Virus record (IMG/VR): IMGVR_UViG_3300045988_182554
Location: 1 to 64,000 of that record
DNA from: a virus
DNA: 64,000 nt
Strand: one strand, 5' to 3'
Below the pieces are notes generated by a model, which was not told where the DNA came from, ran no database searches, and worked only from the letters and a program-made list of their open reading frames with translations. The position numbers and the translations under genes are program-made. Below, one piece after another: positions 1 to 64,000 of this stretch. Positions within the stretch are counted from its first letter, which is position 1, and the number at the start of each line of letters is the position of its first letter.

Positions 1-1
1 G

Positions 2-1189
2 CAGGGAAAGCCGATTGCGGTATGTGGTGACCCGGAAAGGCGAAATGGCATCGTGTTGACTGCCTCGTATCCGGCCAAATGGATGGGCGTGAAAACCGGA
101 ATGGCTTTGTGGGAGGCTCAGCAGCATTGCCGCGACATTATCTTTGTTCCGGCTCATTATGATTTATATACACGATACAGCGGATACACCAGAGAGATAT
201 TCCTCAGATATTCCGACATGGTCGAGCCGTTTGGCTTAGATGAAGCATGGCTTGATTGTACCGCAAGCCAGTCTCTTTTTGGCAGCGGGCAAAAGATAGC
301 CAAGCAAATCTCCGACGCCGTGAAGGATGAGCTCGGCATCACCTGTTCTATCGGCGTGAGCTGGAATAAAGTCTTTGCAAAGCTGGGGTCCGACTATAAG
401 AAACCGGATGCCACCACCATCATATCAAGGTCAAACTGGAAGGATATCGTATTCCCGCTGCCTGCCACGGACCTTTTGTATGTTGGGTCCAGAACGGGGA
501 AAAAGCTGTCAAACTACTGTATCCATACAATCGGTGACTTGGCGACCACCAATCCAAGCTTTCTGAAAGAGAAACTCGGAAAAATCGGTCCCATGCTATG
601 GGGATTCGCCAACGGGCTTGATACGGGAGCAGTGGCGAAATATGAAGGCAGAGAAGCTCAGGCACCTATCAAAAGCATTGGCAACAGTTGGACTACACCA
701 AGAGACTTGTTCACGGATGAAGATGTCTGGATAGTTCTCTACCTGCTTTCAGAAAGCGTGGCAGCAAGGCTCAGAGAGAATCATTTCCGATGTCGAGGGG
801 TAGAAGTGAGCCTCCGAGATTCCAGCCTTTTCAGCTTTGAACGGCAAGTTAAGTTATCTCAGCCAACGATGCAGGAAAAGGATATTGCGGAGGCAGCATA
901 CCAGCTATATAAGAAGAACTACCGATGGAGTGAGCATCTCCGCTCGGTCGGCGTAAGAGCCATCGACCTTCGGCCAGATACGGAACCAAACCAGATATCA
1001 TTTGAGTATAGCGCTGAAAAGCAGGAAGAGATAGAGAAGCTCGAATCGGCTATCGACAGCGTTCGCAATCGATTCGGATACTATTCTGTACAAAGGGCTG
1101 TCATGTACAAGGACCGCTTTCTCTCTCATTGTGATGCAAAGGGAGACCATATGATTCACCCACATGGGTATTTGCAGGAGAGTATCTAA
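2..1189 (+). CDS. Y-family translesion DNA polymerase (DinB/UmuC-like), 5' end truncated by window edge
   Basis: Frame continues upstream of the ORF Met with IAVCGDPERRNGIVLTASY; GLDEAWLD catalytic motif; SIGVSWNKVFAKLGS; little-finger-like C-terminus. Confidence 0.85.
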   Translation, partial: QGKPIAVCGDPERRNGIVLTASYPAKWMGVKTGMALWEAQQHCRDIIFVPAHYDLYTRYSGYTREIFLRYSDMVEPFGLDEAWLDCTASQSLFGSGQKIAKQISDAVKDELGITCSIGVSWNKVFAKLGSDYKKPDATTIISRSNWKDIVFPLPATDLLYVGSRTGKKLSNYCIHTIGDLATTNPSFLKEKLGKIGPMLWGFANGLDTGAVAKYEGREAQAPIKSIGNSWTTPRDLFTDEDVWIVLYLLSESVAARLRENHFRCRGVEVSLRDSSLFSFERQVKLSQPTMQEKDIAEAAYQLYKKNYRWSEHLRSVGVRAIDLRPDTEPNQISFEYSAEKQEEIEKLESAIDSVRNRFGYYSVQRAVMYKDRFLSHCDAKGDHMIHPHGYLQESI

Positions 1190-1192
1190 TCC

Positions 1193-1453
1193 ATGCCAGA
1201 ACAAAGAATTAAAAAATATGTGGAAGTCATTGCCGACTTCTCCCCTGAAGGTATTCTGACCCCTCAGACGGTCATCTGGGACACGGGCCAGAAATTTGAC
1301 ATCACCTGTATCTCGGAGGTGCTGCCACGCAAATACTCAAAGACTGGTGGTGTTGGGGTACGCTATAGCTGCCAGATAGGAAGAGCAAAGACATACCTAT
1401 ACTACGAAGTAGATAAATGGTTCGTCGAAGCAAAGGAGGGACAATGTGAATAA
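1193..1453 (+). CDS. small hypothetical protein downstream of polY (possible YolD-like accessory; unverified)
   Basis: ATG 4 nt after polY stop, preceded by AGGAGAG RBS; 86 aa. Confidence 0.5.
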   Translation: MPEQRIKKYVEVIADFSPEGILTPQTVIWDTGQKFDITCISEVLPRKYSKTGGVGVRYSCQIGRAKTYLYYEVDKWFVEAKEGQCE

Positions 1454-2000
1454 TAAATACCGAGAGCAAACTTGCTGCTTTGTCGGGCACAAAGATATTC
1501 CGCCAGGAGAACAGCTTAAAATATTAGTCAGGGTAGAGCATCGGCTCATTCCACTCATTCAGCAGGGGGTCACCTATTTTGGCATCGGCGGTTCCTTAGG
1601 CTTCGATACCCTCATGGCAGATATGCTGGTTTCCCTGAAAGCTGCGCATCCACGGATTCGGATTATTGAGGTTTTGCCATTTGAGGGATACCGTTCTAAA
1701 TGGAGCTTGGAACAGCAGCGGCACGCAGAGAAGATAGACAAACAGGTGGATAAGATTGTCTATGCGGCGAAAGAGCCAAGCAGGGGAGTATATCTTTTAA
1801 GAGACCGGCATTTAGTGGATTGTTCTGCCTATTGCATCTCCTATTGTACTAGAAATACTGGAGGCACAGCATATACGGTAAAATACGCTCTGGAACATGG
1901 CGTAACGGTGTATAACGCTTCCAGTTTCGATGTGAGCGCCTTGCTTCAGGCTCAGCCGCTTGGGAAGAACGAACAGGTAGTGTCTTCGCACAAAATATGA
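1446..2000 (+). CDS. SLOG-superfamily protein (DUF1273/YpsA-like)
   Basis: GTG start 8 nt after AAGGAGG; CCFVGHKD ... GIGGSLGFDT ... GGTAYTVKYALEHGVTV pattern typical of YpsA/DUF1273 SLOG fold. Confidence 0.6.
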   Translation: MNNKYREQTCCFVGHKDIPPGEQLKILVRVEHRLIPLIQQGVTYFGIGGSLGFDTLMADMLVSLKAAHPRIRIIEVLPFEGYRSKWSLEQQRHAEKIDKQVDKIVYAAKEPSRGVYLLRDRHLVDCSAYCISYCTRNTGGTAYTVKYALEHGVTVYNASSFDVSALLQAQPLGKNEQVVSSHKI

Positions 2001-2284
2001 GGGAGATTTCCTGGCGTTTGGAGAAAGCACCCCTATGACTTTGAGCTTTGCCGCACAAAAAGCGAGCCTCCGCTGCTTGGCGGGGGCTCTTCTTGTATTC
2101 TCAAAAACGTTGAATTCAATTTCACTGAATTCCGATTCAGCATTATTTGGCGTGGCTCAGCTTGGCTCGGCAGCACGATACCATGGCGGCCGAACGCAAT
2201 GATTCTCCAGAACGGAATTCTCGACATTCGGTGCGAATCGTATATAATCTAAATAGTAAACACCAAAAAGAGAGGAGAAAAGCC

Positions 2285-3247
2285 ATGAAGGTCTTAGTCA
2301 TTCCAGATTGCCATTTGAAACCCTGGATGTTTGCGCAGGCAGATGCCATCGTGAAGAAGGGCATTGCGGACAAGGCCGTCTGCCTTATGGACTTGGCAGA
2401 TGATTTCGGGGTACATGGTGATGCACAGTATCTGGAGACCTATGAAACCGCAATCACGTTTGCCAAGGGACATCCAGATACTCTCTGGTGCTACGGGAAC
2501 CATGACCTGAGCTACATTTGGGGAGAGCCGGAAACCGGATTCCATCCGGAAAAGAGAGGACTCGTGTGTCAAGAAATTAAAAAGTTGACAAATGCCTTGC
2601 CAAAGAAAAGCCAAATTGCCTATATCCACAAAATTGACAAAACACTTTTCATGCACGGCGGCCTTGCAAATCTCTTTGTTCAACTCCGGGTAGCACCACA
2701 GAACCGCAAAAATGTTCTCGCGGTTATCAAAGCTATCAACCAGATGGGCTGTGAGACAATGTGGGCAGCGGACTCTCCCATTTGGTATCGCCCGCAGCGG
2801 CTCGTCGCCACCATTGCCTTTCTTGCGATAATCGCGGGGCTTTCCGCCAATCATCAGACAACGAATCCCGAATGGAGCATCCGCGTGTGTCACAAACGAA
2901 GACCGGAACGACGCATCAGTGGGCAGGACATCCGGCAAATCACAGGCGAGAGAAGTGTACAGCCAGAGAATCAGATTCGTGACGCTGTCAACCAGCTCTG
3001 GAAATTGAGCTCGGTCAGTCAAAATATAAAACCACTCGGTGCTTGTGTTATAGTATCCGGCCAGGTCACCGAACTTGGTTACGATTTTATACAGACACAC
3101 AATCTCGTTGTCGCGGCAAGTCTCTTTCAGCTTAATTTCCTGTATCAGCTGGCAGACATCAAACTGAAACAATGCACCGTTGGCGGGAAGAGTTCTGCGG
3201 CGATGGTGCAGCGTATCTTTCAGAAACTCTGTTGTATATTTGGGTGA
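2285..3247 (+). CDS. calcineurin-like metallophosphoesterase (3' extent uncertain)
   Basis: AGAGGAG RBS then ATG; motifs VIPDCHL (DxH), DLADDFG, GNHD, MHGG; region after about 2800 lacks further motifs and is in exact antisense register with the minus ORF. Confidence 0.5.
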   Translation: MKVLVIPDCHLKPWMFAQADAIVKKGIADKAVCLMDLADDFGVHGDAQYLETYETAITFAKGHPDTLWCYGNHDLSYIWGEPETGFHPEKRGLVCQEIKKLTNALPKKSQIAYIHKIDKTLFMHGGLANLFVQLRVAPQNRKNVLAVIKAINQMGCETMWAADSPIWYRPQRLVATIAFLAIIAGLSANHQTTNPEWSIRVCHKRRPERRISGQDIRQITGERSVQPENQIRDAVNQLWKLSSVSQNIKPLGACVIVSGQVTELGYDFIQTHNLVVAASLFQLNFLYQLADIKLKQCTVGGKSSAAMVQRIFQKLCCIFG

Positions 3248-4126
3248 GATGGGCTTTGGCCACCAGGACCACATGTTCGGAGTATTCTCAATCAGCGGCT
3301 TGTCCGGCAGCATGTCCACGGTATACTCGTTCACATAGGTGGCCATCGAAAGAACTGTGTTTGTATACAAATGCGAGAGCAAAGCGAGGTCGTTGATGCT
3401 ATCGAAATCTGCTACATTCTCATAGCCATAACGCTTGTAGTACGAAAAGACCATATCCAGGCGTCTATCTTCAGAAATCTGAAAATCGCATTTATCGTAT
3501 GGCCGATTATTGAAAAGGGCTTCACTATAATAGACTGGAACATCCGCAAGGGGATAGGGGTCCCGAATGATAATAGGCTCATTCTCAGTCGAAATGCCAA
3601 CAATGTTGTTCACAATGTCAAATTCCTGAGGCTTGAGGTATTCGCTTCCCTGCATCAGCATATCGATTACCGCGTACAAGACAGAATCATTACGTTCCAC
3701 ATTTTCGTCAATGGATAATCCTGAATGAACACATTCCTGCGCATAGGCAATAGCCTTGAAATACAGAGCATAGTCCTTATTCTTCTTGATGGGCTTTGTG
3801 AGCCCCTGCAAAAACTGATGATAGCCTTTAATGAAGTTGTCGGGGTTTGCCATGGCAAGCTCTACCTGAGAGCTGACGGCCTCAATGATGGGTTTGCACT
3901 CCTCAGCTTCACGGACCAGGTGAAAGAGGAAAGTAGATGCTTTCGCAAAATCCATGTCATGCAATGTCGTCGCAACCTGGCAAGCGCTGGACAGGGTTCT
4001 TCTCTGAAATACCCAGATAGACTCGCCCTTGCTCCGGTATTTCTTATCCCATATGGGAACGTATTTATCGACTAAGGCATTACCGAAATCTTCCCGCACT
4101 GCCAAAACACCATTTTCGTTCTGCAC
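2294..4126 (-). CDS. hypothetical protein, second gene of HD-protein operon (3' extent uncertain)
   Basis: GTG start 5 nt after AGGAGG, overlapping stop of upstream HD gene; N-terminal about 440 aa read as natural protein; distal part overlaps phosphoesterase in same codon register. Confidence 0.5.
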   Translation of the reverse strand: MQNENGVLAVREDFGNALVDKYVPIWDKKYRSKGESIWVFQRRTLSSACQVATTLHDMDFAKASTFLFHLVREAEECKPIIEAVSSQVELAMANPDNFIKGYHQFLQGLTKPIKKNKDYALYFKAIAYAQECVHSGLSIDENVERNDSVLYAVIDMLMQGSEYLKPQEFDIVNNIVGISTENEPIIIRDPYPLADVPVYYSEALFNNRPYDKCDFQISEDRRLDMVFSYYKRYGYENVADFDSINDLALLSHLYTNTVLSMATYVNEYTVDMLPDKPLIENTPNMWSWWPKPISPKYTTEFLKDTLHHRRRTLPANGALFQFDVCQLIQEIKLKETCRDNEIVCLYKIVTKFGDLAGYYNTSTEWFYILTDRAQFPELVDSVTNLILWLYTSLACDLPDVLPTDASFRSSFVTHADAPFGIRCLMIGGKPRDYRKKGNGGDEPLRAIPNGRVRCPHCLTAHLVDSFDNRENIFAVLWCYPELNKEICKAAVHEKCFVNFVDIGNLAFLWQGICQLFNFLTHESSLFRMESGFRLSPNVAQVMVPVAPESIWMSLGKRDCGFIGLQILCITMYPEIICQVHKADGLVRNALLHDGICLRKHPGFQMAIWND

Positions 4127-4136
4127 AGTATCCTCC

Positions 4137-5597
4137 TCATAGTTTCAGCTGCCCTACACAGCTCTGCGCAGTGGGCAGTAGTTTGTGGGTTATCTCGTTA
4201 CGGAAATACTTAGGGTCCACGGCCCGCATTCCGAACCGCACACGGTCCAGGGCATCTGCATCCTTGAGAATCGTATATAGCAGCCACACCCGTTCTTTGT
4301 TTCGAATATTGGATGTTTTGAGGTCTGCAAGAGCCTTGCGGTCATCCAAGCAATGATACTCGATGAGGAAAGCAGTTGCCGAATTGCATTCGGGAACAGC
4401 ATCATGGTAAATGTCATTGGACTTTGCTCCGTGGCTGTCATCGACATCATCGTTTGTCCGCCCAATATCATGATAAAGAATCGCATCACATAGCTGGTGG
4501 GATTCATTTTTTGTTAAGGCAATGCCCTGAACCTGAACCAAAAGCAGCGCATCAAAGAGAACTCGCAGCGTATGCTCGGCGTCGTGCTCCTCATCATTAG
4601 CCCGGCCATAAGCATCATACAGAGTGGAAATGCGGCTCCGGTAGCGCTGGTAGAGAGGGTAGAGCGCCTGGATTTCGTCTGTCAGAGCGTTGATACCGAG
4701 AAGCACATCGACCTTTACATCTTTTACGGCAGCCGGTAGGACAAGGACCTCTTTTTCCTCATCGTCCGGAAAATACTCGATAATATCACTTTTGTTGATA
4801 TGGGCAGTGATGATTCTGCTGTTCTCGAGACTCGGAATGCGGCAGGCGAAGAAACAGGCTGCCTTGTAGCTCGTGGTCCAGGAAAAGGACTTTTTGTATG
4901 TAGTAGACTTGCTGCCTTCCCCACGATAAACAGTCACGGTATCCGGCAGGCTGGATAGCCTCTTTATAGTATCCTGCTTTTGTTTCTGAGATTTTCCGGC
5001 AAAGACTTTTTGGAGGTCATTCTCCCTGAGAGCAGAGAAGCCAAAGTCGCTGGTACGATAAAGGTCCAGAAAGAGTGAGTACAGGTCCTCGTCAGGGTTA
5101 GACAACTCAATGTACCTGGAAAGAACAGACACACGAAGGCTGTCTTCCAGGGAGAAAAGGTAACTGCGGATAAAGGGGGCATTTCCCGTTGAAATGTTTT
5201 CAGCTGCGCCTAAAACTCTCTGCTGGAATTTCTCATCTGATTCGCTGTTCACAGCCAGACGCTTGTCCCCGTAAATGTTCAGAGAGAGAACAATGGGAAC
5301 GGTCGTGCTATCGAACTCGCAATAATAAAGAGGAGCAAGCATATTGTGCGCAGCATAAATCTTGCCAACGGGGAGTCTCGGATACTTTTTAGCGAATTCA
5401 GTGGCCGTTATACCGATGCTGTAGCCTTCTTTGTAGTACCGTTCAATGTCAGCACTTGTCTGCACTGCAGTGAGGGGTAGCATCGTCTCGAGACTTGCTT
5501 GGTTGATGCTTACAAGAATATCCCCGACCGTCATTGTTTTTCGGACTTCCAACTTTTCACGGGTTGCCCCGTTACTCAGTATGGATTTCTGCTTCAT
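4137..5597 (-). CDS. HD-domain phosphohydrolase with about 300-aa N-terminal domain of unknown function
   Basis: C-terminal H..HD..H..D pattern (HDAEHTLRVL ... LYHDIGR ... LKDADALDR). Confidence 0.7.
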   Translation of the reverse strand: MKQKSILSNGATREKLEVRKTMTVGDILVSINQASLETMLPLTAVQTSADIERYYKEGYSIGITATEFAKKYPRLPVGKIYAAHNMLAPLYYCEFDSTTVPIVLSLNIYGDKRLAVNSESDEKFQQRVLGAAENISTGNAPFIRSYLFSLEDSLRVSVLSRYIELSNPDEDLYSLFLDLYRTSDFGFSALRENDLQKVFAGKSQKQKQDTIKRLSSLPDTVTVYRGEGSKSTTYKKSFSWTTSYKAACFFACRIPSLENSRIITAHINKSDIIEYFPDDEEKEVLVLPAAVKDVKVDVLLGINALTDEIQALYPLYQRYRSRISTLYDAYGRANDEEHDAEHTLRVLFDALLLVQVQGIALTKNESHQLCDAILYHDIGRTNDDVDDSHGAKSNDIYHDAVPECNSATAFLIEYHCLDDRKALADLKTSNIRNKERVWLLYTILKDADALDRVRFGMRAVDPKYFRNEITHKLLPTAQSCVGQLKL

Positions 5598-5599
5598 AG

Positions 5600-7040
5600 A
5601 GCGAGCTTACCGCAGGCCGCAGCCCTTGATAGAGGCTCACTCTCCACAGACTTTAAGATTCGGTCGTCCTGACCGTACTGTTCGCCTGTGGTTATGAGGT
5701 GGCTGGCATAGCCAGCATGTCCATTCCTTTCTTTAGAATATTTTCTGCTGCATTTTTATCCCTATCGTGTGATGTATTACACTTCGGGCAGACCCAATGC
5801 CGCACATTGAGGCTTTTAACCTCTTTGTTTTGGTATCCGCAGCAGGAACAGGTCTGGCTGCTTGGATAGAATGTTGGTACTTTGACAACTACTCTTCCTG
5901 CCCAACTGGATTTATAATCAAGTTGTCGAAAAAATTCTCCCCAAGAAGCGTCAGAAATACTTTTAGCAAGGTTACGATTACGAACCATACCCTTTACATT
6001 GAGGTCTTCTACACAGATGATTTGGTTTTCTTTCACCAGTGTGGACGACAACTTATGTAGGGTATCTTTTCGTTTGTTGGTTATTTTTTCGTGGCAGCGA
6101 GCCACCTTGATGCGCTGCTTTTCCCAGTTGGCAGAGCCTTTCTTCTTGCGTGACAGTTTTTTCTGCTCACGCTTTAGTTTAGCTTCCGCTTTCTGTAGAT
6201 ACTTATGGTTTGGATGTTCGTTTCCATTGCTGTCAACAGCAAAAGATTTGATGCCAACATCCAAGCCGATAGCGGCATTCTTAACAGGAAGCGGTGCTAC
6301 TTCTACTTCGCAAAGAATGCTTACATAGTATTTTCCGCTTGCTGAACGACGGATTGTTGCCTTGCAAATACGACCTTCAATGTTGCGGCTTTTGCGATAG
6401 CGCACCTTTCCAAGTGTAGGAAGCTGAATGTACTTATCGTCAACTTTAATGCTTTTTGCTTTAGTAGTTGTATAACTTTCTTCTCCTCTTTTTCGTTTGA
6501 ATTGAGGGAATCCTTTACCGTCTTTGAAAAAGCCTTTATAGGCATTATCTAACTGACGACAGCTATATTTGAGTGCTTGGCTATCCGCTTCTGCAAGCCA
6601 AGGAAGATAGGTCTTCATCTGAGGAAGTAGATTTTGCGTATCAATATAGCTCATGCTTTCGCCGCGCCGCCTATAGGCTTTTATTCGCCTATCTAATATA
6701 GAGTTATATATAAAGCGGCAGCAGCCGAGCGTTTTATTGATTTTTACTTCCTGCTCTTCTGTAGGCTCTAGCCGAAATTTATAGCCTTTATGTACTTTCA
6801 AGGTGATTCACCTCCTTTATGGATTTTTGTACTTGTGAATTGGTCAAACCACCGGAAAAAGTTGAATAGCCTGTTTTTCTCCTCCCACAATTCTTTCTAA
6901 CATAATTATATCATATTTTACAGATGGACGGGCCAAAATCGCAACTTTGTTCATGAATACTTAACCTTTATGCACGAGATTTATTGTTGCCTTAATATAT
7001 AAAACTAGAGCCCCGTCATCTTGGATGGGGCTCTTGAGTT
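5600..7040 (-). mobile_element. IS1341-type (tnpB-only) IS200/IS605 element, approximate extent including presumed ends and omega-RNA region
   Basis: tnpB plus upstream hairpin AGAGCCCC-N12-GGGGCTCT at 7007-7036 and hairpin GCTGGCATAGCCAGC at 5701-5717 near the tnpB 3' end; boundaries not determined. Confidence 0.45.
5692..6801 (-). CDS. tnpB: IS200/IS605-family TnpB (OrfB) RNA-guided endonuclease, apparently intact
   Basis: [11 protein letters not shown]-terminus; Ruv[13 protein letters not shown]; Ruv[10 protein letters not shown]; zinc finger CSCCGYQN...CPKCN; Ruv[15 protein letters not shown]. Confidence 0.9.
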
Positions 7041-7318
7041 GTAGCTGGAGGTGTATCTCATTTTGTGCCAGGGGTATTGTATGGTAGTTTTCGAAAATGA
7101 GTGCAAAAAAACAAACACCAGAAGTCAAACTCAAAAATATCTTAGTCTTGGCAAGTTTACCCTTGCGCTGCTGTGCGAACTTCGTACAATAAGAATTGTA
7201 CAAGAGAAACGGCAAGAGACATTTAGTTGGTCGCCACGAATCGATGCCGTGTCTGCTTGCGCATAATTACCTCTTTTCGAAGCCCACAGGTCATTCTCTC
7301 ACCTGTGGGTTTTGTTTA

Positions 7319-7346
7319 TTGCGGAATCGTGCGAATTGCAGACAAT
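7319..7346 (+). promoter_or_regulatory. island promoter-operator module copy 1 (TTGCGG-16-GACAAT; spacer operator CGTGCGAATTGCA)
   Basis: Member of a 16-copy family; upstream of flotillin operon. Confidence 0.6.
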
Positions 7347-7439
7347 TAAAGACAGAGCGATTGTGAGATGGGGCGATACCGATGCAGTAGGGATGAGAAT
7401 CTTAGCAGCTAAAAAACTGAATGTGGAGAAATAAAAATT

Positions 7440-9083
7440 ATGGTATACGTGATTGGAATTGTAGCAGCCCTGATTATTCTCTTTGGATTTCTCTGCTACA
7501 AGAAAGCTCCGCCCACGGAGGCTATCGTTGTGACCGGCTTTGGTCTGTCTAAGCCTAAAGTGGTTTGCGGAAAGGGTACATTTGTTCTGCCCGTTCTTCA
7601 ACGGGCTGACCGACTGAATATGCGCCTTCTGAAAATTGACGTCAAAACTCCTGAAACAGGTGTTAAGACGAAGAACGGCGTAAGTCTTTGGATTGACTCT
7701 GTTGTCACGATTCAAGTTTACAGCGAAAACTCTACCGTTCTGGATGAAGAAGTGAAGGCATCCGGTCTGAAAGACGCCAAGGCGTACATCATGTCCCGCC
7801 AGCAGGCAGCCATCTCGAACTTTCTCGGCATGAACGAGCAGGGCATCAATGAGAAAGTTAATGACGTTCTGCAGGGCAATTTGCGTGAGATTGTCTCTGA
7901 CATGACCGTTGACCAAATTCTGACGAACCGCAAGCAGATGGCTGTGAGCGTTATCGAGAATGCTCGCCCCGACCTTGCTAAGATGGGACTTGAGGTCGTG
8001 ACTTTTAATGTCCAGGACATCAGGGATGCAGTGGATGTTCAAGGCCACAATCACGGCGTTATCGAAGCTATCGGCATCGAACAGGAAGAGCTCGTAAAGA
8101 AACAGGCTGAAATTGCCCGTGCTCAGGCTGCCCGTGATGTAGCCTGCGCGAAGGCCGATGCTGAGATGGCTGCAAATGCCAAGGAAGTTGAAGCGCAGAC
8201 TGCGATTGCAAAACGCAACAATGAATTGCAGCTCGCCAAGGCAAAGCTGAAAGCTGAAGCTGATAAAGCTGCGGCTGACGCAGATGCTGCCGGTCAGATT
8301 CAGATGAATCTCCGCGCCAAAGAAATCAAAGAAGCGGAAGCGGATGCTGAAATCGCCAAGCAGAAGAAAATGGTAGACCTTGCCGCACAGGAAGCTGAGG
8401 TCCAGCAACGCAAACTGGATGCGGAAGTCCGCAAACAGGCAGATGCTGACCTGTACCGCCGCCAGAAAGAGGCAGAAGCCAAGAAATATGAGGCGGAACG
8501 TGCAGCTGAGGCACAGAAGTTCTCCAAGCAGCAGGAAGCAGAAGGCATTGAGCTTGTCGGTAAGGCAGAAGCTGAAGCGATTCGTCAGAAAGGCTTGGCT
8601 GAAGCGGAAGCCATGAAACAGAAAGCAGAGGCATATAAGCAGTATAACGATGCGGCTGTGGCTGAAATGCTCATCAAGGTTCTTCCTGACATTGCCAAGA
8701 GCGTGGCTCAGCCTTTGTCCAGCATTGATAAGGTTTCTATCATTGGCGGTGACGCCTCCGGCGTATCCGGCGTTTCCGGGAACGTTCCTATCCTGATGGC
8801 TCAAACCATGCAGACGGTGAAAGAAGCGACCGGCATTGACATGGGCGAAATTGTCCGTGCCAACAGCATCCAGGCAAAGACCGACCGCAACATCAACATT
8901 ATGACTCAATGTGAACAGCCTGAGAATAACAAAGAGAAAGGAGGTGCCAAGGCAATGGAACGCGTAGAAGGCGGCTATCTGATTCATGAGAAGAGTCTCA
9001 ACGGTGAGAAAGTCACTCATTTTCGACCGGATGTGACCGAAGAAGAGAAGGCTATCATGAAAGGCAAAAAGGCCAAAGATTAA
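7440..9083 (+). CDS. flotillin-like SPFH/band-7 protein
   Basis: N-terminal TM helix, SPFH domain, long Ala/Glu/Lys/Gln-rich coiled coil typical of FloT/YuaG. Confidence 0.85.
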   Translation: MVYVIGIVAALIILFGFLCYKKAPPTEAIVVTGFGLSKPKVVCGKGTFVLPVLQRADRLNMRLLKIDVKTPETGVKTKNGVSLWIDSVVTIQVYSENSTVLDEEVKASGLKDAKAYIMSRQQAAISNFLGMNEQGINEKVNDVLQGNLREIVSDMTVDQILTNRKQMAVSVIENARPDLAKMGLEVVTFNVQDIRDAVDVQGHNHGVIEAIGIEQEELVKKQAEIARAQAARDVACAKADAEMAANAKEVEAQTAIAKRNNELQLAKAKLKAEADKAAADADAAGQIQMNLRAKEIKEAEADAEIAKQKKMVDLAAQEAEVQQRKLDAEVRKQADADLYRRQKEAEAKKYEAERAAEAQKFSKQQEAEGIELVGKAEAEAIRQKGLAEAEAMKQKAEAYKQYNDAAVAEMLIKVLPDIAKSVAQPLSSIDKVSIIGGDASGVSGVSGNVPILMAQTMQTVKEATGIDMGEIVRANSIQAKTDRNINIMTQCEQPENNKEKGGAKAMERVEGGYLIHEKSLNGEKVTHFRPDVTEEEKAIMKGKKAKD

Positions 9084-9203
9084 AGACAACATGAAAAGAG
9101 GGTGACTCGAAAGAGCCATCCTTTTTTCTGTTGTGACGCAAACGAAAAGTTCATGGTGGCCATCCAATTTAGGTGACTGTCTTTTTTGCATGTTAAGACT
9201 TTG

Positions 9204-9231
9204 TTGCTGAATTGTGCGAATTGAAGATAAT
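9204..9231 (+). promoter_or_regulatory. promoter-operator copy 2 (TTGCTG-16-GATAAT)
   Basis: Spacer TGTGCGAATTGAA; upstream of 9286 gene. Confidence 0.6.
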
Positions 9232-9285
9232 TAAAAACAAAAGATGCTTTGTATCAAATCGATTGAAACCGAAGAGGTGAAGTTA

Positions 9286-10089
9286 ATGCTTGGCGTGAGT
9301 TTGATTATCATAGCAGCGGCTATAGTCTACATGGTCGAAACCTATATCAGCACCTATTACACTATCGAATACATGCACGGAACATCGCTGTTCCTTATCC
9401 TCCTTGCGAAATATGGCACGCCAGTCCTGTTCCTGCTGCTCTGCGCCTACATTGCATATCGCAATTTTCTCAAAAAGCAGAAAGCTGCGGCTTCTGCTGC
9501 ATCTGAACGGCCTACAAGCAAAGAAGAGCTGTATACCAACAAAATTCAAACGGCAGTAAAGACAAAAAGCGTCTTCTCAGAGCAGGCTGACCAAATGCTG
9601 TATCAGGTACGGCGCTTCGGGCAAAAAATGGCCGTTGCCTACAGCATGACCCAGGATAGCAAGACATCCGGGGAACAAGCCAAGTGCCTGACGTTATTGG
9701 AATCCGCAGAACGTATCTTCTATGACCGACTGGATGACGCGATTCGCTCGGCTTCAATGTTTGATGAAACGGAATACAAGGCTTTCTGTCAAGGCTCTAT
9801 CTCGTTTGGAAACAAAGAAGAAGCTCAGAAAAAGAAAGAAATCTACAATGGTATCGTAAGTACCGTGGATAAAGTAGTTCATGACAATGAACGCTTAATC
9901 CTCCGATTGGATTCTTTAGCATACGCTCTGAACCAACGTTCTGCCCAGAATCCGTGGGATACAGAGGTTGTGCTCGCAATGTCAAAGCTCGATGCTGTCA
10001 TTAACAAGACGACGCAGGATATTGAACAGGATGAAGATATCAGTCGTGAGGCTATGAAACGATATAACAACTTGAAAGGAGAAATTTAA
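9286..10089 (+). CDS. membrane protein (two N-terminal TM helices plus helical cytoplasmic domain)
   Basis: GAGGTG RBS then ATG; hydrophobic segments LGVSLIIIAAAIVYMV and SLFLILLAKYGTPVLFLLLCAYIAY. Confidence 0.55.
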   Translation: MLGVSLIIIAAAIVYMVETYISTYYTIEYMHGTSLFLILLAKYGTPVLFLLLCAYIAYRNFLKKQKAAASAASERPTSKEELYTNKIQTAVKTKSVFSEQADQMLYQVRRFGQKMAVAYSMTQDSKTSGEQAKCLTLLESAERIFYDRLDDAIRSASMFDETEYKAFCQGSISFGNKEEAQKKKEIYNGIVSTVDKVVHDNERLILRLDSLAYALNQRSAQNPWDTEVVLAMSKLDAVINKTTQDIEQDEDISREAMKRYNNLKGEI

Positions 10090-10090
10090 C

Positions 10091-11785
10091 GTGACAAAAA
10101 AGAACATTTTCCCTGTGGTTGCAACCATTGCTGTGGTAGGCGTTGTTCTCGGCGTGTTTTCGACGACTGTGCTGCGCGACTCGAATGTCAGCATCAGCAC
10201 GATGACTTCCGAGCAGGCATATGCCAACTTGAGCAGCAAGATGAAGCGCATCGGCGTGCAGGAGGTCAAGGTCAATCCTCAGCAGCTGGATGTCTCTGAA
10301 TTCCTTGATGCAAAGGATGAACTGCCCGACATTGAATCCTCCTACCCATTCGTGGTCGTAGGAAACGGAGATGTGAACATCGAAATCTTTTCCTCTGGCG
10401 AGAAAGCAGCAGAGTCCGGCTCAGATTCTTTCCTGACCGAAATGGCAAAGAAGTTCAACGCCCAGCACAACAAGACTTCCGGAGACAAGACTATGAGTGT
10501 CTCCCTGCGCTCCATTCCGTCCGGTACGGCGGCTGAGTACATCTCGACGGGAAAGTATCAGCCCGAGTGCTATACCCCCTCAAATACGCTCTTTGGCGAG
10601 CTGGTGAAGAACGAGGGCGTAGAATTGACCGTTGAGGCTGACCGTCTGGTCGGCAATGTGGCGGGTATTCTCGTATCAAAGAAGACAGGGGATATGCTTC
10701 GCTCTGAATACGGTGAAGCGTCTGTTTCTTCCGTTCTGAACGCAACCATCGATGGCAAACTCATGATGGGATACTCGAACCCCTACACAAGTGCTACGGG
10801 TCTTAATTTTCTGCTTGAGGCTCTTGCGAGCAGCGGCAGCGATACGATTGTCGATACGGCTGCTGTTGAGAATTTCCAGAAATTTCAAGCGAACGTCCCT
10901 CTCGTATCCTTCACGACCCAGCAGATGGTCCAGTCGGCAGACAAGGGCATCGTGGACGGCGTTGTCATGGAGTATCAGTCTTATCAGAATGACCCGACCT
11001 TACAGCGCAACTACGAGTTCATCCCGTTCGGTGTACGGCACGATAATCCTCTGTATTCCATCGGGAATGTCTCTGCGGAGAAGAAGGAAGTTATTGCTGC
11101 CTTCGTTTCCTTCTGCGCTCAGAACCAGGCAGAGGCGACCAAGGACGGATTCAATGGTCTTGACGACTATGCTTATACAGGCAAGGCATACGACGGCAAC
11201 ACCATCGCACAGGCTCAGAGTGTCTGGAAAGAAGAGAAGGATTCCGGTATTCCTATTGTGGCAGAGTTCGTTGTCGATACTTCCGGCTCAATGCGCGGCG
11301 AACCCCTGAATGCCCTGAAAACCGCGATGATAAACACCATCCAGTATATCAATGACGACAACTATATCGGCATCATTGGCTTTGATTCAGATGTCAGGGA
11401 ATACCTGCCCATTGACCAGTTCTCTCTGACCCAGAAAACTCTGTATAAGGGTGCCGTGAACTCCCTCGATGCGAACGGCAGCACCGCAATGTACAACGGT
11501 CTTTGCGTTGCTATGGACCGCATCTACCAGAAATCTCAGGAACTGGGTGGGAATTGCACGCCCATCATCTTTGTGCTCACGGACGGTGACAACAATACCG
11601 GATATGGCTTCTCCGATACGAAGAACATCATTGCCGGTATGGATATCCCCATTTACACCATCAGCTACAACTACGCAGCGGATAGTCTTTCGGAGCTCGC
11701 TTCCATCAACGAAGCGGCAGCTATCGTCGGCAACAGCGAGGATATCACCTACAAGCTCCGCAACCTGTTTAACGCAGAGATGTAA
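10091..11785 (+). CDS. membrane-anchored von Willebrand factor type A (VWA) domain protein
   Basis: GTG start after AAAGGAG; N-terminal TM; C-terminal VWA with MIDAS-like DTSGSM, TAMYNGL, IIFVLTDGDNN. Confidence 0.8.
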   Translation: MTKKNIFPVVATIAVVGVVLGVFSTTVLRDSNVSISTMTSEQAYANLSSKMKRIGVQEVKVNPQQLDVSEFLDAKDELPDIESSYPFVVVGNGDVNIEIFSSGEKAAESGSDSFLTEMAKKFNAQHNKTSGDKTMSVSLRSIPSGTAAEYISTGKYQPECYTPSNTLFGELVKNEGVELTVEADRLVGNVAGILVSKKTGDMLRSEYGEASVSSVLNATIDGKLMMGYSNPYTSATGLNFLLEALASSGSDTIVDTAAVENFQKFQANVPLVSFTTQQMVQSADKGIVDGVVMEYQSYQNDPTLQRNYEFIPFGVRHDNPLYSIGNVSAEKKEVIAAFVSFCAQNQAEATKDGFNGLDDYAYTGKAYDGNTIAQAQSVWKEEKDSGIPIVAEFVVDTSGSMRGEPLNALKTAMINTIQYINDDNYIGIIGFDSDVREYLPIDQFSLTQKTLYKGAVNSLDANGSTAMYNGLCVAMDRIYQKSQELGGNCTPIIFVLTDGDNNTGYGFSDTKNIIAGMDIPIYTISYNYAADSLSELASINEAAAIVGNSEDITYKLRNLFNAEM

Positions 11786-11823
11786 CTCAAAAGCGCGGTT
11801 TTGTCCGCGCAGCTGCTCCAAAA

Positions 11824-11855
11824 GACAGCCTCCACGCGGCGAGCAGCGGGCAACG
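11824..11855 (+). repeat. conserved leader motif copy 1 (ACAGCCTCCACGCGGCG-N-GGGCAAC)
   Basis: One of three related 30-nt elements (with 55152 and 56961), each embedded in a local stem. Confidence 0.5.
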
Positions 11856-11904
11856 GGAGACAGTTCCGGCAAATTGTCTTTGAGACGGAAGGAGGAAGTG
11901 CCCT

Positions 11905-12294
11905 ATGCGAGTACAACAGGTTCCGAACTCACCCTATTTCATCCATTACGACGATGAGGGCTTTTGCTGTATATCCAAAAGCAGAGAAAGCCAAGAACCT
12001 ATCCCGGAATCTGAGATGCAAGCGTTCCTTGATGCAGTAGCCAATGGCCTGCTTTATATCGAAAAGGAACGAAAGAGCAGATACCAGCGCATCGACGAGG
12101 CCGAAAAAGCAGCTTTTGCCAAAGGCGAAGCGAAAGGTAGGGAGGATGAGCTCCTTTCCACGGTTAGAGAACTGAAAGAAGTACAAGCGTCAAGAGCAGA
12201 GTATGAGCGCAAGCTGCAATATGAAGTATATGCTCATCATACTTCGCACACCACGAAAACCGAGTGGGTTCGCCTTGGTCGTGGAGGATGGTGA
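11905..12294 (+). CDS. hypothetical protein
   Basis: GGAAGGAGGAAG RBS; 129 aa. Confidence 0.5.
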   Translation: MRVQQVPNSPYFIHYDDEGFCCISKSRESQEPIPESEMQAFLDAVANGLLYIEKERKSRYQRIDEAEKAAFAKGEAKGREDELLSTVRELKEVQASRAEYERKLQYEVYAHHTSHTTKTEWVRLGRGGW

Positions 12295-12299
12295 TTGAC

Positions 12300-12560
12300 A
12301 TGATGGGAAGCATTCCGATTCCGAATACAAGATTTTATCTGACCAGCATCGATGGAAAAAAGTGGTTCGTAACAGAATACTACAGAACCGCACCATTTAA
12401 CCCCGACAAAGAGACCTATGACTTGTACAAGGAGTTTGCGGAAGCATTCAGAAAGAACGAGATGGAGGAACAGGAGTTTCAGGAGGAGCTCAAAAAGGCC
12501 GTCAATAAAGCTTACGGAAACGGCTTATACGCCGGACGGCATAGTATTGATTTCGGCTGA
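12300..12560 (+). CDS. hypothetical protein
   Basis: GGAGGA RBS 8 nt upstream of ATG. Confidence 0.45.
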   Translation: MMGSIPIPNTRFYLTSIDGKKWFVTEYYRTAPFNPDKETYDLYKEFAEAFRKNEMEEQEFQEELKKAVNKAYGNGLYAGRHSIDFG

Positions 12561-12606
12561 ACCGAACAAGAAAAGAAAAACGGCACAGGAAAGCGGCAGA
12601 ACGAAT

Positions 12607-12852
12607 ATGAGCATAGCAAAAATCGAAACTGCATCAGGCGTAACGCTGCTTCTCAACGGCAAAACAGTTTTCGCCTCAGATGATACCTCATACTGGATGC
12701 AGGGGTCTAAAATCATCGACGAAAACGGTTGGATTTGTGGTAACGCCGAGACTATCCGAGATGCCCTGTGCATAGTCTTGGCAAAGTACGGCGGGCTAAA
12801 GGGAAACAGCGCAAAACAAACAAAACCAGTAAAGGCGGTGAGAGCATGGTAG
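12607..12852 (+). CDS. small hypothetical protein, paralog 1 of a tandem triplet
   Basis: MSIAKIETASGVTLLLNGKTVFASDD...LAKYGG shares pattern with the next two ORFs. Confidence 0.5.
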   Translation: MSIAKIETASGVTLLLNGKTVFASDDTSYWMQGSKIIDENGWICGNAETIRDALCIVLAKYGGLKGNSAKQTKPVKAVRAW

Positions 12853-13037
12853 TATATACGAAATCAGGCGTGACGGTGAATTGCTGCGGTAATCTCTTCA
12901 TTGCATCGGACGGCAAAACCTACAACCTCTGCGGCAGGATGCTGACCTGCAGCGGCAAGGTCATTAGCTACAACTGTCAGTCGAAAGACGAAGCACTGGG
13001 TACGGTCGTGGGACTGTACGGCGGTCGAAGGTTCTAG
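12846..13037 (+). CDS. small hypothetical protein, paralog 2
   Basis: MVVYTKSGVTVNCCGNLFIASDGKTY...VVGLYGG. Confidence 0.5.
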   Translation: MVVYTKSGVTVNCCGNLFIASDGKTYNLCGRMLTCSGKVISYNCQSKDEALGTVVGLYGGRRF

Positions 13038-13047
13038 GAGGTACAAT

Positions 13048-13257
13048 ATGCAAACGGTCATGACAAACAGAGACGTAGAGCTACGTGTGGAAAGCAGCAT
13101 CATTTACACAACCGATTCGAAGGCGTTCTGGCGCAGCGGCAACATGCTGGTCGGAAACGGCACGGTCGTCAGCTACCAGTGCCACTCGATGGATGAGGCG
13201 GTCGATATGGTCGCCGCCTTGTACAATGGCAGAAAAACAGAAGCAGCGCAAGCATAA
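13048..13257 (+). CDS. small hypothetical protein, paralog 3
   Basis: TAGGAGG RBS; SSIIYTTDSKAFW...MVAALYNG. Confidence 0.55.
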   Translation: MQTVMTNRDVELRVESSIIYTTDSKAFWRSGNMLVGNGTVVSYQCHSMDEAVDMVAALYNGRKTEAAQA

Positions 13258-13407
13258 CCATCCTGCAAAAATATATGCCGTTCATCTTTTTGGGTGGACG
13301 GCTTTTTGTTTTGTGAATACAGCGATTCAGTGGCGAAGCGAGCCGATTTTACCAGCAGTTTGATATTCTGCGGCATGATTTCCAGCAGTTTGATACTCTG
13401 TGGGCAG

Positions 13408-13435
13408 TTGCACAGCCGTGCAAATTGCATACAAT
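13408..13435 (+). promoter_or_regulatory. promoter-operator copy 3 (TTGCAC-16-TACAAT), palindromic variant TGCAAATTGCA
   Basis: Upstream of the 13778 NTPase gene with about 340-nt leader. Confidence 0.55.
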
Positions 13436-13777
13436 GGGAATTGGAGAACAAAAAAAGCGATGCAAGGATGTATTTGCAATAAATATGGCGGCTGTTTTTG
13501 GTATTCACGAAACAACACGAAATTAAACGAAACGCGAAGAGGATACAAGAAAAGACGAATGAAATCCAGCTGAGGCGGATAATACTTGCGCCGAGTGGTT
13601 TGAAGTCCGGACAATGGGACAGCTAAAGTGGTAAAATAAAACTAGGAATACCTAAAATCAGATTTAACCGAAAAAACAAAAACCATGAATGAATAATTGG
13701 TTGCTAAAAAGTAACCGCTCGCTTTTATACCCAAACCAACAAATGACCCAAATCTGTTTAGGAAGGATAGGCACAAA

Positions 13778-15943
13778 ATGGCAAGAAGGAAAACAAACGA
13801 CTTGGAAAATCAGATGTCGCTCATGGACATGATGGCATCGAAAAGCCCCGAATATACCGAAGAAGGCCCGGAAGAACTCTTGGACCCCGGCGAGGACATG
13901 GAGGACAGTGAAGGGCAGACGGATAAGCCCTTCAAACTCGTGGCGAACAAGACCACGAAGGCAAAGGCGAGCATCTCCACGCAGGCGTTGAGTGTTGTGA
14001 AGGCGGTATATGCTGATACGGTCGAAACGAATTGGGAAGAATTGTTTGACGGGTTCGACAGACTCTATGCTATCACTTTTTCGTCCGGTATCGAGTTCGT
14101 GAATAAGGTCATCAACAAGTTCTCGTATGCGGAAGTCGTGTTCGGATGCGAGAAAATCATCGCCAACGACATTGCTGCCATCATGTCGGTGCAAATCGAC
14201 AGCGTGCAGCGGCTCGCTAAGTCTAAGTCGGCAGGAAACCTTGCGAACCGCCTCGATGACGGGTCCTTGCAGCTGTATGTATCGCGGGACACGAAATCGC
14301 ACGAGAAAATCTTTATCTTGGAGAGCGCTGACCATAAGCGTGTCCGAGTCATCACCGGCAGTGCGAATATGTCGGCATCGGCGTTTTGCGGCATTCAGCG
14401 AGAGAATATCGTCTGCTTCGATGACGAGGCGGCATTTTCGCATTACAAGGTTCTGTTCGAGACCTTCAAGGAGACCTGCTCCGACAATGTCTCCTATAAG
14501 GCAGTCGTGAACACCATGAACCAGGAAGATTATCTGAAAGAGAACATCAAAGAAGTGCCCGTCTTTCAGTCTATTGAAAAGCAGAAGCTTGTCTTTCTGG
14601 AACAGGCACAGCCTGAGGATGAGGTCGAATACGAGATAGTTGCCGATGTCAAGAAAATGCAGGAACTCGTCAAGCCAATCATGCCTAAGATGCCGGTACA
14701 GGCGAATCGTATTGTAGTGGCAGCGGAACCGATGCGCGTTTTCGGGAAACGATATACCGAGGTGCGGCGTGTGGCAGCTGAGGCAGTTAAGCAGCTCCCG
14801 AAATTACATATCGACTATGATGCCGGGACCATGACCTTCAACGACGAGAATATCGACCTCAATCCGAATCTCAGCGAGGTGGCAAAGAACATCAAGAGCA
14901 TCCAGAAGTTCTTCTCAGGCATGGACTACTTTTACGGCGATGTCGAACAGGCCAAGAAGGACTACTTCAAGTACATGACCTGGTATCTGGCTACTCCGTT
15001 CATGGCGTATCTGCGGTATTTCGCATCGAGGAACAACTACGATACGAAGCTGTTCCCGATGTACGGCGTTATATACGGCGACTCAAACGGCGGCAAGACG
15101 ACCTTTATAAAATTTCTTGTCAAACTCATGTGCGGTGAGACCGTTAAGATGAACACGACGGAGGATTTCACAGCCACAAGAATCGACGGCCTCAAACGAG
15201 TTTGTGAGGGACTGCCGCTGAACATCGACGACCTCGCCAAGACCCAGTTTCAGAACCATTCAGAACGGGTAATCAAGAACGATGAATGGGGTATCTCGGA
15301 CAGGCTCGTGAACTATCCTGCTGTATCTATCACATCGAATAAAATTACCTCGCTGACAAAAGACCTCTCGAAACGTGCTATCATCTGTCGAATTGGTGCT
15401 AAAATCGACAACGAGCGCGGTGCCAAGAACTCGAAGCGTGTGAATGAGAGTATGTCGGAGCTGACAACCGCGTTCTATGGCGAATATGTCCGCCGAATGC
15501 TTGTTTGCATCGATGAGATGACGACGGAAATGCGTGAAAATGCGAATGGCAAGGAATACTTCCCGGATATCTTCCACGCTTCGTCTAGTGTCATTGCAGA
15601 TATCTTCGAGGCATGCGGAATCGATTTGCCGGACTATGTGCGTATCCTGTACTATAACGACTATATGGGTGATGAGAGCATTGGTCGTGCTGCAATTGAG
15701 AAAATCGAACTGGCATGGCAGGCTGACCCGAGCAAGTTCCGGGTTGATAAGAAGCAGAACAGGCTCATTTACTCCTATCCGCCGGATGGACCGTGGTACG
15801 AACTGAAATACATTGCAGATGAGCTGCCGAACTCCCTCGAAGCAGAGATTTCTGGCGGCAACCAGCTTATCATGAACTACGAGCAGGCACAGGAATTGTT
15901 CGGCATCAAGTTTCGGCGCTGGCTGGGCATCTTTAACCTCTAA
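13778..15943 (+). CDS. large P-loop NTPase with N-terminal domain carrying a degenerate HKD/PLD-like motif
   Basis: Walker A GDSNGGKTTF, Walker B-like LNIDDL (helicase/primase-like); N-terminal ESADHKRVRVITGSANMS. Confidence 0.7.
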   Translation: MARRKTNDLENQMSLMDMMASKSPEYTEEGPEELLDPGEDMEDSEGQTDKPFKLVANKTTKAKASISTQALSVVKAVYADTVETNWEELFDGFDRLYAITFSSGIEFVNKVINKFSYAEVVFGCEKIIANDIAAIMSVQIDSVQRLAKSKSAGNLANRLDDGSLQLYVSRDTKSHEKIFILESADHKRVRVITGSANMSASAFCGIQRENIVCFDDEAAFSHYKVLFETFKETCSDNVSYKAVVNTMNQEDYLKENIKEVPVFQSIEKQKLVFLEQAQPEDEVEYEIVADVKKMQELVKPIMPKMPVQANRIVVAAEPMRVFGKRYTEVRRVAAEAVKQLPKLHIDYDAGTMTFNDENIDLNPNLSEVAKNIKSIQKFFSGMDYFYGDVEQAKKDYFKYMTWYLATPFMAYLRYFASRNNYDTKLFPMYGVIYGDSNGGKTTFIKFLVKLMCGETVKMNTTEDFTATRIDGLKRVCEGLPLNIDDLAKTQFQNHSERVIKNDEWGISDRLVNYPAVSITSNKITSLTKDLSKRAIICRIGAKIDNERGAKNSKRVNESMSELTTAFYGEYVRRMLVCIDEMTTEMRENANGKEYFPDIFHASSSVIADIFEACGIDLPDYVRILYYNDYMGDESIGRAAIEKIELAWQADPSKFRVDKKQNRLIYSYPPDGPWYELKYIADELPNSLEAEISGGNQLIMNYEQAQELFGIKFRRWLGIFNL

Positions 15944-15994
15944 TATGCATGGCAGGTTCTTTTCGGAGCCTGCCTTCTTATTTCGCAAAAATAG

Positions 15995-16022
15995 TTGCCC
16001 ATTTGTGCGAATTGCAGACAAT
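15995..16022 (+). promoter_or_regulatory. promoter-operator copy 4 (TTGCCC-16-GACAAT)
   Basis: Spacer TGTGCGAATTGCA. Confidence 0.6.
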
Positions 16023-16096
16023 CAGAAATAAAGCGTAAAGCAAAGGAGCTGAGTACCATCTCAAAATTTGCAAGCAAAAAGTTGATTGAGCGAAAT

Positions 16097-16549
16097 TGGA
16101 ATATCATGAAAGACTACGGCAACGGCTATTCCATTGAGGAGCTTGCCGCAAAATACAGGTTGAGCGTCCGTACATGCTATCGAGCGTTAGACGACGCGAA
16201 ACAGAAGGCCAGAATTCAGTTGGCGCAGGTAGAGGATGCCAGAAAAGCTGAAATCCTTGCGGCATACAAGAACAGTGTCCCTCTCAAGGAAATGATTGCG
16301 AAATTTAACGTGGCAGAAGGATATTGCAGCATGGTTGCCAACGATGCGGGCCTGACTGAAAACCGTAGAAATGAGCGCATCAAAATTCGGCAAAAACCCC
16401 GCAATGAGAATATCTTTCGAGAATACGAGAGTGGCGTGCCGGTGCAGAAACTATCCGAAAAATATCAGCTCTCGGTTCCGGGCATTTACAAAGTGATTCA
16501 AAGAGTCAGAAAGCAGAAGGAGGCGATGGAGTTTTGCAATGGATTGTGA
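16097..16549 (+). CDS. tandem HTH-repeat protein (3 repeats), start uncertain
   Basis: Three repeats of the pattern x-EELA-KY-LS-x-TCYR (sigma-70 region 4 / resolvase-type HTH-like). Confidence 0.6.
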   Translation, partial: WNIMKDYGNGYSIEELAAKYRLSVRTCYRALDDAKQKARIQLAQVEDARKAEILAAYKNSVPLKEMIAKFNVAEGYCSMVANDAGLTENRRNERIKIRQKPRNENIFREYESGVPVQKLSEKYQLSVPGIYKVIQRVRKQKEAMEFCNGL

Positions 16550-17172
16550 AGCAAACCAAATCGAAAGGATATGAGTTCACCTTCGATATCGTGAAAGGCA
16601 AGGCCGTTATCGGGCAGGCACACTATATCCCGAAATTGCTACGGCAGGGTTATGGCATCCGGCTGAATGATTCCAAGTTCCTGCTGCAATACATGCCAGC
16701 TGCTGACGCAAGGGCGTACATGCGCGGCATCAACACGAAAGATATTCTGAGACACCCTTTTGCTATCCGTGAGAACAACTGCACGGTAGGCGAGATTTCC
16801 GTCATCCATACAAAAACCGGATTCCTCCAAGGATACAATTCTATCGCCATGCAGCTGTATGGCGAGGAATACCAGAGCTACAAAATCGGCTTTGGAAAAG
16901 AAGGAGTATGCTGCCCTGTATTCCTTTGCGGTCAGCAAATCGCCCAAATCAATAAGAGCGCGGTGGTCAAGGACAATCTGGATGAATACCTGATTTACGC
17001 AGTGAATGAAAAGGCACTGATGCCGTCCGTCATGTTCGCCATTTATATCGATGGGATATACTACGCAAACCGAGGCATGTATGTGGATGACGCAACGACT
17101 ATCAACTGCGAATACAGCTTGAACGAGGAAGTCCTGTCCCACTACGACCCGAATTTTGTCAAGGGACTATGA
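16534..17172 (+). CDS. hypothetical protein (TTG or nearby GTG start)
   Basis: GAAGGAGG 10 nt upstream of TTG; 212 aa. Confidence 0.5.
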   Translation: MQWIVKQTKSKGYEFTFDIVKGKAVIGQAHYIPKLLRQGYGIRLNDSKFLLQYMPAADARAYMRGINTKDILRHPFAIRENNCTVGEISVIHTKTGFLQGYNSIAMQLYGEEYQSYKIGFGKEGVCCPVFLCGQQIAQINKSAVVKDNLDEYLIYAVNEKALMPSVMFAIYIDGIYYANRGMYVDDATTINCEYSLNEEVLSHYDPNFVKGL

Positions 17173-17205
17173 CTCCGATAACTGGTATTCACAGACAATA
17201 TCATG

Positions 17206-17233
17206 TTGCGAAACTGTGCGAATCGCAGACAAT
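17206..17233 (+). promoter_or_regulatory. promoter-operator copy 5 (TTGCGA-16-GACAAT), palindrome TGCGAATCGCA
   Basis: Upstream of 17273 gene. Confidence 0.6.
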
Positions 17234-17272
17234 TAAAAGTGAATGAATTACAAAAGCTACAGAGGATAAACA

Positions 17273-17869
17273 ATGAGCTATGAACCCATTATCACACCGG
17301 GCAGGAATTTCTTTCTTGTCTCGACGGAGTACAAAGAGAGCTGCTCTGCCTGGTGCCGCAAGCAAATTAGAGCGACACTGAGGACCTGTCAGGGACGAGT
17401 CATCATCATTGATGCAACGGGCGAGTACGCGGACTTGGCGCTTGAACATGACAGATTGATTCGAGAGAAAATCCCGTCCATCATTTATCGGTATAAGCTG
17501 GTGGACGGGAAACCGTATATTGCTCATGTCATTGAAGTTGATACGGAAGCAAATGAAGCACCGCACCTGATTGTATACGATATCAGCCGGACCATAATCA
17601 CCAGCTGGAAGGTCGGCGTAGAGGCAATTGATAAAATCCTGCAATCCTATGCCGTGATGCGGGACAGTGAAATCGCGTGGTTGTATGTTCCGCTGGACTT
17701 ATATACCAATGTCAAGCCTGAAACCGAATCCTGGAACATTCTGGAACGAACTATCAAGGGTAATGAAGGCAAGCTCATGACAGTACTGACGACTCGCAAA
17801 TTCACCATTGGGATGGTCCAGCGCTGTTTGCATATGACAAAAAATAAACTTTTGGAGGATAGCAAATGA
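17273..17869 (+). CDS. hypothetical protein
   Basis: AGAGGA RBS; 198 aa. Confidence 0.55.
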   Translation: MSYEPIITPGRNFFLVSTEYKESCSAWCRKQIRATLRTCQGRVIIIDATGEYADLALEHDRLIREKIPSIIYRYKLVDGKPYIAHVIEVDTEANEAPHLIVYDISRTIITSWKVGVEAIDKILQSYAVMRDSEIAWLYVPLDLYTNVKPETESWNILERTIKGNEGKLMTVLTTRKFTIGMVQRCLHMTKNKLLEDSK

Positions 17870-18753
17870 CCAATGAACAGCTGAGAATCGCATTGACGGC
17901 GAATGCCGTTACCAAACAAACCCGAAACCATTTTGGATTCAGTGACCCGTGTGGAAAAACGCTAGAAGAATACAACAAGTCCGCGATGCTGTGCTGCATG
18001 ACAGCGGCGCAGAGAATGAACACGCCGGGTTTTGAGCGTGTTTTGGCTGCGCAGATTTTTCCCTGCTTTACCATTGGCTGCTGGAATCAGACGAAGACGG
18101 TCTATGATTTTGACTACGAGTTTCAGAAAATGCTGATGGATACGGATGACGTGGCAATTCATCAGGATATCCTGCAGCGACTCCCGGTTCGTGATTTCTT
18201 TATCCCGGTGTATGACAGCTACGACTACAACGGTATGTTTGTGCATGTGGAATTCGACGAAAAAGAGAAAACCACAGCTTTCGGTATCGTTCTTGTCGGC
18301 CCCACTAAGGGCAGCCACGATGATTTCACGTTCCTGACTCTGCCTGCCTGGGCCAAAGAAAACCAGAGTTTGACGGAAGCAACCCGGAGTACGAAAGAAT
18401 ACCTGGAAAAGGCAGCAGGGCAGCGGCAAGTAAATGGTATCAGCGTACCGGCTGTGATGGAAGCAGTTCCTTCGGTCTTTGACGGCGGCACACCTTATGT
18501 CCGGCTGGCAATCCTGTGCGCCAACTATCTTGCCAGCAAGAACCCAGATGTCCGCCTTGAAACTTCCAAAAAGCGTGACCGCCCGGTATTCGTGTTTCAG
18601 GGAAAGGCACAGCGAATCAACGTCAAGACATATACCGTTGGTGAGAATGCGGCCAAAGAATACAAAAAGAATGGGGAAGGCAACCCCCCCCGCTGGCGGC
18701 ATTACTGGTGCGGCAATGGCCGGAAACGCCGGGAATGCAAGTTTATTTACTGA
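17866..18753 (+). CDS. hypothetical protein
   Basis: Overlaps previous stop by 4 nt (operonic); 295 aa. Confidence 0.55.
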   Translation: MTNEQLRIALTANAVTKQTRNHFGFSDPCGKTLEEYNKSAMLCCMTAAQRMNTPGFERVLAAQIFPCFTIGCWNQTKTVYDFDYEFQKMLMDTDDVAIHQDILQRLPVRDFFIPVYDSYDYNGMFVHVEFDEKEKTTAFGIVLVGPTKGSHDDFTFLTLPAWAKENQSLTEATRSTKEYLEKAAGQRQVNGISVPAVMEAVPSVFDGGTPYVRLAILCANYLASKNPDVRLETSKKRDRPVFVFQGKAQRINVKTYTVGENAAKEYKKNGEGNPPRWRHYWCGNGRKRRECKFIY

Positions 18754-18771
18754 TGGCGGTGAGGGTGAATC

Positions 18772-19479
18772 ATGGCTCCCCATACTTATCAGGACCCGAT
18801 TGGGTTCTATGAATGGTTCGATGACCTTCCTTATGCTATCCAGGATAGTATTCTGAAACACCTGCCGCATATGGAAGGCGAGGAATGGCTCATTGTCATT
18901 ATCCTTGCAGCTCTTCTTCTGATGATTCTGGTTTCAGCGTATCTGGGCTTTGCAAGACATAATGTCAAAAAAACGAGTGAACGACTCAACGCTTTGAAAG
19001 AGCTGAACAACACGACTGAATTCATGCCGGTCGAGGCGCAGTACCGCTACTATCTACGTTCTGATACGAAGCTGGAATACGAGGAGTTCTCGCTCCCGAA
19101 ATTCTTCCGCCGCGAAGTGAGAGAAAACTTTAAGCTGTTCAACACTCTTCTTGGCAATGCTCGGGCAAACACGGTATTGTATGAAACATACGGCCGCGAA
19201 ATCCAGGAACTCCCGGATTGGACAGAATCGGATGACGATTGCGGGCGGCATATCCCGTTCTTTCTCTACCACAACATCGAGAAAGAGTTGTACGATGAAA
19301 CTGTCCTGGACTGCCCTGTAACGAGCCCTGAGTTTGTCTGTACGAAAAGCTATCTGCCCAAAGATGCCAAAGAGCCGATTGAGACGGAAGAAACCTATAC
19401 ACTGGAGGAACTGGAAGAGTACATACGCCGCTTGAAGGTTGCAGCCGATGTCAAGAAGAACAGCCAGAACGCAGGCTGA
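18772..19479 (+). CDS. hypothetical protein with one TM helix
   Basis: RBS GGTGAGGGTGA; hydrophobic LIVIILAALLLMILVSAYLGF. Confidence 0.55.
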   Translation: MAPHTYQDPIGFYEWFDDLPYAIQDSILKHLPHMEGEEWLIVIILAALLLMILVSAYLGFARHNVKKTSERLNALKELNNTTEFMPVEAQYRYYLRSDTKLEYEEFSLPKFFRREVRENFKLFNTLLGNARANTVLYETYGREIQELPDWTESDDDCGRHIPFFLYHNIEKELYDETVLDCPVTSPEFVCTKSYLPKDAKEPIETEETYTLEELEEYIRRLKVAADVKKNSQNAG

Positions 19480-19619
19480 AAAAAAGTCAGCAGCCATAAG
19501 CAAGAGGCAGGGCCCTGTGTTTCATGGTTCCAGAACGTCTTCCCACCTGAACTTTAACAGCACTTTGATATTCTGCGGGTATTGACAAACAGCCAAAAAG
19601 GTGCTTGGGTCAAAAGCTC

Positions 19620-19647
19620 TTGCAAAAACGTACGATACCCGTACAAT
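19620..19647 (+). promoter_or_regulatory. promoter-operator copy 6, divergent spacer (TTGCAA-16-TACAAT; spacer CGTACGATACCCG)
   Basis: Upstream of 19688 gene. Confidence 0.45.
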
Positions 19648-19687
19648 AAGCACAAACAAAATAACGAATGAATAGGAGATACATACC

Positions 19688-20296
19688 ATGAGTGAACAGA
19701 ATACCAATGCTCAGCTCGAAGCTTATCGGAAGCTCGTTGACGATTTCAAGCGCTTCGTCAGTTCTGAAATTCGGGCAGAAGAGAACAGCTACAGGATTGT
19801 GGACATGACTTCCGAAGATGCCGAAATCGATGACCCGAGCGTTCCGGTGACTCAACTGGAGGACGAAAAAGCAGAGAAGCTTGCCGGTATTTGCATGGAC
19901 CTGTCCAATGCCACGCTGTGGCTCTACTACAACCGTGACAAATTTGCAAACGTCGAGTTTATGCCCCTGACTGATGAAACTCTGAAAGAATACCAGAAGC
20001 AGGCTCAGAATGCTCTGAATGAACCGAAGAGCCCTCTGTATCTGAAATCCTGGTATCAGCTCATTGAAATGTTGAGTCAGGAATGTATCCCGCAGCGCTA
20101 CGAGGACGACGGTCAGCGATATACAGACGTCTATGTGAACACCTATATGCTCATGTACCTGACCATGACCCGACTCAAGAACGGCGGAACCTTTACACGC
20201 CTTGCAAACGGGCAGGGAAGCGATGCTGTGAAAATCACGACCATCGCAATGTACTACTTCTCCAGCCTTTTGACGGTTCTCTGCACTGAATATTAA
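19688..20296 (+). CDS. hypothetical protein
   Basis: TAGGAGA RBS; 202 aa. Confidence 0.55.
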   Translation: MSEQNTNAQLEAYRKLVDDFKRFVSSEIRAEENSYRIVDMTSEDAEIDDPSVPVTQLEDEKAEKLAGICMDLSNATLWLYYNRDKFANVEFMPLTDETLKEYQKQAQNALNEPKSPLYLKSWYQLIEMLSQECIPQRYEDDGQRYTDVYVNTYMLMYLTMTRLKNGGTFTRLANGQGSDAVKITTIAMYYFSSLLTVLCTEY

Positions 20297-20354
20297 GAAA
20301 TTTTTTCCCGTGTGAGCAGCGACGCTCATGCGGGAATTTTTTTGTAATTTTCTA

Positions 20355-20382
20355 TTGTCAATCTGTGCGAATTACGTACAAT
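20355..20382 (+). promoter_or_regulatory. promoter-operator copy 7 (TTGTCA-16-TACAAT)
   Basis: Spacer TGTGCGAATTACG. Confidence 0.6.
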
Positions 20383-20469
20383 GAAAAATATAAACCAAAA
20401 ATATATCTTATCGTTGTCCCGCATGAGTTGTTTGTGCGGGACTTTTTTGTTTGCGGAAAGGAAATGCAC

Positions 20470-20668
20470 TATGTACGGTTTATCAGAAGAAAGCTTAACG
20501 ATTGTTGGTGTTATTTTGATTGTGGTTGGTGTCGCTATGATTGGTTGGGGATTTGAATGGAATCAGGACATTACCAATGATAAACGGGTCGGAACCGTTG
20601 TCAGAGACATTGGCGTTATGGTTTTGGCGACCGGCATTATATTTGTGATGCAGCGGGCAATGAACTAA
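20470..20668 (+). CDS. small membrane protein (2 TM)
   Basis: GGAAAGGAAA RBS; 66 aa, two hydrophobic helices. Confidence 0.45.
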
Positions 20669-20682
20669 ATTGGGAAAATGTA

Positions 20683-20716
20683 AGGCAGGCTCATTTCGGG
20701 CCTGCTTGTTTTTTGG
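20683..20716 (+). terminator. rho-independent terminator
   Basis: GGCAGGC-N8-GCCTGC hairpin plus T6. Confidence 0.6.
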
Positions 20717-20822
20717 GTGAAATATGATTACAACAAAGAAGATTGACCCACGGCCATATCAGCAGAAAGCTGCTGCGGCGATTCATAGAGAGTAGGATGC
20801 CGGGAATAAGAAAACGCTGGTT

Positions 20823-22919
20823 GTGATGCCGACCGGAACCGGCAAAACTATTGTGTTTGCAAGCATCGTGAACGACCAGGTGGCAAAGGGTGAACACGTT
20901 TTGATTCTTGCGCACCGGGAAGAGCTTTTACAGCAGGCAAGCGACAAGCTCAAGATGGTGACGGGGCTAGAGACCGCGTTAGAGAAAGCGCAAAGCTCGG
21001 CGCTCGATTCCGATAAGATGGTCGTGGTTGCCAGTGTTCAGACTCTCTCTAAGCAGAATCGGTTAATGAAGTATCCGCGTGATTATTTCGGGACTATCAT
21101 CATTGATGAAGCGCATCACACGGCAGCCAAAACTTACAAGGGAATTCTCGAGCATTTCATCGATGCCAAAGTGTTGGGCGTGACCGCAACACCCGACCGA
21201 AGCGACATGAAATCCCTATCTGATATCTTTGATAGTCTTGCATTTGAATATAAGCTCCCGGATGCAATTCGGGAAGGATATCTCTGCAAAATTAACACGA
21301 AGACAATTCCGGTCGAGGTAGACATCAGCAAGGTTCATATCAATGCCGGTGATTTCAGTGCTCAGGACCTCGGCAATGTTCTTGACCTGTATCTGGACAC
21401 GATTGCGGATGCCATTGTGCGAGAATGCCAGAACCGAAAGACTGTCATCTTTACGCCTCTGGTACGAATCAGCAAAAGACTGTGCAATATCCTCAATAAG
21501 CGAAACTTCAAGACCGCAGAAGTCAATGGCGCGTCTGCGGACCGGGAGGACGTTCTGAAAGGGTTTGACAATGGCGAGTACAAGGCGCTGACGAACGCGA
21601 TGCTCCTGACGGAAGGATGGGATTGCCCGACCGTTGACTGTATCATCTGCTTGCGTCCTACCAAGAGCCGTAGCCTGTATGCGCAGATTGTGGGACGCGG
21701 AACACGCCTATGTGAAGGGAAAAAGAATCTTCTCGTGCTGGATTTCCTGTGGCTGACAAAGAAACATAGTCTTTGCCATCCTGCTGATATTTTCTGTGAA
21801 GACCAGGAAGTGGCACAAAAGACCACCGATATGCTGGCGGATGCGGCACTCACCGGTTCGAATAGCCAGGAGAATTTCGGGAGTCCCGAATTGGGGCTGA
21901 TTGAGGCAATCGAGGAAGCACAGACTGAGCTGGACGAGGAAAAGCGGAAAGCACTGTGTGAACTCGAAAAGCAGGATACGATTCAGCGCAAGCTCAAGGC
22001 ACAGCGTCAAAAGCCGAGAGGATTGGTTGACCCGCTGCAGTATATCTTCAGCATCGAAGCGCCAGAACTCAACGATTATCAGCCGATGTTTGAGAATGAG
22101 AGGCAGGAGCCTTCCGATGACATCATCGATAGTATTTCGTGCTACGGCGTGAAAGGGGATGCCATCAAATCTCAGGGCCTTGCCGCTGCAATTCTCAAAC
22201 GACTCATTGCTCGCAGAGCCAGCGGAATGGCTACCCCGAAACAGATTCGGTGTCTTGAAAGTTTTGGGTTCGTCCATGTTGGGCGCTGGACATTGCGCTA
22301 TGCAAGCAGCTTTTTGGACATCATCAGTTCTCATGACTGGAAACTTCCGAATGGGTTCGACGCATCCACGCTGGACCCGGAAAAGAATACGGCAGAAGAC
22401 CTCGCCAAGCTGTATCCAGACTACAAGGAAGATGAGACGAAGAAAGCACCGCGTGGGGATGCTTTCATCTGCTGCTACTACGATGCAAGCTACAATTTGG
22501 CTCGCAAGAAGGTCTGCAACAGTGAAAAAGAAATGTTGAATCTGTATTATTCACTGTTCAATACTTGCGAAGCAAAGTACTTCTATTGTACGAAGGAAGC
22601 TGATGCCTGGATGGCAGAAAAGCAGAATCTAATTGCCAGAAAGACTGGAACACCGATTCCTGCCGCACAGCCGACTCAGGCAACACCCGCAGTACCTCCT
22701 CCCTTTGTCCCGACAGCTCCCGCTAAGAGCCACGAATATTATTGCTGCCTTGCACGCTGGGACGGGTCTTATATCGGCTATGAAACTTACAAGAGTGAGC
22801 AGGCGGCACAGAATGCCCGAAAGCAGATTGCCCGGCGCGGTGAGACGGCAGTGTATGCCACAGTAGAGGAAGCCGAAGCGTGGGTCGAACGGCAAAAGGC
22901 AGCGAGAACCAGGAGGTAA
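20823..22919 (+). CDS. SF2 DEAH-box helicase (type III restriction res-like), N-terminus separated by in-frame TAG
   Basis: MPTGTGKT Walker A, IIIDEAHH motif II, later helicase motifs; upstream in-frame 23-codon ORF (20724-20795) encodes the PRPYQ Q-motif and is followed by TAG. Confidence 0.7.
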   Translation: MMPTGTGKTIVFASIVNDQVAKGEHVLILAHREELLQQASDKLKMVTGLETALEKAQSSALDSDKMVVVASVQTLSKQNRLMKYPRDYFGTIIIDEAHHTAAKTYKGILEHFIDAKVLGVTATPDRSDMKSLSDIFDSLAFEYKLPDAIREGYLCKINTKTIPVEVDISKVHINAGDFSAQDLGNVLDLYLDTIADAIVRECQNRKTVIFTPLVRISKRLCNILNKRNFKTAEVNGASADREDVLKGFDNGEYKALTNAMLLTEGWDCPTVDCIICLRPTKSRSLYAQIVGRGTRLCEGKKNLLVLDFLWLTKKHSLCHPADIFCEDQEVAQKTTDMLADAALTGSNSQENFGSPELGLIEAIEEAQTELDEEKRKALCELEKQDTIQRKLKAQRQKPRGLVDPLQYIFSIEAPELNDYQPMFENERQEPSDDIIDSISCYGVKGDAIKSQGLAAAILKRLIARRASGMATPKQIRCLESFGFVHVGRWTLRYASSFLDIISSHDWKLPNGFDASTLDPEKNTAEDLAKLYPDYKEDETKKAPRGDAFICCYYDASYNLARKKVCNSEKEMLNLYYSLFNTCEAKYFYCTKEADAWMAEKQNLIARKTGTPIPAAQPTQATPAVPPPFVPTAPAKSHEYYCCLARWDGSYIGYETYKSEQAAQNARKQIARRGETAVYATVEEAEAWVERQKAARTRR

Positions 22920-22923
22920 TCAT

Positions 22924-23478
22924 ATGCGTACCAATAAGACAGTAAGCCATATTTACTACGAACTCGACCATGATGTGCAGGAATATGCGAAACGGCTTTT
23001 GGCTAAAAAGATTCTGCACGCGGCACAGCAGGACAATGCCGTTCCGTTTCCTGATGAAACGGCAAAGAGAATTGCCGAGACGGCGGTGTTTCTGACCGAA
23101 CGCCTCACGCTTTTGTATGAGGTCAGTTCTGGCTTTCGAGGCATTCGGTTCAGCGATTCCGGGAAACAACCCGCTGTTTATACTACCATGGTTCAGCGCA
23201 ATGCTCCTTTGTACGATGAGCCGATGCTTGGGCGGGCCTACAACCTCGCCAGCTTCCTTGCCGCTGAAAGTCCCGATATCAGAGAAGTGGTTTTGATGAA
23301 GCATGGGGTTTTGGCGGCAATTTATAATGCTGCTGCGCACATGAAAGAGCGGACTCCGGAGCCGGGAAAAATCTCGGTTCAGAGCCAGCTGTTTGTGTCT
23401 ACGGCAGTTGAGTTGTTTGATGGTCTTTTGAGTACAGCAGTAGAGAAAAAGAACAGCGGCAATAAAACCGCCGCATGA
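22924..23478 (+). CDS. hypothetical protein
   Basis: CAGGAGG RBS; 184 aa. Confidence 0.55.
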   Translation: MRTNKTVSHIYYELDHDVQEYAKRLLAKKILHAAQQDNAVPFPDETAKRIAETAVFLTERLTLLYEVSSGFRGIRFSDSGKQPAVYTTMVQRNAPLYDEPMLGRAYNLASFLAAESPDIREVVLMKHGVLAAIYNAAAHMKERTPEPGKISVQSQLFVSTAVELFDGLLSTAVEKKNSGNKTAA

Positions 23479-23499
23479 GATAGAGAATAGGAGATTCGT

Positions 23500-23952
23500 A
23501 TGATTCGATTCAGAAAAGATACCCCTCGCTACTGGTTTATGAGTAACTATTATTCTTGCGAATTTGTGATGAATGGGATTCGTTACAAGAATGCCGAAGC
23601 AGCGTTTCAGAGCCACAAGGTTCCGCTGGAAGAGCGCAAACAATTTTCAGACATGCCTCCGGCAACGGCTAAGCATTTTGGCCGTCATGTGGCTTTCCCT
23701 GCCAACTGGGACGAAACCCGGGACGATGTAATGCGCCGCGTGGTGATGGCTAAATTCGAACAGAATAAAGACCTCAAGCAGCGTCTCCTCGAAACGGGAA
23801 CGCAGCCAATCGAGGAAGATACCACCAGTTGGCACGATAACTACTGGGGAAACTGCCATTGCCCGAAATGCCGGAACATCCCGGGTCAGAACCGGCTTGG
23901 GATTATTCTGATGGAAACGAGGGACAAGCTAAAAAAACAAACGAGTAAATAA
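23500..23952 (+). CDS. NADAR / YbiA-family (DUF1768) ADP-ribose-processing hydrolase
   Basis: Aligns with E. coli YbiA blocks: FMSNYY...AEAAFQSHKV, MAKFEQNKDLKQRLLETG, YWGN...GQNRLGIILMETRDKL. Confidence 0.85.
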   Translation: MIRFRKDTPRYWFMSNYYSCEFVMNGIRYKNAEAAFQSHKVPLEERKQFSDMPPATAKHFGRHVAFPANWDETRDDVMRRVVMAKFEQNKDLKQRLLETGTQPIEEDTTSWHDNYWGNCHCPKCRNIPGQNRLGIILMETRDKLKKQTSK

Positions 23953-23983
23953 TATTTGCGAGTCATTTCCTTTTTTAAGACAA

Positions 23984-24021
23984 AAGGCTGCCGCCCATCA
24001 CGGGTAGCAGCCTTCTTTTTT
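23984..24021. terminator. bidirectional rho-independent terminator between convergent genes
   Basis: GGCTGC...GCAGCC hairpin with T-runs on both strands. Confidence 0.55.
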
Positions 24022-24024
24022 TGT

Positions 24025-24477
24025 TTAGTGGGTGTCGTGGCACACATGCTCGAAATCGACGAGCAGCTCATTTGCTGCCTTTTGCACACATGCTATGGCC
24101 GGTTCATCCTTGACTTTTTCAGGTAAAAGGATAAGGCACGGACGGTTAATATCAGTTGAGCTGCTATAGTGGCAGGAGAGCAACTCTTCTCCAAATTCGT
24201 GATTAAGGGCGGAGGCAAGACATTTACCGAGCAAAGCACAATCCTCATCTTTCGCCAAAAGCCTATCCGCCTCATCGTAGTTAATGCGGCCGTTATCGAG
24301 ACATATACGGTCAAGAAATGCACGAACAGAAGCAGATGCGCTCATGGCATCTATAGTCTGACGATGATTCTCAAGAAAAATGCAAAATATCGGCTTTTCG
24401 ATTTCATCCAAGTAAAAGCCAAGGCCGGTAATACGGGTATTGGTATCGGTTTGTGTCATAGGAAACACCTCATCCAT
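24025..24477 (-). CDS. hypothetical protein
   Basis: 150 aa minus-strand ORF convergent with NADAR gene, sharing a bidirectional terminator. Confidence 0.5.
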   Translation of the reverse strand: MDEVFPMTQTDTNTRITGLGFYLDEIEKPIFCIFLENHRQTIDAMSASASVRAFLDRICLDNGRINYDEADRLLAKDEDCALLGKCLASALNHEFGEELLSCHYSSSTDINRPCLILLPEKVKDEPAIACVQKAANELLVDFEHVCHDTH

Positions 24478-24513
24478 TATGGCAGCGAATCACCTTGCCG
24501 CATTCAGAACAAC

Positions 24514-26400
24514 TCACTGAACAACTTCGCCAAGGTCATTTGCGTATTTCGGGTCACACATCATGAAATAGTTGACGGGGCCGTACTCCAGACCGAGCTC
24601 CTGCGCGTATGCCTTGATGACTTCCAGAACGTCCTCTTTCTTGAGATTATACTTGGAATGCAGACGGGCAAACTCTTTGTCAGAGACAGAAACGCAAGAG
24701 CAATTTTCTGCATCGGTTTCTTTGCTGCCCAGCATCCCGTCAAAGATGTCCTGTCCTGCACAGAGAGTCGTCTCATTGTTCATCGCATAGGCGATAACGG
24801 AAGCCTTACAGTCAAAGTCGCTGGCTTCCACAAGGAAATCCTCAGGGCGGCCGTGACGTTCAACAACGTTTTCATAGATGTCCCGGAGTTCGATAGGGGC
24901 AGAAGGAGCGGTCAGCGCTGCTTTATGAAGGCGCATGAATTCCACAAACTTTTCATCCGAGAGGGTGTCGGTATAAAAGCCGATGCCGGAAACGCGAACC
25001 TTCACTTCGCTGGCAAAGTAATCGTCAATTTTGGAGACGATTTTCTGCTGGACCCGCTTGTATGCTTCCTGAACATTGGAAGCCGTGTAAAATACCGGGA
25101 ACTTCATGATGTCGATTCCCTCCGGCAGACTCGCGTCATAGGCCGCATCAATGCCGCCTCGCAGCGCCGGAACCGCGTCATGCAGCTCTTTCACAGAAGA
25201 AATGTATCCGGTAATGTACAGCTCATCGTTTTTGCTGTAATGCCCGATAAGTCCCACATAGAGGGTCTGCATCAGCATCCGCTTGAAGCTGAACCAACAA
25301 AGACGAATGGGTAGAATGACATTAGCAGCCGTACCTTCCGCACGATAGGTGCCGGGGGCAGAGACCTTTTCCAGCAGAATCTGGTCGTTCTTGTCACCGT
25401 ATTTTTCCTTGAAAAGAGCTTGAAGAATTTCAGTGGACGAAAGAGGAGTGGACATTGGAATCGTTTCATTCAGAAAAGAGAGGAATGCATCCACGTTGTC
25501 TTTCTGCCATGCGTCATCAGACATGCTTGCACGCTGCATAGAGAGCTTGTCTTTCCCGTCGTCAGGCAAGGGCTCATACCCACAGGCGATACGAAGCTCG
25601 TTCTCCGTGACAGCATCCGTTGCGCTTGCAATTTTCTTGATGGTATTCTCGGTCGGCTGAGCTTTTGCGTTGCCATTCACGAGGCTGCTGATATACCCAC
25701 GAGTCAGTCCTGCCTGAAACGCAAACTTACCCTGTGTGCGGGTTCCGATGGCTTTTTTGACCAACGATGCCAGCCTTTGAAAGTCGGGCTCTTTGGGAAA
25801 GGTGGCCTCCGTATCTTTATTGCTGTTCTTTTCAAGTACCGACTTGTCCCAACCGGTGACAAGAGAATACCCAATATCCTTCAAGGATTGATAGGCAACC
25901 CCGTTCTGGTCAAGAGCCGGGGAGAATGTACCGCTGTTATCTTCCAGCTGCTCTACTGCCTCACGCACCATCCTTGCTTCGTTCATCAGGATGACGTCCG
26001 GGGCCTCAAGCCGGGCAAGACTCTTGTACCGACTATTGAGGCGCTCGACTCGTGCGGCCAATGCAGTGATGTCATCAAGTTGGTCCTTCGTTGCATGGGC
26101 AGAGATATCTGCACCAAGTTCAAAATGGTTCAGTGCAGGAATATCCACGCCTTTGCTCTTGGCGAATTCCACAATGGCTTCCGCGCCATAAAAACGTTTC
26201 TCATGGGCTGCGACAACTTTCGTTATCGTGTCGGCCGAGTTGTCCAGCTCAAGCACTTCACCTTTTCCGGCATCCTCGACATAACACCTGGCGTTGGTGA
26301 GAAAGCCTTTCAAAAAATCAGCATCCACATCCAGCTTCTTAGCGATGCCGGGCAGCTGCTTATAGAAAATCACGCGCGTGGCGAGGTTAACAGAAATCAT
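24514..26400 (-). CDS. large protein with internal XRE-type HTH
   Basis: 628 aa; HTH-like FAFQAGLTRGYISSLVNGNAKAQPTENTIKKIA; overlapping plus-strand ORFs read as antisense junk. Confidence 0.6.
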   Translation of the reverse strand: MISVNLATRVIFYKQLPGIAKKLDVDADFLKGFLTNARCYVEDAGKGEVLELDNSADTITKVVAAHEKRFYGAEAIVEFAKSKGVDIPALNHFELGADISAHATKDQLDDITALAARVERLNSRYKSLARLEAPDVILMNEARMVREAVEQLEDNSGTFSPALDQNGVAYQSLKDIGYSLVTGWDKSVLEKNSNKDTEATFPKEPDFQRLASLVKKAIGTRTQGKFAFQAGLTRGYISSLVNGNAKAQPTENTIKKIASATDAVTENELRIACGYEPLPDDGKDKLSMQRASMSDDAWQKDNVDAFLSFLNETIPMSTPLSSTEILQALFKEKYGDKNDQILLEKVSAPGTYRAEGTAANVILPIRLCWFSFKRMLMQTLYVGLIGHYSKNDELYITGYISSVKELHDAVPALRGGIDAAYDASLPEGIDIMKFPVFYTASNVQEAYKRVQQKIVSKIDDYFASEVKVRVSGIGFYTDTLSDEKFVEFMRLHKAALTAPSAPIELRDIYENVVERHGRPEDFLVEASDFDCKASVIAYAMNNETTLCAGQDIFDGMLGSKETDAENCSCVSVSDKEFARLHSKYNLKKEDVLEVIKAYAQELGLEYGPVNYFMMCDPKYANDLGEVVQ

Positions 26401-26614
26401 GGTGTACTCCTTTCAAATATGTCATTAGCTGTACAATGCTGTCATCTTCTGTAATTATAATAGCACATCCCGCACCAAAAAGCAAGCATGAATTTACAAA
26501 AAATGACAAGAAAATACACAAGATGACATATTTGGGCAAAGCAATTGATTCTTGAGCTTTCCGGCTTGGTGACGGAACAAGCTCTATGCGCCTTGTCTTT
26601 ACCACAGTTTTGCC

Positions 26615-26642
26615 TTGTGCATCCGTGCGAATTAAATACAAT
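26615..26642 (+). promoter_or_regulatory. promoter-operator copy 8 (TTGTGC-16-TACAAT)
   Basis: Spacer CGTGCGAATTAAA; upstream of acidic protein gene. Confidence 0.6.
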
Positions 26643-26691
26643 TAAAGATGTCGAAAGATAAAGCACAACACACAAAAAAGGAAATTTCACT

Positions 26692-27012
26692 ATGAACACC
26701 AGTATTTTGAAACTCGAAGCCACTGTAATCCGTCCCAAAGATTTTGACGAACTCGACGGCCTCGCCGCTTCCATCAGCTTCCCTGTCGAATACGATGATG
26801 AAGCAATTGGTGAGGCCCTGGGCGACCAGGACCTGATGGCCTATGTCGTCGGAGAGCTGCACGACCTCGTTGTCCGTATGCGTCCCGAATGGCTGGATAA
26901 TGAGGATACTAGCCTGACCATCAAGGCATTCCTGGACGAAGCTGAGTACCAGACGTTCAAGGGCCTTGTCGCGATGAAAGAAGACAGCTACACCTTTGTT
27001 ATTGAGGGCTAA
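26692..27012 (+). CDS. small acidic hypothetical protein
   Basis: 106 aa, strongly D/E-rich. Confidence 0.55.
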   Translation: MNTSILKLEATVIRPKDFDELDGLAASISFPVEYDDEAIGEALGDQDLMAYVVGELHDLVVRMRPEWLDNEDTSLTIKAFLDEAEYQTFKGLVAMKEDSYTFVIEG

Positions 27013-27137
27013 ACACCACAGAGCAAAAAGCAAACCCTGCCTGCAGTAAAATGCGGGTAGGACTTTTTTGTTTGCGTAGCTGCATCCTTTTGTCCACAGA
27101 AACCGTAGGTGCCAGGATGCGTAGCTGCCGACACGGC

Positions 27138-27165
27138 TTGACCTGATGTGCGAGGCTCGTACAAT
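27138..27165 (+). promoter_or_regulatory. promoter-operator copy 9 (TTGACC-16-TACAAT); no ORF before next promoter, possible short transcript
   Basis: Spacer TGTGCGAGGCTCG. Confidence 0.45.
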
Positions 27166-27243
27166 CAGATTTGTACGACAGATATCAAACGCAAAATATG
27201 GTTTACATTGAGCTGCTCAGTGGCCTTATGGCTGTTGGGCGGC

Positions 27244-27271
27244 TTTTTCTTTTGTGCGAGTTGCGTACAAT
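27244..27271 (+). promoter_or_regulatory. promoter-operator copy 10 (weak -35; TGTGCGAGTTGCG-TACAAT)
   Basis: Upstream of lipoprotein-macrodomain operon. Confidence 0.5.
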
Positions 27272-27296
27272 AAAAATCAAGCGGAGGAAACAACCA

Positions 27297-27703
27297 TGAA
27301 AAAATTTATTGGAATTGTTTTAGTGTTGTGCAGCTTGGCCTTGCCTTTAGCTGGCTGCAAAGAAGCCATCAGCACCGTGACTTGTAACACAATATCTGAA
27401 CTCGAAGATATTCCGGGTCAGATATTGTCTACACCGGAAAGCGCTGAAACGGAACCGGAATACAATTACATCCATTTTCGTTACGACAACATCTGGACTG
27501 TATCTGCCCTCGTGAACTACGAAATCGTGGACAACGGCCAAAACATAAAATTTGAAATCAACGATAGTCGCTATCGAGACAAGGTTTTTTATACCAGCAT
27601 GTCGAATGTAGAGCTCGTATACCGAGACGATAGCGTTGATTATGGCACGGACTACACCATTTATCCAGGGAATGCTTCGAAATTCGGAAAGGGTGGTAAG
27701 TAA
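27297..27703 (+). CDS. lipoprotein, hypothetical
   Basis: Signal peptide MKKFIGIVLVLCSLALPLAGC with lipobox. Confidence 0.6.
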
Positions 27704-27704
27704 G

Positions 27705-28181
27705 ATGGGTATTAAATTTATCGACGGCAATATTTTTTCACGACTTTCTGCGAGTAAGCCAACTTACATTTGCCAGCAAGTAAATTGCAAAGGTGTAATG
27801 GGAGCTGGACTTGCCATGCAAATTTGCATCCAATGGCCGGTGGTATATCGGCGCTATCTGGAGTTTTGCCATGGAAACGACGGCAACAAGCTCGGTACTT
27901 ATCAGGAGGTTCTGGTAGAACCGAAGCTGTATGTCGTGAATCTGTTCGGGCAGAATGGTTATAGCCGAGGTGAAAGGCAGACGAATTATGCTGCACTGGC
28001 GGCTGCGCTGTTCTCGTTTTTTAGAGACTGCGCTCAAAAGTATCAGGACGTAACTATCCGGTTGCCATATGGTTTAGGCTGCGGACTTGCCGGAGGCGAC
28101 TGGGACACGGTTCTGGACATCATCAGCGATGCAGCAAAAGCCTGGAATCTGAATGTTGAGATTTGGGAACTCCAGAAATAA
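27705..28181 (+). CDS. standalone macrodomain protein of DarG/TARG1 type (ADP-ribosyl hydrolase)
   Basis: YICQQVNCKGVMGAGLAMQI matches NC-GVMG-G-A-Q signature of TARG1/DarG macrodomains. Confidence 0.8.
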   Translation: MGIKFIDGNIFSRLSASKPTYICQQVNCKGVMGAGLAMQICIQWPVVYRRYLEFCHGNDGNKLGTYQEVLVEPKLYVVNLFGQNGYSRGERQTNYAALAAALFSFFRDCAQKYQDVTIRLPYGLGCGLAGGDWDTVLDIISDAAKAWNLNVEIWELQK

Positions 28182-28188
28182 TAGCAAT

Positions 28189-28229
28189 AAGACCTTTACC
28201 GAAATTCGGTAAGGGTCTTTCTTTTTTTG
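28189..28229 (+). terminator. rho-independent terminator
   Basis: AAGACCTTTACC-GAAATTC-GGTAAGGGTCTT followed by T9. Confidence 0.75.
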
Positions 28230-28351
28230 TAGGGATGCAAATATGTACAGATTGCAAACAAATGGCACCTGCCGTTGCAGAAAAAGCACGATAGTGAGAT
28301 AATATTAGTAAAGAAACAACAACATCATCAGTAAAGTGAGTAAAAAAGCCT

Positions 28352-29359
28352 ATGACAAACGCAGAACTAAAAGCAATCGTCCAGCGTGAGGAATACGATT
28401 TCCTGCGCACCAACAAACACTTGGGGAGCAACATTTTATTCCTAACGCTTAGCGGCAGTCATGCCTACGGAACCAACGTCGAAGGCTCCGATATCGATAT
28501 ACGTGGCGTGGCAGGCTCACCCGAAATCTTAGGGTTTAACCACTTCGAGCAGGCCATTGACAACCGGACAGATACAGTCATCTACGCTGTGAACAAGTTT
28601 GTCAGCTTGCTTGCGCAGGGTAATCCCAACATTATCGAACTTCTTGGCAATGACCCGGAGCTATATGTGAACATGACGCCGGAAGGCCAAATGCTGCTTG
28701 ACAATAGGGAACTGTTCTTGACTCGGCGCATTGCCTACAGCTATGGCGGCTTTGCAAACGACCAGCTCAGACGTTTGCAGATGGGTTTGCTTCGCAACAG
28801 AGTCTCGCCGGAGGCGCTCAAAAACAAATTCGAGAAGAGGAGTCTGGAACGGGCGATTACCGGATGGGGCAAGGATGACATTTTTGAAATCTCCATCAGT
28901 AAGGATACAGATGAAGAAGGCAAACATCCGCTCCTGATTTCTTGCAGCTTGAACGATTATCCAGTCACCTCTCTAAAGCCGCTGCTAAAGAGTCTGACTA
29001 CGACCATCGACCAGTATGAGCAGCCGCAGCATCCGAAAGCACAAAAAGATGCTGCCCACATCAACAAACACGCGATGCACATTGTGCGGTTGTACTACAC
29101 GGCGTTCGATATTCTGGAAAAAGGCGAGATTATCACTCGCCGAGACAAGGAACGCGAGGAACTGTTGGCGATTCGCAACGGCAAGTACCTGCGTGAAGAC
29201 GGGTCGTACGCACCCGAATTCTTTGAGTTTGTTGATGCGCTTGAAAAGAAATTTCAGGATGACGTGAGGAAAACCTCTCTTCCTGCTAAGCCTGACTTTG
29301 GAAAAATTGAGGAGCTTCTGGTGGAAATCAACAAGGAATATTTGCGGCGCGTCATGTAA
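28352..29359 (+). CDS. Pol-beta-superfamily nucleotidyltransferase-domain protein
   Basis: LTLSGSHAYGTNVEGSDIDIRGV (GS...SDxD NTase motif) plus about 230-aa helical C-terminal region. Confidence 0.7.
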   Translation: MTNAELKAIVQREEYDFLRTNKHLGSNILFLTLSGSHAYGTNVEGSDIDIRGVAGSPEILGFNHFEQAIDNRTDTVIYAVNKFVSLLAQGNPNIIELLGNDPELYVNMTPEGQMLLDNRELFLTRRIAYSYGGFANDQLRRLQMGLLRNRVSPEALKNKFEKRSLERAITGWGKDDIFEISISKDTDEEGKHPLLISCSLNDYPVTSLKPLLKSLTTTIDQYEQPQHPKAQKDAAHINKHAMHIVRLYYTAFDILEKGEIITRRDKEREELLAIRNGKYLREDGSYAPEFFEFVDALEKKFQDDVRKTSLPAKPDFGKIEELLVEINKEYLRRVM

Positions 29360-29419
29360 TTGACATGCTATCAGCAACAAAATACTGCTCGTCCATTTGA
29401 ATATGGGCAGCAATTTTTG

Positions 29420-29447
29420 TTGCAAAACCGTGCGAATTGAAGATAAT
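29420..29447 (+). promoter_or_regulatory. promoter-operator copy 11 (TTGCAA-16-GATAAT) driving a short noncoding unit
   Basis: Followed by about 170 nt without ORF and a terminator at 29590-29632. Confidence 0.55.
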
Positions 29448-29589
29448 GAAAATGAAGTTAACGGAAGCAAAGGTGATGCCGATGCAGTAAAAAATATAAA
29501 TAGTGCAAGATTGAAATGTCACAAAGGACGGCCGACCTGTTACCGGCTACCGGTTGAAATAGCAGTCCTTGAGGCTGCGTAAGATTATA

Positions 29590-29632
29590 AAGAACTCCTA
29601 TTACTTTTTTGAGTAGTGGGGGTTCTTTTTTC
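29590..29632 (+). terminator. terminator ending the short noncoding unit upstream of the cas operon
   Basis: Imperfect hairpin GAACTCCTATTAC...GTAGTGGGGGTTC with internal and trailing T-runs. Confidence 0.45.
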
Positions 29633-29787
29633 CTCTAAAAACGAAAGCATACGCCAAGGTCAATATCTGCAGCCTTAGAAACATGAAACTGTACATCGAC
29701 TGCGGCTTGATGTTTAACGATATATCATAAAGTAATGCTATCTTTCTGCCGGAGGGGGAGTCAAGCAATTAAAATTATAATAAACAC

Positions 29788-29815
29788 TTGCCAACTTGTG
29801 CGATTCGCATACAAT
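29788..29815 (+). promoter_or_regulatory. promoter-operator copy 12 (TTGCCA-16-TACAAT), perfect palindrome TGCGATTCGCA; cas operon promoter
   Basis: About 70 nt upstream of cas5c. Confidence 0.6.
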
Positions 29816-29883
29816 CAAGGATAGAGACAGATAAAAGCAAATAACAACCATCCGGCAACATAGATGACAAGTGGAGACGTAAA

Positions 29884-30570
29884 ATGATTGAGCAGAAAGA
29901 CAGTGAAATTTTGGAGCTCGCGGGGTTTGCAGACCGGAACAGAAAGGCCAGGGAGGTTCATTCAGAGCCTATTTTCGTACAGGTGAACAGCAAGCTGGCA
30001 GCCTACACGATACCAGGAATGCGTTCGGAAGGAACGACCTATGATGTTCCGACTTACTCGGCACTGAAAGGTGCAATGGATTCCATCTACAAACATGTCG
30101 GTATGGAAGCGATTCCGACGGCGGTGTACATTCACTCTCCTATAAAAAAGACACGTATCCTGCTGCGAAATATTGAGAACATCGAAGGAATGCGCTCCCG
30201 CGAATGCTTAACGGATGTTTGCTACACGGTCGTTGTACGAATCGTAAGAATGGATAACATGGCTTTAGAAAGCGACCTCACAGTGCAGTACAGGAATTTC
30301 TTAGAGTATGCTTCCGACAGCTGTGGGATGGGATATCCGTATCTTGGCGTGATGGAAACACCCATGTATTTCCATCCTGTAACGGAAGCTGAAATCCTTC
30401 CGACGCTGCCCATCACATCTGATTTGTGCAACATGCCTCTGACGCCGGATTATACGAACGAATTTGAACCGGATTTGGTTTGCAGGCATCTTCGCATCGA
30501 GAATGGTGTCATCGATTTTACGAAGGGGGAGTATTTTCGCTGTTATGGATATTCTGAATGCGCTGGTTAA
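29884..30570 (+). CDS. cas5c: Cas5c (Cas5d) type I-C Cascade subunit
   Basis: TYDVPTYSALKGAMDSIYKH ... RNIEN resembles the Cas5c core SYDV-TPSAARGILEAIYWKP ... RRNEV; precedes and overlaps cas8c. Confidence 0.8.
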   Translation: MIEQKDSEILELAGFADRNRKAREVHSEPIFVQVNSKLAAYTIPGMRSEGTTYDVPTYSALKGAMDSIYKHVGMEAIPTAVYIHSPIKKTRILLRNIENIEGMRSRECLTDVCYTVVVRIVRMDNMALESDLTVQYRNFLEYASDSCGMGYPYLGVMETPMYFHPVTEAEILPTLPITSDLCNMPLTPDYTNEFEPDLVCRHLRIENGVIDFTKGEYFRCYGYSECAG

Positions 30571-32491
30571 GCACTATGATGCGATGGCAGCAGCTGGAAA
30601 TGCAACGCCTTTCGGCTGGACACACAAGTTTGCTCAATATGCCGTCGAACTAAACGATGACGGAGAAATCGATAGGATTTTCGCTCTCGGTGATTTATCC
30701 GATAAAAAGAACAAAGGCGAGGAATTCAAGATGCCAACACGCAGGCCACGGTCTGGCAAGCTGCCGATTCCGTATGTGTTCTGTGATGATGCGGAACATC
30801 TTCTCGGCAAAGTCGGTGAAGCGAGCAATCTTGTTCGATACACTATGATGCGCGACGCAGTCTTTATGCTGCGTGACCTGTTGGGACATTCTAAAGCCTT
30901 AGATGTCGTCTACAAGTTCTACGAAACGTGGGACCCAGAAAAGGCGCTTGACAATAAATGTGTCAGCGACGTAATGGAGGCGAAAGGCCAGGAAAAGAAA
31001 ACCTTTATCCTGTTCTACAATGGCGTTCCAGTTTTTGATGATGAGACATTTCGCAAAAGCTATGCGGCGATTGTCAATAAATATGGGGAAATGCCGATTG
31101 ATACACTCAAGGGCGGTGAAATTGCTCTGTTGCCGGAACCTATCAAGATTCGAAGCATGATAAGCGGCAATATCGGGTTTAAGGCTCGCTTGTTTCGAGC
31201 CATCACGGCATGGGGAAACAAAAAGAATGGCCCTGTCACAAACACTCTTTTGTCCAACAACAAAGCAAACACCGAGTATTTCGGACGTCAGCAGGGCAAC
31301 GCCATCCCCATCACAATGCAAGATGAACATAAGATTTACGAAGCGGCTACAGATTTGCTCGGCTCCAAACATCGGTTTCCGGTTCCGGCCACTTCACAGT
31401 CTCTTTATTCAAAGAATCAAATTATCTGGTCGGATGATATGCCAACAAAGCTGGAAGACGCGGTCATTGACCTATGCTGTTGCCGCAGTGATAAAGCTAA
31501 AACTATCTCTCAGGCAAATGAATCAGGTTCTGAAACCACTATCAGAATCCTTGAAAAAACAAAACTCTATCAGGGACGAATCACGGTTCTTTCGGACATT
31601 GAAAAGAACTTAGTCGTCAACGTCTGGAATCTTGATATGAATAATAAGGGATGTTCTGCATCCAGCTTTACGCAGATGACGCTTGACGAGCTGCTTGGAA
31701 ACTTTGCCAAGCATTACACTGACATGGAAATTGACCGAAGCCAGACTTGCCGAGATGCGGATGGAACCAGCCGAGATTTTGCAAGAGCCATCAACATCTA
31801 CAACTCACTTTTCGCCAAAAACAGTGATGGAAGCACGAGTTCTTTCAACAACGCTCTTTGGAAACAACTGAGTATCAGCATTTATTCCGGAACAAAGTAT
31901 CCGGAGCAAGTCCTTTCCCTGGCACTGCTTCGGTCCTGCCGTTTGCTTCAGCAAAATAAGAAAGGCAAAGAAAATCGCATCACGGCGTCTTTGGCCGGTA
32001 TCACAAAAGCGTTCTTAATTCGCAATTACGGAGAGAATATGACGATGGGACTCAACTCAAACAACACCAGCCCTGCTTATATCACAGGACGAATCTTCGC
32101 ACATATGGAAAGTGCGCAGAGAAAGATTGACCCCAACAACCAAACCACTTACGCTAAACGGTTCTTTGAGCGAGTTATGATGAACCCGGCCAAAACCATG
32201 CCGGAACTTCACAAGAGTTTCCTTCTTTTGAAGAACAAGGCTAAAGCAAATGGCATGAGAGGTCTTTATAATTCCAGCGACAAGAAAATTATGGCTCTTA
32301 TCGATATGCTGGATGGCAACTATCCCGACCATCTATCCGAAAAGCAAAAAGGTGAATATCTCGTCGGATACTATCAGCAGCGAAGCGCAAACATCAAGGA
32401 TGCCGAGGAGAAGAAAAACCGGAAAGCCGCCAAAATTGAAACTAATAATACGGATACTGCGACAACCGTTGCAACACAAAAGGAGAAGTAA
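30545..32491 (+). CDS. cas8c: Cas8c (Csd1) type I-C large subunit
   Basis: MDILNALVKHYDAMAAAG N-terminus (Csd1 MILQAL..YY pattern); about 650 aa; start overlaps cas5c by 26 nt. Confidence 0.85.
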   Translation: MDILNALVKHYDAMAAAGNATPFGWTHKFAQYAVELNDDGEIDRIFALGDLSDKKNKGEEFKMPTRRPRSGKLPIPYVFCDDAEHLLGKVGEASNLVRYTMMRDAVFMLRDLLGHSKALDVVYKFYETWDPEKALDNKCVSDVMEAKGQEKKTFILFYNGVPVFDDETFRKSYAAIVNKYGEMPIDTLKGGEIALLPEPIKIRSMISGNIGFKARLFRAITAWGNKKNGPVTNTLLSNNKANTEYFGRQQGNAIPITMQDEHKIYEAATDLLGSKHRFPVPATSQSLYSKNQIIWSDDMPTKLEDAVIDLCCCRSDKAKTISQANESGSETTIRILEKTKLYQGRITVLSDIEKNLVVNVWNLDMNNKGCSASSFTQMTLDELLGNFAKHYTDMEIDRSQTCRDADGTSRDFARAINIYNSLFAKNSDGSTSSFNNALWKQLSISIYSGTKYPEQVLSLALLRSCRLLQQNKKGKENRITASLAGITKAFLIRNYGENMTMGLNSNNTSPAYITGRIFAHMESAQRKIDPNNQTTYAKRFFERVMMNPAKTMPELHKSFLLLKNKAKANGMRGLYNSSDKKIMALIDMLDGNYPDHLSEKQKGEYLVGYYQQRSANIKDAEEKKNRKAAKIETNNTDTATTVATQKEK

Positions 32492-32493
32492 CA

Positions 32494-33456
32494 ATGTCTG
32501 AACTCGTTAAGAATCCTATCACCATTGTTCTAGCGTTTGATGCGCAGAACTGTAATCCCAATGGGGACCCCGACAACGACAACAACCCGCGTCAGTTTGA
32601 GGATGGAATCGGGTACATGTCGTCCGAAAGCATCAAATATAAGATTCGCAGCTACATCCGTGACAAGGTCTTGTTTGACGGTCTGGAAAAGAACAGCCAT
32701 GCACTATATTGCAGCCCCGATACTTTTTCCATTGAGCGCAGCGTTAAAGAGTGCCTGGAGCCTATCATCGGCAAAAAAACCAAAGGCATCCCCGATGACC
32801 AGCAGCTGGAGGCTTATAAGGAGCTGTGCCGGTACTACTATGATACTCGCATGTTTGGGCTTGTGAATACGAGTTATTCCAACTGCAGCCTTCTCAACCG
32901 CATCAAGGGTGCCTGCCAGGTATCTATGCCGATGTCCTATGACCCTATCGAAATCATCCCGATGACGATTACTCGCTGCTGCGTTGCTTCCGATGCTGAA
33001 CGCAAAGGCGAAGATAAAGGCGCCAAGAAGGGCGTCAGTATCGACGAAAGCGACGATGGAGCCGAAAAGAAGACGAAAGACCACATGATAGGCCGTCGAA
33101 GCATTATCAGATATGGGCTGTATCACATGAGCATTCAAATCAACAGTGCAATGGCACAGCGTAACGGTGTTACGATGGATGACGTTAATTTGTTGATTGA
33201 TGCGCTGCAGCATATGTTCGAGGAAGATATGAGCTCCAGCAGAGCCCTAACGCTGCGTAAGTTGTTTGTCGTTGAACACACCAAACCGATGGGAAATGCT
33301 TATCGGGACACCATTGAGCGGGCACTGGCGGCTCGACTGAAGCAACCTAATGATGCACCTACATCTTATGAGGATTACGAGGTGACTTATCACCGCGAAA
33401 TGCTGCCTGATGAGGTCAAGGTGACTGAGTATAATTATAACAGTCAAAGCGTTTGA
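32494..33456 (+). CDS. cas7c: Cas7c (Csd2) type I-C backbone subunit
   Basis: AFDAQNCNPNGDPDNDN hallmark NPNGDP motif; AAGGAGAAG RBS. Confidence 0.9.
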   Translation: MSELVKNPITIVLAFDAQNCNPNGDPDNDNNPRQFEDGIGYMSSESIKYKIRSYIRDKVLFDGLEKNSHALYCSPDTFSIERSVKECLEPIIGKKTKGIPDDQQLEAYKELCRYYYDTRMFGLVNTSYSNCSLLNRIKGACQVSMPMSYDPIEIIPMTITRCCVASDAERKGEDKGAKKGVSIDESDDGAEKKTKDHMIGRRSIIRYGLYHMSIQINSAMAQRNGVTMDDVNLLIDALQHMFEEDMSSSRALTLRKLFVVEHTKPMGNAYRDTIERALAARLKQPNDAPTSYEDYEVTYHREMLPDEVKVTEYNYNSQSV

Positions 33457-33753
33457 CAAAAACTAATAATTGCTGGTCAACAAAACTGTATAAGATTGAA
33501 AACACAATAGTCTGCCTCTTGTTAATACGTTGCAAGTGAGAACCTGCGGGACTACAAAAGTGATGCACTATGCCACATATGATTGAAACGATATTTTGCT
33601 ATGGTGCGGAAATGCAGCGGCTGCAGGTAACACAACTGCCGTAAGAAAGGCTACAAAGCGGCCCATGAGGTCGCGTAAGATTATGCGCCCATCTGCAAAC
33701 GCGGGTGGACGTTCTTTTTTTGCCAAAAATAAAAATAAAACGTGATAAAAACC

Positions 33754-33781
33754 TTGCACATCTGTGCGAATCAGATATAAT
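33754..33781 (+). promoter_or_regulatory. promoter-operator copy 13 (TTGCAC-16-TATAAT)
   Basis: Upstream of UvrD-like helicase gene. Confidence 0.6.
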
Positions 33782-33864
33782 AGCCCTAATAAGATAAAAA
33801 TTGTGCCCTGACGGCATCTGAATTGGATGCTGCCGGGGCATTTTTGTTGTTAGGAGATATAGCT

Positions 33865-36585
33865 ATGACGCTGAACGACTTGTCAAGCGAACAACAGGAA
33901 TTCGTACATTTGGCATTGTCGGGAAAAAACGTATTGTGTGACGCCTGCATTGGCAGCGGAAAGACATCGACCATCAACGTGCTCTGTGATGCGTACCCTC
34001 CAGAACGGCGTATCCTGTACTTGACCTATAACCGATTACTCAAACTTGACGCCAAAGACAAAATCAAAAATCATAATGTCTTGGTCCAGAACTATCACGG
34101 ATTTGCAAGCCTGCTGCTGAACAAAAAGAGAATCCGGAATTGCGGACAGGGCGAACAGCTTGCCATGGTATTGGAAAAGAAAATTCCGATTCCGCCAATT
34201 GATACTCTTATCATTGACGAGTATCAGGATATCAATGACGAGATTGCAGAACTGCTCAAATATATCCGTTCTAAGAATCCGGGCCTTCAAATCGTCGCAG
34301 TGGGCGATATGAAGCAGAAAATCTACGATGATACAGCGCTGGATGTCTGGGAGTTCATGCAGGATTTTCTCGGCCGCCATGAACAGGTGGTTTTCACGAA
34401 ATGCTTCCGTATTTCTCATGACTTGGCAGAACGACTCGGCAATATCTGGGGCAAGACCATCAACGGCGTAAATAGCTCCTGTATCGTGGAACAGATGTCG
34501 GTCGATGAAGTGACAGAGTTCCTGAATAAGCAGAACCCCAAAAATGTCCTTTGCCTGGGTGCTCGAATTGGAGCCATGACGAAGGTGCTCAATGACTTAG
34601 AGAATCGACCGGGGAACCTCTATGACAAGCATCATGTCTATGCAAGTATCGCAGACAATGATGGGAATAAGGCGGTAGCACCCTCCTCGGATGTTGGTAT
34701 CTTCACAACTTTTGACGGCAGCAAAGGTATGGAGCGGCCTATCTGCGTTGTGTTTGATTTCACGGAAGAATACTGGTCGTCTCGCACAAGCAAACCGATG
34801 GCACGATATGAGATTCTTCGGAATCTGTTTTGTGTCGCAGCAAGCCGAGGAAAGCAGCGGATTATCTTCGTAAACTCAGACCATCCGTTGAGCGATAAAT
34901 CTCTGATGACCCCAACTGAAACTCTTCGCGGATTTCCGCATCCGTTCGCATTTTCTGAGATGTTTGACCACAAATTCATCGAAGATGTGGATGCTTGCTA
35001 TAAGCTGCTGGAAGTCACACCGATTGAGCACAACGACAATACGACCATCGATGTGCAGGCAGCGGATGCCATGATTGACTTGTCTCCCTGCATCAGCATC
35101 TATATGCAGGCAGGGTTCTTCAACTCCTACGACATTGATGACGCACTTGCATATTATATGGACCTACACAAGGACATGCAGTATTTGAAAATCAAGAAGG
35201 GCGCAACGGTCGAGGATAAGGTTCTGCTGCTCACGGCGCTTGAAACGAATCAGTGCCGGTATGTAAAACAGGTCAAGCCTCCTTTTGTGAACGCAAAAGC
35301 CAAAATGTCGCTCAGTATGCGGCTTGGCACCGTGTTCACTCCCGATGAGTATGTTCAGGCACGCGGAGATATCGACATTCATACTAATGACCATAAAGTG
35401 ATTTATGCCTCGGGCCTTGCGGATGTCGTAAAGAACAGCACCGTCTACTGCATCAAGTTCATCAGCAGTCTGGCACACAAGCATTTTCTGCAGTGTGCGT
35501 GTTCTATGATTGCGCTGGGTCTTCCATATGGCGTTGTCTGGAACGTGAAAAGTAACCTGATGTACAGCGTAAAAATCAAGGATAAGGACGCTCTGATTGA
35601 CGCAATCCTCAAGTGCATCACGAAACGAGCTTACAACGGCGCGGATTATTACACCTGCCGAAAAGGCTTTGTACAGGATACGGCATCGATTATCGACCGC
35701 TGGACTGACGACGGATATGCGGAAGAACCCACCGCCATCACTTCTGGCGACGGTATCGCCATCATCAAGCAGGAAAGCCGCTATTTTGTGATGGATGGAG
35801 CACGCCGAAACACTCTGAACGATAATTTTGGGCTTGGTTTTGCCGATGTGAAAGACGCTTGTCTTGCTTATGCGAAGAGTTGCGAACTTCAAAAAACCGT
35901 GGACCATGATTCTCCTTATTCCGAAGTCGAGTTCTGGCTCGACCAGAACAAGGCGTTTGAAGAATACATGACTCAGGTAAGCCATGAAATCGAGCAGCAC
36001 GAAGAAGGACCGTATGCAAAATACAAGTCTTTCGCTACGCCTGCTGTCCGAAAGATGCTGGCGGAAAAGGGACTGACCATCACGTTCCCGGAAAAAGTCC
36101 TCATCAAGGTTTGGAAGATGCGCCGTGTCGAAGATGCCATGTATCAGAAAATCGAAGAAGCAAAGAAGCAGAACAGCTCCAATGTACCGCTTGATGAGGC
36201 GTTCTTTGACTCTGAACTGGTGGATTCCGTCGAAGGAAATACCGAAAACACCAAGGCAAAAGCCAAACCCCAAAAGGAATCCGCATTGCCGTTCTCCAAG
36301 TACGGTGTAGATGAGAAAAAGAGCTACCGTGTCGTGAAAAGCGATGAGCTCTCAAAGCCCAACCAGCCCCGTTATGTTGTGGTCGAGGCCGCAACTGATA
36401 AGGTCCTGGACAATGCTAACGGATATGGCTACCTTTCCTATCAGGCTGCCTGGAAAGGCTATTCGTACAAGAGCAAGCATCATCTGGACGGCACGAAGAA
36501 ACCGATGAGTAAGAGTGCAAAAGAGCAGGCAAAGAAAAAGGCGGCTTTCTTCTCGACCGATTCGGAGCAGCTCAGCTTTGGCTGA
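33865..36585 (+). CDS. UvrD/PcrA-like SF1 helicase with long C-terminal region (possible nuclease)
   Basis: CIGSGKTSTI Walker A; LIIDEYQDIND motif II; TAGGAGA RBS; C-terminal about 450 aa unassigned. Confidence 0.8.
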   Translation: MTLNDLSSEQQEFVHLALSGKNVLCDACIGSGKTSTINVLCDAYPPERRILYLTYNRLLKLDAKDKIKNHNVLVQNYHGFASLLLNKKRIRNCGQGEQLAMVLEKKIPIPPIDTLIIDEYQDINDEIAELLKYIRSKNPGLQIVAVGDMKQKIYDDTALDVWEFMQDFLGRHEQVVFTKCFRISHDLAERLGNIWGKTINGVNSSCIVEQMSVDEVTEFLNKQNPKNVLCLGARIGAMTKVLNDLENRPGNLYDKHHVYASIADNDGNKAVAPSSDVGIFTTFDGSKGMERPICVVFDFTEEYWSSRTSKPMARYEILRNLFCVAASRGKQRIIFVNSDHPLSDKSLMTPTETLRGFPHPFAFSEMFDHKFIEDVDACYKLLEVTPIEHNDNTTIDVQAADAMIDLSPCISIYMQAGFFNSYDIDDALAYYMDLHKDMQYLKIKKGATVEDKVLLLTALETNQCRYVKQVKPPFVNAKAKMSLSMRLGTVFTPDEYVQARGDIDIHTNDHKVIYASGLADVVKNSTVYCIKFISSLAHKHFLQCACSMIALGLPYGVVWNVKSNLMYSVKIKDKDALIDAILKCITKRAYNGADYYTCRKGFVQDTASIIDRWTDDGYAEEPTAITSGDGIAIIKQESRYFVMDGARRNTLNDNFGLGFADVKDACLAYAKSCELQKTVDHDSPYSEVEFWLDQNKAFEEYMTQVSHEIEQHEEGPYAKYKSFATPAVRKMLAEKGLTITFPEKVLIKVWKMRRVEDAMYQKIEEAKKQNSSNVPLDEAFFDSELVDSVEGNTENTKAKAKPQKESALPFSKYGVDEKKSYRVVKSDELSKPNQPRYVVVEAATDKVLDNANGYGYLSYQAAWKGYSYKSKHHLDGTKKPMSKSAKEQAKKKAAFFSTDSEQLSFG

Positions 36586-36632
36586 TTCAGAAAATCAACA
36601 ACAGATTTCACGATTAAAAGGAGGAGGAAATC

Positions 36633-37406
36633 ATGGCAGCCAAAAAGGATAAGATGATTCCGTCTGAGAAAGAACGGAAAAGAGCACTGAAATATGCGAC
36701 CCCGGCAGGTACGGGTCGGATGTGGGTAACAATGGGAATCGCCTTTATAATTTTCGGCATTATCTTGCTGCTGATTCCAATTGGCCTTGCTATCTCGGAG
36801 GCATCAGCGCAGAGATACGACCCCGAAAGCATCCATACAGCAACACTTGTATTCTATCTGCTTGGCGCATTTTTTGGTTTCTGCGGATGTTTCTGCGTTA
36901 TCTTTGGTAAGCTTGCCGTCAAAGCATTTGCGGAAATACTGTGCAAGGGTGAAATTAACTATCCGGTAGCGGAATACAAAACACCTAAGAAACTGCTGCT
37001 TCAAGAGGCAGCAACTATCAACCAGAGTCCTAATGCTCCATTGACAGCTTCCACATTCGGGAACTGGATTGATTTTGAAGCCGATTGGCAAAACTGCCTT
37101 TCCATTCATAATGGCATCTTGCAGAGTCATCAGATTTTCAAAAAACTGATTCTTGTACAAGACAATTTTACTTACAAAGAGCTGGACTACGAGAATAACT
37201 CGGAGCTCGGCGTCGGAGTCAAAACATTCGCCGCAGGAAGCACAACGACCATCGGCAAAATGAAAGGCCACAAGCTCATTTATAATATCGGCATGAATCT
37301 TTCCAATGGCAAACTGGGAGTTAACAGCTATTCCATCGATACATTGGACGTCACGAATGAAGTACATAAATGGTTAGCTGACCACGGATACACCCGCACA
37401 GACTAA
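36633..37406 (+). CDS. membrane protein (2-3 TM), operonic with helicase
   Basis: AAAGGAGGAGG RBS 48 nt after helicase stop; hydrophobic MWVTMGIAFIIFGIILLLIPIGLAI. Confidence 0.6.
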   Translation: MAAKKDKMIPSEKERKRALKYATPAGTGRMWVTMGIAFIIFGIILLLIPIGLAISEASAQRYDPESIHTATLVFYLLGAFFGFCGCFCVIFGKLAVKAFAEILCKGEINYPVAEYKTPKKLLLQEAATINQSPNAPLTASTFGNWIDFEADWQNCLSIHNGILQSHQIFKKLILVQDNFTYKELDYENNSELGVGVKTFAAGSTTTIGKMKGHKLIYNIGMNLSNGKLGVNSYSIDTLDVTNEVHKWLADHGYTRTD

Positions 37407-37417
37407 GAAATAGCTTT

Positions 37418-37563
37418 GTTCGTTGTCGATACTTCCGGTTCAATGCGCGGAGAACCTATCAATGCACTGAAAACGGCCATGATTAACACCATCCAGTATA
37501 TCAATGACGACAACTATATCGGCATCCTCGATGAGTTGCTGGATATTCTTAACGATAAATAAT
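37418..37563 (+). pseudogene. truncated VWA-domain gene fragment (near-copy of 11266-11392)
   Basis: About 120 bp about 85% identical to the MIDAS region of the VWA gene; encodes FVVDTSGSMRGEPINALKTAMINTIQYINDDNYIGI with no start codon. Confidence 0.7.
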
Positions 37564-37619
37564 TGATTTTTACACCTCCGATGTTACGGCATCGGGGGTT
37601 TTGTTTTTGGGAGGATACT

Positions 37620-39440
37620 ATGAGTAAGGGAATGCGTACAGAGGACGAGGTTCGTGACAGTGCCAAGCTGGTTCTTGGCTTTGATAAGACCGAAGATGGA
37701 GCGCAGCAGGGGACTGGGCAAATCACTACCTTCAATCAGTTGGGATTCCGTGGCTGTAATGATAAGCCGGATGGCTGGTATCTGCCGGATGACGCCAGCA
37801 AACCCGCCATCATTCTGGAGACGAAATCAGAAGCAGAAGGTGTTTCCAAGGAAAAGCATGTCAAGGAACTGTTCAAGAATATCGATGTTGTTGCCAAGAA
37901 ATACTCCAAGACCATCGGTATTCTTTATAGCGGCAGTGCTATCCGCGTATTCAGAAACAAAATCGAGCTGTCTGATGCGTCCAAGCACTTGGAAAACAAG
38001 GACTACTATATCCGCCTGTGTACGAGCCAGAAACTCGATAACAACTACATCTTCGAAATCACGCAGAAAATCAACAACAGCCTGCATTTCAAGTTCGGTA
38101 TGACGGACCTGCAGGACCGGATGATTTTCACGGCTTGTGCCCTTGTCGCCCAGCGCTACAACCCTCAGAACGGTCTTCAAAAACTGAAAGACATGGATTA
38201 CAGCACCTTCCATAACTGGATTTACAGTGCCCTGTCTAAGGCTCTGGAAGATGATAAGAAGCAGAATAGCAAGCTGGATGTACTCTTGGAGGAGTATGCC
38301 TCTGTCCGTATGTCTATTACGGAGAATCAGGAAGCCATCAACGATTTCATCGACAATGTCTGCCAGATTGCCGACCTCGTCAATTCCGATAACTGGAATG
38401 GTGAGGATGTCATGGCAATCTTCTTCAATGAATTCAACCGCTACCGTGGCAAGGCTCAGGCGGGACAGGTGTTTACCCCTGACCATATTGCATCCTTTAT
38501 GTACCGACTCATTGATGTGAATATGAATGACCGGGTTCTGGATGCCACCTGTGGTTCCGGCACCTTCCTCGTGAAGAGCATGTGCAATATGATTCGTGAG
38601 GCAGGCGGCAGCAATACCAGCAAGGCAAAGCAAATCAAGTCTGAGCAGTTGTTCGGCATCGAGATGTACCGGAAAGTCTACGCTTTGGCTTGTGCAAACA
38701 TGATGATTCACAAGGACGGTAAGACCAACCTTGTGCAGATGGATGCCACTTCGGCTGAGGCGACTGAATGGATTCGGAAACAAAAAATCACGAAGGCCCT
38801 GATGAATCCGCCTTACGAGAGACGATACGGTTGTGCAACAATCGTTGCTAATGTGTTGGATAGCGTTCCTGCAGGTACGAAGTGTGCCTTCATTCTCCCG
38901 GATAAGAAGATGGAGAAGGAATCCAAGTTGAAAGCCTTGCTGGAACGCCATACTCTGACCACCATCATCAAGCTGCCTGAGAACCTTTTCTTCGGTCTGG
39001 GCGTTACTACTTCTATCTTCATCTTCGAGACTGGCAAGCCTCAGAATGGGCGCAACATCAAGGGCTACTATGTGGCTGATGACGGTCTGGAGACTGTCAA
39101 GAACAAGGGTCGGCAGGATGTACACGACAAGTGGCCTGCGCTGGAAGATTACTGGGTTAAGGCGATTCAGGATGACAACGATGACCGCTACAATACCCGC
39201 CAGCTTATCAATCCGGCTGAACACCTGTCCTATCAGATGCCGGAGAAACCCTTTGAGTTGTACGAGGAGGATTTCATCAAGACCGTGATGGACTACGAAA
39301 TGTACAAGCGTGGCATCAACGCCAAGGAGTTCGGGGACAAACTGCTGCAGAAGGTGCTCTATGGTTCGACTGTGACCGGCACTGAGGAAGGCACGAACAT
39401 TCTGGTGGGGAAAGGAGAAAGCAATAATGGGGAAGATTGA
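37620..39440 (+). CDS. BcgI-A-like type IIB restriction-modification enzyme (PD-ExK nuclease + N6-adenine methyltransferase)
   Basis: N-terminal LPDD...IILETK (PD-ExK); DATCGSGTFL (motif I); LMNPPYE (motif IV). Confidence 0.8.
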   Translation: MSKGMRTEDEVRDSAKLVLGFDKTEDGAQQGTGQITTFNQLGFRGCNDKPDGWYLPDDASKPAIILETKSEAEGVSKEKHVKELFKNIDVVAKKYSKTIGILYSGSAIRVFRNKIELSDASKHLENKDYYIRLCTSQKLDNNYIFEITQKINNSLHFKFGMTDLQDRMIFTACALVAQRYNPQNGLQKLKDMDYSTFHNWIYSALSKALEDDKKQNSKLDVLLEEYASVRMSITENQEAINDFIDNVCQIADLVNSDNWNGEDVMAIFFNEFNRYRGKAQAGQVFTPDHIASFMYRLIDVNMNDRVLDATCGSGTFLVKSMCNMIREAGGSNTSKAKQIKSEQLFGIEMYRKVYALACANMMIHKDGKTNLVQMDATSAEATEWIRKQKITKALMNPPYERRYGCATIVANVLDSVPAGTKCAFILPDKKMEKESKLKALLERHTLTTIIKLPENLFFGLGVTTSIFIFETGKPQNGRNIKGYYVADDGLETVKNKGRQDVHDKWPALEDYWVKAIQDDNDDRYNTRQLINPAEHLSYQMPEKPFELYEEDFIKTVMDYEMYKRGINAKEFGDKLLQKVLYGSTVTGTEEGTNILVGKGESNNGED

Positions 39441-40494
39441 TACTTCCGGGTGGAAGGAATTCAAACTCGGATATATTATGGTTGAAAATAAGAAGCAAGG
39501 CCATGGTCTTTTCGAAATTGTCAATTCAGTTGCTTATCATGGCAAAGATGTTACCGAGACGGATTCGGATGATGGAATCAATTATATTACTCGGAGCAAG
39601 TTCAATAATGGATTAAAGGCAAGGGTCGTTTGCTTGGATAAATTCAAGGTGAATCCTGCAGGAACCATTTCTTTCGGCGCAGAAAACGCAGATTTTTTCT
39701 ACCAAACGGAGCCTTATATCACTGGCAACAAAATGTATTATATCAACACGACTGCATTATCGGAGCGTGCTTGCCGTTTCCTTAAAAGCATTTTGGAAGC
39801 GACATTTACAGCCAACTATTCTTTCTCCGACGGTATGATTCCGGCCAGAATTTATGATGAGTGCATCAAACTTCCCGCCACCCCTAACGGAGCCCCCGAT
39901 TGGGCTTATATGGAATCCTACATGGCAAACCTTGAAACCAAAGTCGCCGAGTTGCTGACCCTGCTACAGGCTGCGAAGGATGCGGAGAAGAAAAAGGTGG
40001 ATACGAGGGAGTGGGGAGAGTTCCGGGTGGGGGAATTGTTTGACGCGGAACGCGGAAAGGTGAAGAATATTCAGCCCTTAACCCCCGGAGCGACTCCAAT
40101 CATCGCAGCAGGCGCTTACAACCAAGGTATTGCTGGGATGTACGAGATTGACAGTGCCTATAAAAATCGAATTACCGTATCTTGTAATGGGGCAGGTTGT
40201 GGCAGTACGTTCTATCATCCATACGAGTTCAATGTGAATGGCGATGCTATTACACTTATTGAAAAGAAGTGTATGCCTGACAGAGCAAAGCAGTTTGTTG
40301 CATGCATCTTAAATGCCACTTTTACGCGCAAATTCAGTTATGAAGAAAAATGTTCCCCTCAAAAGGCTCTGGCTGAAGTAATGCGGTTGCCCATTGACAA
40401 GACCGGTCAGCCTGACTGGGCGTATATGGAGGAGTATATGAGGAAGGTGGAGAGAAAAACCGAAGGCATGCTCAATCAATTTGTCTCAACATAA
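39427..40494 (+). CDS. BcgI-B-like specificity (HsdS-like) subunit
   Basis: Two TRD halves each followed by repeated block ..PDWAYME(S/E)YM..; overlaps the A-subunit stop. Confidence 0.75.
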   Translation: MGKIDTSGWKEFKLGYIMVENKKQGHGLFEIVNSVAYHGKDVTETDSDDGINYITRSKFNNGLKARVVCLDKFKVNPAGTISFGAENADFFYQTEPYITGNKMYYINTTALSERACRFLKSILEATFTANYSFSDGMIPARIYDECIKLPATPNGAPDWAYMESYMANLETKVAELLTLLQAAKDAEKKKVDTREWGEFRVGELFDAERGKVKNIQPLTPGATPIIAAGAYNQGIAGMYEIDSAYKNRITVSCNGAGCGSTFYHPYEFNVNGDAITLIEKKCMPDRAKQFVACILNATFTRKFSYEEKCSPQKALAEVMRLPIDKTGQPDWAYMEEYMRKVERKTEGMLNQFVST

Positions 40495-40509
40495 AAGGAG
40501 GAACGGACG

Positions 40510-41271
40510 ATGTTTCTTGATAAAGAATTAGATGTAATTTGTCTTTTACAAGCTGAATTAAAACATTCAGAGCCCTTATTGTATAAAAGCAATTCTTTCT
40601 GCAAAAAGGTATCACGCTATATTAAAAGTATAAATTCATTCAGTGATAACAGTGGGCATGAAGCATTACCACCAGATTATTATTCTGATGAATTGAACTG
40701 TATGTTTGATGTAATGCGCGTAAATGATACAGAAATAAGGAAAACATATAATCCTGTAAAAATACGAGAACGCGAAATTGAACAAGAGCTAAAAGACAAA
40801 GGAATATTACAGCCGCACATGACACTAATTGTAAACTCAGAAAGTGATGATGTGCAAGAACACACATACAAAAACTACAAACGAAATTGCAAAAGAGTTT
40901 TAAATGAGCATATTGCTAAAATTGATATTTGGCAGAAAGAGCATCCTAGAATCCAGAATAAAGGTTTGCTTATATGTGATGAAACGGAATGCTATTTCGA
41001 TGGGCATGTTATATATACTGGAAACGAAACATTTGCCTATTTTGGAGAAAAAAATGTTATAGAATTACATAGACCGTGGATGGATTCAGAACTTGTAGAA
41101 AAAGCATACGATTCAAAACTGGACTTTATTATATGGTTTTCTCCATATAAACCACACAGCATTTTGCTTGAAAAATATGGTTTATCATATCCAAGTATCG
41201 TAGTTCTTGATACAAGATATAAAAGGACGGACTTTATAAATTATGACGAAGAAAAAATGTCTTCAATGTGA
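40510..41271 (+). CDS. hypothetical protein in AT-rich patch
   Basis: AAAGGAGG RBS; 253 aa; local GC far below neighbours. Confidence 0.55.
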   Translation: MFLDKELDVICLLQAELKHSEPLLYKSNSFCKKVSRYIKSINSFSDNSGHEALPPDYYSDELNCMFDVMRVNDTEIRKTYNPVKIREREIEQELKDKGILQPHMTLIVNSESDDVQEHTYKNYKRNCKRVLNEHIAKIDIWQKEHPRIQNKGLLICDETECYFDGHVIYTGNETFAYFGEKNVIELHRPWMDSELVEKAYDSKLDFIIWFSPYKPHSILLEKYGLSYPSIVVLDTRYKRTDFINYDEEKMSSM

Positions 41272-41331
41272 AATAAATATTAAGGGCAACCACGTTACTT
41301 ATTAGAACATAAATTTTAGAAGGTGATTTTT

Positions 41332-41727
41332 ATGGATTTAATGCATGTACTCTATTTTTTGGGATTTGCAATCCTTATCCTTATCGAAATTATTACATAT
41401 CCAAAAGTAAAAAAATGGAAACCAAAGTATAAAACAATTTCTGTAATGATAGCAGGTATAGTTTGTATTGGAGAATTGGCGTGTATCTTTATTGGAGAAA
41501 TACTAACTGTTGAAAAAGTAACACTAAAAATAATAGACTTACTTGAAAAAATACATGATTTTAGTAGCCCCACATTTTTGAATATTATCATACTTATTAT
41601 CACATCGATATTCTTGGTTTGGGGAGGAATGGATTTGGCATATAACAAACTAACAAGTAGCGTGAATAGGCTAACAAATTCAATGGATGAATTGCTTGGC
41701 AAAAACCATAACAACCACGCACACTGA
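41332..41727 (+). CDS. hypothetical membrane protein (AT-rich patch)
   Basis: Three hydrophobic helices; GAAGGTGA RBS. Confidence 0.5.
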   Translation: MDLMHVLYFLGFAILILIEIITYPKVKKWKPKYKTISVMIAGIVCIGELACIFIGEILTVEKVTLKIIDLLEKIHDFSSPTFLNIIILIITSIFLVWGGMDLAYNKLTSSVNRLTNSMDELLGKNHNNHAH

Positions 41728-41919
41728 CACCATCACAACTATTGCTCAAAAGACCATCGTGGTCTTTATCCTCGTTTGCAGAGGTAGCGAACTTGAACAA
41801 GCCCTTGTTGGAGCAGACAGCGACCCAAGAAAACTTGAAAAAGCTTTCGGTATGGACGAGAGATACCTTGTGGATAACCCGTATGTTGTACGAGTAGCTA
41901 ACATTAAAGGTGTGATTAT

Positions 41920-42447
41920 ATGAATGTTCTTAAAGAGTACAAAGGTTATCAGCTTGTTGAGCGTTATGATAAAACCTATATTCGTTTTTGGGGTGGTCGT
42001 GAGGAGGATATTCCTTGTGAATTTCCCATTTCAAAAACGGACGCAGAACGGGTTATCAACGAAGCGAGTGTGATTGACGAGCTGCTCTCAATTGCAAAGA
42101 CTCAAATAGAGTGGACAGCTAATTCTTTTTATAAGATTGGTATTACTGAATACATTCTGCATCGCATGAAGCTTTCTCAGACAAGAGCAGAAAAGTCTTA
42201 TGAAAAAATAGCTCGATACACTGATATTTGCAAAGAATTTTATCAGTACATCATGGATGATGAGGTGTTTACACCTAATCCAATTAAGGTTGAAGGGTTT
42301 ACAGCTCAGCATTTGGCTACCAACTATCCTCTTTCAGCTTTAGGTGCGTATAATTATTTGATTTATTTGCGTGAAATGCCCGAAAAAGCGTTGGCAGATT
42401 TGAAAGCAGGATTACCAACAAGAGAAAGGCATTTCCGTCACAGATAA
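41920..42447 (+). CDS. hypothetical protein
   Basis: 175 aa ORF overlapping the stop of the small upstream ORF (41687-41923). Confidence 0.5.
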   Translation: MNVLKEYKGYQLVERYDKTYIRFWGGREEDIPCEFPISKTDAERVINEASVIDELLSIAKTQIEWTANSFYKIGITEYILHRMKLSQTRAEKSYEKIARYTDICKEFYQYIMDDEVFTPNPIKVEGFTAQHLATNYPLSALGAYNYLIYLREMPEKALADLKAGLPTRERHFRHR

Positions 42448-42671
42448 CGACCTTCTTTTGCTTGATGACGACGAGGAAACAGAGGAATACGACTGGCAAA
42501 ACGAGCCTCCCGTAGAGGATTTCGGCAACTTAGATATTGACTGAGTTGTTGATAATGATAATTGCATATCAAGAAAATGAATGGTATAATGTAAATAATA
42601 CAAACCGCCATCCCGCACCAAATTCAAATACCAAAAACCCAAGCAAATCCCACAACGAAAGGAGCCATACC

Positions 42672-43136
42672 ATGTCCACTCTCAAAAACGGCGAGTTTGG
42701 CATCGACTTGGACAAGGAGAAAATTCTCTGGACCGACCGAAAACGCCACACCATCTTTTCTCTGCCGCTGTCCTTTACGAAGTATACCCTGACCGAGACC
42801 AAACTTATCATCCAACGTGGCTGCTTTAACCTGCGCGAGGATGAGATTCAGCTGTACCGCGTCCGGGACATTGCGTTCAAGCAGAACTTCTATGAGCGCC
42901 TTTGCCGTGTCGGCAGCATCCATCTCTGCTCTACGGATGCCATGACACCGGAAATTGATATCCGTCGTATCAAGAACCCGCGCGATGTCAAGGAAGTGCT
43001 TTCTAAGACCATCGAGGCTTGCCGGAAAGCGAACGGCATCCGTACTTCGGAAATCATCGGGGACCATGGTCACTTCCCCGAGCCTGCCCCGCATGGTATG
43101 CCGCCTGAACCCTGCCACGAACATCCCCATAACTAA
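42672..43136 (+). CDS. bacterial PH (bPH_2/YdbT-like) domain protein with His/Pro-rich tail
   Basis: AAAGGAG RBS; IDLDKEKILWTDRKRHTIFSLPLSFTKYTLTETKLIIQRG pattern. Confidence 0.55.
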   Translation: MSTLKNGEFGIDLDKEKILWTDRKRHTIFSLPLSFTKYTLTETKLIIQRGCFNLREDEIQLYRVRDIAFKQNFYERLCRVGSIHLCSTDAMTPEIDIRRIKNPRDVKEVLSKTIEACRKANGIRTSEIIGDHGHFPEPAPHGMPPEPCHEHPHN

Positions 43137-43140
43137 TAAT

Positions 43141-43178
43141 AGCCCGTACAGATTCGGTTCTGTGCGGGCTATTTTTTG
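43141..43178 (+). terminator. rho-independent terminator
   Basis: AGCCCGTACA-N10-TGTGCGGGCT plus T6. Confidence 0.65.
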
Positions 43179-43299
43179 TTTACAAAGAAATTTTTGGGTG
43201 GTGAGGCAGTTGACCAGCTATGCGAACGGCTTAGAATTATAAGTGCAATAAGCAAACACACATCGACACAGTCAACAACCCCGCCTAAACCGGTTCGCC

Positions 43300-43365
43300 G
43301 GTTATAATTGAGAGCCAGAAAACCTGCAGGTTTGCCTGTGGGATGAATGGCTCTCAATTATAACA
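43300..43365 (+). repeat. perfect 16-bp inverted repeat (GGTTATAATTGAGAGCC / GGCTCTCAATTATAAC) enclosing a 12-bp palindrome AACCTGCAGGTT
   Basis: Read directly; followed by GNRA hairpin CAGGGCGCAAGCCCTG at 43380-43395. Confidence 0.6.
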
Positions 43366-43495
43366 TTGGCGAAGTGGGCCACAGGGCGCAAGCCCTGACT
43401 TATAGTTTCATTACGCGTCACTTGGCGCACCGATATGTTTGCCAATTGCCCTTGCGGTGACATTTTTGCATCCGCAGCATAAAAGGAGAAATAAA

Positions 43496-43612
43496 TGAAG
43501 AAGTTTTTGAAAATCATCATTTTCGCTATCCTGGCCGGACTTGGTGCTTTCTGGTATACAGAAAACCAGAAGCGCCGGACCATGATTCCGCTCGAATTTC
43601 GAGGCGAGTGAA
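43496..43612 (+). CDS. tiny membrane peptide (38 aa)
   Basis: AAAAGGAGAAA RBS; MKKFLKIIIFAILAGLGAFWY. Confidence 0.35.
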
Positions 43613-43825
43613 ATGCAAAAAGACATCAAAATTGTGCTGGAAATCATCTGGTATCTGGTCCTGCCGGTTGTGGCTCTTGCGCTCTACATCAAATATTGGC
43701 ACTGGTATACCGCAAATCTCGGTTGGTCCTTGACTCATCCATCCTACATTGTTTTCGGATTTATTTTGAGCGCTGCACTGTGCTTTGAAATTGTATATAT
43801 CGACATTAAGTTTGGCGAAAAATAG
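43613..43825 (+). CDS. small membrane protein (70 aa, 2 TM)
   Basis: Start overlaps previous stop; hydrophobic helices. Confidence 0.45.
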   Translation: MQKDIKIVLEIIWYLVLPVVALALYIKYWHWYTANLGWSLTHPSYIVFGFILSAALCFEIVYIDIKFGEK

Positions 43826-43828
43826 CGC

Positions 43829-43856
43829 TTGCCAAAATATACGAACGCCGTACAAT
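43829..43856 (+). promoter_or_regulatory. promoter-operator copy 14, divergent spacer (TTGCCA-16-TACAAT; ATACGAACGCCG)
   Basis: Upstream of MBL lipoprotein gene. Confidence 0.45.
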
Positions 43857-43966
43857 GTAAAGTGTGAACAGATACTAAGCAATCAGTAGGATTCACAATC
43901 TGTATTTTAAGCGGACTTATCCCATAGCGGGGTAGGTCCGCTTTTTTTGTTGAAAGGAGAAAAAGT

Positions 43967-45127
43967 ATGAAACTCAAAAACAATCTATTCCGGAGCACGG
44001 CGGCAATCATCGCTACGCTCCTTGCACTCAGCTTCACCGGCTGCGGTCAGAATCCGATAATATCGGAAAGTCCATCCAGCACCGGGGTCGTCTCAGAAAG
44101 CACTGCAAGCAGTGAACAGACGGCTGGCGGTTCGGTGGACGGCAGCTTTACGATTCACTTTTTAGACGTAGGACAGGCGGATTCCGCCCTTATCACCTGC
44201 GACGGCCACTCAATGCTCATTGATGGCGGCAATGTCGATGATTCTAACGTTCTTTACTCTGTCATGCAGCGTGAAACCGATGAACACCTGGATTATGTCG
44301 TTGGAACCCACGCACACGAAGACCATATCGGCGGTTTGTCCGGTGCCTTTGAGGCCGTCACTGCGGACATGACTCTATGCCCTGTGACAGAATACGACAG
44401 CAAAGCATTTCGGGACTTTGCAAGCTACGCGGAGCAAAAAGGCGGAGGCATCACGATACCGGATGTGGGTGAAACCTACACTCTGGGGGAAGCGGAATTC
44501 ACGATAGTTGGTGTTAATTCTGTTCCCGATGACACGAACAATACTTCGATTGTTTTGCGTATTGTCTATGGAGACACCTCGTTCCTCTTTACCGGAGATG
44601 CGGAACAGGAAGCGGAAAACGTGATACTTGCATCGGGACAAGACATTCAGTCAACAGTTCTGAAAGTAGGGCACCATGGCTCAAGTACATCTACCTCAGA
44701 GGCTTTTCTGGATGCGGTAAATCCAACATATGCTGTGATTTCTTGTGGCACAGGGAACAGTTACGGTCATCCACATCAGGAAACACTCGACAAGTTGCAA
44801 AACAAAGGTGTCGAGGTTTATCGCACAGACCTGCTGGGCGATATTTACTGCACCTCGGATGGCAAAGAGGTAAGTTTCACTTCCGGTGAATATCATGATG
44901 AAAATCGGATTGAAGCCGGTAGTGCTGTAGGTTCCAAGGATGAACAGGACAAAGCTTCACTTGTCATAGACGAGACATACGTTCTGAACACGAGCACTAT
45001 GAAGTTTCACAAACCCGATTGCTCTGCAGTCGAATCGATGAGTCAAAAGAATCGAATCGACTATATGGGGCCCCGCGATGAGCTCATCCAGGAAGGGTAT
45101 TCGGCGTGTGGGATTTGCAAACCATAA
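43967..45127 (+). CDS. secreted lipoprotein with ComEC/Rec2-type metallo-beta-lactamase fold
   Basis: Lipobox LSFTGC; HAHEDHIGG (HxHxDH) motif; later GHHGS; Cys-rich C-terminus. Confidence 0.8.
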   Translation: MKLKNNLFRSTAAIIATLLALSFTGCGQNPIISESPSSTGVVSESTASSEQTAGGSVDGSFTIHFLDVGQADSALITCDGHSMLIDGGNVDDSNVLYSVMQRETDEHLDYVVGTHAHEDHIGGLSGAFEAVTADMTLCPVTEYDSKAFRDFASYAEQKGGGITIPDVGETYTLGEAEFTIVGVNSVPDDTNNTSIVLRIVYGDTSFLFTGDAEQEAENVILASGQDIQSTVLKVGHHGSSTSTSEAFLDAVNPTYAVISCGTGNSYGHPHQETLDKLQNKGVEVYRTDLLGDIYCTSDGKEVSFTSGEYHDENRIEAGSAVGSKDEQDKASLVIDETYVLNTSTMKFHKPDCSAVESMSQKNRIDYMGPRDELIQEGYSACGICKP

Positions 45128-45145
45128 AAATTGCACCTGATTTAC

Positions 45146-45173
45146 TCGACAAGCTGTGCGAACCGACTACAAT
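45146..45173 (+). promoter_or_regulatory. promoter-operator copy 15 (TCGACA-16-TACAAT; CTGTGCGAACCGAC)
   Basis: Upstream of the 45319-47527 gene group. Confidence 0.55.
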
Positions 45174-45318
45174 AAAAATTGTACGATAGATAACATTCCA
45201 TATCGAAAGGGTTTTATGCCTTTCGTACATTCACAATTCTGCAGACATAAGGCAGACTCACCGTCTTGGTGGGCCTGCCTTTTTTGTTTGCGCAACTATA
45301 AAAAAGGAGTATAACGCA

Positions 45319-46059
45319 ATGTTCAAAATTCACGATGACAAGGTCTACTTCGTCGCCGAAACCCCTAACATCAACAAAGTTATCGAAATCTTCCTACCTA
45401 AGGATGACCGTGGCACCATTATGGATTCACACGAAATCCGTGTGGACCTGTGCCGTGCCGTCATTCACATGGAGAAGAAGGGTGTCCGTGTCTTGAAGGT
45501 CCGCAACATTGAGGATACCAACAAGGCAAGCATCGACATCTGGCACATGCCGGAATATCAGGAGGCTGCAGAGTCTCCCGTAAGCAATGTGGTCAATGCC
45601 TGCATTGAGTCCTGCTTTGATTCCGGTGCAATGTTCAATCTGCCATGCAAAGCCAACCGCAAAACCCATGAAGTTTTTGCTGTCGAATGCTGCGCAAGCC
45701 CCGATGATGATGACTCGTTCAGCCATGCAGATGTCGAAATTGACGGGCAGTCCTACCCGCTCAATTTTGTCTCTGACATCATGGATGAGAACGATGTCAA
45801 CAACGCATTGGATGAGTTCTACCGAATCCAGCAGACCGGCGAATATTGGGAAGCGCACGACGGCAAATCGCTCACGGACGCTATCCATGAATGTCGGTGG
45901 GCTATCCTGAAGGATGCCATCCAAAAGCGTGGACATGAGGCTGTTGCTGATTTTGTCGGGACCGACATTTCCAGTGATACTTACGACCGTGTGATGGATG
46001 AAACCGAAGCCCAGATGCCGGACGAAGAGTTCGAGCGCTTCTGGGAAAAGTACATCTGA
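45319..46059 (+). CDS. acidic hypothetical protein
   Basis: 246 aa, D/E-rich. Confidence 0.55.
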   Translation: MFKIHDDKVYFVAETPNINKVIEIFLPKDDRGTIMDSHEIRVDLCRAVIHMEKKGVRVLKVRNIEDTNKASIDIWHMPEYQEAAESPVSNVVNACIESCFDSGAMFNLPCKANRKTHEVFAVECCASPDDDDSFSHADVEIDGQSYPLNFVSDIMDENDVNNALDEFYRIQQTGEYWEAHDGKSLTDAIHECRWAILKDAIQKRGHEAVADFVGTDISSDTYDRVMDETEAQMPDEEFERFWEKYI

Positions 46060-46098
46060 CAAAAAACATCTCATACAACAGAAAGGAAGTATACCGCT

Positions 46099-46425
46099 AT
46101 GGCTATCAACAATGTTAACGAATTTCTCCGCAAGACCTTTTCCAAAACCATCTTCGGCACCCCTGCGCTTCGGCCGATTGCAGTCTGTGCAGACGGCTTC
46201 AACCTGTCGATTCAGGCAAGCAGCATGCACTACTGCAGACCGAGTAAGGACCTGCAGGACGGCGATTACTCCAAGGTCGAGCTCGGCAATCTGTCTGAGA
46301 CGGTCGAGGAGTTTCTGCCGTATGCCGAGAACGAAGCCCGTCCGCTATTTACCGTCTATGGGTATGTCCCCGTTGAGACGGTGGATGCAGTGCTTGCCAA
46401 GCACGGCGGTATCGTCAACGCGTGA
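46099..46425 (+). CDS. hypothetical protein
   Basis: 108 aa. Confidence 0.5.
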   Translation: MAINNVNEFLRKTFSKTIFGTPALRPIAVCADGFNLSIQASSMHYCRPSKDLQDGDYSKVELGNLSETVEEFLPYAENEARPLFTVYGYVPVETVDAVLAKHGGIVNA

Positions 46426-46441
46426 GGGGAGGGAACTTACG

Positions 46442-46768
46442 ATGGAAGTATTCACTATCGTCGCCAATGAGGTCATTGGCTTATCCGCAACGGAATGCAC
46501 ACTGATGCAATTCAGCTACAATCCGGAGCAAATCCATGACCCCGAAACGGTCCTGCGCAGTGCTGTCATGGACTATCTCAAGACGGATGAAGGCAAACGA
46601 CAGCTGGAAATCAACTGTGGTTGCTGGAACTGGGGCGATGTCGATGACATTCCCGGCTCGTTCTTCTTGAACTATGGTCTGACTAAAATCGCTCCGCCGG
46701 ATGTGAATGTTGTCGTCGACCGCAACGAGAACTTCATGGACGACTACGAGGATTGCGAGGAAGAATAA
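46442..46768 (+). CDS. hypothetical protein
   Basis: GAGGGGAGGG RBS; acidic C-terminus. Confidence 0.5.
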   Translation: MEVFTIVANEVIGLSATECTLMQFSYNPEQIHDPETVLRSAVMDYLKTDEGKRQLEINCGCWNWGDVDDIPGSFFLNYGLTKIAPPDVNVVVDRNENFMDDYEDCEEE

Positions 46769-46786
46769 CAGAAAGGGCATGAAAAA

Positions 46787-47527
46787 ATGCGTATTTATAG
46801 CGCAAACAACGTATTCATAGAAGTTACGCGCCGATGCAATATGTGCTGTGCGCACTGCCTGCGCGGAGATGCCGAAAGCATCGATATTCAGGAGAAGTAC
46901 ATCGATGCTTTTCTCGACAACTTTGAGAAGGGAGCTTATATCAGCTCTCTTACCTTTACCGGTGGGGAAATCTCTCTGAATATACCGGCAATTCGATACA
47001 CCTTGAAAGCTGTCAAAGAGCGCGGTATCGCCGTTGGAAGCTTTTACATGGTCACTAACGGAAAAGCTGTCGATAAGATGGCTGACCTTGCTATGGCGAG
47101 TCTGGAGTGGTGGGCCTACTGCGATGAAAAAGATGACTATATGTGCGGTCTTTGCATCAGCAGTGATAACTTCCACGAAGCAATCCCATATGAAAGTGAA
47201 AGTATCCTTAGTGGCTTGAAATATAACCGTAACGATAAGGTAACGGACTTCCATCTGGCTTATTTACTGAACGAAGGGCGTGCTAAGAATCTCGATTCGA
47301 ATATCTATAAGAAGCGTGAACCTCATGTAGACAAGCTCGAATACGAATTCAACAAAACCGGCGATATCGACTTTTACAGCGGCGAGCTGTACTTGAACGC
47401 CATCGGTGATGTCGTTTCCGGCTGCGATTGGTCCTACAAGTCGCAGAAGAAATATCGTTTTGGTAATGTAATGAACAAAAACTGGCTGGAAAACATTTCC
47501 AACAGCGAGTTGTACATTGCAAGCTAA
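46787..47527 (+). CDS. radical SAM domain protein (QueE-like size; function unresolved)
   Basis: CNMCCAHC (CxxxCxxC) cluster near N-terminus; TFTGGE SAM-binding motif; 246 aa. Confidence 0.75.
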   Translation: MRIYSANNVFIEVTRRCNMCCAHCLRGDAESIDIQEKYIDAFLDNFEKGAYISSLTFTGGEISLNIPAIRYTLKAVKERGIAVGSFYMVTNGKAVDKMADLAMASLEWWAYCDEKDDYMCGLCISSDNFHEAIPYESESILSGLKYNRNDKVTDFHLAYLLNEGRAKNLDSNIYKKREPHVDKLEYEFNKTGDIDFYSGELYLNAIGDVVSGCDWSYKSQKKYRFGNVMNKNWLENISNSELYIAS

Positions 47528-47597
47528 ACCATATCACTTATACATTGCCACTGTTTTCCTACAGAAACGGTGGCTTTTTTAGAAAAGGAGACCACAA

Positions 47598-47855
47598 ATG
47601 ACTGAAGCAAAAGACATGTTTGAACAAATCAGCGCCATCTTAACCGATAAGAAAGATAAGCCGTTTTCTTATGAGGAGCTTGCAGCAATGCTCAAAACTG
47701 ACCCTGATGCCCTCAAAACCTTTGATGAGGTCTATAAGACACAGGTTCTTGAAAGCGGAGAGCTGCATGAAAATATGCTCCAGTGGGATACAGCTACAGT
47801 CAAAGCAATTCTCGACAAAAATGTTCTACTACAACATGTTCCGTCAAGGTCTTGA
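47598..47855 (+). CDS. hypothetical protein, possibly N-terminal part of a frameshifted gene
   Basis: 85-aa ORF ending just after an A5 run; the downstream ORF continues in another frame from the same run. Confidence 0.4.
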   Translation: MTEAKDMFEQISAILTDKKDKPFSYEELAAMLKTDPDALKTFDEVYKTQVLESGELHENMLQWDTATVKAILDKNVLLQHVPSRS

Positions 47856-48738
47856 CATCCTCGACCTTGATGACTTCACTTATCAGATGCTTGAGATGAA
47901 CCCCAACTCTATGGGCTTCTGGTTTCCTCCTCTGGTAGAGGGATTGTACGGCAGCGCATTTTTCAAGGTTCCGGACACAAAAATTCTTCGCGTACCTATC
48001 ACCATGCTGCAGCTTACCCGCCTTGGTTTCGAGACGTTGAATCCCGTTACAAAGGAAATCGTGAACCGTTATTGCCAGAAAGTCTTCCATCTTGATGGAT
48101 ACGAAGACTATTTTATCAAAACGGGCACGTATTCTTCCAAATACGAATTCCGCAACGCTCATATCCATAACCCGAAGGAAATCAATGAGATGGGCGAGTA
48201 TTTCTTGTTTTTGAATCATCTGACATGCTCGATGGCATCCCCTCTGAACAATCGCTGCTTCTACGGCGCGAACACCACGAACGAGTGGGTCGTCAGAGAA
48301 TACATCAAGGACAAAGAAAATAACCCCACCATCTACAACGGTTTGCCGCTGCACACTGAATATCGCGTGTTTGTGGATTTTGATACAAAGGAAATCCTTG
48401 GCGCAAGTCCTTATTGGCGCAGCGATGTTATGAAGAACGAATTCAAAAAAGTCAGCAGCCCACAGGAACGCCATGATTATGTTGTCTACAAGATGCATGA
48501 AGACATTCTGAACCAGCGTTACCACGAAAGCGTTCAAACTGTTCTGGCTGAACTGAAGAAGGTTATTCCTCGCATTGAGTTGACGGGGCAGTGGAGCGTC
48601 GATGTAATGCGCAACGGCAATGATTACTACATCATTGATATGGCGCTTGCTGAGAACTCTGCTCTGAATGACTGCGTGCCGAGTAACCGCCTTCGTGCTT
48701 ATCCGCAGCAGTGGCTGCCGGGTGAATCGAACAGCTGA
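47821..48738 (+). CDS. hypothetical protein, possibly C-terminal part of a frameshifted gene
   Basis: No RBS before ATG 47821; frame opens at GACAAAAATG; 305 aa. Confidence 0.5.
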   Translation: MFYYNMFRQGLDILDLDDFTYQMLEMNPNSMGFWFPPLVEGLYGSAFFKVPDTKILRVPITMLQLTRLGFETLNPVTKEIVNRYCQKVFHLDGYEDYFIKTGTYSSKYEFRNAHIHNPKEINEMGEYFLFLNHLTCSMASPLNNRCFYGANTTNEWVVREYIKDKENNPTIYNGLPLHTEYRVFVDFDTKEILGASPYWRSDVMKNEFKKVSSPQERHDYVVYKMHEDILNQRYHESVQTVLAELKKVIPRIELTGQWSVDVMRNGNDYYIIDMALAENSALNDCVPSNRLRAYPQQWLPGESNS

Positions 48739-48859
48739 TACTCCTAGAACGAAACTTTGATTCGGATTCTTTCAGCAGAAAGCGTAGGAACCAAAATCAT
48801 ACGAAATGATTGTGTTAACACATAAAAACAAGTATAATATATGCAAGGAAGTGATAATA

Positions 48860-49312
48860 ATGGTTCTGTATCATGGCAGCGATGTAATAGTCCGCAACCC
48901 TGAGGTCAGAAAAACAAGGTACGCCAAAGATTTTTCATGGGGATTCTATTGCACTAGCAACTACGAACAAGCCGCTCGCTGGTCAAAAAAAGGCAGGTCT
49001 CGTGGTATTGTCAACGTGTTTGAATATACAGAATCTCCCATGCTAAATATTAAGAAATTCCCCGAAATGAGTGATGAGTGGCTTGATTTTATTGCTATAT
49101 GTCGCTCGGGCAAACATCATGACTATGATATTGTGGAAGGACCCATGGCGGATGACACCATTTGGAACTACGTCAACGACTTTCTAAGCGGTGATATTAG
49201 CCGTGAAGCTTTTTGGGCGTTGGCAAAATTCAAGCATCCCACGCATCAAATCAGCTTTCACACGGAAGTCGCTTTGAAATGTCTCTCTTTTAAGGAGGCG
49301 ATTGAAGTATGA
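48860..49312 (+). CDS. DUF3990-family protein
   Basis: MVLYHGS...FSWGFYCTSNYEQAARWSKK matches the DUF3990 N-terminal signature from memory. Confidence 0.7.
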   Translation: MVLYHGSDVIVRNPEVRKTRYAKDFSWGFYCTSNYEQAARWSKKGRSRGIVNVFEYTESPMLNIKKFPEMSDEWLDFIAICRSGKHHDYDIVEGPMADDTIWNYVNDFLSGDISREAFWALAKFKHPTHQISFHTEVALKCLSFKEAIEV

Positions 49313-49758
49313 CTGAAACTGCAACCTACAGCAAAAACGATGTCTTTTATACCTGCAGCCTGATTGAATATATCGGCCGCGTTACGAGGAATCATCGCAA
49401 GGATGTGGTTTCTGCTCTTGGCACAAACGGAGTCAAGGCAATTCTCGACTCAGCGGATGCGTTTCACTGCCAGAGCTTTGAGCAATCTGCCGATGAAATT
49501 TGTGAGCTTTTTCCTGTGCCGGAAGGAACGTATGATACGGTGTCTAACTGCCACTACAAGGTTCCATCTTATACAGATATCGGAAAAGTGTACCAGCGCA
49601 TCATCTTTGACTGTACTAGCACTCCTGGTGTCCAGGATGTAATTGATGTATTTTCCTCGTTCATTAGCGATGACATCTCAGATTTTAATACTGCAACTTA
49701 CTATTGTAATCCGAGCTATTTGTACCACTCATACAAGGCCGGAAAACTACTGGATTGA
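49309..49758 (+). CDS. DUF3791-like protein (usual partner of DUF3990)
   Basis: FYTCSLIEYIGRVTRNHRKDVVSALG pattern; 4-nt overlap with upstream gene. Confidence 0.55.
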   Translation: MTETATYSKNDVFYTCSLIEYIGRVTRNHRKDVVSALGTNGVKAILDSADAFHCQSFEQSADEICELFPVPEGTYDTVSNCHYKVPSYTDIGKVYQRIIFDCTSTPGVQDVIDVFSSFISDDISDFNTATYYCNPSYLYHSYKAGKLLD

Positions 49759-49856
49759 TTTTCAAAAGCAATAGCAATCAAGACCACTGCCCCAAAAAGG
49801 GTGGTGGTCTTATTTTTTTGCACAATACTTACCATAAATTACCAGAAAGAAAAACA

Positions 49857-49884
49857 TTGTGCATCTGTGCGAATTGCATATAAT
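49857..49884 (+). promoter_or_regulatory. promoter-operator copy 16 (TTGTGC-16-TATAAT; TGTGCGAATTGCA)
   Basis: Upstream of HTH-repeat gene cluster. Confidence 0.6.
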
Positions 49885-49996
49885 GCAAAATATAGAACGA
49901 AAGGCATCAAAAAACATCGTTGGTCGGGCAAAATCCGACCGAAAGGCTAGGGCGGGCTCAGTTTTGAACCTGCTCTTTCTTTTTATCGGAGGCTTT

Positions 49997-50524
49997 ATGT
50001 CAAACAAAGAAGAACGCATGAACCGCAATAAAAGCATCATCGAAGATTACAAAAATGGAAAGCCGATTTTAGAAATCGCGAGGGAATATAATCTTTCAGA
50101 AACGATGTGCTACAAGATTCTAAAAGGTACGCAGGAGCCGCCTCGTTATTTTGAAAAAAAGAGGAAGAAACTTACCACTCGAAATGAGCAAATTGTTAAA
50201 CAGTATAAAGGCGGTATGACGGCCAGAGAATTGGGCAAGATGTACGGCATTTCCATGCAGCGTATTTATGCAATCTTGCATTCGAGCGGAGAGTACGAAA
50301 GCCAAAAATACAATCATATTGAAACGGCTCTCAAAAAAGAGAAAAAGATGCGGAACCAAACTTTTCTTGATGCTTACAAGAAAAATCCTCGAAAATCGAT
50401 TATTGAGTTGAGCAGGGAGGTAAATATCAGCCCTTCACTAGGTTACCTTATCCTTCATCAAAATGGGATTTACCAGTATAACGTAAAAGCCAGAGCTAAG
50501 GAGAATAGCGAAAATGCCGATTAA
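49997..50524 (+). CDS. tandem HTH-repeat protein (3 repeats)
   Basis: GGAGG RBS; repeats KPILEIAREYNLSETMCYKIL / MTARELGKMYGISMQRIYAIL / SIIELSREVNISPSLGYLIL. Confidence 0.6.
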   Translation: MSNKEERMNRNKSIIEDYKNGKPILEIAREYNLSETMCYKILKGTQEPPRYFEKKRKKLTTRNEQIVKQYKGGMTARELGKMYGISMQRIYAILHSSGEYESQKYNHIETALKKEKKMRNQTFLDAYKKNPRKSIIELSREVNISPSLGYLILHQNGIYQYNVKARAKENSENAD

Positions 50525-51032
50525 CAAGATTACCCACGTGTGTCTAACTCATGACAAAGTCAGGGCGCGAAATGAAAAGATGCTGGAGGATGCCAAGAAC
50601 GGTATGTCCCAGGAACAGCTGGCCGAAAAGTATCAAATTTGTGTTTCTACTGTCCGATATAGTCTGAAGGACTTTTACAAAGAACAGGCCCGGCAGAGGA
50701 AAGCAAAGAAGAAAGCCTGGCAAACCCAGATGATTCATGAATATGAGATGGGCGCAAAATCTCCGGAGCTCCAGGAAAAATACGGCATCAGTGGAACGCT
50801 CTTTTATCGGATTCTTCATGCGCACGGAAAGAATGGCCGACAAATCCACAGCCAAAACCGTATCGAGACTGGCAAGAAAAGAAACGCCGAGATGGTCAGG
50901 AAATACAAAAACGGCGTTTCTGTCAAAGAGCTTGCGGAAGAATACGGGCTCAAAAAGGGAAGCGTATATCGCGCCATGAAGCGGTATAGTCCAGGCCCAG
51001 GGAAAAGTAAAAGTTGTCAAAGTGAGGAATAA
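50514..51032 (+). CDS. tandem HTH-repeat protein (3 repeats)
   Basis: AAGGAGAAT RBS; repeats MSQEQLAEKYQICVSTVRYSL / KSPELQEKYGISGTLFYRIL / VSVKELAEEYGLKKGSVYRAM. Confidence 0.65.
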   Translation: MPINKITHVCLTHDKVRARNEKMLEDAKNGMSQEQLAEKYQICVSTVRYSLKDFYKEQARQRKAKKKAWQTQMIHEYEMGAKSPELQEKYGISGTLFYRILHAHGKNGRQIHSQNRIETGKKRNAEMVRKYKNGVSVKELAEEYGLKKGSVYRAMKRYSPGPGKSKSCQSEE

Positions 51033-51036
51033 TTGC

Positions 51037-51990
51037 ATGGCTGCATCAAAGAAAGATGTTGCGAAGCAGCAGGTCAAAGAAGACCGCGAAAAGGTTCGGG
51101 AAATGTATCTTTCTGGCAAAACTGTCAAGGAAATCGCCAAGGAAACGTATTTTTCAAGCTCTTATTGCTATGCCATGGTGAGAGACCTAGCAAAAGAAAA
51201 GAATCTTGCAAAGAAAGCAAAAAGAGCACCTCTCAACGAAGCTATGATTCAAGATGCGAAAGCCGGGATGACGGTTGCTGAAATCGCAAAGAAGCATGGC
51301 GTGACCTATCAGCAGTGCTACTATACTGTTTCCGAATACGCTCAAGCTACGATTAAGAAGAACAAGAAAAAGCAGTCTGCTGCCACGAAAGTTCGCAATG
51401 CGGCTATGTTGGAAGATGCGAAAGCCGGAATGACTGATAAGGAAATCGCCAAAAAATACTTTTTGTCTCGAAGCAGTGTCCGTACCGTCCTTGCAGGGCA
51501 TTTACATACAAATTCCAAAAAGTTGGATGAAAGGCGCAAGGCGATTCTTGCGGATTATGAGGCAGGAACGTCCTCAAAAGACATCTGTGAGAAATACGGT
51601 ATTTCAAAATCCACTCTTTACAAGGACATGCGCCAAATTGGAAAAACCTGTCAGGAATACTATCACAAGGCGCTGAAAGACAAGACCAATCAAAGGAATT
51701 CCGATATTCGAAGCAAAATCGAAAGAGGGGTCTCGGTCAGCACTATTGCCAAAGAATACGGAATCTCTAAAACGGCGATTTATGAAACGTTTCATCAGGA
51801 AAATGTCAGAGCTGGAATTTTACAGAAACGCGGCCGTCCGCGAAAAAACACGGAACGTAATGCACTGATTGCTAAACGCCACAGGGAAGGCGAGAAGGTG
51901 CAGGCGCTTGCCACTGAATATAATCTCTCTGTTTCGACGGTAAACACTATTTGCAGTAGAAACAAAAATCAGAATATTGCATCACATTAA
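51037..51990 (+). CDS. tandem HTH-repeat protein (5-6 repeats)
   Basis: Repeats of G-(M/K)-(T/S)-x-x-EIAKxYG(I/V)S-x-STVY pattern throughout. Confidence 0.65.
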   Translation: MAASKKDVAKQQVKEDREKVREMYLSGKTVKEIAKETYFSSSYCYAMVRDLAKEKNLAKKAKRAPLNEAMIQDAKAGMTVAEIAKKHGVTYQQCYYTVSEYAQATIKKNKKKQSAATKVRNAAMLEDAKAGMTDKEIAKKYFLSRSSVRTVLAGHLHTNSKKLDERRKAILADYEAGTSSKDICEKYGISKSTLYKDMRQIGKTCQEYYHKALKDKTNQRNSDIRSKIERGVSVSTIAKEYGISKTAIYETFHQENVRAGILQKRGRPRKNTERNALIAKRHREGEKVQALATEYNLSVSTVNTICSRNKNQNIASH

Positions 51991-52035
51991 CAGGCTGCCA
52001 TTTGGCGGCCTTTTCTTTTTTGGAGGAAAATAACA

Positions 52036-52950
52036 ATGACCGATGACGTATGGAATTTGATTCGATTTGTGGTGGATGGCGACATCCGAAATGCACAGAC
52101 TCAGTGCCGAATCATGCTTGAAAAGAATGTCCCTGAAAAAGATGCCCGGTTTAAGGAGGCTGAACTCAAAAAGCTGAATCTTTTGAAACCGGAACTCATT
52201 CAGCTGCCTGCCAACCTGGAAAGTCTCTTGATTGCGGAGGACGCTACAAATTTCCCGGAAAGCCGGTTCCTGCTCCGCGAGGAGGAAGAAACAGTCATCA
52301 ACAAGCTCTTGGCCACCAGAAAAGCAGCTTTAGCCATCAAGGAGCTTGGCATCCACTATACTTGCTCTTTGCTTTTGACGGGCCTTCCTGGTGTTGGTAA
52401 GACTGAATTGGCCCGCTACATTGCACACAAGGCGAATTTACCGTTTGTTTTCCTGAAATTCTCTGGCCTTGTCAATTCTGCTCTTGGCCGGACACAGCAG
52501 AACATCGGCAGAGTGTTCGATTACGCAAAGCGCACGCCTTGTGTTCTTTGTGTTGATGAAATTGATGCCATCGGAATGTGCCGTGGCAGCCGCGATGATG
52601 TCGCTGAAATGAGCCGCGTCACCATCGCATTGATGCAGGAACTTGACCGGCTCCCGAATGACGTCATTCTCATTGGCACTACAAACCGCGTCGATAACCT
52701 TGACGAAGCCCTCATTCGCCGATTCACTTTCAAACACCGCGTCAAGCCTTTAGGCGACGATGACATGAAAGAACTGTGCAAGAAGTTCCTTGCTTCGGCA
52801 GACTATCCCTTCACGGAATCCGAACTCGACGAACTCTGCCATTCGCTGCGTGAACAGCGGACGGCCAGCGCCGTTGTCAATGCCTGTACAGAACGTATCG
52901 TTGCACATATCGTATCGCAGCTGCCTAAAAATTCGGCAGATGCCGTGTAA
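52036..52950 (+). CDS. classic AAA+ ATPase
   Basis: Walker A LTGLPGVGKT, Walker B VLCVDEIDAI, sensor-1 IGTTNR, arginine-finger region LIRRF. Confidence 0.8.
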   Translation: MTDDVWNLIRFVVDGDIRNAQTQCRIMLEKNVPEKDARFKEAELKKLNLLKPELIQLPANLESLLIAEDATNFPESRFLLREEEETVINKLLATRKAALAIKELGIHYTCSLLLTGLPGVGKTELARYIAHKANLPFVFLKFSGLVNSALGRTQQNIGRVFDYAKRTPCVLCVDEIDAIGMCRGSRDDVAEMSRVTIALMQELDRLPNDVILIGTTNRVDNLDEALIRRFTFKHRVKPLGDDDMKELCKKFLASADYPFTESELDELCHSLREQRTASAVVNACTERIVAHIVSQLPKNSADAV

Positions 52951-52953
52951 AAG

Positions 52954-53653
52954 TATGATAGCCTGGGAAGAAAGCCCTCGTCAGTTTAAGATGTCAAAGC
53001 AGCTTGATGAGGGAAAATTCGGAGAAGACTTGGCTCGCAAATTCCTTAACGACCCGATTATCAAAGTGAATCATGGCATTAGCCATTACGATGACGTGAC
53101 TCAGGATAAATCATATCAAGACAAAGATACCGATTTCATTGTCTGGAAGAAGAATGGTAAGACCTTTGGCCTGGAAGCGAAAGTGGACAGTCACAATACC
53201 GGAAATTTCTACCTGGAAACCTCGGTGGACTACTTCTCCATGGTGCCTGACGCTCTGAACGAACAACGGGTGGCGCGGCGGTATCGGGATGGCATCGACC
53301 CTTTATGGCACACCCCGGGCTGGGTATACAGGAGTGGTGCGGACCAGATTCTCTATTATTTCAGAACCACGCAGCTGCTTTACATTTTCTCCCGCGTTGA
53401 TGTCTGGTTCTATGCTGAAAAGCTGATGCGCGGTGGAATCCATCTCGACCCCGGAATCAGAAAGCCAAAAATGTATTCTGCCGAAAATATCAGTGAACGC
53501 AATGGTTCCACTCTCTTCTTTGCCAACGGCTTATGCGTGAATGCTGAGCAGACATACAAGGCTTTAGGGGCGCAAAAAAGAGTCATTAAATACCAGGTTG
53601 AGAACCCTGATTCAGACGTTCCAACGTTCAGCTTTTGCCCTTTCAAATTATGA
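52954..53653 (+). CDS. PD-(D/E)xK-like nuclease-fold protein, operonic with AAA+ ATPase
   Basis: ATG 4 nt after ATPase stop; DTDFIVWKKNGKTFGLEAKVD (D...ExK). Confidence 0.5.
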
Positions 53654-53738
53654 ATTTTTCGCTAACAATCGTTAGAAAATCACACTTCAGTCTGACGGAA
53701 GAGTATAATTAAAGTATGGAAAGAGAGGACAAAAAATC

Positions 53739-54167
53739 ATGAACCAAATCAACGTTGTCACGATTGGAAAACTCATTGAAGCGCATCGAGACGGTGACGA
53801 GCAGAAGTTCAAAACCTACGTCGATTTTATTGTAAAAGCCTACGAAGAGCAGGAGAACGACCGTGCCGCACGAATCATTCGAAGCAGCTATACGGGTGAC
53901 TACGGTGAGCAGGGGAAAGTTGTTCTGGATGAAGCAGTCAAACAGACTGTGCATTATGAGACAGGTTGGTACGAACCCGAAATCTTAGGCTCTGGTGGTT
54001 CCTATCGCGGAGTTACAAAAACAAGCTCAGAGGAAGAAGCTCTGCAACAGCTACAAAAGCACACGGTGAACTATGCACAACGTATCACTGTATATAAGAA
54101 AGACGGCAAAACCGTAAAACGAGAAGTCGCTGAGTACGACCAGTGGGAAAAGAAGTGGATGAGTTAA
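53739..54167 (+). CDS. hypothetical protein
   Basis: 142 aa. Confidence 0.5.
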   Translation: MNQINVVTIGKLIEAHRDGDEQKFKTYVDFIVKAYEEQENDRAARIIRSSYTGDYGEQGKVVLDEAVKQTVHYETGWYEPEILGSGGSYRGVTKTSSEEEALQQLQKHTVNYAQRITVYKKDGKTVKREVAEYDQWEKKWMS

Positions 54168-54169
54168 TC

Positions 54170-54655
54170 ATGAAGCACAAAATCTCGGAAACCGGCGCTC
54201 GGATGCTTAAATATCAAGAGCAGCTTGCCGACGAATACAAGTACAAGCCCATCCCACGTACCTTTTTCAAGGATGTGCGGGTAGAATTTGAAGAAACTTT
54301 GCCGGAATGGTGCAATATGTCCGGCGATACGACCAAACTCGAAACCAGAAGCGGCACGGTCATTGCCAGCGGGTATAACCGAATCGTGATTGGCGACTAC
54401 GGCGCATTCGTTGAGTTTTCGCGTGCCCAAGCAAATGCACGTCATTTGAAAATCAAAGAGGGGCAGAGCTATCGTATCGAAGACCCGCGCTATGCCGAAC
54501 ATGTGAAATATCTTTGGCTCACAGCGGACGATAACTCTGACGTGAAAGTATACGACCAAAAACGCTCGGTTGAGTACGCTGACTACAAGCCGGGGATGCT
54601 GTATGTCAGCGTGTACGAGGTGTTTCCAGCGGAAACTGATGCCGGATTATCATGA
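54170..54655 (+). CDS. hypothetical protein
   Basis: ATG 3 nt after previous stop. Confidence 0.5.
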   Translation: MKHKISETGARMLKYQEQLADEYKYKPIPRTFFKDVRVEFEETLPEWCNMSGDTTKLETRSGTVIASGYNRIVIGDYGAFVEFSRAQANARHLKIKEGQSYRIEDPRYAEHVKYLWLTADDNSDVKVYDQKRSVEYADYKPGMLYVSVYEVFPAETDAGLS

Positions 54656-54930
54656 CGAGCACTGTGCTTTCGACAGCAAGCCAATCAAGCATACACAGTG
54701 GGTGCGTTTTCTTGGGAAGGACTAACCATAGGGGCAGGAAGATTCCATTGCCGACCTGTACGCGAAAAGTGGCGCTGTGGTTTCCATGGTAGGTTCGGCT
54801 AAAGATTTGCTGACTTTCCTGCAATCTGCCGGAACCACAAGGCATTTTTGATGCGTTAGCCCCAACCACTATATATAGTGGTATCTTAATGTTTGTTTAC
54901 AATTTAGACACTATATATTGTGTCTTTTCA

Positions 54931-54959
54931 TTGACCGGATACCACATATATGGTATAAT
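54931..54959 (+). promoter_or_regulatory. strong sigma-A-type promoter TTGACC-17-TATAAT with overlapping palindromic operator ACCACATATATGGT; two further TATATA palindromes upstream (54880-54920)
   Basis: Near-consensus hexamers; palindromes CACTATATATAGTG, GACACTATATATTGTGTC, ACCACATATATGGT; points toward the tRNA block. Confidence 0.55.
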
Positions 54960-55151
54960 ACAATTGTTCTCAGGAAGAGGAACGGCTCCTGAGACATCAA
55001 GGTTTTCCTTTCCCCAATCTTGGTCGCATGGCTTCATTTGAGCTGACACAGGTGAAGCGTGAAAATCATCCGTTTCATAGTAATATCCTTCCTTTCATAC
55101 CTCTTTATTTCCCATTTGGCGCGGGTAACTCCGCGCCAGCCGTCCAAGCAA

Positions 55152-55183
55152 ACAGCCTCCACGCGGCGGACGGTGGGCAACAG
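55152..55183 (+). repeat. conserved leader motif copy 2
   Basis: ACAGCCTCCACGCGGCGGACGGTGGGCAACAG, preceded by the same GCGCGG...CCGCGC hairpin as copy 1. Confidence 0.5.
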
Positions 55184-55223
55184 ATGTTTCCGTGTTCCGG
55201 GCATCTGGCTAATGTTTGTATTT

Positions 55224-55299
55224 GCTGGTTTAGCTCAGCTGGTAGAGCAACTGATTTGTAATCAGTCGGTCATCGGTTCAAGTCCGATTTCCAGCTCCA
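55224..55299 (+). tRNA. tRNA-Thr (anticodon TGT), two U-U mismatches at base of acceptor stem
   Basis: Hand-folded cloverleaf: GCTGGTT/TTCCAGC acceptor, GCTC/GAGC D-stem, ACTGA-TTTGTAA-TCAGT anticodon arm, ATCGG-TTCAAGT-CCGAT T-arm, CCA encoded. Confidence 0.6.
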
Positions 55300-55772
55300 G
55301 ACGCTATCCGTTGGATGTATCGAAGTCACATGATACGATGCTATACACAACATCTGGCGGACAGCATGCCACCCATTAAGGCGGCCTCCTCGTGGCGGGT
55401 GGCGGACAGCGGCTCTTGCGGCTGCTGACGAATGTCTTAGAAGCATGCAAACGTACGAGCATCCCCGTCAAGTCGGGGCGCATCCAGACGCGACACAGCC
55501 GTAAAGGCGAGATTGCTGCACGGCAACTGGTAAGTTTCGCCGCAGTCTCACACACAGCCCAACGACAACCGTTAACCCGATTTGACAGGGAATCAACGAC
55601 AGGGCTCAAAATTTGAAGTTGACCAACACCCAAGCGCTTTCTTGGATTCTCGCGTATCGTCAACGATGAGGTTCGCAAGATTGTCAGGTGGTGTGAAGAT
55701 GACATCCGGGGATGACGACCTACTAAACGGATGTCATGGCGGGGCTAAGTGAGGGTTCACCCGCAATCTTAT

Positions 55773-55847
55773 GCAGGTATCGTATAACGGCTAATACTCC
55801 GCCCCTCCAAGGCGGAGACGCGGGTTCGACCCCCGCTACTTGCTCCA
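55773..55847 (+). tRNA. tRNA-Gly (anticodon TCC), C at position 33
   Basis: GCAGGTA/TACTTGC acceptor with two G-U pairs, CCGCC-CCTCCAA-GGCGG anticodon arm, GCGGG-TTCGACC-CCCGC T-arm, CCA. Confidence 0.65.
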
Positions 55848-56119
55848 CACGTCGCAGTCACCGTACGCCACGACGTTAAACTTGGTGAGCATGGTCCACT
55901 TGTGGCCCGCAGTCCGAATGTCGATGAGACAGCCTCAAAAATAATAGACAAACAGGTGCTGTGCCTGAAAGTATTCGAAAGTCCCGGTGTTAGTCGCGAA
56001 TAAGACCGGAAAACGGTGAAGAGGGTACAATACAGAATCTATCGGCGTGGCTGCCGAATGGTGCTGGATGCGAGTTGGCTTCTCGCTCAAGGGGTGACCA
56101 GCATAAAACACCCTATCGT

Positions 56120-56195
56120 GCTCGATTAGCTCAGTTGGTAGAGCAGCGCATTCGTAACGCGCAGGTCGGCAGTTCGAACCTGCCATCAAGCCCCA
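56120..56195 (+). tRNA. tRNA-Thr (anticodon CGT)
   Basis: GCTCGAT/ATCAAGC acceptor (one mismatch), anticodon loop TTCGTAA, T-arm GGCAG-TTCGAAC-CTGCC, CCA. Confidence 0.65.
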
Positions 56196-56233
56196 TCACC
56201 AAATTAAGCGATAATAGGAAGGAGATGAATTCT

Positions 56234-56617
56234 ATGGAACAGGCAATTATCAATGTTGAAGGTACGACTACCATAGAAACCGCTGCAGCAGCAAAAAAGC
56301 TGATTGAAATGTTTGGCAACCGGAACATCCGCGCCATCGCTGTCAACCGTGTAAACGACAAGAGCGACGAGGTCATTGTTGAGCTCGATTTCGTACCGGG
56401 TTTGGCACCGCATCTGCACGGCTTCACGCTTCAGGTTAATGGCTTGACATGTGGTTATGCTGGTACTGGTCCTTCCAATCTGTATGAAGTCCTGCAGGCG
56501 GCTGGCGTGAGTGAAGCTCAGGTAGCACGCGAGGACATCACTCAGAAGAGCACAAAAACCATTCCTCTGCGCCTGGAACGCGCCGTGACTCAGTACGGCG
56601 ACTTCCAGTTTGCGTAA
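56234..56617 (+). CDS. hypothetical protein
   Basis: GGAAGGAG RBS then ATG; 127 aa. Confidence 0.5.
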   Translation: MEQAIINVEGTTTIETAAAAKKLIEMFGNRNIRAIAVNRVNDKSDEVIVELDFVPGLAPHLHGFTLQVNGLTCGYAGTGPSNLYEVLQAAGVSEAQVAREDITQKSTKTIPLRLERAVTQYGDFQFA

Positions 56618-56647
56618 CGCTATTTGGCGGGCTTGACCCGCCATCAT

Positions 56648-56723
56648 GGAGGGATAGCTTAGCTGGATAAAGCACCTGCCGCAAAGCAGGGTATCGATGG
56701 TTCGAGGCCATCTCCCTTCTCCA
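56648..56723 (+). tRNA. tRNA-like gene with 6-nt anticodon loop (possible pseudo or atypical tRNA)
   Basis: Good acceptor (GGAGGGA/TCCCTTC), D and T arms (GATGG-TTCGAGG-CCATC), CCA; anticodon arm CCTGC-CGCAAA-GCAGG has only 6 loop nt. Confidence 0.4.
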
Positions 56724-56960
56724 TCCAGACACCCTTTCGCTTCCTTTCGCCAAAGGTATCTGGGGTATTGTACTGCATTGCGTGTAGTACGGCCAATCAG
56801 GCGCGGAACTCCGAAACCATACCACGAAGAATTTTATCCTCTCCGCGCAGCATGGACATGCGATTTTACGGGGATAAATTCAAACCGAAATTGTGTCGAG
56901 TGGCGAAGACGGTTGCGACACTGGCGAAGCACATATCTGCTTCGTCAACCATCAATGAGA

Positions 56961-56991
56961 AAGCCTCCACGTGGCAGATGGTGGGCAACGC
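56961..56991 (+). repeat. conserved leader motif copy 3
   Basis: AAGCCTCCACGTGGCAGATGGTGGGCAACGC. Confidence 0.5.
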
Positions 56992-57082
56992 AGCAAAGCT
57001 GCGGCTGATTTCTTTCAAACCGGTATCTGAATAAATGCAGATAAATAGACGAAAAAATCAAAAAAGCAAAGGAGTACACAGC

Positions 57083-58153
57083 ATGAGTAATCAGAAAATC
57101 ATCAAAGCAATCGCAGGGATTGCAGCAGCCGGTATGATGGCAACTTGTCTGCCTGTCGCAGCGTTCGCAGCCACCGGTGACACCTACCATTTCTCTTTCA
57201 GCAATGGTTCTTCCCAGGACCTTGCTCCGGGCGGTTCTATGACGTTCCCGGCAAGTCAGTATGACTACGGCTACTGGATTACCCTGCAAGGCCATGGCGG
57301 GTATACCTACAAGTACTATCCCGGCGACACTCTGCCGTACGATGCAGTTGACCAGTGGTTCACCGCTGACGGCATCACTTCCTGTTATGCGGCTGAGGGT
57401 AATCCGCGTTCCATCACCATCAACTATCAGATTGACGGCAACACGGTGCTGACCGAAACTGACACCGCCACTTTCCCGGGCAGTGTTGATGGTCAGAGTG
57501 TTGAAGCCTGGACCACGGATTCCGGTGATACTTACACCGCATCCAGCAAGAGCCTGAACCATGACCGCCTGTTCTACTACCTGGGCGACGACATCCACGA
57601 CAACGTCCTGACCCTGAAAGCCACTTCTGCATCCACTCCCGATGACGGCAAGGATGACAATACCGGCGACAGCGGCACCACCACTCCTGATGACAAGGGC
57701 GACGTTGTGACTCCTGATAAGGACAACACCGGCGAAGACAACACTTCTACCGGCTCCAATAAGGGTAACGGTACTACCACCACTACTCCGACCGCTCCTC
57801 GCAAAAACGTTGAGGTTTCTGAACATGGTGAAATTGCCGCCGCTATTGCCAATGGCACCTGGGGCAATGAGTACACCGTCTGCACCAGCTGTGGCTATCA
57901 CAACTGGACCCGCAAGGGTAACGTTTACGTCTGTGACCATTGTGGTCATGAAGTCCTGACTGTTAAGGGCGCTGATGGCGTCAAGGGCTATGCTGGCACT
58001 CTGGCTGGCAACGAGCCCCAGTACGCTTCTACCTCTGAAGCTCAGGCTGCTGCTGAAAAGCGTGAAGCCGCTTATGCCGCTTCCATCGCTGCTCTGCAGG
58101 CACAGGTTGCCGCTCGTGAAGCTGCTTATGCCGCTTCCCTGGGCATCCACTAA
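57083..58153 (+). CDS. secreted Thr/Asp-rich protein with C-terminal Cys4 zinc-ribbon-like motif
   Basis: AAAGGAG RBS; signal peptide ...AAFAATG; CTSCGYHNW...CDHCGH. Confidence 0.65.
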   Translation: MSNQKIIKAIAGIAAAGMMATCLPVAAFAATGDTYHFSFSNGSSQDLAPGGSMTFPASQYDYGYWITLQGHGGYTYKYYPGDTLPYDAVDQWFTADGITSCYAAEGNPRSITINYQIDGNTVLTETDTATFPGSVDGQSVEAWTTDSGDTYTASSKSLNHDRLFYYLGDDIHDNVLTLKATSASTPDDGKDDNTGDSGTTTPDDKGDVVTPDKDNTGEDNTSTGSNKGNGTTTTTPTAPRKNVEVSEHGEIAAAIANGTWGNEYTVCTSCGYHNWTRKGNVYVCDHCGHEVLTVKGADGVKGYAGTLAGNEPQYASTSEAQAAAEKREAAYAASIAALQAQVAAREAAYAASLGIH

Positions 58154-58202
58154 TTTGCCATCCTCTAACTAACGGTAATCGATAGTTTTTCCTCCTTGCT
58201 GT

Positions 58203-58234
58203 GGGGCGGGATTTCGGTCCCGCCCCATCCTTTT
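58203..58234 (+). terminator. rho-independent terminator
   Basis: GGGGCGGGA-TTTCG-GTCCCGCCCC plus T4. Confidence 0.6.
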
Positions 58235-58236
58235 GT

Positions 58237-58325
58237 GGTCAGATGTCCGAGTGGTTTAAGGAACTGGTCTTGAAAACCAGCGATGCCGCAAACGTCCGTG
58301 GGTTCGAATCCCACTCTGGCCGCCA
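58237..58325 (+). tRNA. tRNA-Ser (anticodon TGA)
   Basis: Class II: 3-bp D-stem, CTGGT-CTTGAAA-ACCAG anticodon arm, long variable arm, GTGGG-TTCGAAT-CCCAC, CCA. Confidence 0.75.
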
Positions 58326-58438
58326 TGTTTGCCGGGACTTCCCAGCTTTTTTGTTTTTGTGAGCAGCACAAGGCAACAGATTGCTATATCGAATAGGGTT
58401 GTGTATACTAGAGAAAAAGCAGATTAAGAGGATACGCC

Positions 58439-59143
58439 ATGACAAAACAGTCTGACATTGAGATGGTTGCCAAAGCCAGAGCTTGGGCTGTTAAGGCTCA
58501 TGCCGGGCAAAAAGACAGGGCTGGGAAGGATTATTTCAAAGCGCACGTTACGGTTGTAGCAGAAGGCGTAAAAGGTGACCCAATAGCCGAGGCTGTAGCA
58601 TTTCTGCATGATACAGTCGAAGATACGTCCGTTACAATAGAAGACATCAGAACGGGGTTTCCAAAAGAGGTTGCTGACGCTGTGAGTGCGTTGACCCATA
58701 GCAAGGGTATATCGTATGCTGAATATCTTTGGTATATTCAGCAAAATTCGATTGCTGTCAAAGTAAAGCTCTCGGACCTTCGCAGCAATATGGACTTAAC
58801 CAGGCTCCCTCACACTCCAACTGAAAGGGACTTGGAAAGAACCAGAAAATACAAGCGGGCATATACGATACTGTCATCGAGAGAAGGTATAAGCGCAGTT
58901 AATCCGTATGCACTGTACGACTACTTGCTGGCAAACAACTGGAGCGTCAAAAGGAAAAGCACGAGGACTCCCGTTCTGGAAACAACGAATGGCTCAGCTG
59001 AAATCAAGGTGCCCATCGACCTGGCTTTGGCTGACTATGAGTCCAGGATGGCTGAGGCTTTAAGCGAGTTGTGTTCGTGTGAGGACATACCGTTCTCGAA
59101 TGCAATAGCGCGGATTACTGCTTGGAGACCGGTCAAACAATGA
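58439..59143 (+). CDS. small alarmone hydrolase (RelA/SpoT-type HD domain) fused to about 100-aa C-terminal domain
   Basis: HAGQKDRAGKDYFKAHVTVVA ... LHDTVEDT HD-domain signature of (p)ppGpp hydrolases. Confidence 0.75.
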   Translation: MTKQSDIEMVAKARAWAVKAHAGQKDRAGKDYFKAHVTVVAEGVKGDPIAEAVAFLHDTVEDTSVTIEDIRTGFPKEVADAVSALTHSKGISYAEYLWYIQQNSIAVKVKLSDLRSNMDLTRLPHTPTERDLERTRKYKRAYTILSSREGISAVNPYALYDYLLANNWSVKRKSTRTPVLETTNGSAEIKVPIDLALADYESRMAEALSELCSCEDIPFSNAIARITAWRPVKQ

Positions 59144-59573
59144 GCGCGGGCCTGCCATTATTTTTACGAAAAGCCTTGACTTTGGCTTTTACATATTGTA
59201 TAATTAAGACGCTGAATTTGATGAAAGGAAAATTGCACGATGTTTGCTGCTATGATAAACAAACAGAATAAATTGCAAAAGCTGTGGAGCAATTGGAATC
59301 TCTTCGGCTGTTTTGTGTTGTCTGTTTGTGCAAATCATAGTGCAGTGATGGTTGAATAAAATCATCCAAGTATCGGTTGTTTTCCATACTCTGCACGATA
59401 TGAGCACCTGTCAGACGCACAACGCCTGATGGGTGCTTTTTTGATGCAGAAAATCAGAATCAGGTCACTCTAATGCCGCTGGAGTGAATTCCAGCCAGGC
59501 TTATTAAAGTGTATGCTATTATACATAATGTATATTCGAGGATTCGCCAAGCGGTAAGGCACGGGAGATACCA

Positions 59574-59762
59574 ATGGCAACTCAGCGCAAAACTGCCGTT
59601 ATCTACGTCGAGGTCGGCGCAGACAAGAAGCAGGTCAAATTGGAGGACATCCAGAAGGCGGTCAAGGCTGTCGAAGGCACCAAGAATGCCTACGTCAACG
59701 CTGCCGACGCCGCAGTGTATTGTGTCGATGCTGACGGCAAGACCACGAAGGTCGAGCTGTAA
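59574..59762 (+). CDS. small hypothetical protein
   Basis: 62 aa with GGGAGAT RBS. Confidence 0.4.
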   Translation: MATQRKTAVIYVEVGADKKQVKLEDIQKAVKAVEGTKNAYVNAADAAVYCVDADGKTTKVEL

Positions 59763-59801
59763 AGCGTCTTTTCCCGTTGCCCGTTAAGCGGACGACTTCG
59801 T

Positions 59802-59877
59802 GGGAGTTTAGCTCAGCTGGGAGAGTATCTGCCTTACGAGCAGAGGGTCAGTGGTTCGAGTCCGCCAATTCCCACCA
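59802..59877 (+). tRNA. tRNA-Val (anticodon TAC)
   Basis: GGGAGTT/AATTCCC acceptor, TCTGC-CTTACGA-GCAGA anticodon arm, T-loop TTCGAGT, CCA. Confidence 0.65.
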
Positions 59878-59952
59878 AAGGTTCCTGGCTTCCTAGAAAA
59901 AGCCAGTGGTGGAGCTGATGGGTTAATACCATCACAAAACAGTGCATGTGCT

Positions 59953-60372
59953 GCCAATCACATGCCTTTCATGGGCCCGTAATGGTTTTCGACAGGGTAT
60001 GGAAGATTTCATGTCGCGGGTATGGTTCCGCCTCAAGGACCACCTTAAAAAGTAACTGACAACAATCGTTACGCTTCTCCTATCGCTGCTTAATTAAGCA
60101 GACGGAGACCAAAACAACGCACCATCTCGCGGGTAAGCGTGTGAGGTTCAAAGGTACGCAAGATATGTACGGCGCAGAATAAAACCGGAACCGTCTGAAG
60201 TCCAAGTACACCAAGACGTAAATCATGGTGAGCGTGGTCATCTGTCCGCTGCAAAAGGTTTGCCACACGACCAGACAAACAGTCCAAAGTTGTCAATCAT
60301 GTGACTATCGCGTAAGTAATCATGGAATTGGATATATGCTGGACACGAGTTCGACTCTCGTCGGGTCCACCA
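59953..60372 (+). ncRNA. ssrA: tmRNA (ssrA)
   Basis: 5' GGGCCCGTAATGGTTTTCGACAGGG pairs with 3' GGACACGAGTTCGACTCTCGTCGGGTCCACCA (tRNA-like domain, E. coli-like); internal tag frame GAC AAC AAT CGT TAC GCT TCT CCT ATC GCT GCT TAA. Confidence 0.8.
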
Positions 60373-60427
60373 GAATAGCGTATTTACGCTATATTTTAAT
60401 TTAGGGCGGTGCAAAAACCGCCATCAT

Positions 60428-60504
60428 GCTCCCGTAGCTCAGTTGGTTAGAGCATCTGACTGTTAATCAGAGGGTCGTCCGTTCGAACCGGACCGGAAGC
60501 GCCA
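60428..60504 (+). tRNA. tRNA-Asn (anticodon GTT)
   Basis: TCTGA-CTGTTAA-TCAGA anticodon arm, GTCCG-TTCGAAC-CGGAC T-arm, CCA. Confidence 0.7.
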
Positions 60505-60507
60505 TTT

Positions 60508-60584
60508 GCCGAATTAACTCAGTTGGCTAGAGTAGCTGACTCTTAATCAGAATGTCCGGGGTTCGAATCCCCGATTCGGCACCA
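60508..60584 (+). tRNA. tRNA-Lys (anticodon CTT)
   Basis: GCCGAAT/ATTCGGC acceptor, anticodon loop CTCTTAA, CGGGG-TTCGAAT-CCCCG, CCA. Confidence 0.7.
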
Positions 60585-60587
60585 TAA

Positions 60588-60663
60588 GGGCCATTAGCTC
60601 AACTGGCAGAGCGGGCGGCTCATAACCGCTTGGCTGGTGGTTCAATCCCACCATGGCCCACCA
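60588..60663 (+). tRNA. tRNA-Met or tRNA-Ile2 (anticodon CAT), elongator-type
   Basis: GGGCCAT/ATGGCCC acceptor (1-72 paired), anticodon loop CTCATAA, GGTGG-TTCAATC-CCACC, CCA. Confidence 0.75.
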
Positions 60664-60730
60664 AAATTTTGATGCAAAGCGTGCCGGTGTCAAAATAATC
60701 AATCCGCATTCCCGAGCACAATGTGGTAGA

Positions 60731-60806
60731 CGCGCAACAAGTGCTCGTAACTCAATCGGTAGAGTACCCGACTTTTAATCGGGGTGTTCGGGATTCGATT
60801 TCCCGC
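60731..60806 (+). tRNA. tRNA-Lys (anticodon TTT)
   Basis: CCCGA-CTTTTAA-TCGGG anticodon arm, CGGGA-TTCGATT-TCCCG, CCA. Confidence 0.7.
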
Positions 60807-60847
60807 GAGCGCACCATGCCCGGCAGAGCATTATCTGCCACTTTTGT

Positions 60848-60923
60848 GGGTGTATAGCTCAGTAGGCAGAGCGGCGGACCGTTAATCCGTTTGTCGCAGG
60901 TTCAAATCCTGCTACGCCCGCCA
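60848..60923 (+). tRNA. tRNA-Asn (anticodon GTT), C33 variant
   Basis: GCGGA-CCGTTAA-TCCGT anticodon arm, GCAGG-TTCAAAT-CCTGC, CCA. Confidence 0.6.
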
Positions 60924-60926
60924 TAA

Positions 60927-61004
60927 GCTCCTCTGGTGAAATTGGCAGACACAGTGCGTTCAAACCGCACCGTTTTGAGGGTTCGAATCCCTCGGGGAGT
61001 ACCA
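60927..61004 (+). tRNA. atypical tRNA with anticodon CAA (Leu codon UUG) but class I short variable arm; discriminator A73
   Basis: GTGCG-TTCAAAC-CGCAC anticodon arm, 6-nt variable region, GAGGG-TTCGAAT-CCCTC, CCA. Confidence 0.5.
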
Positions 61005-61033
61005 TGTCCGGCAGTACAACAACTGCCATTTAT

Positions 61034-61109
61034 GGGTTGTTAGCTCAGTTGGCAGAGCAACAGACCGTTAATCCGTAGGCCGCAGGTTCGAATCCTGCAC
61101 AACCCGCCA
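61034..61109 (+). tRNA. tRNA-Asn (anticodon GTT), third copy with anticodon-stem mismatch
   Basis: ACAGA-CCGTTAA-TCCGT, GCAGG-TTCGAAT-CCTGC, CCA. Confidence 0.55.
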
Positions 61110-61112
61110 TAT

Positions 61113-61187
61113 GCTCCAGTGGCGAAACTGGCAAACGCGGCGGCTTTAAGTCCCGTTTTATTCTGGGTTCAACTCCCAGCTGGAGTA
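61113..61187 (+). tRNA. atypical tRNA with anticodon TAA (Leu codon UUA), class I shape, no encoded CCA
   Basis: GCGGC-TTTAAGT-CCCGT anticodon arm with C-C mismatch, CTGGG-TTCAACT-CCCAG, discriminator A. Confidence 0.45.
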
Positions 61188-61195
61188 TCTATATA

Positions 61196-61271
61196 GGGGT
61201 GTAGCTCAAGTGGTAGAGCAGCGGTCTCCAAAACCGCTTGTTGCATGTTCGAGTCGTGTTACCCCTGCCAC
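61196..61271 (+). tRNA. tRNA-Trp (anticodon CCA)
   Basis: AGGGGTG/TACCCCT acceptor (A1-U72), GCGGT-CTCCAAA-ACCGC, CCA. Confidence 0.7.
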
Positions 61272-61640
61272 AATAAGAAAAGCCGTCCTCACATAAGAGG
61301 CAGCTTTTTGTTTTGGAGAGTATTCAGACCAAAAAAACTAAACCACAAGTTGATTGCGAACTTGCGAAAACATGGTATAATAATATCAGAACGAAACGAA
61401 AGGAGATACCCCAAAATGCTGTGCAACACTGTTAATGTCATGTCGTATGAGTATAGTTACGAATATTCTGAGTTCATGTCCTTTGAACGCAGTTTTATTT
61501 CTCATACTCCTCGACAGGCAAAAACAGACCATGTACAGATGCGGTGCGTCTTCTAAGCGATAACTGCATGTCATAGCTGCTTGTCGAGATTTCGGCAGGC
61601 AGCTTTTTTGTTGCCTGCAATACAGAAAGGCAGCAAGAAA

Positions 61641-61862
61641 ATGAACGTTCCTACTATCGATATTCAGAAAACCGGTGCCAACATTAAGACGCTGCGAAAA
61701 GCAGCAGGTATCAAGGTGAAAGATGTGGCAGATACACTCGGCGTATCCACGCAGGCAGTTGCCAAATGGCAAGCTGGAACCGCGCTTCCAACCATTGATA
61801 ACCTTGTGATATTAGCAGCGATGCTGGATACCAAGATAGATGACATCTTAGTCATCGCATAA
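61641..61862 (+). CDS. XRE-family HTH transcriptional regulator (74 aa)
   Basis: IKTLRKAAGIKVKDVADTLGVSTQAVAKWQAG classic XRE HTH. Confidence 0.65.
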   Translation: MNVPTIDIQKTGANIKTLRKAAGIKVKDVADTLGVSTQAVAKWQAGTALPTIDNLVILAAMLDTKIDDILVIA

Positions 61863-61891
61863 ACCCTCGCCGCAGGATTGCGGCTATATAT

Positions 61892-61971
61892 GGCCCGTTG
61901 GACGAATTGGTAGAGTTGCCGCCCTTTCAAGGCGGAGGTTATTGTGGGTTCGAAACCCACACGGGTCACCA
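61892..61971 (+). tRNA. tRNA-Glu (anticodon TTC), long (8-nt) variable region
   Basis: CCGCC-CTTTCAA-GGCGG anticodon arm, GTGGG-TTCGAAA-CCCAC, CCA. Confidence 0.6.
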
Positions 61972-61972
61972 T

Positions 61973-62048
61973 GCTTCTGTAGCTCAGTTGGTAGAGCAGC
62001 GGTCTGAAGAGCCACGTGCAGTTGGTTCAATTCCAACCGGAAGCACCA
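61973..62048 (+). tRNA. tRNA-Phe (anticodon GAA)
   Basis: GCTTCTG/CGGAAGC acceptor, anticodon loop CTGAAGA, GTTGG-TTCAATT-CCAAC, CCA. Confidence 0.7.
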
Positions 62049-62051
62049 CAT

Positions 62052-62136
62052 GTGTCGGTATGCAAGTGGATAAAGCAAGCAGTCTGTAAAACTGTTCCGT
62101 TACGGTTCGCTGGTTCGAATCCAGTCCGACACACCA
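62052..62136 (+). tRNA. tRNA-Tyr (anticodon GTA), class II
   Basis: GTGTCGG/CCGACAC acceptor, GCAGT-CTGTAAA-ACTGT, long variable arm, CCA. Confidence 0.7.
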
Positions 62137-62140
62137 ATAT

Positions 62141-62214
62141 GGCCCCTTCGACAAATTGGTCCAAGTCACCACGCTTTCACCGTGGAGTTAGCAGTTCGAG
62201 TCTGCTAGGGGTCA
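62141..62214 (+). tRNA. tRNA-Glu (anticodon TTC), second copy, no encoded CCA
   Basis: CCACG-CTTTCAC-CGTGG, AGCAG-TTCGAGT-CTGCT. Confidence 0.6.
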
Positions 62215-62246
62215 CTACGTCGCACCTACGTTAAAAGGTGCATTAT

Positions 62247-62336
62247 GCAGAGGTCGCCTAACGGTAGGGCAGCAGCTTGCTAAGCTGCCGTCGCGGAAAT
62301 CGCGGCATGTGAGTTCGAATCTCACCCTCTGCGCCA
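62247..62336 (+). tRNA. tRNA-Ser (anticodon GCT)
   Basis: GCAGAGG/CCTCTGC acceptor, GCAGC-TTGCTAA-GCTGC, long variable arm, GTGAG-TTCGAAT-CTCAC, CCA. Confidence 0.75.
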
Positions 62337-62339
62337 TCT

Positions 62340-62427
62340 GCTTGCTTGTTCGAGTGGTTGATGAAATCGGTCCAGAAAACCGACGATGGGAGACTGTCCG
62401 AAGGTTCGAATCCTTCAGCAAGCGCCA
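62340..62427 (+). tRNA. class II tRNA-like gene, anticodon ambiguous (AGA if 7-nt loop with C33; loop may be 9 nt)
   Basis: GCTTGCT/AGCAAGC acceptor, 3-bp D-stem, long variable arm, GAAGG-TTCGAAT-CCTTC, CCA. Confidence 0.5.
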
Positions 62428-62786
62428 CTGCCCTCATTCTGTGCGGTATCCGTGCAGGTGAGGGCTTTTTCTTTTGCTTTTCGCTTCGAATTTCGGACTC
62501 GAATGGCGTTAATGGTCGGATATTCTTGATTATACATGCCTTTGCTGTATGGCAAATAGCTCCAAACAGTATTGGTTTTTGCACCCAATTCTTCTGCAAT
62601 TTCAGGAACTGACATACCGTTCGCACGCAGCTTCCCGATTTTTTCTGATGTTTCATCTGACCAGGCCCCGGCTGTAATCAGTATTTTGCGCACTTTCTGC
62701 AATGAGATGCCTGCACGTTTGGCAATGGTTCTTCTAGGTATACCTTGCTCATGGAGCCGGAGAACCGTCTGCATTGTCGCGTCCAT
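62415..62786 (-). CDS. HTH-repeat protein (2 repeats), 3' end overlaps tRNA and terminator so stop uncertain
   Basis: GIPRRTIAKRAGISLQKVRKIL and GMSVPEIAEELGAKTNTVWSYL repeats of the same type as in the 50-52 kb cluster. Confidence 0.55.
   Translation of the reverse strand: MDATMQTVLRLHEQGIPRRTIAKRAGISLQKVRKILITAGAWSDETSEKIGKLRANGMSVPEIAEELGAKTNTVWSYLPYSKGMYNQEYPTINAIRVRNSKRKAKEKALTCTDTAQNEGSGAC
62430..62475 (+). terminator. terminator after tRNA array
   Basis: GCCCTCA...TGAGGGC hairpin plus TTTTTCTTTT. Confidence 0.55.
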
Positions 62787-63012
62787 TTGTCAGTACCTCG
62801 CCGTTATCGATTTTTGTATTGCCCTAATTGTTGTACTTTAATCATACAGCAAAGCAACAAAATTGTCCAGGAAGCAAAAGTGCCTTCATTTGCCACTGAT
62901 TCATCTATTGCAAAAGAATGTGTATAAACTGTTACCATTTAACGCTTTCCGTTGTGAGAAATTGCGAATCGCGGTATAATTAAAGTGTAGAAAATGAAAG
63001 GATTTTTGCCGT

Positions 63013-63684
63013 ATGTACATTGATTTCACGAGCAAGCAGTACTCTTTCATCCTGCACGCTCTTGCCATCATGATAACGTTTTATAGCAACGATTTTTCCT
63101 CTATCTGCAAAGAGGTTGGAGAGGCTTATGGAGCAAGCGAGGCAGACATTGCAAGTGCTTGCGCTACTCTGACGGCTATCAACGTAACGGCTCCTGTTAA
63201 AAGCTATTCCGACAAGTGCAGCGAAATACTGGAAGATATGCTGCATCATGCACGGGAACTGCCGGAAAAGGATGCTCCGTATAAATACAGTATCGGCTTA
63301 GATACTCCTTCCTGGAAAGTCGTTGCCAATGCGTTGGATACATACTCTCGCATTCTAATGGGTCAATTTGGTGTCATTTATGAAGCCCTCGATATTTCTG
63401 GTAACGATGAACAGCACTTTCAGGCGTATCATGATGCACGCTGGAACGGAACAGGCGTCATCGAAGCCCGTGACCTTCTAATTCCGCAGCTCAAAAGGAT
63501 GGGAATTGGCTGGAACGGAAACTTCGGTATTTCCAACGCAGGGCTTGCCTACAACAGCAAGCTGGCATACGAGATTCTTAAAACCATTCGATATACGACA
63601 GAGAAACGAGATAGCTCCGTTCTGAAAGTGACAAACGAGCCGCTGCCGCATGTCGAGGGCTCTTTCCAAATCAAAGCACTGTGA
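63013..63684 (+). CDS. hypothetical protein
   Basis: AAAGGA RBS; 223 aa. Confidence 0.55.
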   Translation: MYIDFTSKQYSFILHALAIMITFYSNDFSSICKEVGEAYGASEADIASACATLTAINVTAPVKSYSDKCSEILEDMLHHARELPEKDAPYKYSIGLDTPSWKVVANALDTYSRILMGQFGVIYEALDISGNDEQHFQAYHDARWNGTGVIEARDLLIPQLKRMGIGWNGNFGISNAGLAYNSKLAYEILKTIRYTTEKRDSSVLKVTNEPLPHVEGSFQIKAL

Positions 63685-63706
63685 ACAAGATTGGAGGTTT
63701 TCCAGG

Positions 63707-63919
63707 GTGGGCGACCACATTATTTCTTTTCTCGACATCTGCGCCATGCGCGGTCAGCTGGTTTTGGCAAAAGCACCGTCCATCCCGGCTATCAATAACA
63801 AAACTGTGTATTGTACCGGCGCTCACAAACACGGAGAGGACCGCTGCATCGTTCTTGACGGTGAGAAGTACAGCCAGATTCTCTTTGTTGACGGAACAAT
63901 AAAATTATGCTGGCAGTGA
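63707..63919 (+). CDS. small hypothetical protein (GTG start)
   Basis: GGAGG 9 nt upstream of GTG. Confidence 0.35.
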   Translation: MGDHIISFLDICAMRGQLVLAKAPSIPAINNKTVYCTGAHKHGEDRCIVLDGEKYSQILFVDGTIKLCWQ

Positions 63920-64000
63920 GGTGGCATTGTGGATAATATCATTGTGAACAGTGCTCTCTGGTATGCCGAGCAGAGCAGTCAATTTCTTGCGAATTCTGGG

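Follow-up and report, generated by a model that had tools for sequence, protein, structure and literature searches.

In phage lambda, the PR' promoter with its Q-binding element and the tR' terminator, the nut sites and, in HK022, the put sites combine promoter-proximal terminators with conserved DNA or RNA signals located shortly 3' of phage promoters, and the Q-binding element lies in the spacer of PR'. The C1 operators of phage P1 are asymmetric, are read by a monomer and are scattered over many promoters, with one repressor acting on many dispersed genes. A conserved short element, SPBRE, occurs in ~10 promoter regions of the Bacillus phage SPβ; it was predicted to be a regulator site from sequence alone and was later shown to bind the phage repressor MrpR (PMC10516654). 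In T4-like phages, the composites of a terminator and an early promoter known as PeSL flank variable ORFs in hyperplastic regions and are exchange points between otherwise unrelated sequences (PMC4122927, PMC2839356). The middle promoters of T4, which depend on sigma appropriation by AsiA and MotA, combine a host -10 with a box for a phage factor at a fixed distance (PMC6755090).

The stretch of DNA analysed here, referred to as the window, is 64,000 nt long. Judging by the IMG/VR classification, the array of 21 tRNAs and a tmRNA and the size of the related contigs (230-390 kb), it comes from an uncultured gut phage with a large genome, about 270 kb, and not from the 'island' in which the original prediction had placed the promoters described below. 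No structural hallmark genes were found in the stretches read, and the GenBank phage collection holds no near-identical DNA match to the window. More than 300 further copies of the promoter module were found in related viral contigs. In relatives, 3 extra modules lie within the 10 kb that follow the right end of the window. The module appears restricted to this phage family: a search of 185,579 species genomes gave 120 matching stretches, of which only 2 are related to the phage; the rest are single hits, consistent with chance.

Matches to TTGC-N18-KAYAAT number 13 in the window against 0.87 expected, a count reached by none of 100 shuffles, and 12 of them lie on the + strand. An iterated weight matrix gave 20 sites, all on the + strand, and 20 shuffles gave 0. 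These co-oriented copies have the form TTGc-N16-TAcAAT with the core TGTGCGAA at a fixed register. The TTG of the -35 is ~97% conserved, the T-A-x-A-A-T positions of the -10 are 87-99% conserved and the spacer is exactly 16 bp. All 20 modules have a + strand ORF downstream with a Shine-Dalgarno-like sequence, its predicted start lying 18-430 nt away, and none of the 77 family loci with at least two sites has them on both strands. About one third of the family modules, termed class B, lead into a conserved leader RNA with secondary structure and then an intrinsic terminator; a leader and terminator follow 7 of the 20 window promoters. The modules, and one terminator that separates two of them, are as follows.

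2221-2248, + strand: promoter module with a TCGACA -35 variant, before the metallophosphatase gene at 2285
7163-7190, + strand: class-B-like module, driving a predicted leader or small RNA of ~120 nt that ends at the terminator 7283-7313
7283-7313, + strand: intrinsic terminator separating the tandem modules 7163 and 7319
7319-7346, + strand: class-A module before the SPFH/flotillin gene (7440-9083)
9204-9231, + strand: class-A module before 9286-10089 and a VWA gene
13408-13435, + strand: module with core GTGCAAAT and a 5-1-5 palindrome, before the PLD nuclease gene 13778-15943
15995-16022, + strand: class-A module before a Mor-like double-HTH gene (~16058-16549); cassette junction within the core
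17206-17233, + strand: class-A module with a perfect TGCGA-A-TCGCA, before 17273-17869
19620-19647, + strand: divergent module with core GTACGATA, before 19688-20296
20355-20382, + strand: module before the ResIII helicase/NADAR operon; a terminator-like hairpin (20416-20448) comes next
26615-26642, + strand: class-A module, divergent from the gene of a 628-aa protein; cassette junction within the core
27138-27165, + strand: class-B-like module, then a short leader and terminator 27212-27248
27244-27271, + strand: module before 27296-27703
29420-29447, + strand: class-A module, then terminator 29592-29631
29788-29815, + strand: module with TGCGA-T-TCGCA, before type I-C cas5-cas8c-cas7 (29884-33456)
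33754-33781, + strand: module before a UvrD-like helicase gene; leader hairpin/terminator 33804-33845
43210-43237, + strand: class-B-like module (ATGCGAAC); its leader is long and structured
43829-43856, + strand: class-B-like module, leader and terminator 43911-43948, then an MBL-fold gene at 43967
45146-45173, + strand: class-B module; cassette junction within the core
49857-49884, + strand: class-A module before three HTH-repeat genes (49997-51990)
61354-61381, + strand: weak module-like promoter with TGCGAA shifted by 2 nt, before a 46-aa ORF and the XRE gene 61641-61862

It is well supported that the modules are one class of predicted sigma-A (sigma-70-type) promoters of the gut phage and its relatives, because their anatomy, orientation and position match those of sigma-70/sigma-A promoters heading most of the cassettes. 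The promoter reading of the original prediction is thus borne out by the -35/-10 anatomy, the 16-bp spacing and the placement on the coding strand before 20/20 ORFs. The module that it reported is also real, although its count of at least 16 copies at 7319-49884 was too low and its extent too narrow, as the 20 sites reach beyond both ends of that region. Each module heads the next co-oriented accessory cassette, usually 3' of the terminator of the previous one; a strong terminator lies within ~130 nt upstream of 95 of 191 modules, compared with 16 in the antisense control. Most module-headed cassettes are predicted to encode defence- or anti-defence-like functions.

We consider it probable (roughly 0.6) that the modules are a phage-specific class of sigma-A promoters which a phage factor controls by way of the spacer core. 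The core TGTGCGAA(T/C), at about -24 to -17, is almost invariant and asymmetric and would most likely be the docking site of one phage-encoded factor; sigma-A, to our knowledge, does not read this stretch base-specifically. The bound factor would switch the whole promoter class together, either by repression or by activation; repression is most probably the case, because the core sits between the -35 and the -10. The -35 element matches at just 3-4 of 6 positions, and such a -35 with a 16-bp spacer would also fit a promoter that needs help to fire.

The core is tied to the promoter context. The 9-mer TGTGCGAAT alone is not enriched in the window (25 matches with at most one mismatch against 20.8 expected) and is enriched in the promoter register only. 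It is also not present in every spacer, as had been claimed, since the variants GTGCAAAT, GTACGATA, ATACGAAC and GTGCGAGG were found. Among the family loci, exact GTGCGAA occurs 306 times, with the -10 hexamer exactly 5 nt downstream in 202 and the full register in 193. In 201 unique sites, which head cassettes unrelated to one another, the information content at core positions 12-16 is 1.7-2.0 bits, and TGCGA is the constrained part, asymmetric and with ~2 bits per position.

This asymmetry bears on the operator originally proposed, in which a symmetric dimeric repressor would occlude RNA polymerase by binding to a spacer palindrome of 11 bp, TGCGA-N-TCGCA. The spacer is where repressors typically sit, the family consensus at positions 18-22 (T, T/C, G, C, A) is the mirror image of TGCGA at 4/5 positions, and the perfect 5-1-5 palindromes at 13408, 17206 and 29788 are present as described. 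Only these three of the 20 window sites are perfect, however; four further sites match at 4/5 positions and the remaining ones at 3 or fewer. The putative right half, TYGCA, holds only 0.45-0.8 bits against 1.7-2.0 for the left half, it is conserved no better than its surroundings in orthologous pairs (86-90% against 88-92% for flanking intergenic DNA), and class-B modules have GTGCGAACnGCA in its place. The half-site centres are moreover separated by just 6 bp, a distance that on general structural grounds is ill-suited to a classical HTH dimer. A dimeric palindromic operator is consequently quite improbable.

Constraint on the left part was also assessed in orthologous modules chosen by flanking homology. 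Core positions 11, 12, 14 and 16 are 100% conserved, as is the TTG, and the -10 hexamer is 98% conserved, compared with 90-92% in the flanks, whereas positions 13, 15, 17 and 18 (81-92%) are near background. Constraint on the core within orthologues is therefore no more than moderate, and its conservation across cassettes could reflect descent and recombination at the core instead of a binding protein.

Cassette junctions are indeed seen at this place. The junctions between relatives map inside the core at modules 15995, 26615 and 45146, within a stretch of ~12 bp, the -35 half staying joined to the upstream cassette and the -10 half to the downstream one, and 13 of 102 breakpoints lie near modules where 4.2 are expected. 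The original prediction had named precise cassette junctions in related genomes as a sign of a recombination site in place of an operator. Such junctions are present at these three modules, and we read them as pointing to an added role and not as a refutation of promoter function. The junctions are observed directly; that the shared core is where cassettes were exchanged between related genomes is the mechanism we infer from them. A stronger version, in which a site-specific recombinase would act on the core in an integron-like cassette system and its promoter role would be secondary, suits junctions confined to ~12 bp at three modules. It seems extremely improbable, as the transition zones are fuzzy with no single fixed phosphate, the usual architecture of inverted repeats and a spacer is absent, every copy keeps a perfect promoter register, and the sole recombinase-type match among the window proteins scanned is an IS605 TnpB.

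The junctions, the separate travel of the two promoter halves, the breakpoint excess and the modest constraint in orthologues also suit an explanation that needs no dedicated regulator. The module would simply be a preferred strong promoter for the host RNA polymerase that is copied along with each cassette and made uniform by recombination at the shared sequence, with its core kept by descent and gene conversion, and the extended consensus in T4 or T5 early promoters offers a parallel. PeSL in T4-like phages is a further precedent (PMC4122927). We nevertheless regard this as rather unlikely, since over more than 200 non-homologous cassettes the information at core positions 12-16 equals that of the -10 and the -35, the same core is kept in clades whose 628-aa protein is just 40-56% identical, and the stretch is one that sigma-A is not known to read base-specifically.

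Control through the core would be joined in class-B cassettes by an extra layer. A canonical example in the window is found downstream of module 45146.

45178-45252, + strand: canonical copy of the leader RNA, with stem P1 (UUGUACG/CGUACAA) and hairpin P2, scoring 62 bits to model R1
45251-45285, + strand: intrinsic terminator of the leader, 34 nt 5' of the gene at 45319

Model R1 has 70 matches in 871 kb. The covariation score of hairpin P2 is 0.212 against 0.148 when shuffled, a value reached by 0 of 500, and complementarity between the linker and the terminator 5' arm is kept in several versions (UCUGC:GCAGA, UUCGC:GCGGA and UCCGC:GUGGA). No Rfam match to the leader was found in the window at the gathering threshold, and scans by E-value that covered 43100-45400 and four leader-rich loci yielded no relevant family. 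The structure of the leader is well documented by these observations and its regulatory role is putative. A strong terminator lies within 200 nt downstream of 95 of 185 modules, against 6 in the control, and this proportion is very uneven: 59/62 for class B and 36/123 for the other modules. Class-B cassettes would therefore need read-through or antitermination.

Such an arrangement recalls the loading site of lambda Q, where an antiterminator on a spacer element engages RNA polymerase at a sigma-dependent promoter-proximal pause and reads through terminators. Besides the conserved spacer element, like the one that Q binds in lambda, and the proximal class-B terminators, a -10-like TACGAT at about +2 to +8 (TAnnAT at module position 37, about +2 to +3) is present in 48 of 68 class-B sites. 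A Q-like role for the core is still highly doubtful. The other modules have the same core but show the pause-like element in only 11 of 133 cases and mostly lack the proximal terminator, no Q-family match was found among the window proteins scanned, and TACGAT is also the 5' arm of stem P1, which gives another explanation for its conservation.

For the factor that would read the core, one gene stands out, together with its own promoter.

24514-26400, - strand: gene of the 628-aa protein, the sole antisense gene and a core gene throughout the family
26457-26485, - strand: degenerate module-like promoter of this gene, TTGCTT-N17-TATTAT; its TGCG lies at the usual distance from the -35

The 628-aa protein consists of a part resembling the RNA polymerase β′ clamp (clamp helices at residues 105-176), an XRE HTH (207-275) and a C-terminal domain of unknown fold. 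The clamp-like part includes the β′ clamp helices, which dock sigma region 2; homology to them was detected with the single sequence (E = 1.2e-5) and with the family profile (E = 6.5e-10), and the protein also resembles the clamp in fold (AF2 model pLDDT 85.6). No other domain is as conserved as the XRE HTH, where 23 of 69 columns are invariant. Modules occur within 10 kb of the gene in all 71 family loci that carry it, and 410 of the 414 modules in these loci lie on the opposite strand. Among the invariant columns of the family there is no DxDxD cluster as in the NADFDGD of the catalytic double-psi barrel. A true polymerase subunit was considered and rejected on this ground and because an XRE HTH follows the clamp-like part. 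The large HTH protein, already listed as a candidate regulator in the original prediction, is the best candidate for the factor at the core, being a core gene, always antisense in the array, with a conserved HTH and a β′ clamp-like domain, and its putative link to the core rests on co-occurrence in one phage family. An element-encoded regulator working via the conserved spacer, as first proposed, is plausible. Further HTH proteins of the window are the Mor-like protein (~16058-16549), the HTH-repeat proteins (49997-51990) and the XRE protein (61641-61862).

One specific, although distinctly unlikely, mode of action would be that of a clamp decoy fused to an HTH. Host sigma-A, or NusG, would be caught by the β′-like clamp helices. 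The decoy-sigma pair would then form a catalytically dead pseudo-holoenzyme on the modules, in which sigma region 4 contacts the -35, sigma region 2 contacts the -10 and the spacer core is occupied by the HTH. In the real RNA polymerase, the β′ zipper and zinc-binding region adjoin the same spacer stretch as the core. Such a complex would account for the asymmetry of the core and for its single fixed register in more than 200 promoters and, if real, would be a previously undescribed phage switch for a whole promoter class.

The leader with its terminator, the junctions in the core and the nature of the 628-aa protein as a family-wide, clamp-like core gene product go beyond the first reading of the sequence. 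Several known systems resemble the present one in part. As with SPBRE and MrpR, one short conserved element is repeated in many promoter regions of a large phage; here the sequence is another one, the copies are many more and they hold one exact register inside the promoter. The P1 C1 operators are likewise asymmetric elements dispersed over many promoters of a large phage genome, but their position relative to the promoter varies whereas the register here is invariant, and neither homology to C1 nor a sign of a plasmid-prophage lifestyle was seen. No Pfam or PHROG match to C1 or to MrpR, a protein of the tyrosine-recombinase fold, was found among about 80 window proteins. The lambda Q, nut and put systems share promoter-proximal terminators with conserved signals and, for Q, the factor element in the spacer; they differ in having one to three copies against dozens here, where most modules are without a pause element or proximal terminator, and neither a Q nor an N homologue turned up among the window proteins scanned. 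PeSL resembles the present system in that terminators precede half of the modules (95/191) and junctions lie in the module. It is set apart, by its description, by an unrelated phage lineage and host phylum and a different consensus, and the spacer core and structured leader are extra here; no T4-like genes were seen among the window proteins scanned. Finally, the middle promoters of T4 are also a phage-specific class with a host -10 and a box at a fixed distance, but there the MotA box replaces the -35, whereas here the TTG of the -35 is kept and the box sits downstream of it, within the spacer.

A total of twenty sites of the promoter-like module (a 28-bp element consisting of TTGc, a 16-bp spacer with the core TGCGA, and TAcAAT; copies are named by their start coordinate) were found in the window, all on the + strand, by a weight matrix iterated from the sites of the pattern TTGC-N18-KAYAAT, against none in 20 shuffled windows, so the repeated module of the original prediction is real. 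The pattern itself has 13 matches, twelve of them on the + strand, where 0.87 are expected, and 13 was reached in none of 100 shuffles. A + strand ORF with a Shine-Dalgarno-like sequence lies downstream of every one of the twenty sites, its predicted start being 18-430 nt away. The signal resides in the register and not in the 9-mer TGTGCGAAT by itself, which alone is not over-represented (25 matches with at most one mismatch, 20.8 expected). Among the 306 exact GTGCGAA occurrences in related viral loci, a -10-like hexamer lies exactly 5 nt downstream in 202, and the complete TTG-N7-core-N4-hexamer register is present in 193, all other offsets being rare. Primer sequences were the sole matches to the motif string in a literature search.

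Scanning 925 kb of the related loci gave 317 module sites, and both strands are never used within one locus (77 loci with at least two sites). Promoter-like anatomy, orientation and a fixed register are common to the modules. The consensus of the 201 unique sites reads c-TTGC-nnAnnT-GTGCGAAT-TGCA-TACAAT-nAAAA, where TTG, T12-G13-C14-G15-A16 and the -10 positions A24, A27 and T28 carry about 1.7-2 bits each and positions 18-22 (T, T/C, G, C, A), a weak mirror of TGCGA, carry 0.45-0.8 bits. Orthologous copies, aligned through their flanks and thus independently of the weight matrix, conserve TTG at 100% and the -10 hexamer at 98%; core positions 11, 12, 14 and 16 are conserved at 100% and positions 13, 15, 17 and 18 at 81-92%, while positions 19-22 stand at 90%, equal to the flanks (90-92%). 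The -35 and -10 are therefore clearly constrained, the core partly and the second half-site not, which favours an asymmetric recognition element over a symmetric dimeric operator. A dimeric repressor on a palindromic operator had been proposed originally; the three 5-1-5 palindromes named for it exist as described but make up just three of the twenty window sites, and with a right half at flank level this reading is improbable. The module could also be a strong-promoter consensus maintained by descent and recombination, an explanation that we regard as unlikely, though it retains some weight. Sigma-A is not known to read the stretch from -24 to -17, where the core lies, in a base-specific manner, and the simplest account of the core is therefore a dedicated factor.

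Known host-factor boxes were compared with the module by eye, and the Spo0A box (TGTCGAA), the Firmicute LexA box (GAAC-N4-GTTC), cre, sigma-54 (-24/-12) and extended -10 (TGn) elements all misfit in sequence or spacing. A -10/+3 DNA palindrome (TACAAT-N4-ATTGTA) was likewise rejected as the operator, as it occurs in only 11 of the 201 sites, and in class B (one of the two module subtypes) the -10 hexamer varies and its RNA stem partner does not. In the close relative L245, back-to-back modules at 4521 (-) and 4598 (+) each head one of two divergent genes; modules thus track gene orientation even at interruptions of the array.

The modules had been placed on a genomic island, which is wrong. 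Since no structural hallmark genes were found in the stretches read, including a PHROG scan of the genes right of the window, the basis for assigning the DNA to a large phage is its IMG/VR classification together with contig sizes and tRNA/tmRNA content. The window contains 21 tRNA genes, a tmRNA and two HDV-like ribozymes, as well as a long co-oriented run of defence- or anti-defence-like cassettes.

RNA features and cassette genes of the window
11812-11881: match to HDV-F-prausnitzii (HDV-like ribozyme family)
55139-55219: match to HDV-F-prausnitzii
55224-62427: tRNA array, 21 genes and the tmRNA
59973-60372: tmRNA, tag DNNRYASPIAA
Cassette genes: SPFH, VWA, PLD nuclease
Cassette genes: ResIII and UvrD-like helicases
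Cassette genes: NADAR, RlaP nucleotidyltransferase
Cassette genes: type I-C Cas5/Cas8c/Cas7
Cassette genes: type I methylase and S subunit
Cassette genes: radical SAM, DUF3990

The second ribozyme match stops 4 nt ahead of tRNA-Thr (55224), which suggests ribozyme-assisted 5' processing of this tRNA. At 56648-56723 ARAGORN called an odd tRNA whose 'anticodon' has 2 nt, and the tmRNA-bearing segment 59562-60724 is missing from the close relatives L241-L243. The Cas5, Cas8c (Csd1) and Cas7 genes occupy 29884-33456 with no Cas3, Cas1 or Cas2 nearby, and are followed by a UvrD-like helicase with its own module; no CRISPR array was found in the whole window (no repeated 20-mers with array spacing).

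The module is restricted to this phage family. In IMG/VR, a search with its degenerate pattern gave at least 119 matching stretches, many of them multi-copy, on viral contigs 28-190 kb long. In 185,579 species-representative genomes it gave mostly single, chance-like matches, and only two of 120 genome stretches with the pattern have DNA similarity to the family. Exact window proteins are encoded on metagenome contigs of 268,832 and 275,764 bp, and one window gene has homologues on contigs reaching 350-390 kb; no protein look-up placed window proteins on contigs above 1 Mb. Neither near-identical DNA nor a close relative was found in the GenBank phage and plasmid collections. Faecalimonas was rejected as the host, as its several MAG matches are single, chance-like and without DNA similarity to the family; the only two truly related MAG contigs are Clostridiales-type. 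The family represents very abundant uncultured gut jumbo phages, one protein cluster alone having 4,588 member sequences.

Some differences between relatives were also observed. Homology to the close relatives L244 and L245 ends at 2798, within a metallophosphatase ORF, and the following ~4 kb (2798-7000), with minus-strand ORFs and an IS605-type TnpB (5692-6801), was probably inserted, or replaced another sequence, in this genome only. A Tn7-like element (TnsA, TnsB, TniB, TniQ) at 1967-9009 of L241, corresponding to window ~62240, is inserted between the XRE gene and a 223-aa gene in this close relative. In each of the three relatives, an AcrVA2-like gene and a lysozyme gene lie immediately beyond the right end of the window.

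Two module classes were distinguished. Class A (GTGCGAATTGCA-GAYAAT or TACAAT) is usually followed directly by a gene, and class B (GTGCGAAC...) by the conserved transcribed sequence TTGTACGATAGATAcCA. A strong intrinsic terminator lies within 200 nt downstream of 95 of the 185 family modules (six for the antisense control), comprising 59 of 62 class-B modules and 36 of the 123 others. A lambda-Q-like loading site would suit the terminators of class B, far less the others, and was given very little probability. The class-B leader RNA begins with a nearly invariant stem, P1 (UUGUACG paired with CGUACAA), which is followed by the conserved internal sequence AUAGAUACCAUCUAC, a hairpin of variable sequence (P2), the conserved linker UUCACAAUUCUGC, the terminator and finally the ribosome-binding site of the gene.

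Leader features of the window
45178-45285: leader RNA of ~110 nt (P1, P2, linker, terminator)
45178-45252: canonical leader copy, 62 bits (covariance model from 25 copies)
33782-33845: second leader type
After modules 7163, 20355, 27138, 29420, 33754, 43829 and 45146: leader terminators

A covariance-model search found 70 leader copies in 871 kb of family DNA. In their alignment, which is fitted to the model and so favours structure, 85.6% of cells are paired, covariation is 0.212 against 0.148 in shuffled alignments (0 of 500 reach it) and P2 has double changes in four of its five pairs. RNAalifold on a MAFFT alignment gave the invariant P1 stem only, P2 becoming visible after covariance-model realignment. 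Complementarity between the linker and the terminator's 5' arm is kept in several sequence versions (UCUGC:GCAGA, UUCGC:GCGGA, UCCGC:GUGGA), a pairing that suggests a weak anti-terminator helix which a protein or ligand might stabilise. The leader matches no Rfam family and may be a new attenuator or antitermination element. A second, distinct conserved leader type (..ATAAGATAAAnAnnTGTG.. then hairpin/terminator) was observed after some class-A modules, also in L012, L077 and L085. A general sigma-dependent pause element was tried for all modules and holds in class B only.

Terminators also precede the modules, with 95 of 191 having one within ~130 nt upstream (16 for the control), which makes the unit a terminator-promoter composite. 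Breakpoints in the window's homology to related loci are enriched around modules, thirteen of the 102 distinct ones falling within 60 nt (4.2 expected; maximum of 11 in 1,000 simulations). Modules 15995, 26615 and 45146 are split between cassettes, the variable -35 half accompanying the one upstream and the -10 half the one downstream, with the switch point falling within TGTGCGAA at the core; the pairwise profile of 211 sites has the same, though fuzzy, transition zone. Precise junctions of this kind had been set against the operator reading by the original prediction, as the sign of a recombination site. They do occur at these three modules, but every copy keeps the promoter register, so we retain the promoter reading, take the junctions as an added consequence of a sequence common to all cassettes, and give a site-specific recombination site a very low probability. 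The same junction behaviour has been described for the terminator/promoter PeSL motifs of T4-like phages (PMC4122927, PMC2839356). A duplication of ~90 bp was also noted (11266-11352 and 37418-37504), one copy lying in the 3' part of the VWA gene and the other immediately upstream of the type I methylase gene.

The best candidate for a reader of the core is the 628-aa product of 24514-26400 (-), a single gene running against the module array. The homologues found number more than 455, with a constant length of about 626 aa and identity down to 40%; they always run antisense to their neighbours and keep synteny with the PLD and VWA genes, so that this is a core gene of the family. Homology to the RNA polymerase β′ clamp helices (E. 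coli β′ 262-330) covers residues 108-176, at E = 1.2e-5 when the single sequence is searched and 6.5e-10 when the family profile is used. The β′ clamp-helix coiled coil is the main docking site of sigma region 2, and NusG also binds there. In the AlphaFold model (pLDDT 85.6; top 50 Foldseek matches all β′ subunits) the N-terminal ~200 residues are predicted to adopt a β′-clamp-like fold, followed by an XRE HTH, which with 23 of its 69 columns invariant is the most conserved part, and a domain of unknown fold (~350 aa); a catalytic motif is absent. All 71 viral loci with a homologue have modules within 10 kb, on the opposite strand for 410 of 414, and the core is identical across three clades in which the protein has 97%, 55% and 40% identity. 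The gene itself is headed by a degenerate module as its promoter, which reads TTGCTT-N17-TATTAT in the window, where TGCG keeps its register, and TTGCAT-tcacTTGCGGATTGtc-TAAAAT in the related locus L250. The link to the core is an association and not proof, and Mor-like, HTH-repeat and small XRE proteins are also possible readers. Neither a cluster look-up nor GenBank phages gave the 628-aa protein a name, literature text searches gave no described counterpart of it or its domain, and sequence searches of the PDB yielded no informative match for the Mor-like or HTH-repeat proteins. The tandem-HTH proteins (15995-16549 and 49997-51990) have an unusual architecture of 2 to about 6 short HTH units with Mor, HTH_23 and HTH_28 matches, and each set has its own module ahead.

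Taken as promoters, the modules would be used by host sigma-A RNA polymerase, and a single phage factor may act at the core and co-regulate the whole class, most likely by repression because the core sits in the spacer. The leader terminators would form a second checkpoint requiring read-through, and the common core may favour cassette exchange through homology-guided recombination. The module offers a simple sequence handle to delimit accessory (defence, anti-defence) cassettes in these phages and helps to predict their co-regulated genes; its study also revealed the candidate cis-regulatory leader RNA and an unusual candidate regulator, one with a copy of the part of RNA polymerase that docks sigma.

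Phage-specific promoter classes, multi-operator regulons and promoter/terminator shuffling modules were already known separately, and all three kinds meet here in one 28-bp element. For the leader layer, the nearest analogues are lambda nut/Q and HK022 put. For the working of the element itself, the closest analogues include the P1 C1 operators and the T4 PeSLs. The SPBRE/MrpR system of SPβ (PMC10516654) is another. By sequence or protein homology the module belongs to none of these systems. The kind of element is known, whereas one exact register with an asymmetric spacer core is new, together with the associated leader RNA, the polymerase-clamp-like candidate regulator and the setting in an abundant uncultured gut jumbo phage.

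Follow-up and report, generated by a model that had tools for sequence, protein, structure and literature searches.

The NADAR and macrodomain cassettes

The window that we analyzed (64 kb, positions 1 to 64,000 of IMG/VR record IMGVR_UViG_3300045988_182554) carries a stand-alone NADAR gene and a stand-alone macrodomain gene, with the following features at and around them:

22924-23478, plus strand: orf184, directly 5′ of the NADAR gene (22-nt gap), lineage-specific and hypervariable
23500-23952, plus strand: stand-alone NADAR gene, 150 aa, pI 9.3
23984-24022, between the convergent NADAR gene and orf150 (minus strand): terminator-like hairpin, GC-rich, followed by a run of seven T
26692-27012, plus strand: acidic 106-aa protein (pI 4.05), preceding the macrodomain cassette in relatives
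27138-27165, plus strand: promoter-like site TTGACC-16-TACAAT (10 of 12 positions, a consensus match only), 5′ of the lipoprotein-macrodomain operon
27296-27703, plus strand: predicted lipoprotein, 135 aa, with signal peptide and lipobox LAG/C
27705-28181, plus strand: stand-alone macrodomain gene, 158 aa, ALC1-like class, SCO6735/BT1257 subclass
28189-28219, plus strand: intrinsic-terminator-like hairpin (14 pairs, T-run) that ends the lipoprotein-macrodomain operon before the RlaP gene

As an earlier note on this DNA had proposed, the two genes occupy separate cassettes: a 3.7-kb interval with two minus-strand genes separates them, and both have a terminator of their own. The NADAR gene is located in a syntenic block and is the last gene of a helicase-orf184-NADAR run. 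The hairpin that follows it was missed by the terminator scan and was read by eye from the sequence as AAGGCTGC...GCAGCCTT, then CTTTTTTT; it is likely a bidirectional terminator that ends the NADAR transcription unit. We found no Pfam, PHROG, PADLOC or PDB match for orf184, whose 71 homologs (all 74-100% identical) occur in this phage lineage only, and which is 72-100% identical across close loci versus 97-99% for full-length copies of the flanking helicase.

The lipoprotein stop codon falls 1 nt before the macrodomain ATG and both genes are therefore considered to be co-transcribed, from a leader that contains a hairpin and T-run (27210-27245); the acidic 106-aa gene upstream has its own terminator (27036-27061). 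The lipoprotein has no Pfam, PHROG or PADLOC family match. It stays together with the macrodomain gene in relatives, and this self-contained two-gene operon, found in 12 of 16 scorable relatives, is accessory, being present or absent among near-identical genomes, a distribution that is typical of anti-defense cargo.

Acidic small proteins at 26692 and 45319 and a small alarmone hydrolase at 58439 had also been named as part of the same gene load. The first protein is indeed acidic and small, but the second (45319-46059), although acidic (pI 4.5), has 246 residues and is not small. The hydrolase assignment stands, with a match to PF13328 (HD_4, E = 3.6e-9), another to PHROG 990 (E = 1.9e-48) and the motif HDTVED:

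58439-59143, plus strand: HD_4 protein (RelA/SpoT-type HD hydrolase), 234 aa, among tRNA genes

The carrier is mobile, as had been supposed. The replicon resembles a very common, huge gut phage of roughly 270 kb: it carries 21 tRNAs and a tmRNA, the longest contigs are about 275 kb, and the NADAR protein occurs in identical form in 4048 assembly blocks. Close relatives in IMG/VR comprise 31 near-full-length ones and a further copy truncated at a contig end, whereas 185,579 representative genomes contained no close relative. The host is probably a member of the Firmicutes.

Identity and catalytic residues of the two proteins

The identification of the NADAR protein was confirmed by a Pfam match to PF08719 (92.3 bits against a cut-off of 35.1, E = 5.2e-26), by sequence matches in the PDB to YbiA (2b3w, E = 1.5e-13) and PnNADAR (8bau, E = 3.5e-9), by a match to PHROG 1017 (E = 4e-36) and by an AlphaFold model (pLDDT 95.9) that Foldseek aligns to YbiA and PnNADAR with TM scores of 0.84 and 0.79, respectively. 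Its predicted catalytic residues E33, K40 and E106, together with D113 and W116, align with E43, K50, E125, D130 and W133 of PnNADAR, the roles of which have been described (PMC11543638), and all five are invariant in 21 aligned sequences. The nearest phage relatives (SPbeta-like, Phass-1 and AR9/PBS1) are 42-46% identical. By its sequence we class the protein as a bare Glu-type YbiA-like NADAR, neither of the Asp type linked to DarT1 nor of the His type represented by AdfN; its PF08010 score of 17.4 bits falls short of the cut-off (36), and it has a Cys-rich insert (C119-H120-C121-x2-C124) and lacks the basic N-terminal extension proposed for ssDNA binding in DarT1-linked NADARs.

For the macrodomain protein, a start at 27636 had been considered, but that TTG falls inside the upstream lipoprotein gene, and homologs have 155-158 residues, so we place the start at 27705. 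Its score against the Pfam Macro family is under the cut-off (14.8 versus 22 bits). Despite this, the domain assignment is certain: the protein matches SCO6735 (5e3b, E = 6e-13), BT1257 (4e-11), Poa1p (1.5e-7) and DarG (1.8e-4) in the PDB, the PADLOC DarG model (2.3e-13) and PHROG 335 (6e-35, annotated "phosphatase"), and its model (pLDDT 89.4) gives TM scores of 0.87 to BT1257, 0.81 to Poa1p and 0.74-0.76 to TARG1, SCO6735 and DarG. The earlier description as DarG/TARG1-type was correct as to the macrodomain but not as to the type, because the position where DarG and TARG1 carry their catalytic Lys is occupied by Gln (Q83), as in SCO6735 and BT1257. The catalytic residues are intact: among 30 aligned sequences Q83 is invariant and N27, which with Q83 corresponds to Q85 and N27 of SCO6735, is nearly invariant. 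The loop from Q83 to Y95 bears the basic residues R88 and R91, whereas position 34 is Ala instead of the K34 of SCO6735. The C-terminal DarT-binding domain of DarG is absent.

Search for a toxin gene

The claim that both genes occur without a DarT gene held up throughout the window, where none of about 60 ORFs matched PF14487, none of the neighboring genes had a PADLOC match to DarT, and a six-frame search with a DarT2 protein returned a best match of only E = 0.5. A caveat is that the replicon bears a conserved ART-superfamily gene, non-adjacent and with a partner of its own:

48860-49758, plus strand: DUF3990 gene (ART clan, PDC-M10A; 48860-49312) and overlapping partner PDC-M10B (49309-49758)

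The Pfam match to DUF3990, a member of the ART clan (PMC7955679), has an E-value of 1.3e-51, and the PADLOC matches are 9.5e-78 for PDC-M10A and 4.9e-54 for PDC-M10B. This pair is conserved backbone of the phage lineage, the identical DUF3990 protein being present in 8126 blocks with constant synteny.

Possible functions of the two enzymes

We favor, at a probability of roughly 0.55, the interpretation that these two orphan antitoxin-like ADP-ribosyl-nucleic-acid hydrolases on a huge gut phage serve as enzymatic counter-defense; substrate, base specificity and role are here read from published homologs. The substrate of the NADAR protein would be single-stranded phage DNA in which DarT1-type or other guanine-specific ARTs have attached ADP-ribose to guanine; E33 and E106 would surround the distal ribose and K40 would act at the diphosphate while the enzyme breaks the N-glycosidic linkage. 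The macrodomain protein would remove ADP-ribose from thymidine, as placed by DarT2-type toxins, in the manner of SCO6735: Q83, held by N27, would take over from the catalytic Lys of DarG and TARG1 and position the distal ribose. Since both would act on the modification and not on the toxin, each could neutralize any toxin of its base specificity.

The proposal of activity against both DarT1 and DarT2 is the best available reading because of experiments on homologs. The phage NADARs AdfN, Bas32 and Bas60 allow phages to grow again on hosts with DarTG1 (PMC11257639), the phage macrodomain AdfM defeats DarTG2 (PMC13309987), and SCO6735 is a T-ADPr hydrolase on DNA that can rescue E. coli from DarT2, the hydrolysis being abolished by mutation of its Q85 or N27 (PMC9411070). 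Every NADAR tested, including E. coli YbiA, hydrolyzes G-ADPr in vitro, but in vivo rescue by bare NADARs was variable, and both YbiA and T4 gp30.3 failed against DarT1 in E. coli (PMC11125620). The enzyme identities, stand-alone status, intact residues and mobile carrier in the original proposal all stood, whereas the Lys-type macrodomain did not, and the replicon does carry the DUF3990 ART gene. The proposal is plausible by precedent but not novel, because orphan phage NADARs and AdfM have been demonstrated and phages with both enzyme types exist. In an unrelated phage locus (L045) the genes abut (macrodomain 3119-3655, NADAR 3656-4072), Nitrincola phage 1M3-16 carries both (orf8 and orf88), and Bas61/EmilieFrey, in which NADAR-Bas60 is reported (PMC11257639), has a macrodomain homolog. 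Counting against the proposal are the bare Glu-type NADAR with no basic N-terminal extension, the macrodomain's missing K34 and its mobile loop, two residues shorter than that of SCO6735, its PHROG label and Poa1p similarity, and an internal source of ADP-ribosylation in the conserved ART-clan gene.

Could the two proteins instead have housekeeping roles in RNA repair or NAD-metabolite turnover? The macrodomain would then be a Poa1p-like ADP-ribose-1''-phosphate phosphatase or a scavenger of soluble ADPr derivatives, operating with the adjacent nucleotidyltransferase RlaP and the large set of tRNAs, and the NADAR a small-molecule N-glycosidase acting on riboflavin intermediates or ADPr-derived immune signals and not on DNA. 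Exactly such roles were proposed for jumbo-phage Macro and NADAR domains (Iyer et al., 2021; PMC7824862), the strong Poa1p match and the "phosphatase" label would fit, and YbiA, the best solved NADAR relative, is a riboflavin-intermediate N-glycosidase. The gene for RlaP (PF10127, E = 4.9e-21) lies directly 3′ of the macrodomain gene and accompanies it in most relatives; however, a terminator separates the two and they occur independently, the macrodomain without RlaP in three relatives (L001, L019, L022) and RlaP without the macrodomain in another (L011). Nor did the 64-kb window yield an RNA ligase, Tpt1/KptA or 2H phosphoesterase. We regard this explanation as rather unlikely given that SCO6735, the nearest characterized subclass member, is a T-ADPr DNA hydrolase whose required Gln/Asn pair is invariant or nearly so here, and that YbiA itself cleaves G-ADPr in vitro.

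Less probable again is self-protection, in which DUF3990 would target nucleic acids of the host or of competitors for modification while the NADAR and/or macrodomain protein keeps the phage's own genome or transcripts clean, or resets the modification. The ART-clan membership and backbone status of DUF3990 are consistent with this, Geobacillus virus E3 carries DUF3990 and a macrodomain of the same type, and the PADLOC candidate system PDC-M42 has a C component that matches our NADAR (E = 3.3e-14) and an A component that weakly matches DUF3990 (E = 8.1e-5), which together with YarT-YbiA points to ART-NADAR pairings beyond DarT1. The DUF3990 gene, however, lies 25 kb from the NADAR gene and 20.7 kb downstream of the macrodomain gene, its translationally coupled partner PDC-M10B is the obvious immunity candidate, and the macrodomain cassette is dispensable in relatives whereas DUF3990 synteny is constant wherever examined. 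That the genes are ordinary DarTG-type toxin-antitoxin components with a toxin gene nearby, as the PADLOC DarG match might suggest, is effectively refuted: Pfam, PADLOC and six-frame searches found no DarT in the 64 kb, the macrodomain is without the catalytic Lys and DarT-binding domain of DarG, the NADAR is without the DarG1 Asp and N-terminal extension, and the neighboring genes are lineage-specific ORFans or the lipoprotein.

Comparison with known systems

The closest functional precedents for counter-defense are found in other phages. AdfN (T4 gp30.3), NADAR-Bas32 and NADAR-Bas60 (Johannesman, Carlson and LeRoux, 2024; PMC11257639) resemble our NADAR in standing alone and in having neither a DarT partner nor an N-terminal extension (Bas32 and Bas60 being compared by description). 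The catalytic Glu and Lys of AdfN (E36/K43) are kept as E33/K40, and the proposed role, removal of DarT1-made guanine ADP-ribose, is the same, but the AdfN family has His in the last strand and belongs to PF08010, whereas the protein here has Glu (E106) and the CxCxxC insert. AdfM (PhiKZ gp104), which removes DarT2-made thymidine ADP-ribose (Morgan et al., 2026; PMC13309987), is likewise a stand-alone macrodomain of a jumbo phage and has the same Asn in the (V)N motif (N23, our N27), although it is only 26% identical (E = 2e-6) and DarG2-like, with Lys in "PTKD" where ours has Gln in "FGQN", and the phage-nucleus context of AdfM is not evident here.

The best matches to the macrodomain, SCO6735 of S. 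coelicolor and BT1257 of B. thetaiotaomicron (TM 0.74 and 0.87), resemble it in three respects: Gln stands where TARG1 has K84 and DarG has K80, an equivalent of Asn27 is present, and the loop that follows the Gln is lengthened and basic. They are, however, products of bacterial chromosomal genes that are controlled by DNA damage and not phage cargo, and ours differs by Ala for K34, Gln for V25 (proposed to have a backbone role in SCO6735; PMC9411070) and a loop shorter by 2-3 residues. DarG1 and DarG2 belong to the same two hydrolase superfamilies and share their chemistry, but differ from the proteins here in their adjacent DarT and in the features noted above. E. coli YbiA has the same bare fold, its last strand likewise carrying Glu, and YbiA-type NADARs, which cleave G-ADPr in vitro, can be antitoxins to non-DarT ARTs (YarT-YbiA; PMC11125620); our NADAR is 29% identical to it, has the extra Cys-rich insert and is phage-encoded with no adjacent ART. 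Set beside these systems, the phage offers a sound but ordinary new example of a trick that has been shown experimentally in other phages.

Cassette structure of the locus and its variation among relatives

Six plausible genes lie within 23500-28181:

23500-23952, + strand, NADAR
24025-24477, - strand, orf150
24514-26400, - strand, 628-aa HTH protein
26692-27012, + strand, acidic 106-aa protein (pI 4.05)
27296-27703, + strand, 135-aa lipoprotein
27705-28181, + strand, macrodomain protein

The NADAR gene, which has a good ribosome-binding site, ends a run of helicase, orf184 and NADAR genes; downstream of it lies a hairpin with a T7 run (23984-24022). The lipoprotein and macrodomain genes form a two-gene unit, in which a single nucleotide separates the lipoprotein stop codon from the macrodomain ATG, and this unit is bounded by a promoter-like site (27138-27165) and a terminator (28189-28219). 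We place the macrodomain start at that ATG, 27705, and not at the TTG at 27636 chosen by the earlier note, whose NADAR start and macrodomain stop were exact; homologues have 155-158 aa and begin M-x-I-K.

We compared 38 close relatives, found via NADAR, 16 of which extend to the downstream anchor, a UvrD-like helicase. The macrodomain cassette is present in 12 of these 16 scorable relatives and absent from four (viral contigs L011, L021, L026 and L037), and it also occurs in L006, L010 and L015, contigs that end inside Cas genes. Methylases, GmrSD/HNH and RRXRR homing endonucleases occur as insertions in the interval that separates the HTH gene from the acidic one, and the macrodomain gene and the RlaP gene (PF10127) downstream of it each occur independently of the other. 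All 38 relatives share a syntenic NADAR block, a universality that reflects ascertainment because the loci were retrieved through NADAR. From this structure and variation we conclude that NADAR and the macrodomain belong to separate cassettes, as had been proposed, with their own transcription-unit boundaries, and that the macrodomain behaves as accessory cargo.

NADAR products in the databases are often fragmentary or fused, some being joined to Cas7, TnpB or RRXRR domains. Many copies fall short of full length, in some cases probably because the contig ends within them, and several in-frame fusions to Cas7, TnpB-TNB or RRXRR/HNH are found among the entries P0130, P0150, P0154, P0162, P0173 and P0177. 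Cas genes are also present in the window itself:

29884-33456, type I-C Cas5, Cas8c (Csd1) and Cas7
33823-36585, UvrD-like helicase

Cas3, Cas1, Cas2 and Cas4 are absent alongside this trio, and neither TRF nor a direct-repeat search detected a CRISPR array in the 64-kb window. The trio is a variable insertion, present in only 5/38 close relatives (L006, L010, L015, L021 and L037); in L021 and L037 the Cas genes directly follow NADAR, replacing orf150 together with the whole or the greater part of the HTH gene. The 3' flank of NADAR is an insertion hot spot.

A bare NADAR protein of the Glu type

The NADAR identity proposed from the sequence was borne out. The protein matches Pfam PF08719 with 92.3 bits (cut-off 35.1, E 5.2e-26, profile positions 2-163 of 163) and PHROG 1017 (E 4e-36), and its solved relatives by PDB sequence search are E. 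coli YbiA (2b3w, E 1.5e-13) and the Phytophthora NADAR (8bau, E 3.5e-9). An AlphaFold model built from 21 sequences (pLDDT 95.9) has a YbiA-like fold (TM 0.84 to 2b3w and 0.79 to 8bau, PnNADAR), and a structure search with it matched no fold other than NADAR/YbiA. Reading HMMER alignments against the PnNADAR residue roles in PMC11543638 (Schuller et al., 2023), we equate E33, K40 and E106 with the catalytic residues E43, K50 and E125, and D113 and W116 with D130 and W133; all five are invariant in the 21-sequence alignment (A1). The residue in the last strand splits NADARs into those with Glu (YbiA and others), Asp (DarT1-linked BC4488) and His (phage gp30.3/AdfN) (PMC11125620). With Glu106 in that strand and a bare domain, the NADAR described here fits the YbiA family sensu stricto on these two features.

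A clade-specific insert, G-N-C119-H-C121-P-K-C124, is absent from YbiA and kept in the closest NADAR homologues:

23854-23874, NADAR residues 119-125, C-H-C-x2-C insert, just after the DxxW motif

This Cys-rich insert may be a small metal-binding site or zinc knuckle.

A macrodomain of the Gln type

The macrodomain belongs to the ALC1-like class, because PDB matches, the PADLOC DarG model, PHROG 335 and the structural model agree despite a sub-threshold Pfam score (14.8 bits against a gathering score of 22 for Macro, PF01661, which is annotated on more distant homologues of the same family). Its sequence matches in the PDB are SCO6735 (5e3b, 6e-13), BT1257 (2afc/2fg1, about 4e-11), Poa1p (1.5e-7) and DarG macrodomains (5m31/5m3i, about 2e-4); it matches PHROG 335 with E 6e-35 and the PADLOC DarG model with E 2.3e-13, the latter over only positions 2-144 of 329. 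The model (pLDDT 89.4) has TM scores of 0.87 to BT1257, 0.81 to Poa1p, 0.76 to TARG1, 0.76 to DarG and 0.74 to SCO6735, and in Foldseek it retrieved 188 PDB macrodomain matches at E <= 1e-3 (top TM 0.87). Both phosphate-binding loops, GVMGAGLA and GCGLAGG, are present, with most positions invariant among 30 homologues (G-x-M-G-x-G and G-C-G-L-x-G-G).

The designation as DarG/TARG1-type is therefore right as to the ALC1-like class and wrong as to the Lys type: Gln83 occupies the position of TARG1 K84 and DarG K80 and corresponds to SCO6735 Q85, and the stabilising Asn of SCO6735 (N27) is Asn27 here. This Gln/Asn pair puts the protein in the SCO6735/BT1257 subclass, and among the 30 homologues Q83 is invariant and N27 nearly so; the loss of catalytic residues, which could have undone the argument, is thus seen in neither enzyme. 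Both in vitro and in cells, SCO6735 strips thymidine of the ADP-ribose added by DarT (PMC9411070; Hlousek-Kasun et al., 2022), its mutants Q85A and N27S lose almost all or all T-ADPr hydrolysis, and it is the Gln that sets SCO6735/ALC1 homologues apart from TARG1/DarG homologues (PMC9411070).

The search for a toxin and the ART-clan gene pair

Is there a DarT toxin in the window for which these hydrolases could be the antitoxins? We found none. Pfam gave no DarT match (PF14487) in about 60 window ORFs, PADLOC and PHROGs gave none among the genes neighbouring NADAR and the macrodomain, and DarT2 searches of all six window frames by tblastn and phmmer --max returned only noise (best E 0.5), the query being the P. 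aeruginosa 505 DarT2 sequence from PMC13309987, so that this last search covers DarT2 and not DarT1. The earlier observation that both hydrolases occur without a DarT gene therefore stands.

We also considered orf184 (22924-23478, directly upstream of NADAR) and orf150 (- strand) as hidden toxins, and neither has a family or PDB match (Pfam, PHROG, PADLOC). Homologues of orf184, an ORFan, are confined to this phage lineage (74-100% identical), and an ART fold in its product is improbable. Among the relatives orf184 is 72-100% identical, as against 97-99% for full-length copies of the flanking helicase, a variability that suggests diversifying selection, as for inhibitor-type anti-defence proteins.

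The window does contain a DUF3990 gene (48860-49312, Pfam E 1.3e-51), and DUF3990 is a member of the Pfam ART clan (PMC7955679). It forms, with an overlapping downstream gene of 149 aa (the pair spanning 48860-49758), an uncharacterised ART-like two-gene module carried here by a phage, and the two match PDC-M10A/B, a candidate defence pair in PADLOC (E 9.5e-78 and 4.9e-54). The pair is a backbone feature of the lineage: an identical DUF3990 protein is present in 8126 assembly blocks, in a constant gene order. In another PADLOC candidate system, PDC-M42, component C matches NADAR (E 3.3e-14) and component A weakly resembles the DUF3990 protein (E 8.1e-5), from which we conclude that ART-NADAR pairings beyond DarT1 probably exist; YarT-YbiA is another such pairing (PMC11125620).

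The replicon and its host

We conclude that the replicon is an uncultured huge phage. The window has no structural genes, and the call is based on its tRNAs and tmRNA, copies in IMG/VR, absence from genomes and plasmids, and phage relatives. There are 21 tRNA genes plus the tmRNA, all on the + strand:

55224-62427, + strand, tRNA array and tmRNA (tmRNA 59973-60372, tag DNNRYASPIAA), with small ORFs interspersed

An identical NADAR protein is indexed in 4048 assembly blocks; the contigs measure 200-275 kb and, going by record names, apparently come from human-gut metagenomes. IMG/VR has 31 near-full-length close NADAR copies, and a further one truncated at a contig end, on viral contigs of up to 222 kb. 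No NADAR relative of >45% identity was found among 185,579 representative genomes of bacteria and archaea, and megablast with 24 kb around the locus gave no near-identical match among GenBank phages or PLSDB plasmids. At the protein level the best relatives belong to Firmicutes phages (SPbeta-like, AR9/PBS1 and Geobacillus E3).

The host is probably a gut Firmicute, the hints being the Firmicutes-phage homologues and matches to an HDV-like ribozyme of F. prausnitzii only. This ribozyme (RF02682) appears twice above its gathering score, at 11812-11881 (58 bits) and 55139-55219 (50 bits), and may hint at a Faecalibacterium-like host. The second match stops 4 nt short of tRNA-Thr(UGU) at 55224, an arrangement that we take to resemble theta ribozymes beside phage tRNAs. 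ARAGORN also reported, at 56648-56723, an unusual tRNA whose anticodon has only the two bases 'ca'; it is absent from the Rfam output.

Other window genes include several Mor-type activators, PHROG families, TnpB, a type I methylase with S subunit, the Cas5-Cas8c-Cas7 trio, an HD_4 hydrolase and an AcrVA2-like gene:

17866-18753, 295-aa protein, encoded in the conserved block that precedes the helicase; its orthologues on related contigs carry the annotation PF26125 (AcrVA2-like)

The HD_4 (RelA/SpoT-type) protein at 58439-59143 (E 3.6e-9, HDTVED motif) is consistent with the small alarmone hydrolase proposed by the earlier note, which falls short of proof. Two acidic small proteins had also been listed: that at 26692-27012 is both, and that at 45319-46059 is acidic (pI 4.5) but, at 246 aa, not small. 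Cargo at 53-2000, 5692-6801, 43967-45127 and 46787-47527 comprises a Y-family (ImpB/UmuC-type) polymerase, a YpsA SLOG protein, IS605 TnpB (- strand), a 386-aa MBL-fold hydrolase and a small radical-SAM protein. It is speculation that a translesion polymerase might help a phage with base-ADPr erasers tolerate modified templates.

What are the two hydrolases for?

The reading that we favor, with a probability of about 0.55, is that the two enzymes provide enzymatic counter-defence: NADAR would remove guanine-ADPr, and the macrodomain thymidine-ADPr, from phage single-stranded DNA, whichever toxin wrote the modification. The earlier note's counter-defence interpretation is reasonable, with the subtypes corrected, and is already known in principle. 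The bare NADARs YbiA and T4 gp30.3 cleaved G-ADPr in vitro, yet in one study neither protected E. coli against DarT1 (PMC11125620), so in vivo efficacy is not to be assumed.

Could the enzymes have other substrates? Roles in RNA repair or in ADPr-metabolite turnover are brought to mind by the RlaP gene next to the macrodomain gene, by the similarity of the macrodomain to Poa1p and by its 'phosphatase' label, yet a terminator separates the two genes, they are distributed independently among relatives, and no ligase, Tpt1 or 2H genes were found in the window; we regard such roles as unlikely, and the intervening terminator and the independent presence or absence of each gene lead us to reject a functional macrodomain-RlaP unit. 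That NADAR and the macrodomain are erasers for the phage's own DUF3990 ART is more doubtful still, since DUF3990 is distant from both and has its own coupled partner gene. There is an equally slender chance, or slightly less, of a phage-borne writer/eraser system, in which the DUF3990 ART (PDC-M10A) would be offensive and NADAR and the Gln-type macrodomain would keep the phage's own DNA/RNA clean; if true, this would be more than stolen antitoxins. In a milder version of that idea, Gln-type PHROG 335 macrodomains (871 phage records) would be a second, mechanistically distinct and very widespread anti-DarT2 class. That the two are ordinary DarTG antitoxins is effectively refuted.

If both enzymes work as counter-defence in the way predicted, a highly prevalent human-gut jumbo phage would be shielded from both known DNA-ADP-ribosylation base specificities, which would mean that the pressure from DarTG-like systems is real in gut Firmicutes. 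The AdfM concept would also reach beyond the Lys-type (DarG2-like) macrodomains to the Gln-type (SCO6735-like) ones, a family that hundreds of phage genomes label just 'phosphatase'. The gain is incremental because the principle of counter-defence by orphan hydrolases has already been shown experimentally.

Comparison with known systems

Neither enzyme is a copy of a known DarTG antitoxin. DarG1 of the DarT1-linked BC4488 type has Asp where the NADAR here has Glu106, and our 150-aa protein begins at the first core strand, without the basic N-terminal extension, and has no adjoining darT1; from the AdfN/gp30.3 family (PF08010, 17.4 bits against a cut-off of 36) it differs in having Glu106 and not His. 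The 158-aa macrodomain differs from DarG2 in having Gln83 instead of the catalytic Lys80, in lacking the C-terminal DarT-binding domain and in having no adjoining darT2. Of the TARG1 Lys84/Asp125 dyad, the Lys is replaced by Gln83 (via the SCO6735 Q85 alignment), and the Asp125 position is presumably Ala129 of GCGLAGG, by our own alignment to a TARG1 sequence. Relative to SCO6735, Ala replaces K34 and, by our count, the mobile loop that follows the Gln has 2 residues fewer, with R88 and R91 present (the SCO6735 basic residues are K89/K94); we take this loop to be 3 residues longer than that of TARG1. AdfM (PhiKZ gp104), an experimentally proven phage macrodomain, is of the Lys type and only 26% identical to the Gln-type protein described here.

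That orphan antitoxin-like hydrolases serve as phage counter-defence is established. Macro and NADAR domains of jumbo phages have been catalogued (Iyer et al., 2021, PMC7824862). T4 gp30.3 (AdfN) is an orphan NADAR that clears DarT1 modifications (Johannesman et al., 2024, PMC11257639). Two unrelated phage NADARs, Bas32 and Bas60, neutralise DarT1 and protect phages against DarTG1; DarTG2 is countered by none of the three (PMC11257639). It is overcome by an orphan macrodomain, PhiKZ gp104 (Morgan et al., 2026, PMC13309987). GenBank phage records with a homologue of our NADAR number 538, and those with a homologue of our macrodomain 871. Nitrincola phage 1M3-16 has both types (NADAR orf88, macrodomain orf8), and Bas61/EmilieFrey (name mapping from PMC8594841) has a macrodomain homologue and, as stated in PMC11257639, a NADAR. 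In an unrelated 238-kb viral contig, L045 (IMGVR_UViG_3300045988_170940), a Gln-type macrodomain gene (3119-3655) abuts a NADAR gene (3656-4072) with no intergenic gap, and the two look like a dedicated two-enzyme operon. To these precedents our analysis adds modest new points: a very prevalent gut phage carries a macrodomain of the Gln type and a bare NADAR of the Glu type.

Follow-up and report, generated by a model that had tools for sequence, protein, structure and literature searches.

The window, the whole 64,000-nt stretch (64 kb) of viral DNA that was analysed, contains three cas genes with a repeat-derived unit on either side (Table 1). The cas5c-cas8c-cas7c type I-C operon of the original prediction proved to be real, with all three genes intact and matched by Pfam and PADLOC profiles. 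The encoded type I-C effector set comprises Cas5c, Cas8c (Csd1) and Cas7c (Csd2), without cas6. Since all three products scored below the NCBIfam I-C equivalog cut-offs, they are divergent members of their families. The identities with bacterial I-C counterparts were only about 22–32%, and the phage Cas8c shared 22–23% with one bacterial Cas8c. Phage homologues of Cas7c were found at 99, 90, 79, 68, 64 and 47% identity, followed by bacterial I-C Cas7 at about 31–33%. The neighbouring genes in the window encode an RlaP nucleotidyltransferase, a UvrD-like helicase, methyltransferases and a restriction-like helicase.

Table 1. Features of the locus, numbered from the first nucleotide of the window.
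Feature	Position	Strand	Description	Evidence
Unit 1 promoter (predicted)	29420-29447	+	TTGCAA - 16 nt - GATAAT	promoter-family motif search
Unit 1 leader element	29470-29490	+	Shine-Dalgarno-like AAGGTGA, then mini-ORF ATG CAG TAA	sequence read directly
Unit 1 5' handle	29507-29517	+	11 nt (AAGATTGAAAT)	identical in L004
Unit 1 single spacer	29518-29558	+	41 nt	lineage comparison
Unit 1 terminal repeat	29559-29588	+	degenerate 3' handle (GTAAGATTAT)	folding, repeat homology, covariation
Unit 1 intrinsic terminator	29589-29635 (also given as 29589-29628)	+	18-pair stem, then T-run	prediction, folding
Cas3 extreme C-terminus relic	29632-29729	+	about 31 codons + stop (..KVNICSLRNMKLYIDCGLMFNDIS*)	tblastn
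cas operon promoter (predicted)	29788-29815	+	TTGCCA - 16 nt - TACAAT	100% conserved in L004
cas5c	29884-30570	+	228 aa	Pfam Cas_Cas5d 3.6e-6; PADLOC Cas5c 4.7e-18
cas8c	30545-32491	+	648 aa	Pfam Cas_Csd1 5.9e-68; PADLOC Cas8c 2.7e-65
cas7c	32494-33456	+	320 aa	Pfam Cas_Cas7 7.2e-53; PADLOC Cas7c 1.7e-45
Handle-like remnant of decayed repeat	33488-33501	+	TATAAGATTGAAAA	sequence read; third handle-like site
Unit 2 5' handle	33579-33589	+	ATGATTGAAAC; repeat body upstream degenerate, no hairpin	
Unit 2 handle-to-terminal-repeat segment	33590-33653	+	repeat debris inside: GCAGCGGCTGC, GCCGTAAGAAAGG	
Unit 2 terminal repeat	33654-33684	+	degenerate 3' handle (GTAAGATTAT)	folding, repeat homology, covariation
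Terminator of unit 2 and cas operon	33685-33716 (33689-33708 + T-run)	+		prediction, folding

The pre-crRNA endonuclease site of Cas5c consists of Y, K and H in Bacillus halodurans Cas5d. In the alignment, the K/H dyad of the solved Cas5c structures 3KG4, 3VZI and 8DEX was replaced by V-Q in the window and by E-Q in the sister lineage L004; the same columns held K-H in L006, K-Y in L008 and W-H in L018. The Tyr of the SIY motif was retained in the window protein. As the catalytic residues differ among Cas5c proteins, the activity is not readable from these substitutions. In cas8c, a candidate internal start was detected, GGAGAG at 32030-32035 with an in-frame ATG at 32039-32041, and its 150-aa product could be Cas11-like. 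The column of this Met is occupied by I or L in the relatives, with a Val two residues downstream.

The GATTGAAAY motifs of the original prediction were located as stated, at 29509-29517 and 33581-33589. This motif alone did not exceed chance (4 matches vs 2.2 expected); GCGTAAGATTAT occurred exactly twice, at 29577-29588 and 33673-33684, vs 0.23 expected. Both match portions of GTAGCAGCCnnnnnGGCTGCGTAAGATTGAAAT, the repeat of the CRISPR arrays in related phages. The handle of the phage repeat (..GATTGAAAT) closely resembles the handle in bacterial I-C repeats. Covariation is evident in the repeat hairpin: 92.9% of the cells were paired, five of the six pairs had changed on both sides, and none of 500 shuffles was as good. 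The folding proposed for each unit was found in part, as the terminal repeats of both form the hairpin of the relatives' repeat and the first repeats have none. The I-C-type pieces in the window are the two 5' handles and the terminal hairpin repeats, and no regular repeat array was detected in the window by either of two repeat-finding tools.

The promoter of unit 1 is one of a promoter family that recurs in this phage, TTGC..GTGCGAAT..A(T/C)AAT, and the leader element behind it is conserved in the corresponding L004 and L007 leaders. The handle is the sole remnant of the first repeat; the hairpin is absent and upstream lies an AT-rich stretch with TATAAA. The spacer is about 6 nt longer than the 34–36-nt spacers of the relatives, and the terminal hairpin, GCAGUC-CUUGA-GGCUGC, lies at 29562-29578. 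Between the window and L004 the identity of unit 1 was 83.6%, with 11 of 11 handle and 14 of 14 PAM-proximal spacer nucleotides unchanged and one compensatory change, A-U to G-C, in the hairpin. The strict conservation within the spacer was limited to those 14 nucleotides. The unit was more conserved than the synonymous sites of the neighbouring genes, 32–52% of which differ (Sd/S) between the same lineages, and the single-base indels between lineages indicate that it is noncoding. On comparative grounds unit 1 is the upstream array, shrunk to one module bounded by a promoter and a terminator. The second motif reported 44 nt past the first handle, GGTTGAAAT, was not conserved, L004 having GGTTAGAAT instead. 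As a second handle, GGTTGAAAT at 29553 was rejected; it sits at the 3' end of the spacer beside the start of the terminal repeat.

Unit 2 looks like what is left of a downstream array after decay and not like a clean guide. Its stretch from handle to hairpin (33590-33657) measures 68 nt, and L004 carries a clean spacer of about 35 nt where the window has repeat debris. The terminal hairpin is GCGGCC-CAUGA-GGUCGC at 33658-33674. In L017 (79% Cas7 identity), a seven-repeat array stands exactly at the unit 2 position, with a homologous terminal repeat and ended by a terminator homologous to that of unit 2. No promoter was predicted for unit 2 itself, which probably rides on the cas transcript; of the promoter- and terminator-delimited units first proposed, only unit 1 has both elements and unit 2 has the terminator.

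In the more distant relatives, which also carry arrays, cas3 was found immediately upstream of cas5c, and its product was identified as HD-domain-containing Cas3c (E 7.6e-182). The arrays of the relatives are true ones with I-C-type repeats, and their spacers match other huge phages beside a TTC PAM; one of them matches the cas3 promoter of a rival. An AcrVA2-like gene adjoins the locus in relatives. No adaptation genes were called in the relatives in the flanking 8 kb or so on each side, as far as the contigs extend. By comparison of these loci, the window locus is a reduced derivative of a type I-C system carried by a huge gut phage clade. The ancestral order reconstructed in this way was RlaP, at least one mini-array, cas3, cas5c, cas8c, cas7c, a second array and a UvrD-like helicase, without adaptation genes, the second array and the helicase following cas7c in some relatives only.

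The absence of cas3, cas1, cas2, cas4 and a canonical array, as originally described, was upheld within the 64 kb. With three clade Cas3 proteins as tblastn queries no cas3 was found in the window, and bacterial I-C queries gave no tblastn match there for Cas1, Cas2, Cas3 or Cas4. The window covers 64 kb of a phage genome of at least 150–270 kb, and its ORFs were HMM-scanned in part. The relic upstream of the operon matched Cas3 of L018, L006 and L008 with tblastn E values of 0.001–0.016 (311-nt search space). It marks, by homology, the deletion of cas3 in the window lineage with a C-terminal piece left behind. Cas3 relics were also present in L004/L042; the relics of the window and L004 lineages do not overlap, so the loss may fall before or after the split of the two. 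Neither of the two helicases in the window is Cas3, and the UvrD-like one is not a Cas3 replacement because the cas3-bearing L018 has it too. In a profile-seeded scan, clade-type Cas3 was detected on 16 IMG/VR contigs and on none of the six IMG/VR contigs (47–161 kb) bearing a window-type locus.

All three cas genes were intact in at least nine independent contigs, and no full-length copy had a frameshift or stop. The identities across contigs were 99.2–100% for cas8c and cas7c, 98.3–100% for cas5c and 92–97% for the flanking genes. Against the cas3-less sister lineage L004, the dN/dS of the Cascade genes was 0.09–0.12 at dS 0.24–0.52. Within the clade of identical cas3-less layout, pN/pS was 0.22–0.33, as determined from 31–34 substitutions. 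By these ratios the Cascade genes are under purifying selection, also after the loss of cas3. Operon-truncating deletions or replacements were found in the close relatives L002/L016, L003, L005/L015 and L013, and the system is therefore dispensable.

No protospacer for unit 1 or unit 2, with full or seed-only complementarity, was found in the window, 0.7 Mb of related phage DNA, GenBank phages, IMG/VR, GTDB genomes or metagenomes, and with no target the silencing, homing or inter-element conflict first suggested stays a proposal. A PAM plus seed match was likewise absent from the window and the 0.7 Mb of related loci. Scanning IMG/VR for the PAM and a 14-nt seed yielded 13 matches vs about 10 by our rough chance estimate; all 13 lie within coding genes and none extends past nucleotide 15.

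Compared with canonical type I-C systems (Dvulg; Clostridiales locus L061, Desulfovibrio vulgaris, Bacillus halodurans), the gene order without cas6, the repeat built as GT-stem-loop-stem-GCGTnnATTGAAAT, the spacers of about 35 nt in relatives and the TTC PAM at the relatives' protospacers are shared. In contrast, the window has no cas4, cas1 or cas2 and only a relic of cas3, its arrays amount to one clean guide plus debris, and its Cas5c is without the K/H dyad. Huge-phage I-C variants without an adaptation module, some without recognisable Cas3, were described by Al-Shayeb et al. 2020, who also proposed that phage CRISPR systems without a nuclease repress transcription (PMC7162821). As such systems are already published, the window locus adds a variant. 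The likeness includes huge phages with tRNAs, compact arrays, a missing adaptation module, a Cas5d-like protein with altered active-site residues and a helicase gene adjoining the locus (PMC7162821). The differences are that the loss of cas3 is documented here by a relic and cas3-bearing relatives and that the array is reduced to a single guide conserved across lineages.

Type IV-A (DinG) and the transposon-associated I-F3, I-B and V-K systems resemble the locus in having a Cas3-less Cascade-type effector without adaptation genes that sits on a mobile element, uses only a few fixed guides and works by binding. However, no DinG, TniQ or Tns is encoded nearby, the proteins are of I-C and not of IV or I-F type, and a recent loss inside a Cas3-bearing clade is seen instead of an established separate subtype. 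The parallel to CRISPR-associated transposons drawn at the outset is unsupported, with no transposition genes near the locus. As in CreA, CreR and Cracr RNAs, degenerate repeats flank one spacer in a mini-array that has a promoter and a terminator to itself, which unit 1 fits, and the action would be by Cascade binding without cleavage. Unlike these, unit 1 is what remains of a true array and not a copy of a host regulator, the phage provides its own Cascade, and no partially matching promoter target was found. Racrs are solitary guide-less repeats away from cas genes, whereas the window units hold a spacer-length segment beside cas genes.

We consider the chances about even that the Cascade of this reduced I-C system, kept by selection, works with the unit 1 guide as a nuclease-less silencer. 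The most likely function would be RNA-guided binding without cleavage. Cas5c, Cas7c and Cas8c would still form a complex with the unit 1 RNA, with a Cas11-like product possibly supplied from the internal start of cas8c. Cas5c would sit on the 11-nt handle and Cas7 over the 41-nt guide, and the terminal hairpin would form the 3' end. Because the first repeat is without a hairpin and Cas5c without the K/H dyad, the 5' end of the guide would probably be made by host RNases or transcription initiation and not by Cas5c cleavage. The Cas3-less complex would bind a TTC-flanked target without degrading it, and a host or rival-phage gene might be silenced by the fixed guide. Both readings first offered for the units are thus partly retained: they are array relics by descent, and the role of guides for a nuclease-less Cascade suits the conserved unit 1 and not the decayed unit 2. 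Less likely than not is the fuller account, in which an I-C interference system became a fixed-guide DNA-binding regulator without a nuclease, a natural CRISPRi, was kept by selection after cas3 loss and came to use a guide independent of Cas5c processing, the first repeat being cut down to its handle behind the promoter and mini-ORF leader and the K/H dyad of Cas5c being lost. Deleting cas3 may itself have let the lineage evade rival phages with spacers against cas3 promoters.

A recently disabled and decaying locus, the intactness of which reflects recent common ancestry or recombination and not selection, is somewhat unlikely. The Cas3 relic, the collapsed arrays, the degenerate unit 2, the sibling deletions and the missing targets for any spacer agree with decay, and the 99–100% identity of the cas cassette between flanks differing by 3–8% fits a recent spread. 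However, the low dN/dS between two cas3-less lineages, the pN/pS within the clade of identical layout and the full-length copies free of frameshifts and stops argue against it, as does unit 1, conserved beyond synonymous sites with a compensatory stem change. Purifying selection would fit any working role, including DNA degradation by this Cascade with Cas3 supplied in trans, from a host I-C system or from elsewhere in the phage genome, of which 64 kb are in view. The use of host Cas proteins has been proposed for phages without interference genes (PMC7162821), and the closeness of the phage and bacterial handles agrees with it. This reading is nevertheless unlikely: the low identity of Cas8c to its bacterial counterpart makes the recruitment of host Cas3 uncertain, the six window-type contigs are all outside the 16 Cas3-bearing ones, and both helicases of the window are not Cas3.

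It is very unlikely that the units, in the manner of Cracr or Racr, or the phage Cascade itself hinder the I-C system of a host, either by titrating away its Cas proteins or by repressing host cas promoters through a short seed match. Viral crRNA-like regulatory RNAs, I-C ones included, exist (10.1101/2024.10.29.618823; also PMC10651486), and a degenerate repeat-spacer-degenerate repeat with its own promoter and terminator matches their form. Conservation strict only in the 14 PAM-proximal spacer nucleotides, the AcrVA2-like neighbour in relatives and the relative's spacer aimed at a rival cas3 promoter point the same way. Against this, no promoter with a PAM and seed match was found in the window or the 0.7 Mb of related loci, the number of IMG/VR seed matches is near the rough chance estimate with all of them in coding genes, and the units sit in a cas locus with its own Cascade, whereas the described Cracr and Racr hijack host Cas proteins.

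If the silencer reading holds and the cas3-less Cascade works, three genes and one guide would make a compact natural silencer, and engineering would gain a small I-C binder whose guide is independent of processing; a merely decaying locus would be an ordinary remnant. The sister genomes, cas3-bearing, relic-bearing and truncated, let the origin from a cutting system be traced stepwise and show how mobile elements come to carry CRISPR systems without a nuclease. In the relatives, phage-versus-phage CRISPR warfare targets the cas3 promoter of the rival itself. The relatives also have an unusual architecture, in which many mini-arrays stand in tandem and each has a separate promoter and terminator.

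Three adjacent, divergent type I-C effector genes, cas5c, cas8c and cas7c, were identified in the window by Pfam and PADLOC, as the original prediction had proposed; all three products scored under the NCBIfam equivalog cut-offs. The accompanying claim that the 64 kb contain neither another cas gene nor a regular array was also borne out. Three Cas3 proteins taken from related phages detected no cas3 in the 64 kb by tblastn, the queries from a bacterial I-C locus (Cas1, Cas2, Cas3 and Cas4) likewise gave no tblastn match, and repeat searches found no regular repeat-spacer array. The restriction-like SF2 helicase of the same island (20823-22919; PADLOC type IV/type I REase models) was rejected as Cas3. 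The UvrD-like helicase was rejected as a Cas3 replacement because cas3-bearing relatives also carry it. Inside cas8c, a GGAGAG followed by ATG (32030-32041) could provide an internal start for a 150-aa Cas11-like subunit.

Positions of the cas genes and of the repeat-derived noncoding units upstream (unit 1) and downstream (unit 2) of the operon in the window
Feature	Position	Remarks
Unit 1, whole	29420-29635	
Unit 1 promoter	29420-29447	phage-type
Unit 1 handle	29507-29517	bare 11 nt, AAGATTGAAAT; no hairpin upstream
Unit 1 terminal-repeat hairpin	29562-29578	intact
cas5c	29884-30570	Pfam 3.6e-6; PADLOC Cas5c model agrees
cas8c	30545-32491	Pfam 5.9e-68; PADLOC Cas8c model agrees
cas7c	32494-33456	Pfam 7.2e-53; PADLOC Cas7c model agrees
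Unit 2, whole	33488-33716	
Unit 2 handle-like remnant	33488-33501	
Unit 2 second handle	33579-33589	after degenerate repeat body

In the interval that separates the cas promoter from the unit 1 terminator, window positions 29632-29729 translate to ..KVNICSLRNMKLYIDCGLMFNDIS*, which aligned with the last 26-31 Cas3 residues of three relatives (E = 0.001-0.016, for a search space of 311 nt). L004 and L042, representing a diverged cas3-less sister lineage, retain another Cas3 piece, residues 652-708 (E = 1e-17 to 1e-20). Judging from these relics, cas3 was once present and was then deleted. Since the two relics do not overlap, the data are compatible with a shared as well as a parallel loss.

The Cas7c homologues formed a phage clade at 99, 90, 79, 68, 64 and 47% identity, followed by bacterial I-C Cas7 at about 31-33%. 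In the relatives with 47-68% Cas7 identity, cas3 is located immediately upstream of cas5c. The relatives' protein has an HD domain and is a true Cas3c (E = 7.6e-182). An RlaP gene precedes cas3 in the 47% and 64% relatives and is found upstream in the window too. The cas3-bearing relatives have genuine arrays with clearly I-C-like repeats, e.g. GTTGCATCCCGTAAGGGATGCGTAAGATTGAAAT and GTAGCAGCCnnnnnGGCTGCGTAAGATTGAAAT (the Clostridiales I-C repeat for comparison is GTCGCACCCCTCGCGGGGTGCGTGGGTTGAAAT). The 6-bp repeat stem covaries, with 92.9% of the cells paired, 5 of the 6 pairs changed on both sides and none of 500 shuffles equally good.

In L017, the relative with 79% Cas7 identity, a seven-repeat array directly follows cas7c; its terminal repeat and its terminator share homology with the 3' end of window unit 2, and the same UvrD-like helicase lies 3' of the array as in the window. 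At about 68% identity, the relatives with cas3 have, upstream of this gene, six or more mini-array modules in tandem (L046:3500-6850; also L044, L045 and L047-L049). Every module comprises a promoter of its own, a leader (about 200 nt), 2-6 repeats, a constant end with a degenerate repeat, and a terminator; the constant end is homologous to the end of window unit 1. In several of them the first repeat has no hairpin, like in window unit 1. The relatives with 64% identity have an AcrVA2-like gene (PF26125; L006/L007:1800-2742) just before cas3, and a TnpB/Cas12f-like gene and an AAA ATPase gene just downstream of cas7c.

Both flanking units had been described as delimited by a promoter and a terminator. 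This applied fully to unit 1, which ends in a strong terminator; unit 2 has the terminator, and the promoter scan predicted no promoter of its own. In the short leader of unit 1, AAGGTGA resembles an RBS and is accompanied by the mini-ORF ATG CAG TAA; an AT-rich stretch follows. A Shine-Dalgarno-like sequence with a tiny ORF recurs in array leaders (window 29470-29490; L004, L007 and L046); the ORF is ATG CAG TAA in all of these but the L046-type modules, which have GGAGG with ATG NNN TAT TAG. The distance from the mini-ORF to the first handle downstream is about 15-20 nt in the window and L004 and larger in L007 and most L046-type modules.

The 41-nt spacer of unit 1 starts directly after the handle, the 3' repeat end left at the 5' end of a guide RNA, and the guide reads GTCACAAAGGACGG.. 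Unit 1 is also present in L004/L042, whose cas genes are 88-90% identical to the window's. The handle and spacer nucleotides 1-14 are identical, most spacer differences fall at positions 15-22 and 39-40, and the stem shows a compensatory A-U to G-C change. A small protein gene was ruled out for unit 1 because of single-base indels between the lineages. The GGTTGAAAT 44 nt 3' of the first handle, originally pointed out together with it, is unconserved in L004/L042 and is no handle. Read in the frame VTKDGRPVTGY, most substitutions among the three spacer alleles are at third codon positions, a hint that the spacer came from a coding gene; a codon-degenerate IMG/VR scan for a source gene returned the units only. 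No meaningful Rfam family was found for units 1 and 2.

The solved Cas5c structures have K-H (3KG4, 3VZI, 8DEX) or K-F (8G9T) at two positions that are V-Q in the window and E-Q in L004. The array-bearing relatives have K-H (L006), K-Y (L008) and W-H (L018). The V-Q dyad together with the lack of a hairpin upstream of the handle suggests, and does not prove, that the 5' end of the unit 1 guide is not made by Cas5c. The degenerate first repeat contains TATAAA at 29495-29500, which was not called by the promoter scan; a promoter within this repeat, with the RNA beginning at the handle, is an attractive hypothesis.

In unit 2, the second handle and the terminal hairpin are 68 nt apart, with repeat debris in between. 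The candidate guide segment reads GATATTTTGCTATGG.., and the 3' end consists of the terminal hairpin repeat and then the terminator. The corresponding position in L004 is occupied by one clean spacer of about 35 nt. Window unit 2 looks like a decayed array. The GATTGAAAY pointed out in both units falls within the two handles; the motif by itself is in no excess over chance in the window. The GCGTAAGATTAT occurs exactly twice, one copy per flank, versus 0.23 expected. From the homology of the L017 terminal repeat and terminator to the unit 2 end, GAGG(C/T)(T/C)GCGTAAGATTAT is the 3' arm of the terminal-repeat hairpin plus a degenerate handle.

These comparisons show, at the sequence level, that the locus derives from a huge-phage I-C system in which cas3 was deleted and the arrays collapsed, and that it retained a selectively maintained Cascade and one conserved guide unit with its own predicted transcription signals. 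Huge-phage I-C variants without adaptation genes, in some cases without Cas3, and with compact arrays have been published, and repression was proposed for them (PMC7162821); the window locus resembles them in these features. Here the cas3-less Cascade would bind with the unit 1 guide and thereby silence its target, and we give such a role as RNA-guided binder and silencer about an even chance. The alternative of plain decay is favoured by siblings in which the operon was partly lost. The L002/L016 siblings are without window 24810-32105 and L003 without 23940-29986, and in L005/L015 positions 26613-33209 are swapped for a cassette with a GIY-YIG homing endonuclease, an N6 DNA methylase and a specificity subunit (L005:1482-6044; L015), leaving just the last ~250 nt of cas7c and unit 2. 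The cas system is thus dispensable and located in a variable island. However, cas5c, cas8c and cas7c are uninterrupted and full-length on at least nine independent contigs, with 99.2-100% identity for cas8c and cas7c, 98.3-100% for cas5c and 92-97% for the flanking RlaP and helicase genes. Their dN/dS against L004/L042 is 0.09-0.12 (dS 0.24-0.52), similar to that of RlaP, and the pN/pS in the clade with the exact cas3-less layout of the window is 0.22-0.33 (31-34 substitutions). Unit 1 differs between the lineages by 16%, versus 32-52% at synonymous sites of the neighbouring genes (Sd/S). The intact genes, the low ratios and the conserved unit 1 argue for continued function after the loss of cas3. 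Of the proposed guides and array relics, each is supported in part: the two units descend from arrays, and unit 1 is conserved as a candidate guide.

According to another explanation, Cas3 is supplied in trans; in a profile-seeded scan the clade's Cas3 was found on 16 IMG/VR contigs, none of which carried a window-type locus. A third explanation is an anti-CRISPR RNA role; viral mini-array regulators are already in the literature. The suggested search for spacer matches gave no target. Within the window, at ≤30% mismatches, there was none for the spacers of units 1 and 2, the upstream fragment and the spacers of L004, for PAM plus seed none in the window and 0.7 Mb of related loci, and blastn-short against all loci none for the window guides. 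The sole GenBank phage match (E = 0.5) was due to chance, and IMG/VR pattern scans returned only the units. Ten GTDB matches (24-31 of 41 positions), from Acidobacteria, Planctomycetes and Actinobacteria, were rejected as unrelated VTKDGRxxTG-coding genes. All 14 metagenome matches were the unit itself; one lies on a 267-kb contig (ERZ1673703 NODE-9), which argues against a full-match self-target there. PAM with the 14-nt seed matched 13 IMG/VR sites, versus roughly 10 estimated by chance; these fall in terminase and GroEL genes, none matches past nucleotide 15, and they were not supported as targets.

Targets were found for the relatives' spacers. Two of them (L045:5986, L047:5494) match other huge phages (L052:15268-15300, L053:15191-15223) at 31 of 33 positions with an adjoining TTC PAM. 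The L046:6579 spacer, also in L049, matches the cas3 promoter/5'UTR of rivals (L018:185-211, L045:6957-6983) at 27 of 27 positions beside TTC, where the carrier's own promoter differs. By these matches the clade employs I-C for phage-against-phage targeting, including of a rival's CRISPR system; a use against competitors has been reported for huge phages (PMC7162821). The different spacers L017:2247-2280 and L051:6872-6897 have 17 nt in common (CCGATGCGCGGGTCATA) and probably represent overlapping protospacers in one target, L017 and L051 being only distantly related (79% and 47% Cas7 identity to the window).

The source of the window is a large phage. Its proteins match phage proteins (PHROG), and near-identical DNA was found in IMG/VR (contigs of 47-161 kb) and in metagenomes (contigs up to 267 kb); none similar was found in GenBank phages. 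A cluster at 55224-62427 contains 22 tRNA genes and one tmRNA (59973-60372, tag DNNRYASPIAA); the anticodon loop of one tRNA-like gene (56648-56723) is odd. A recurrent promoter motif, TTGC..(T/C)GTGCGAAT..A(T/C)AAT, has 9-16 copies, the number varying with the repeat family. Its ~16 sites (e.g. 7172, 9213, 13417, 16004, 17215, 20364, 27253, 29429, 29797, 33763, 45155 and 49866) lie upstream of many genes, including unit 1, the cas operon and the helicase gene. Two sites, 11812-11881 and 55139-55219, match the HDV-like ribozyme of Faecalibacterium prausnitzii (RF02682) above threshold, and one of them immediately precedes the first tRNA; repeat family D9 contains two more degenerate copies (55366 and 56945). 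A 109-nt direct repeat (11266-11374 and 37418-37526) is 92% identical over a distance of 26 kb. An N6 methyltransferase and a type I specificity subunit (37563-40494) lie in the same island as the cas locus. In the close relatives L032 (4549-5893), L034, L035 and L036, a 1.3-kb insertion at the extreme start of the UvrD-like helicase gene (window 33857/33862) could be a mobile intron or homing element.
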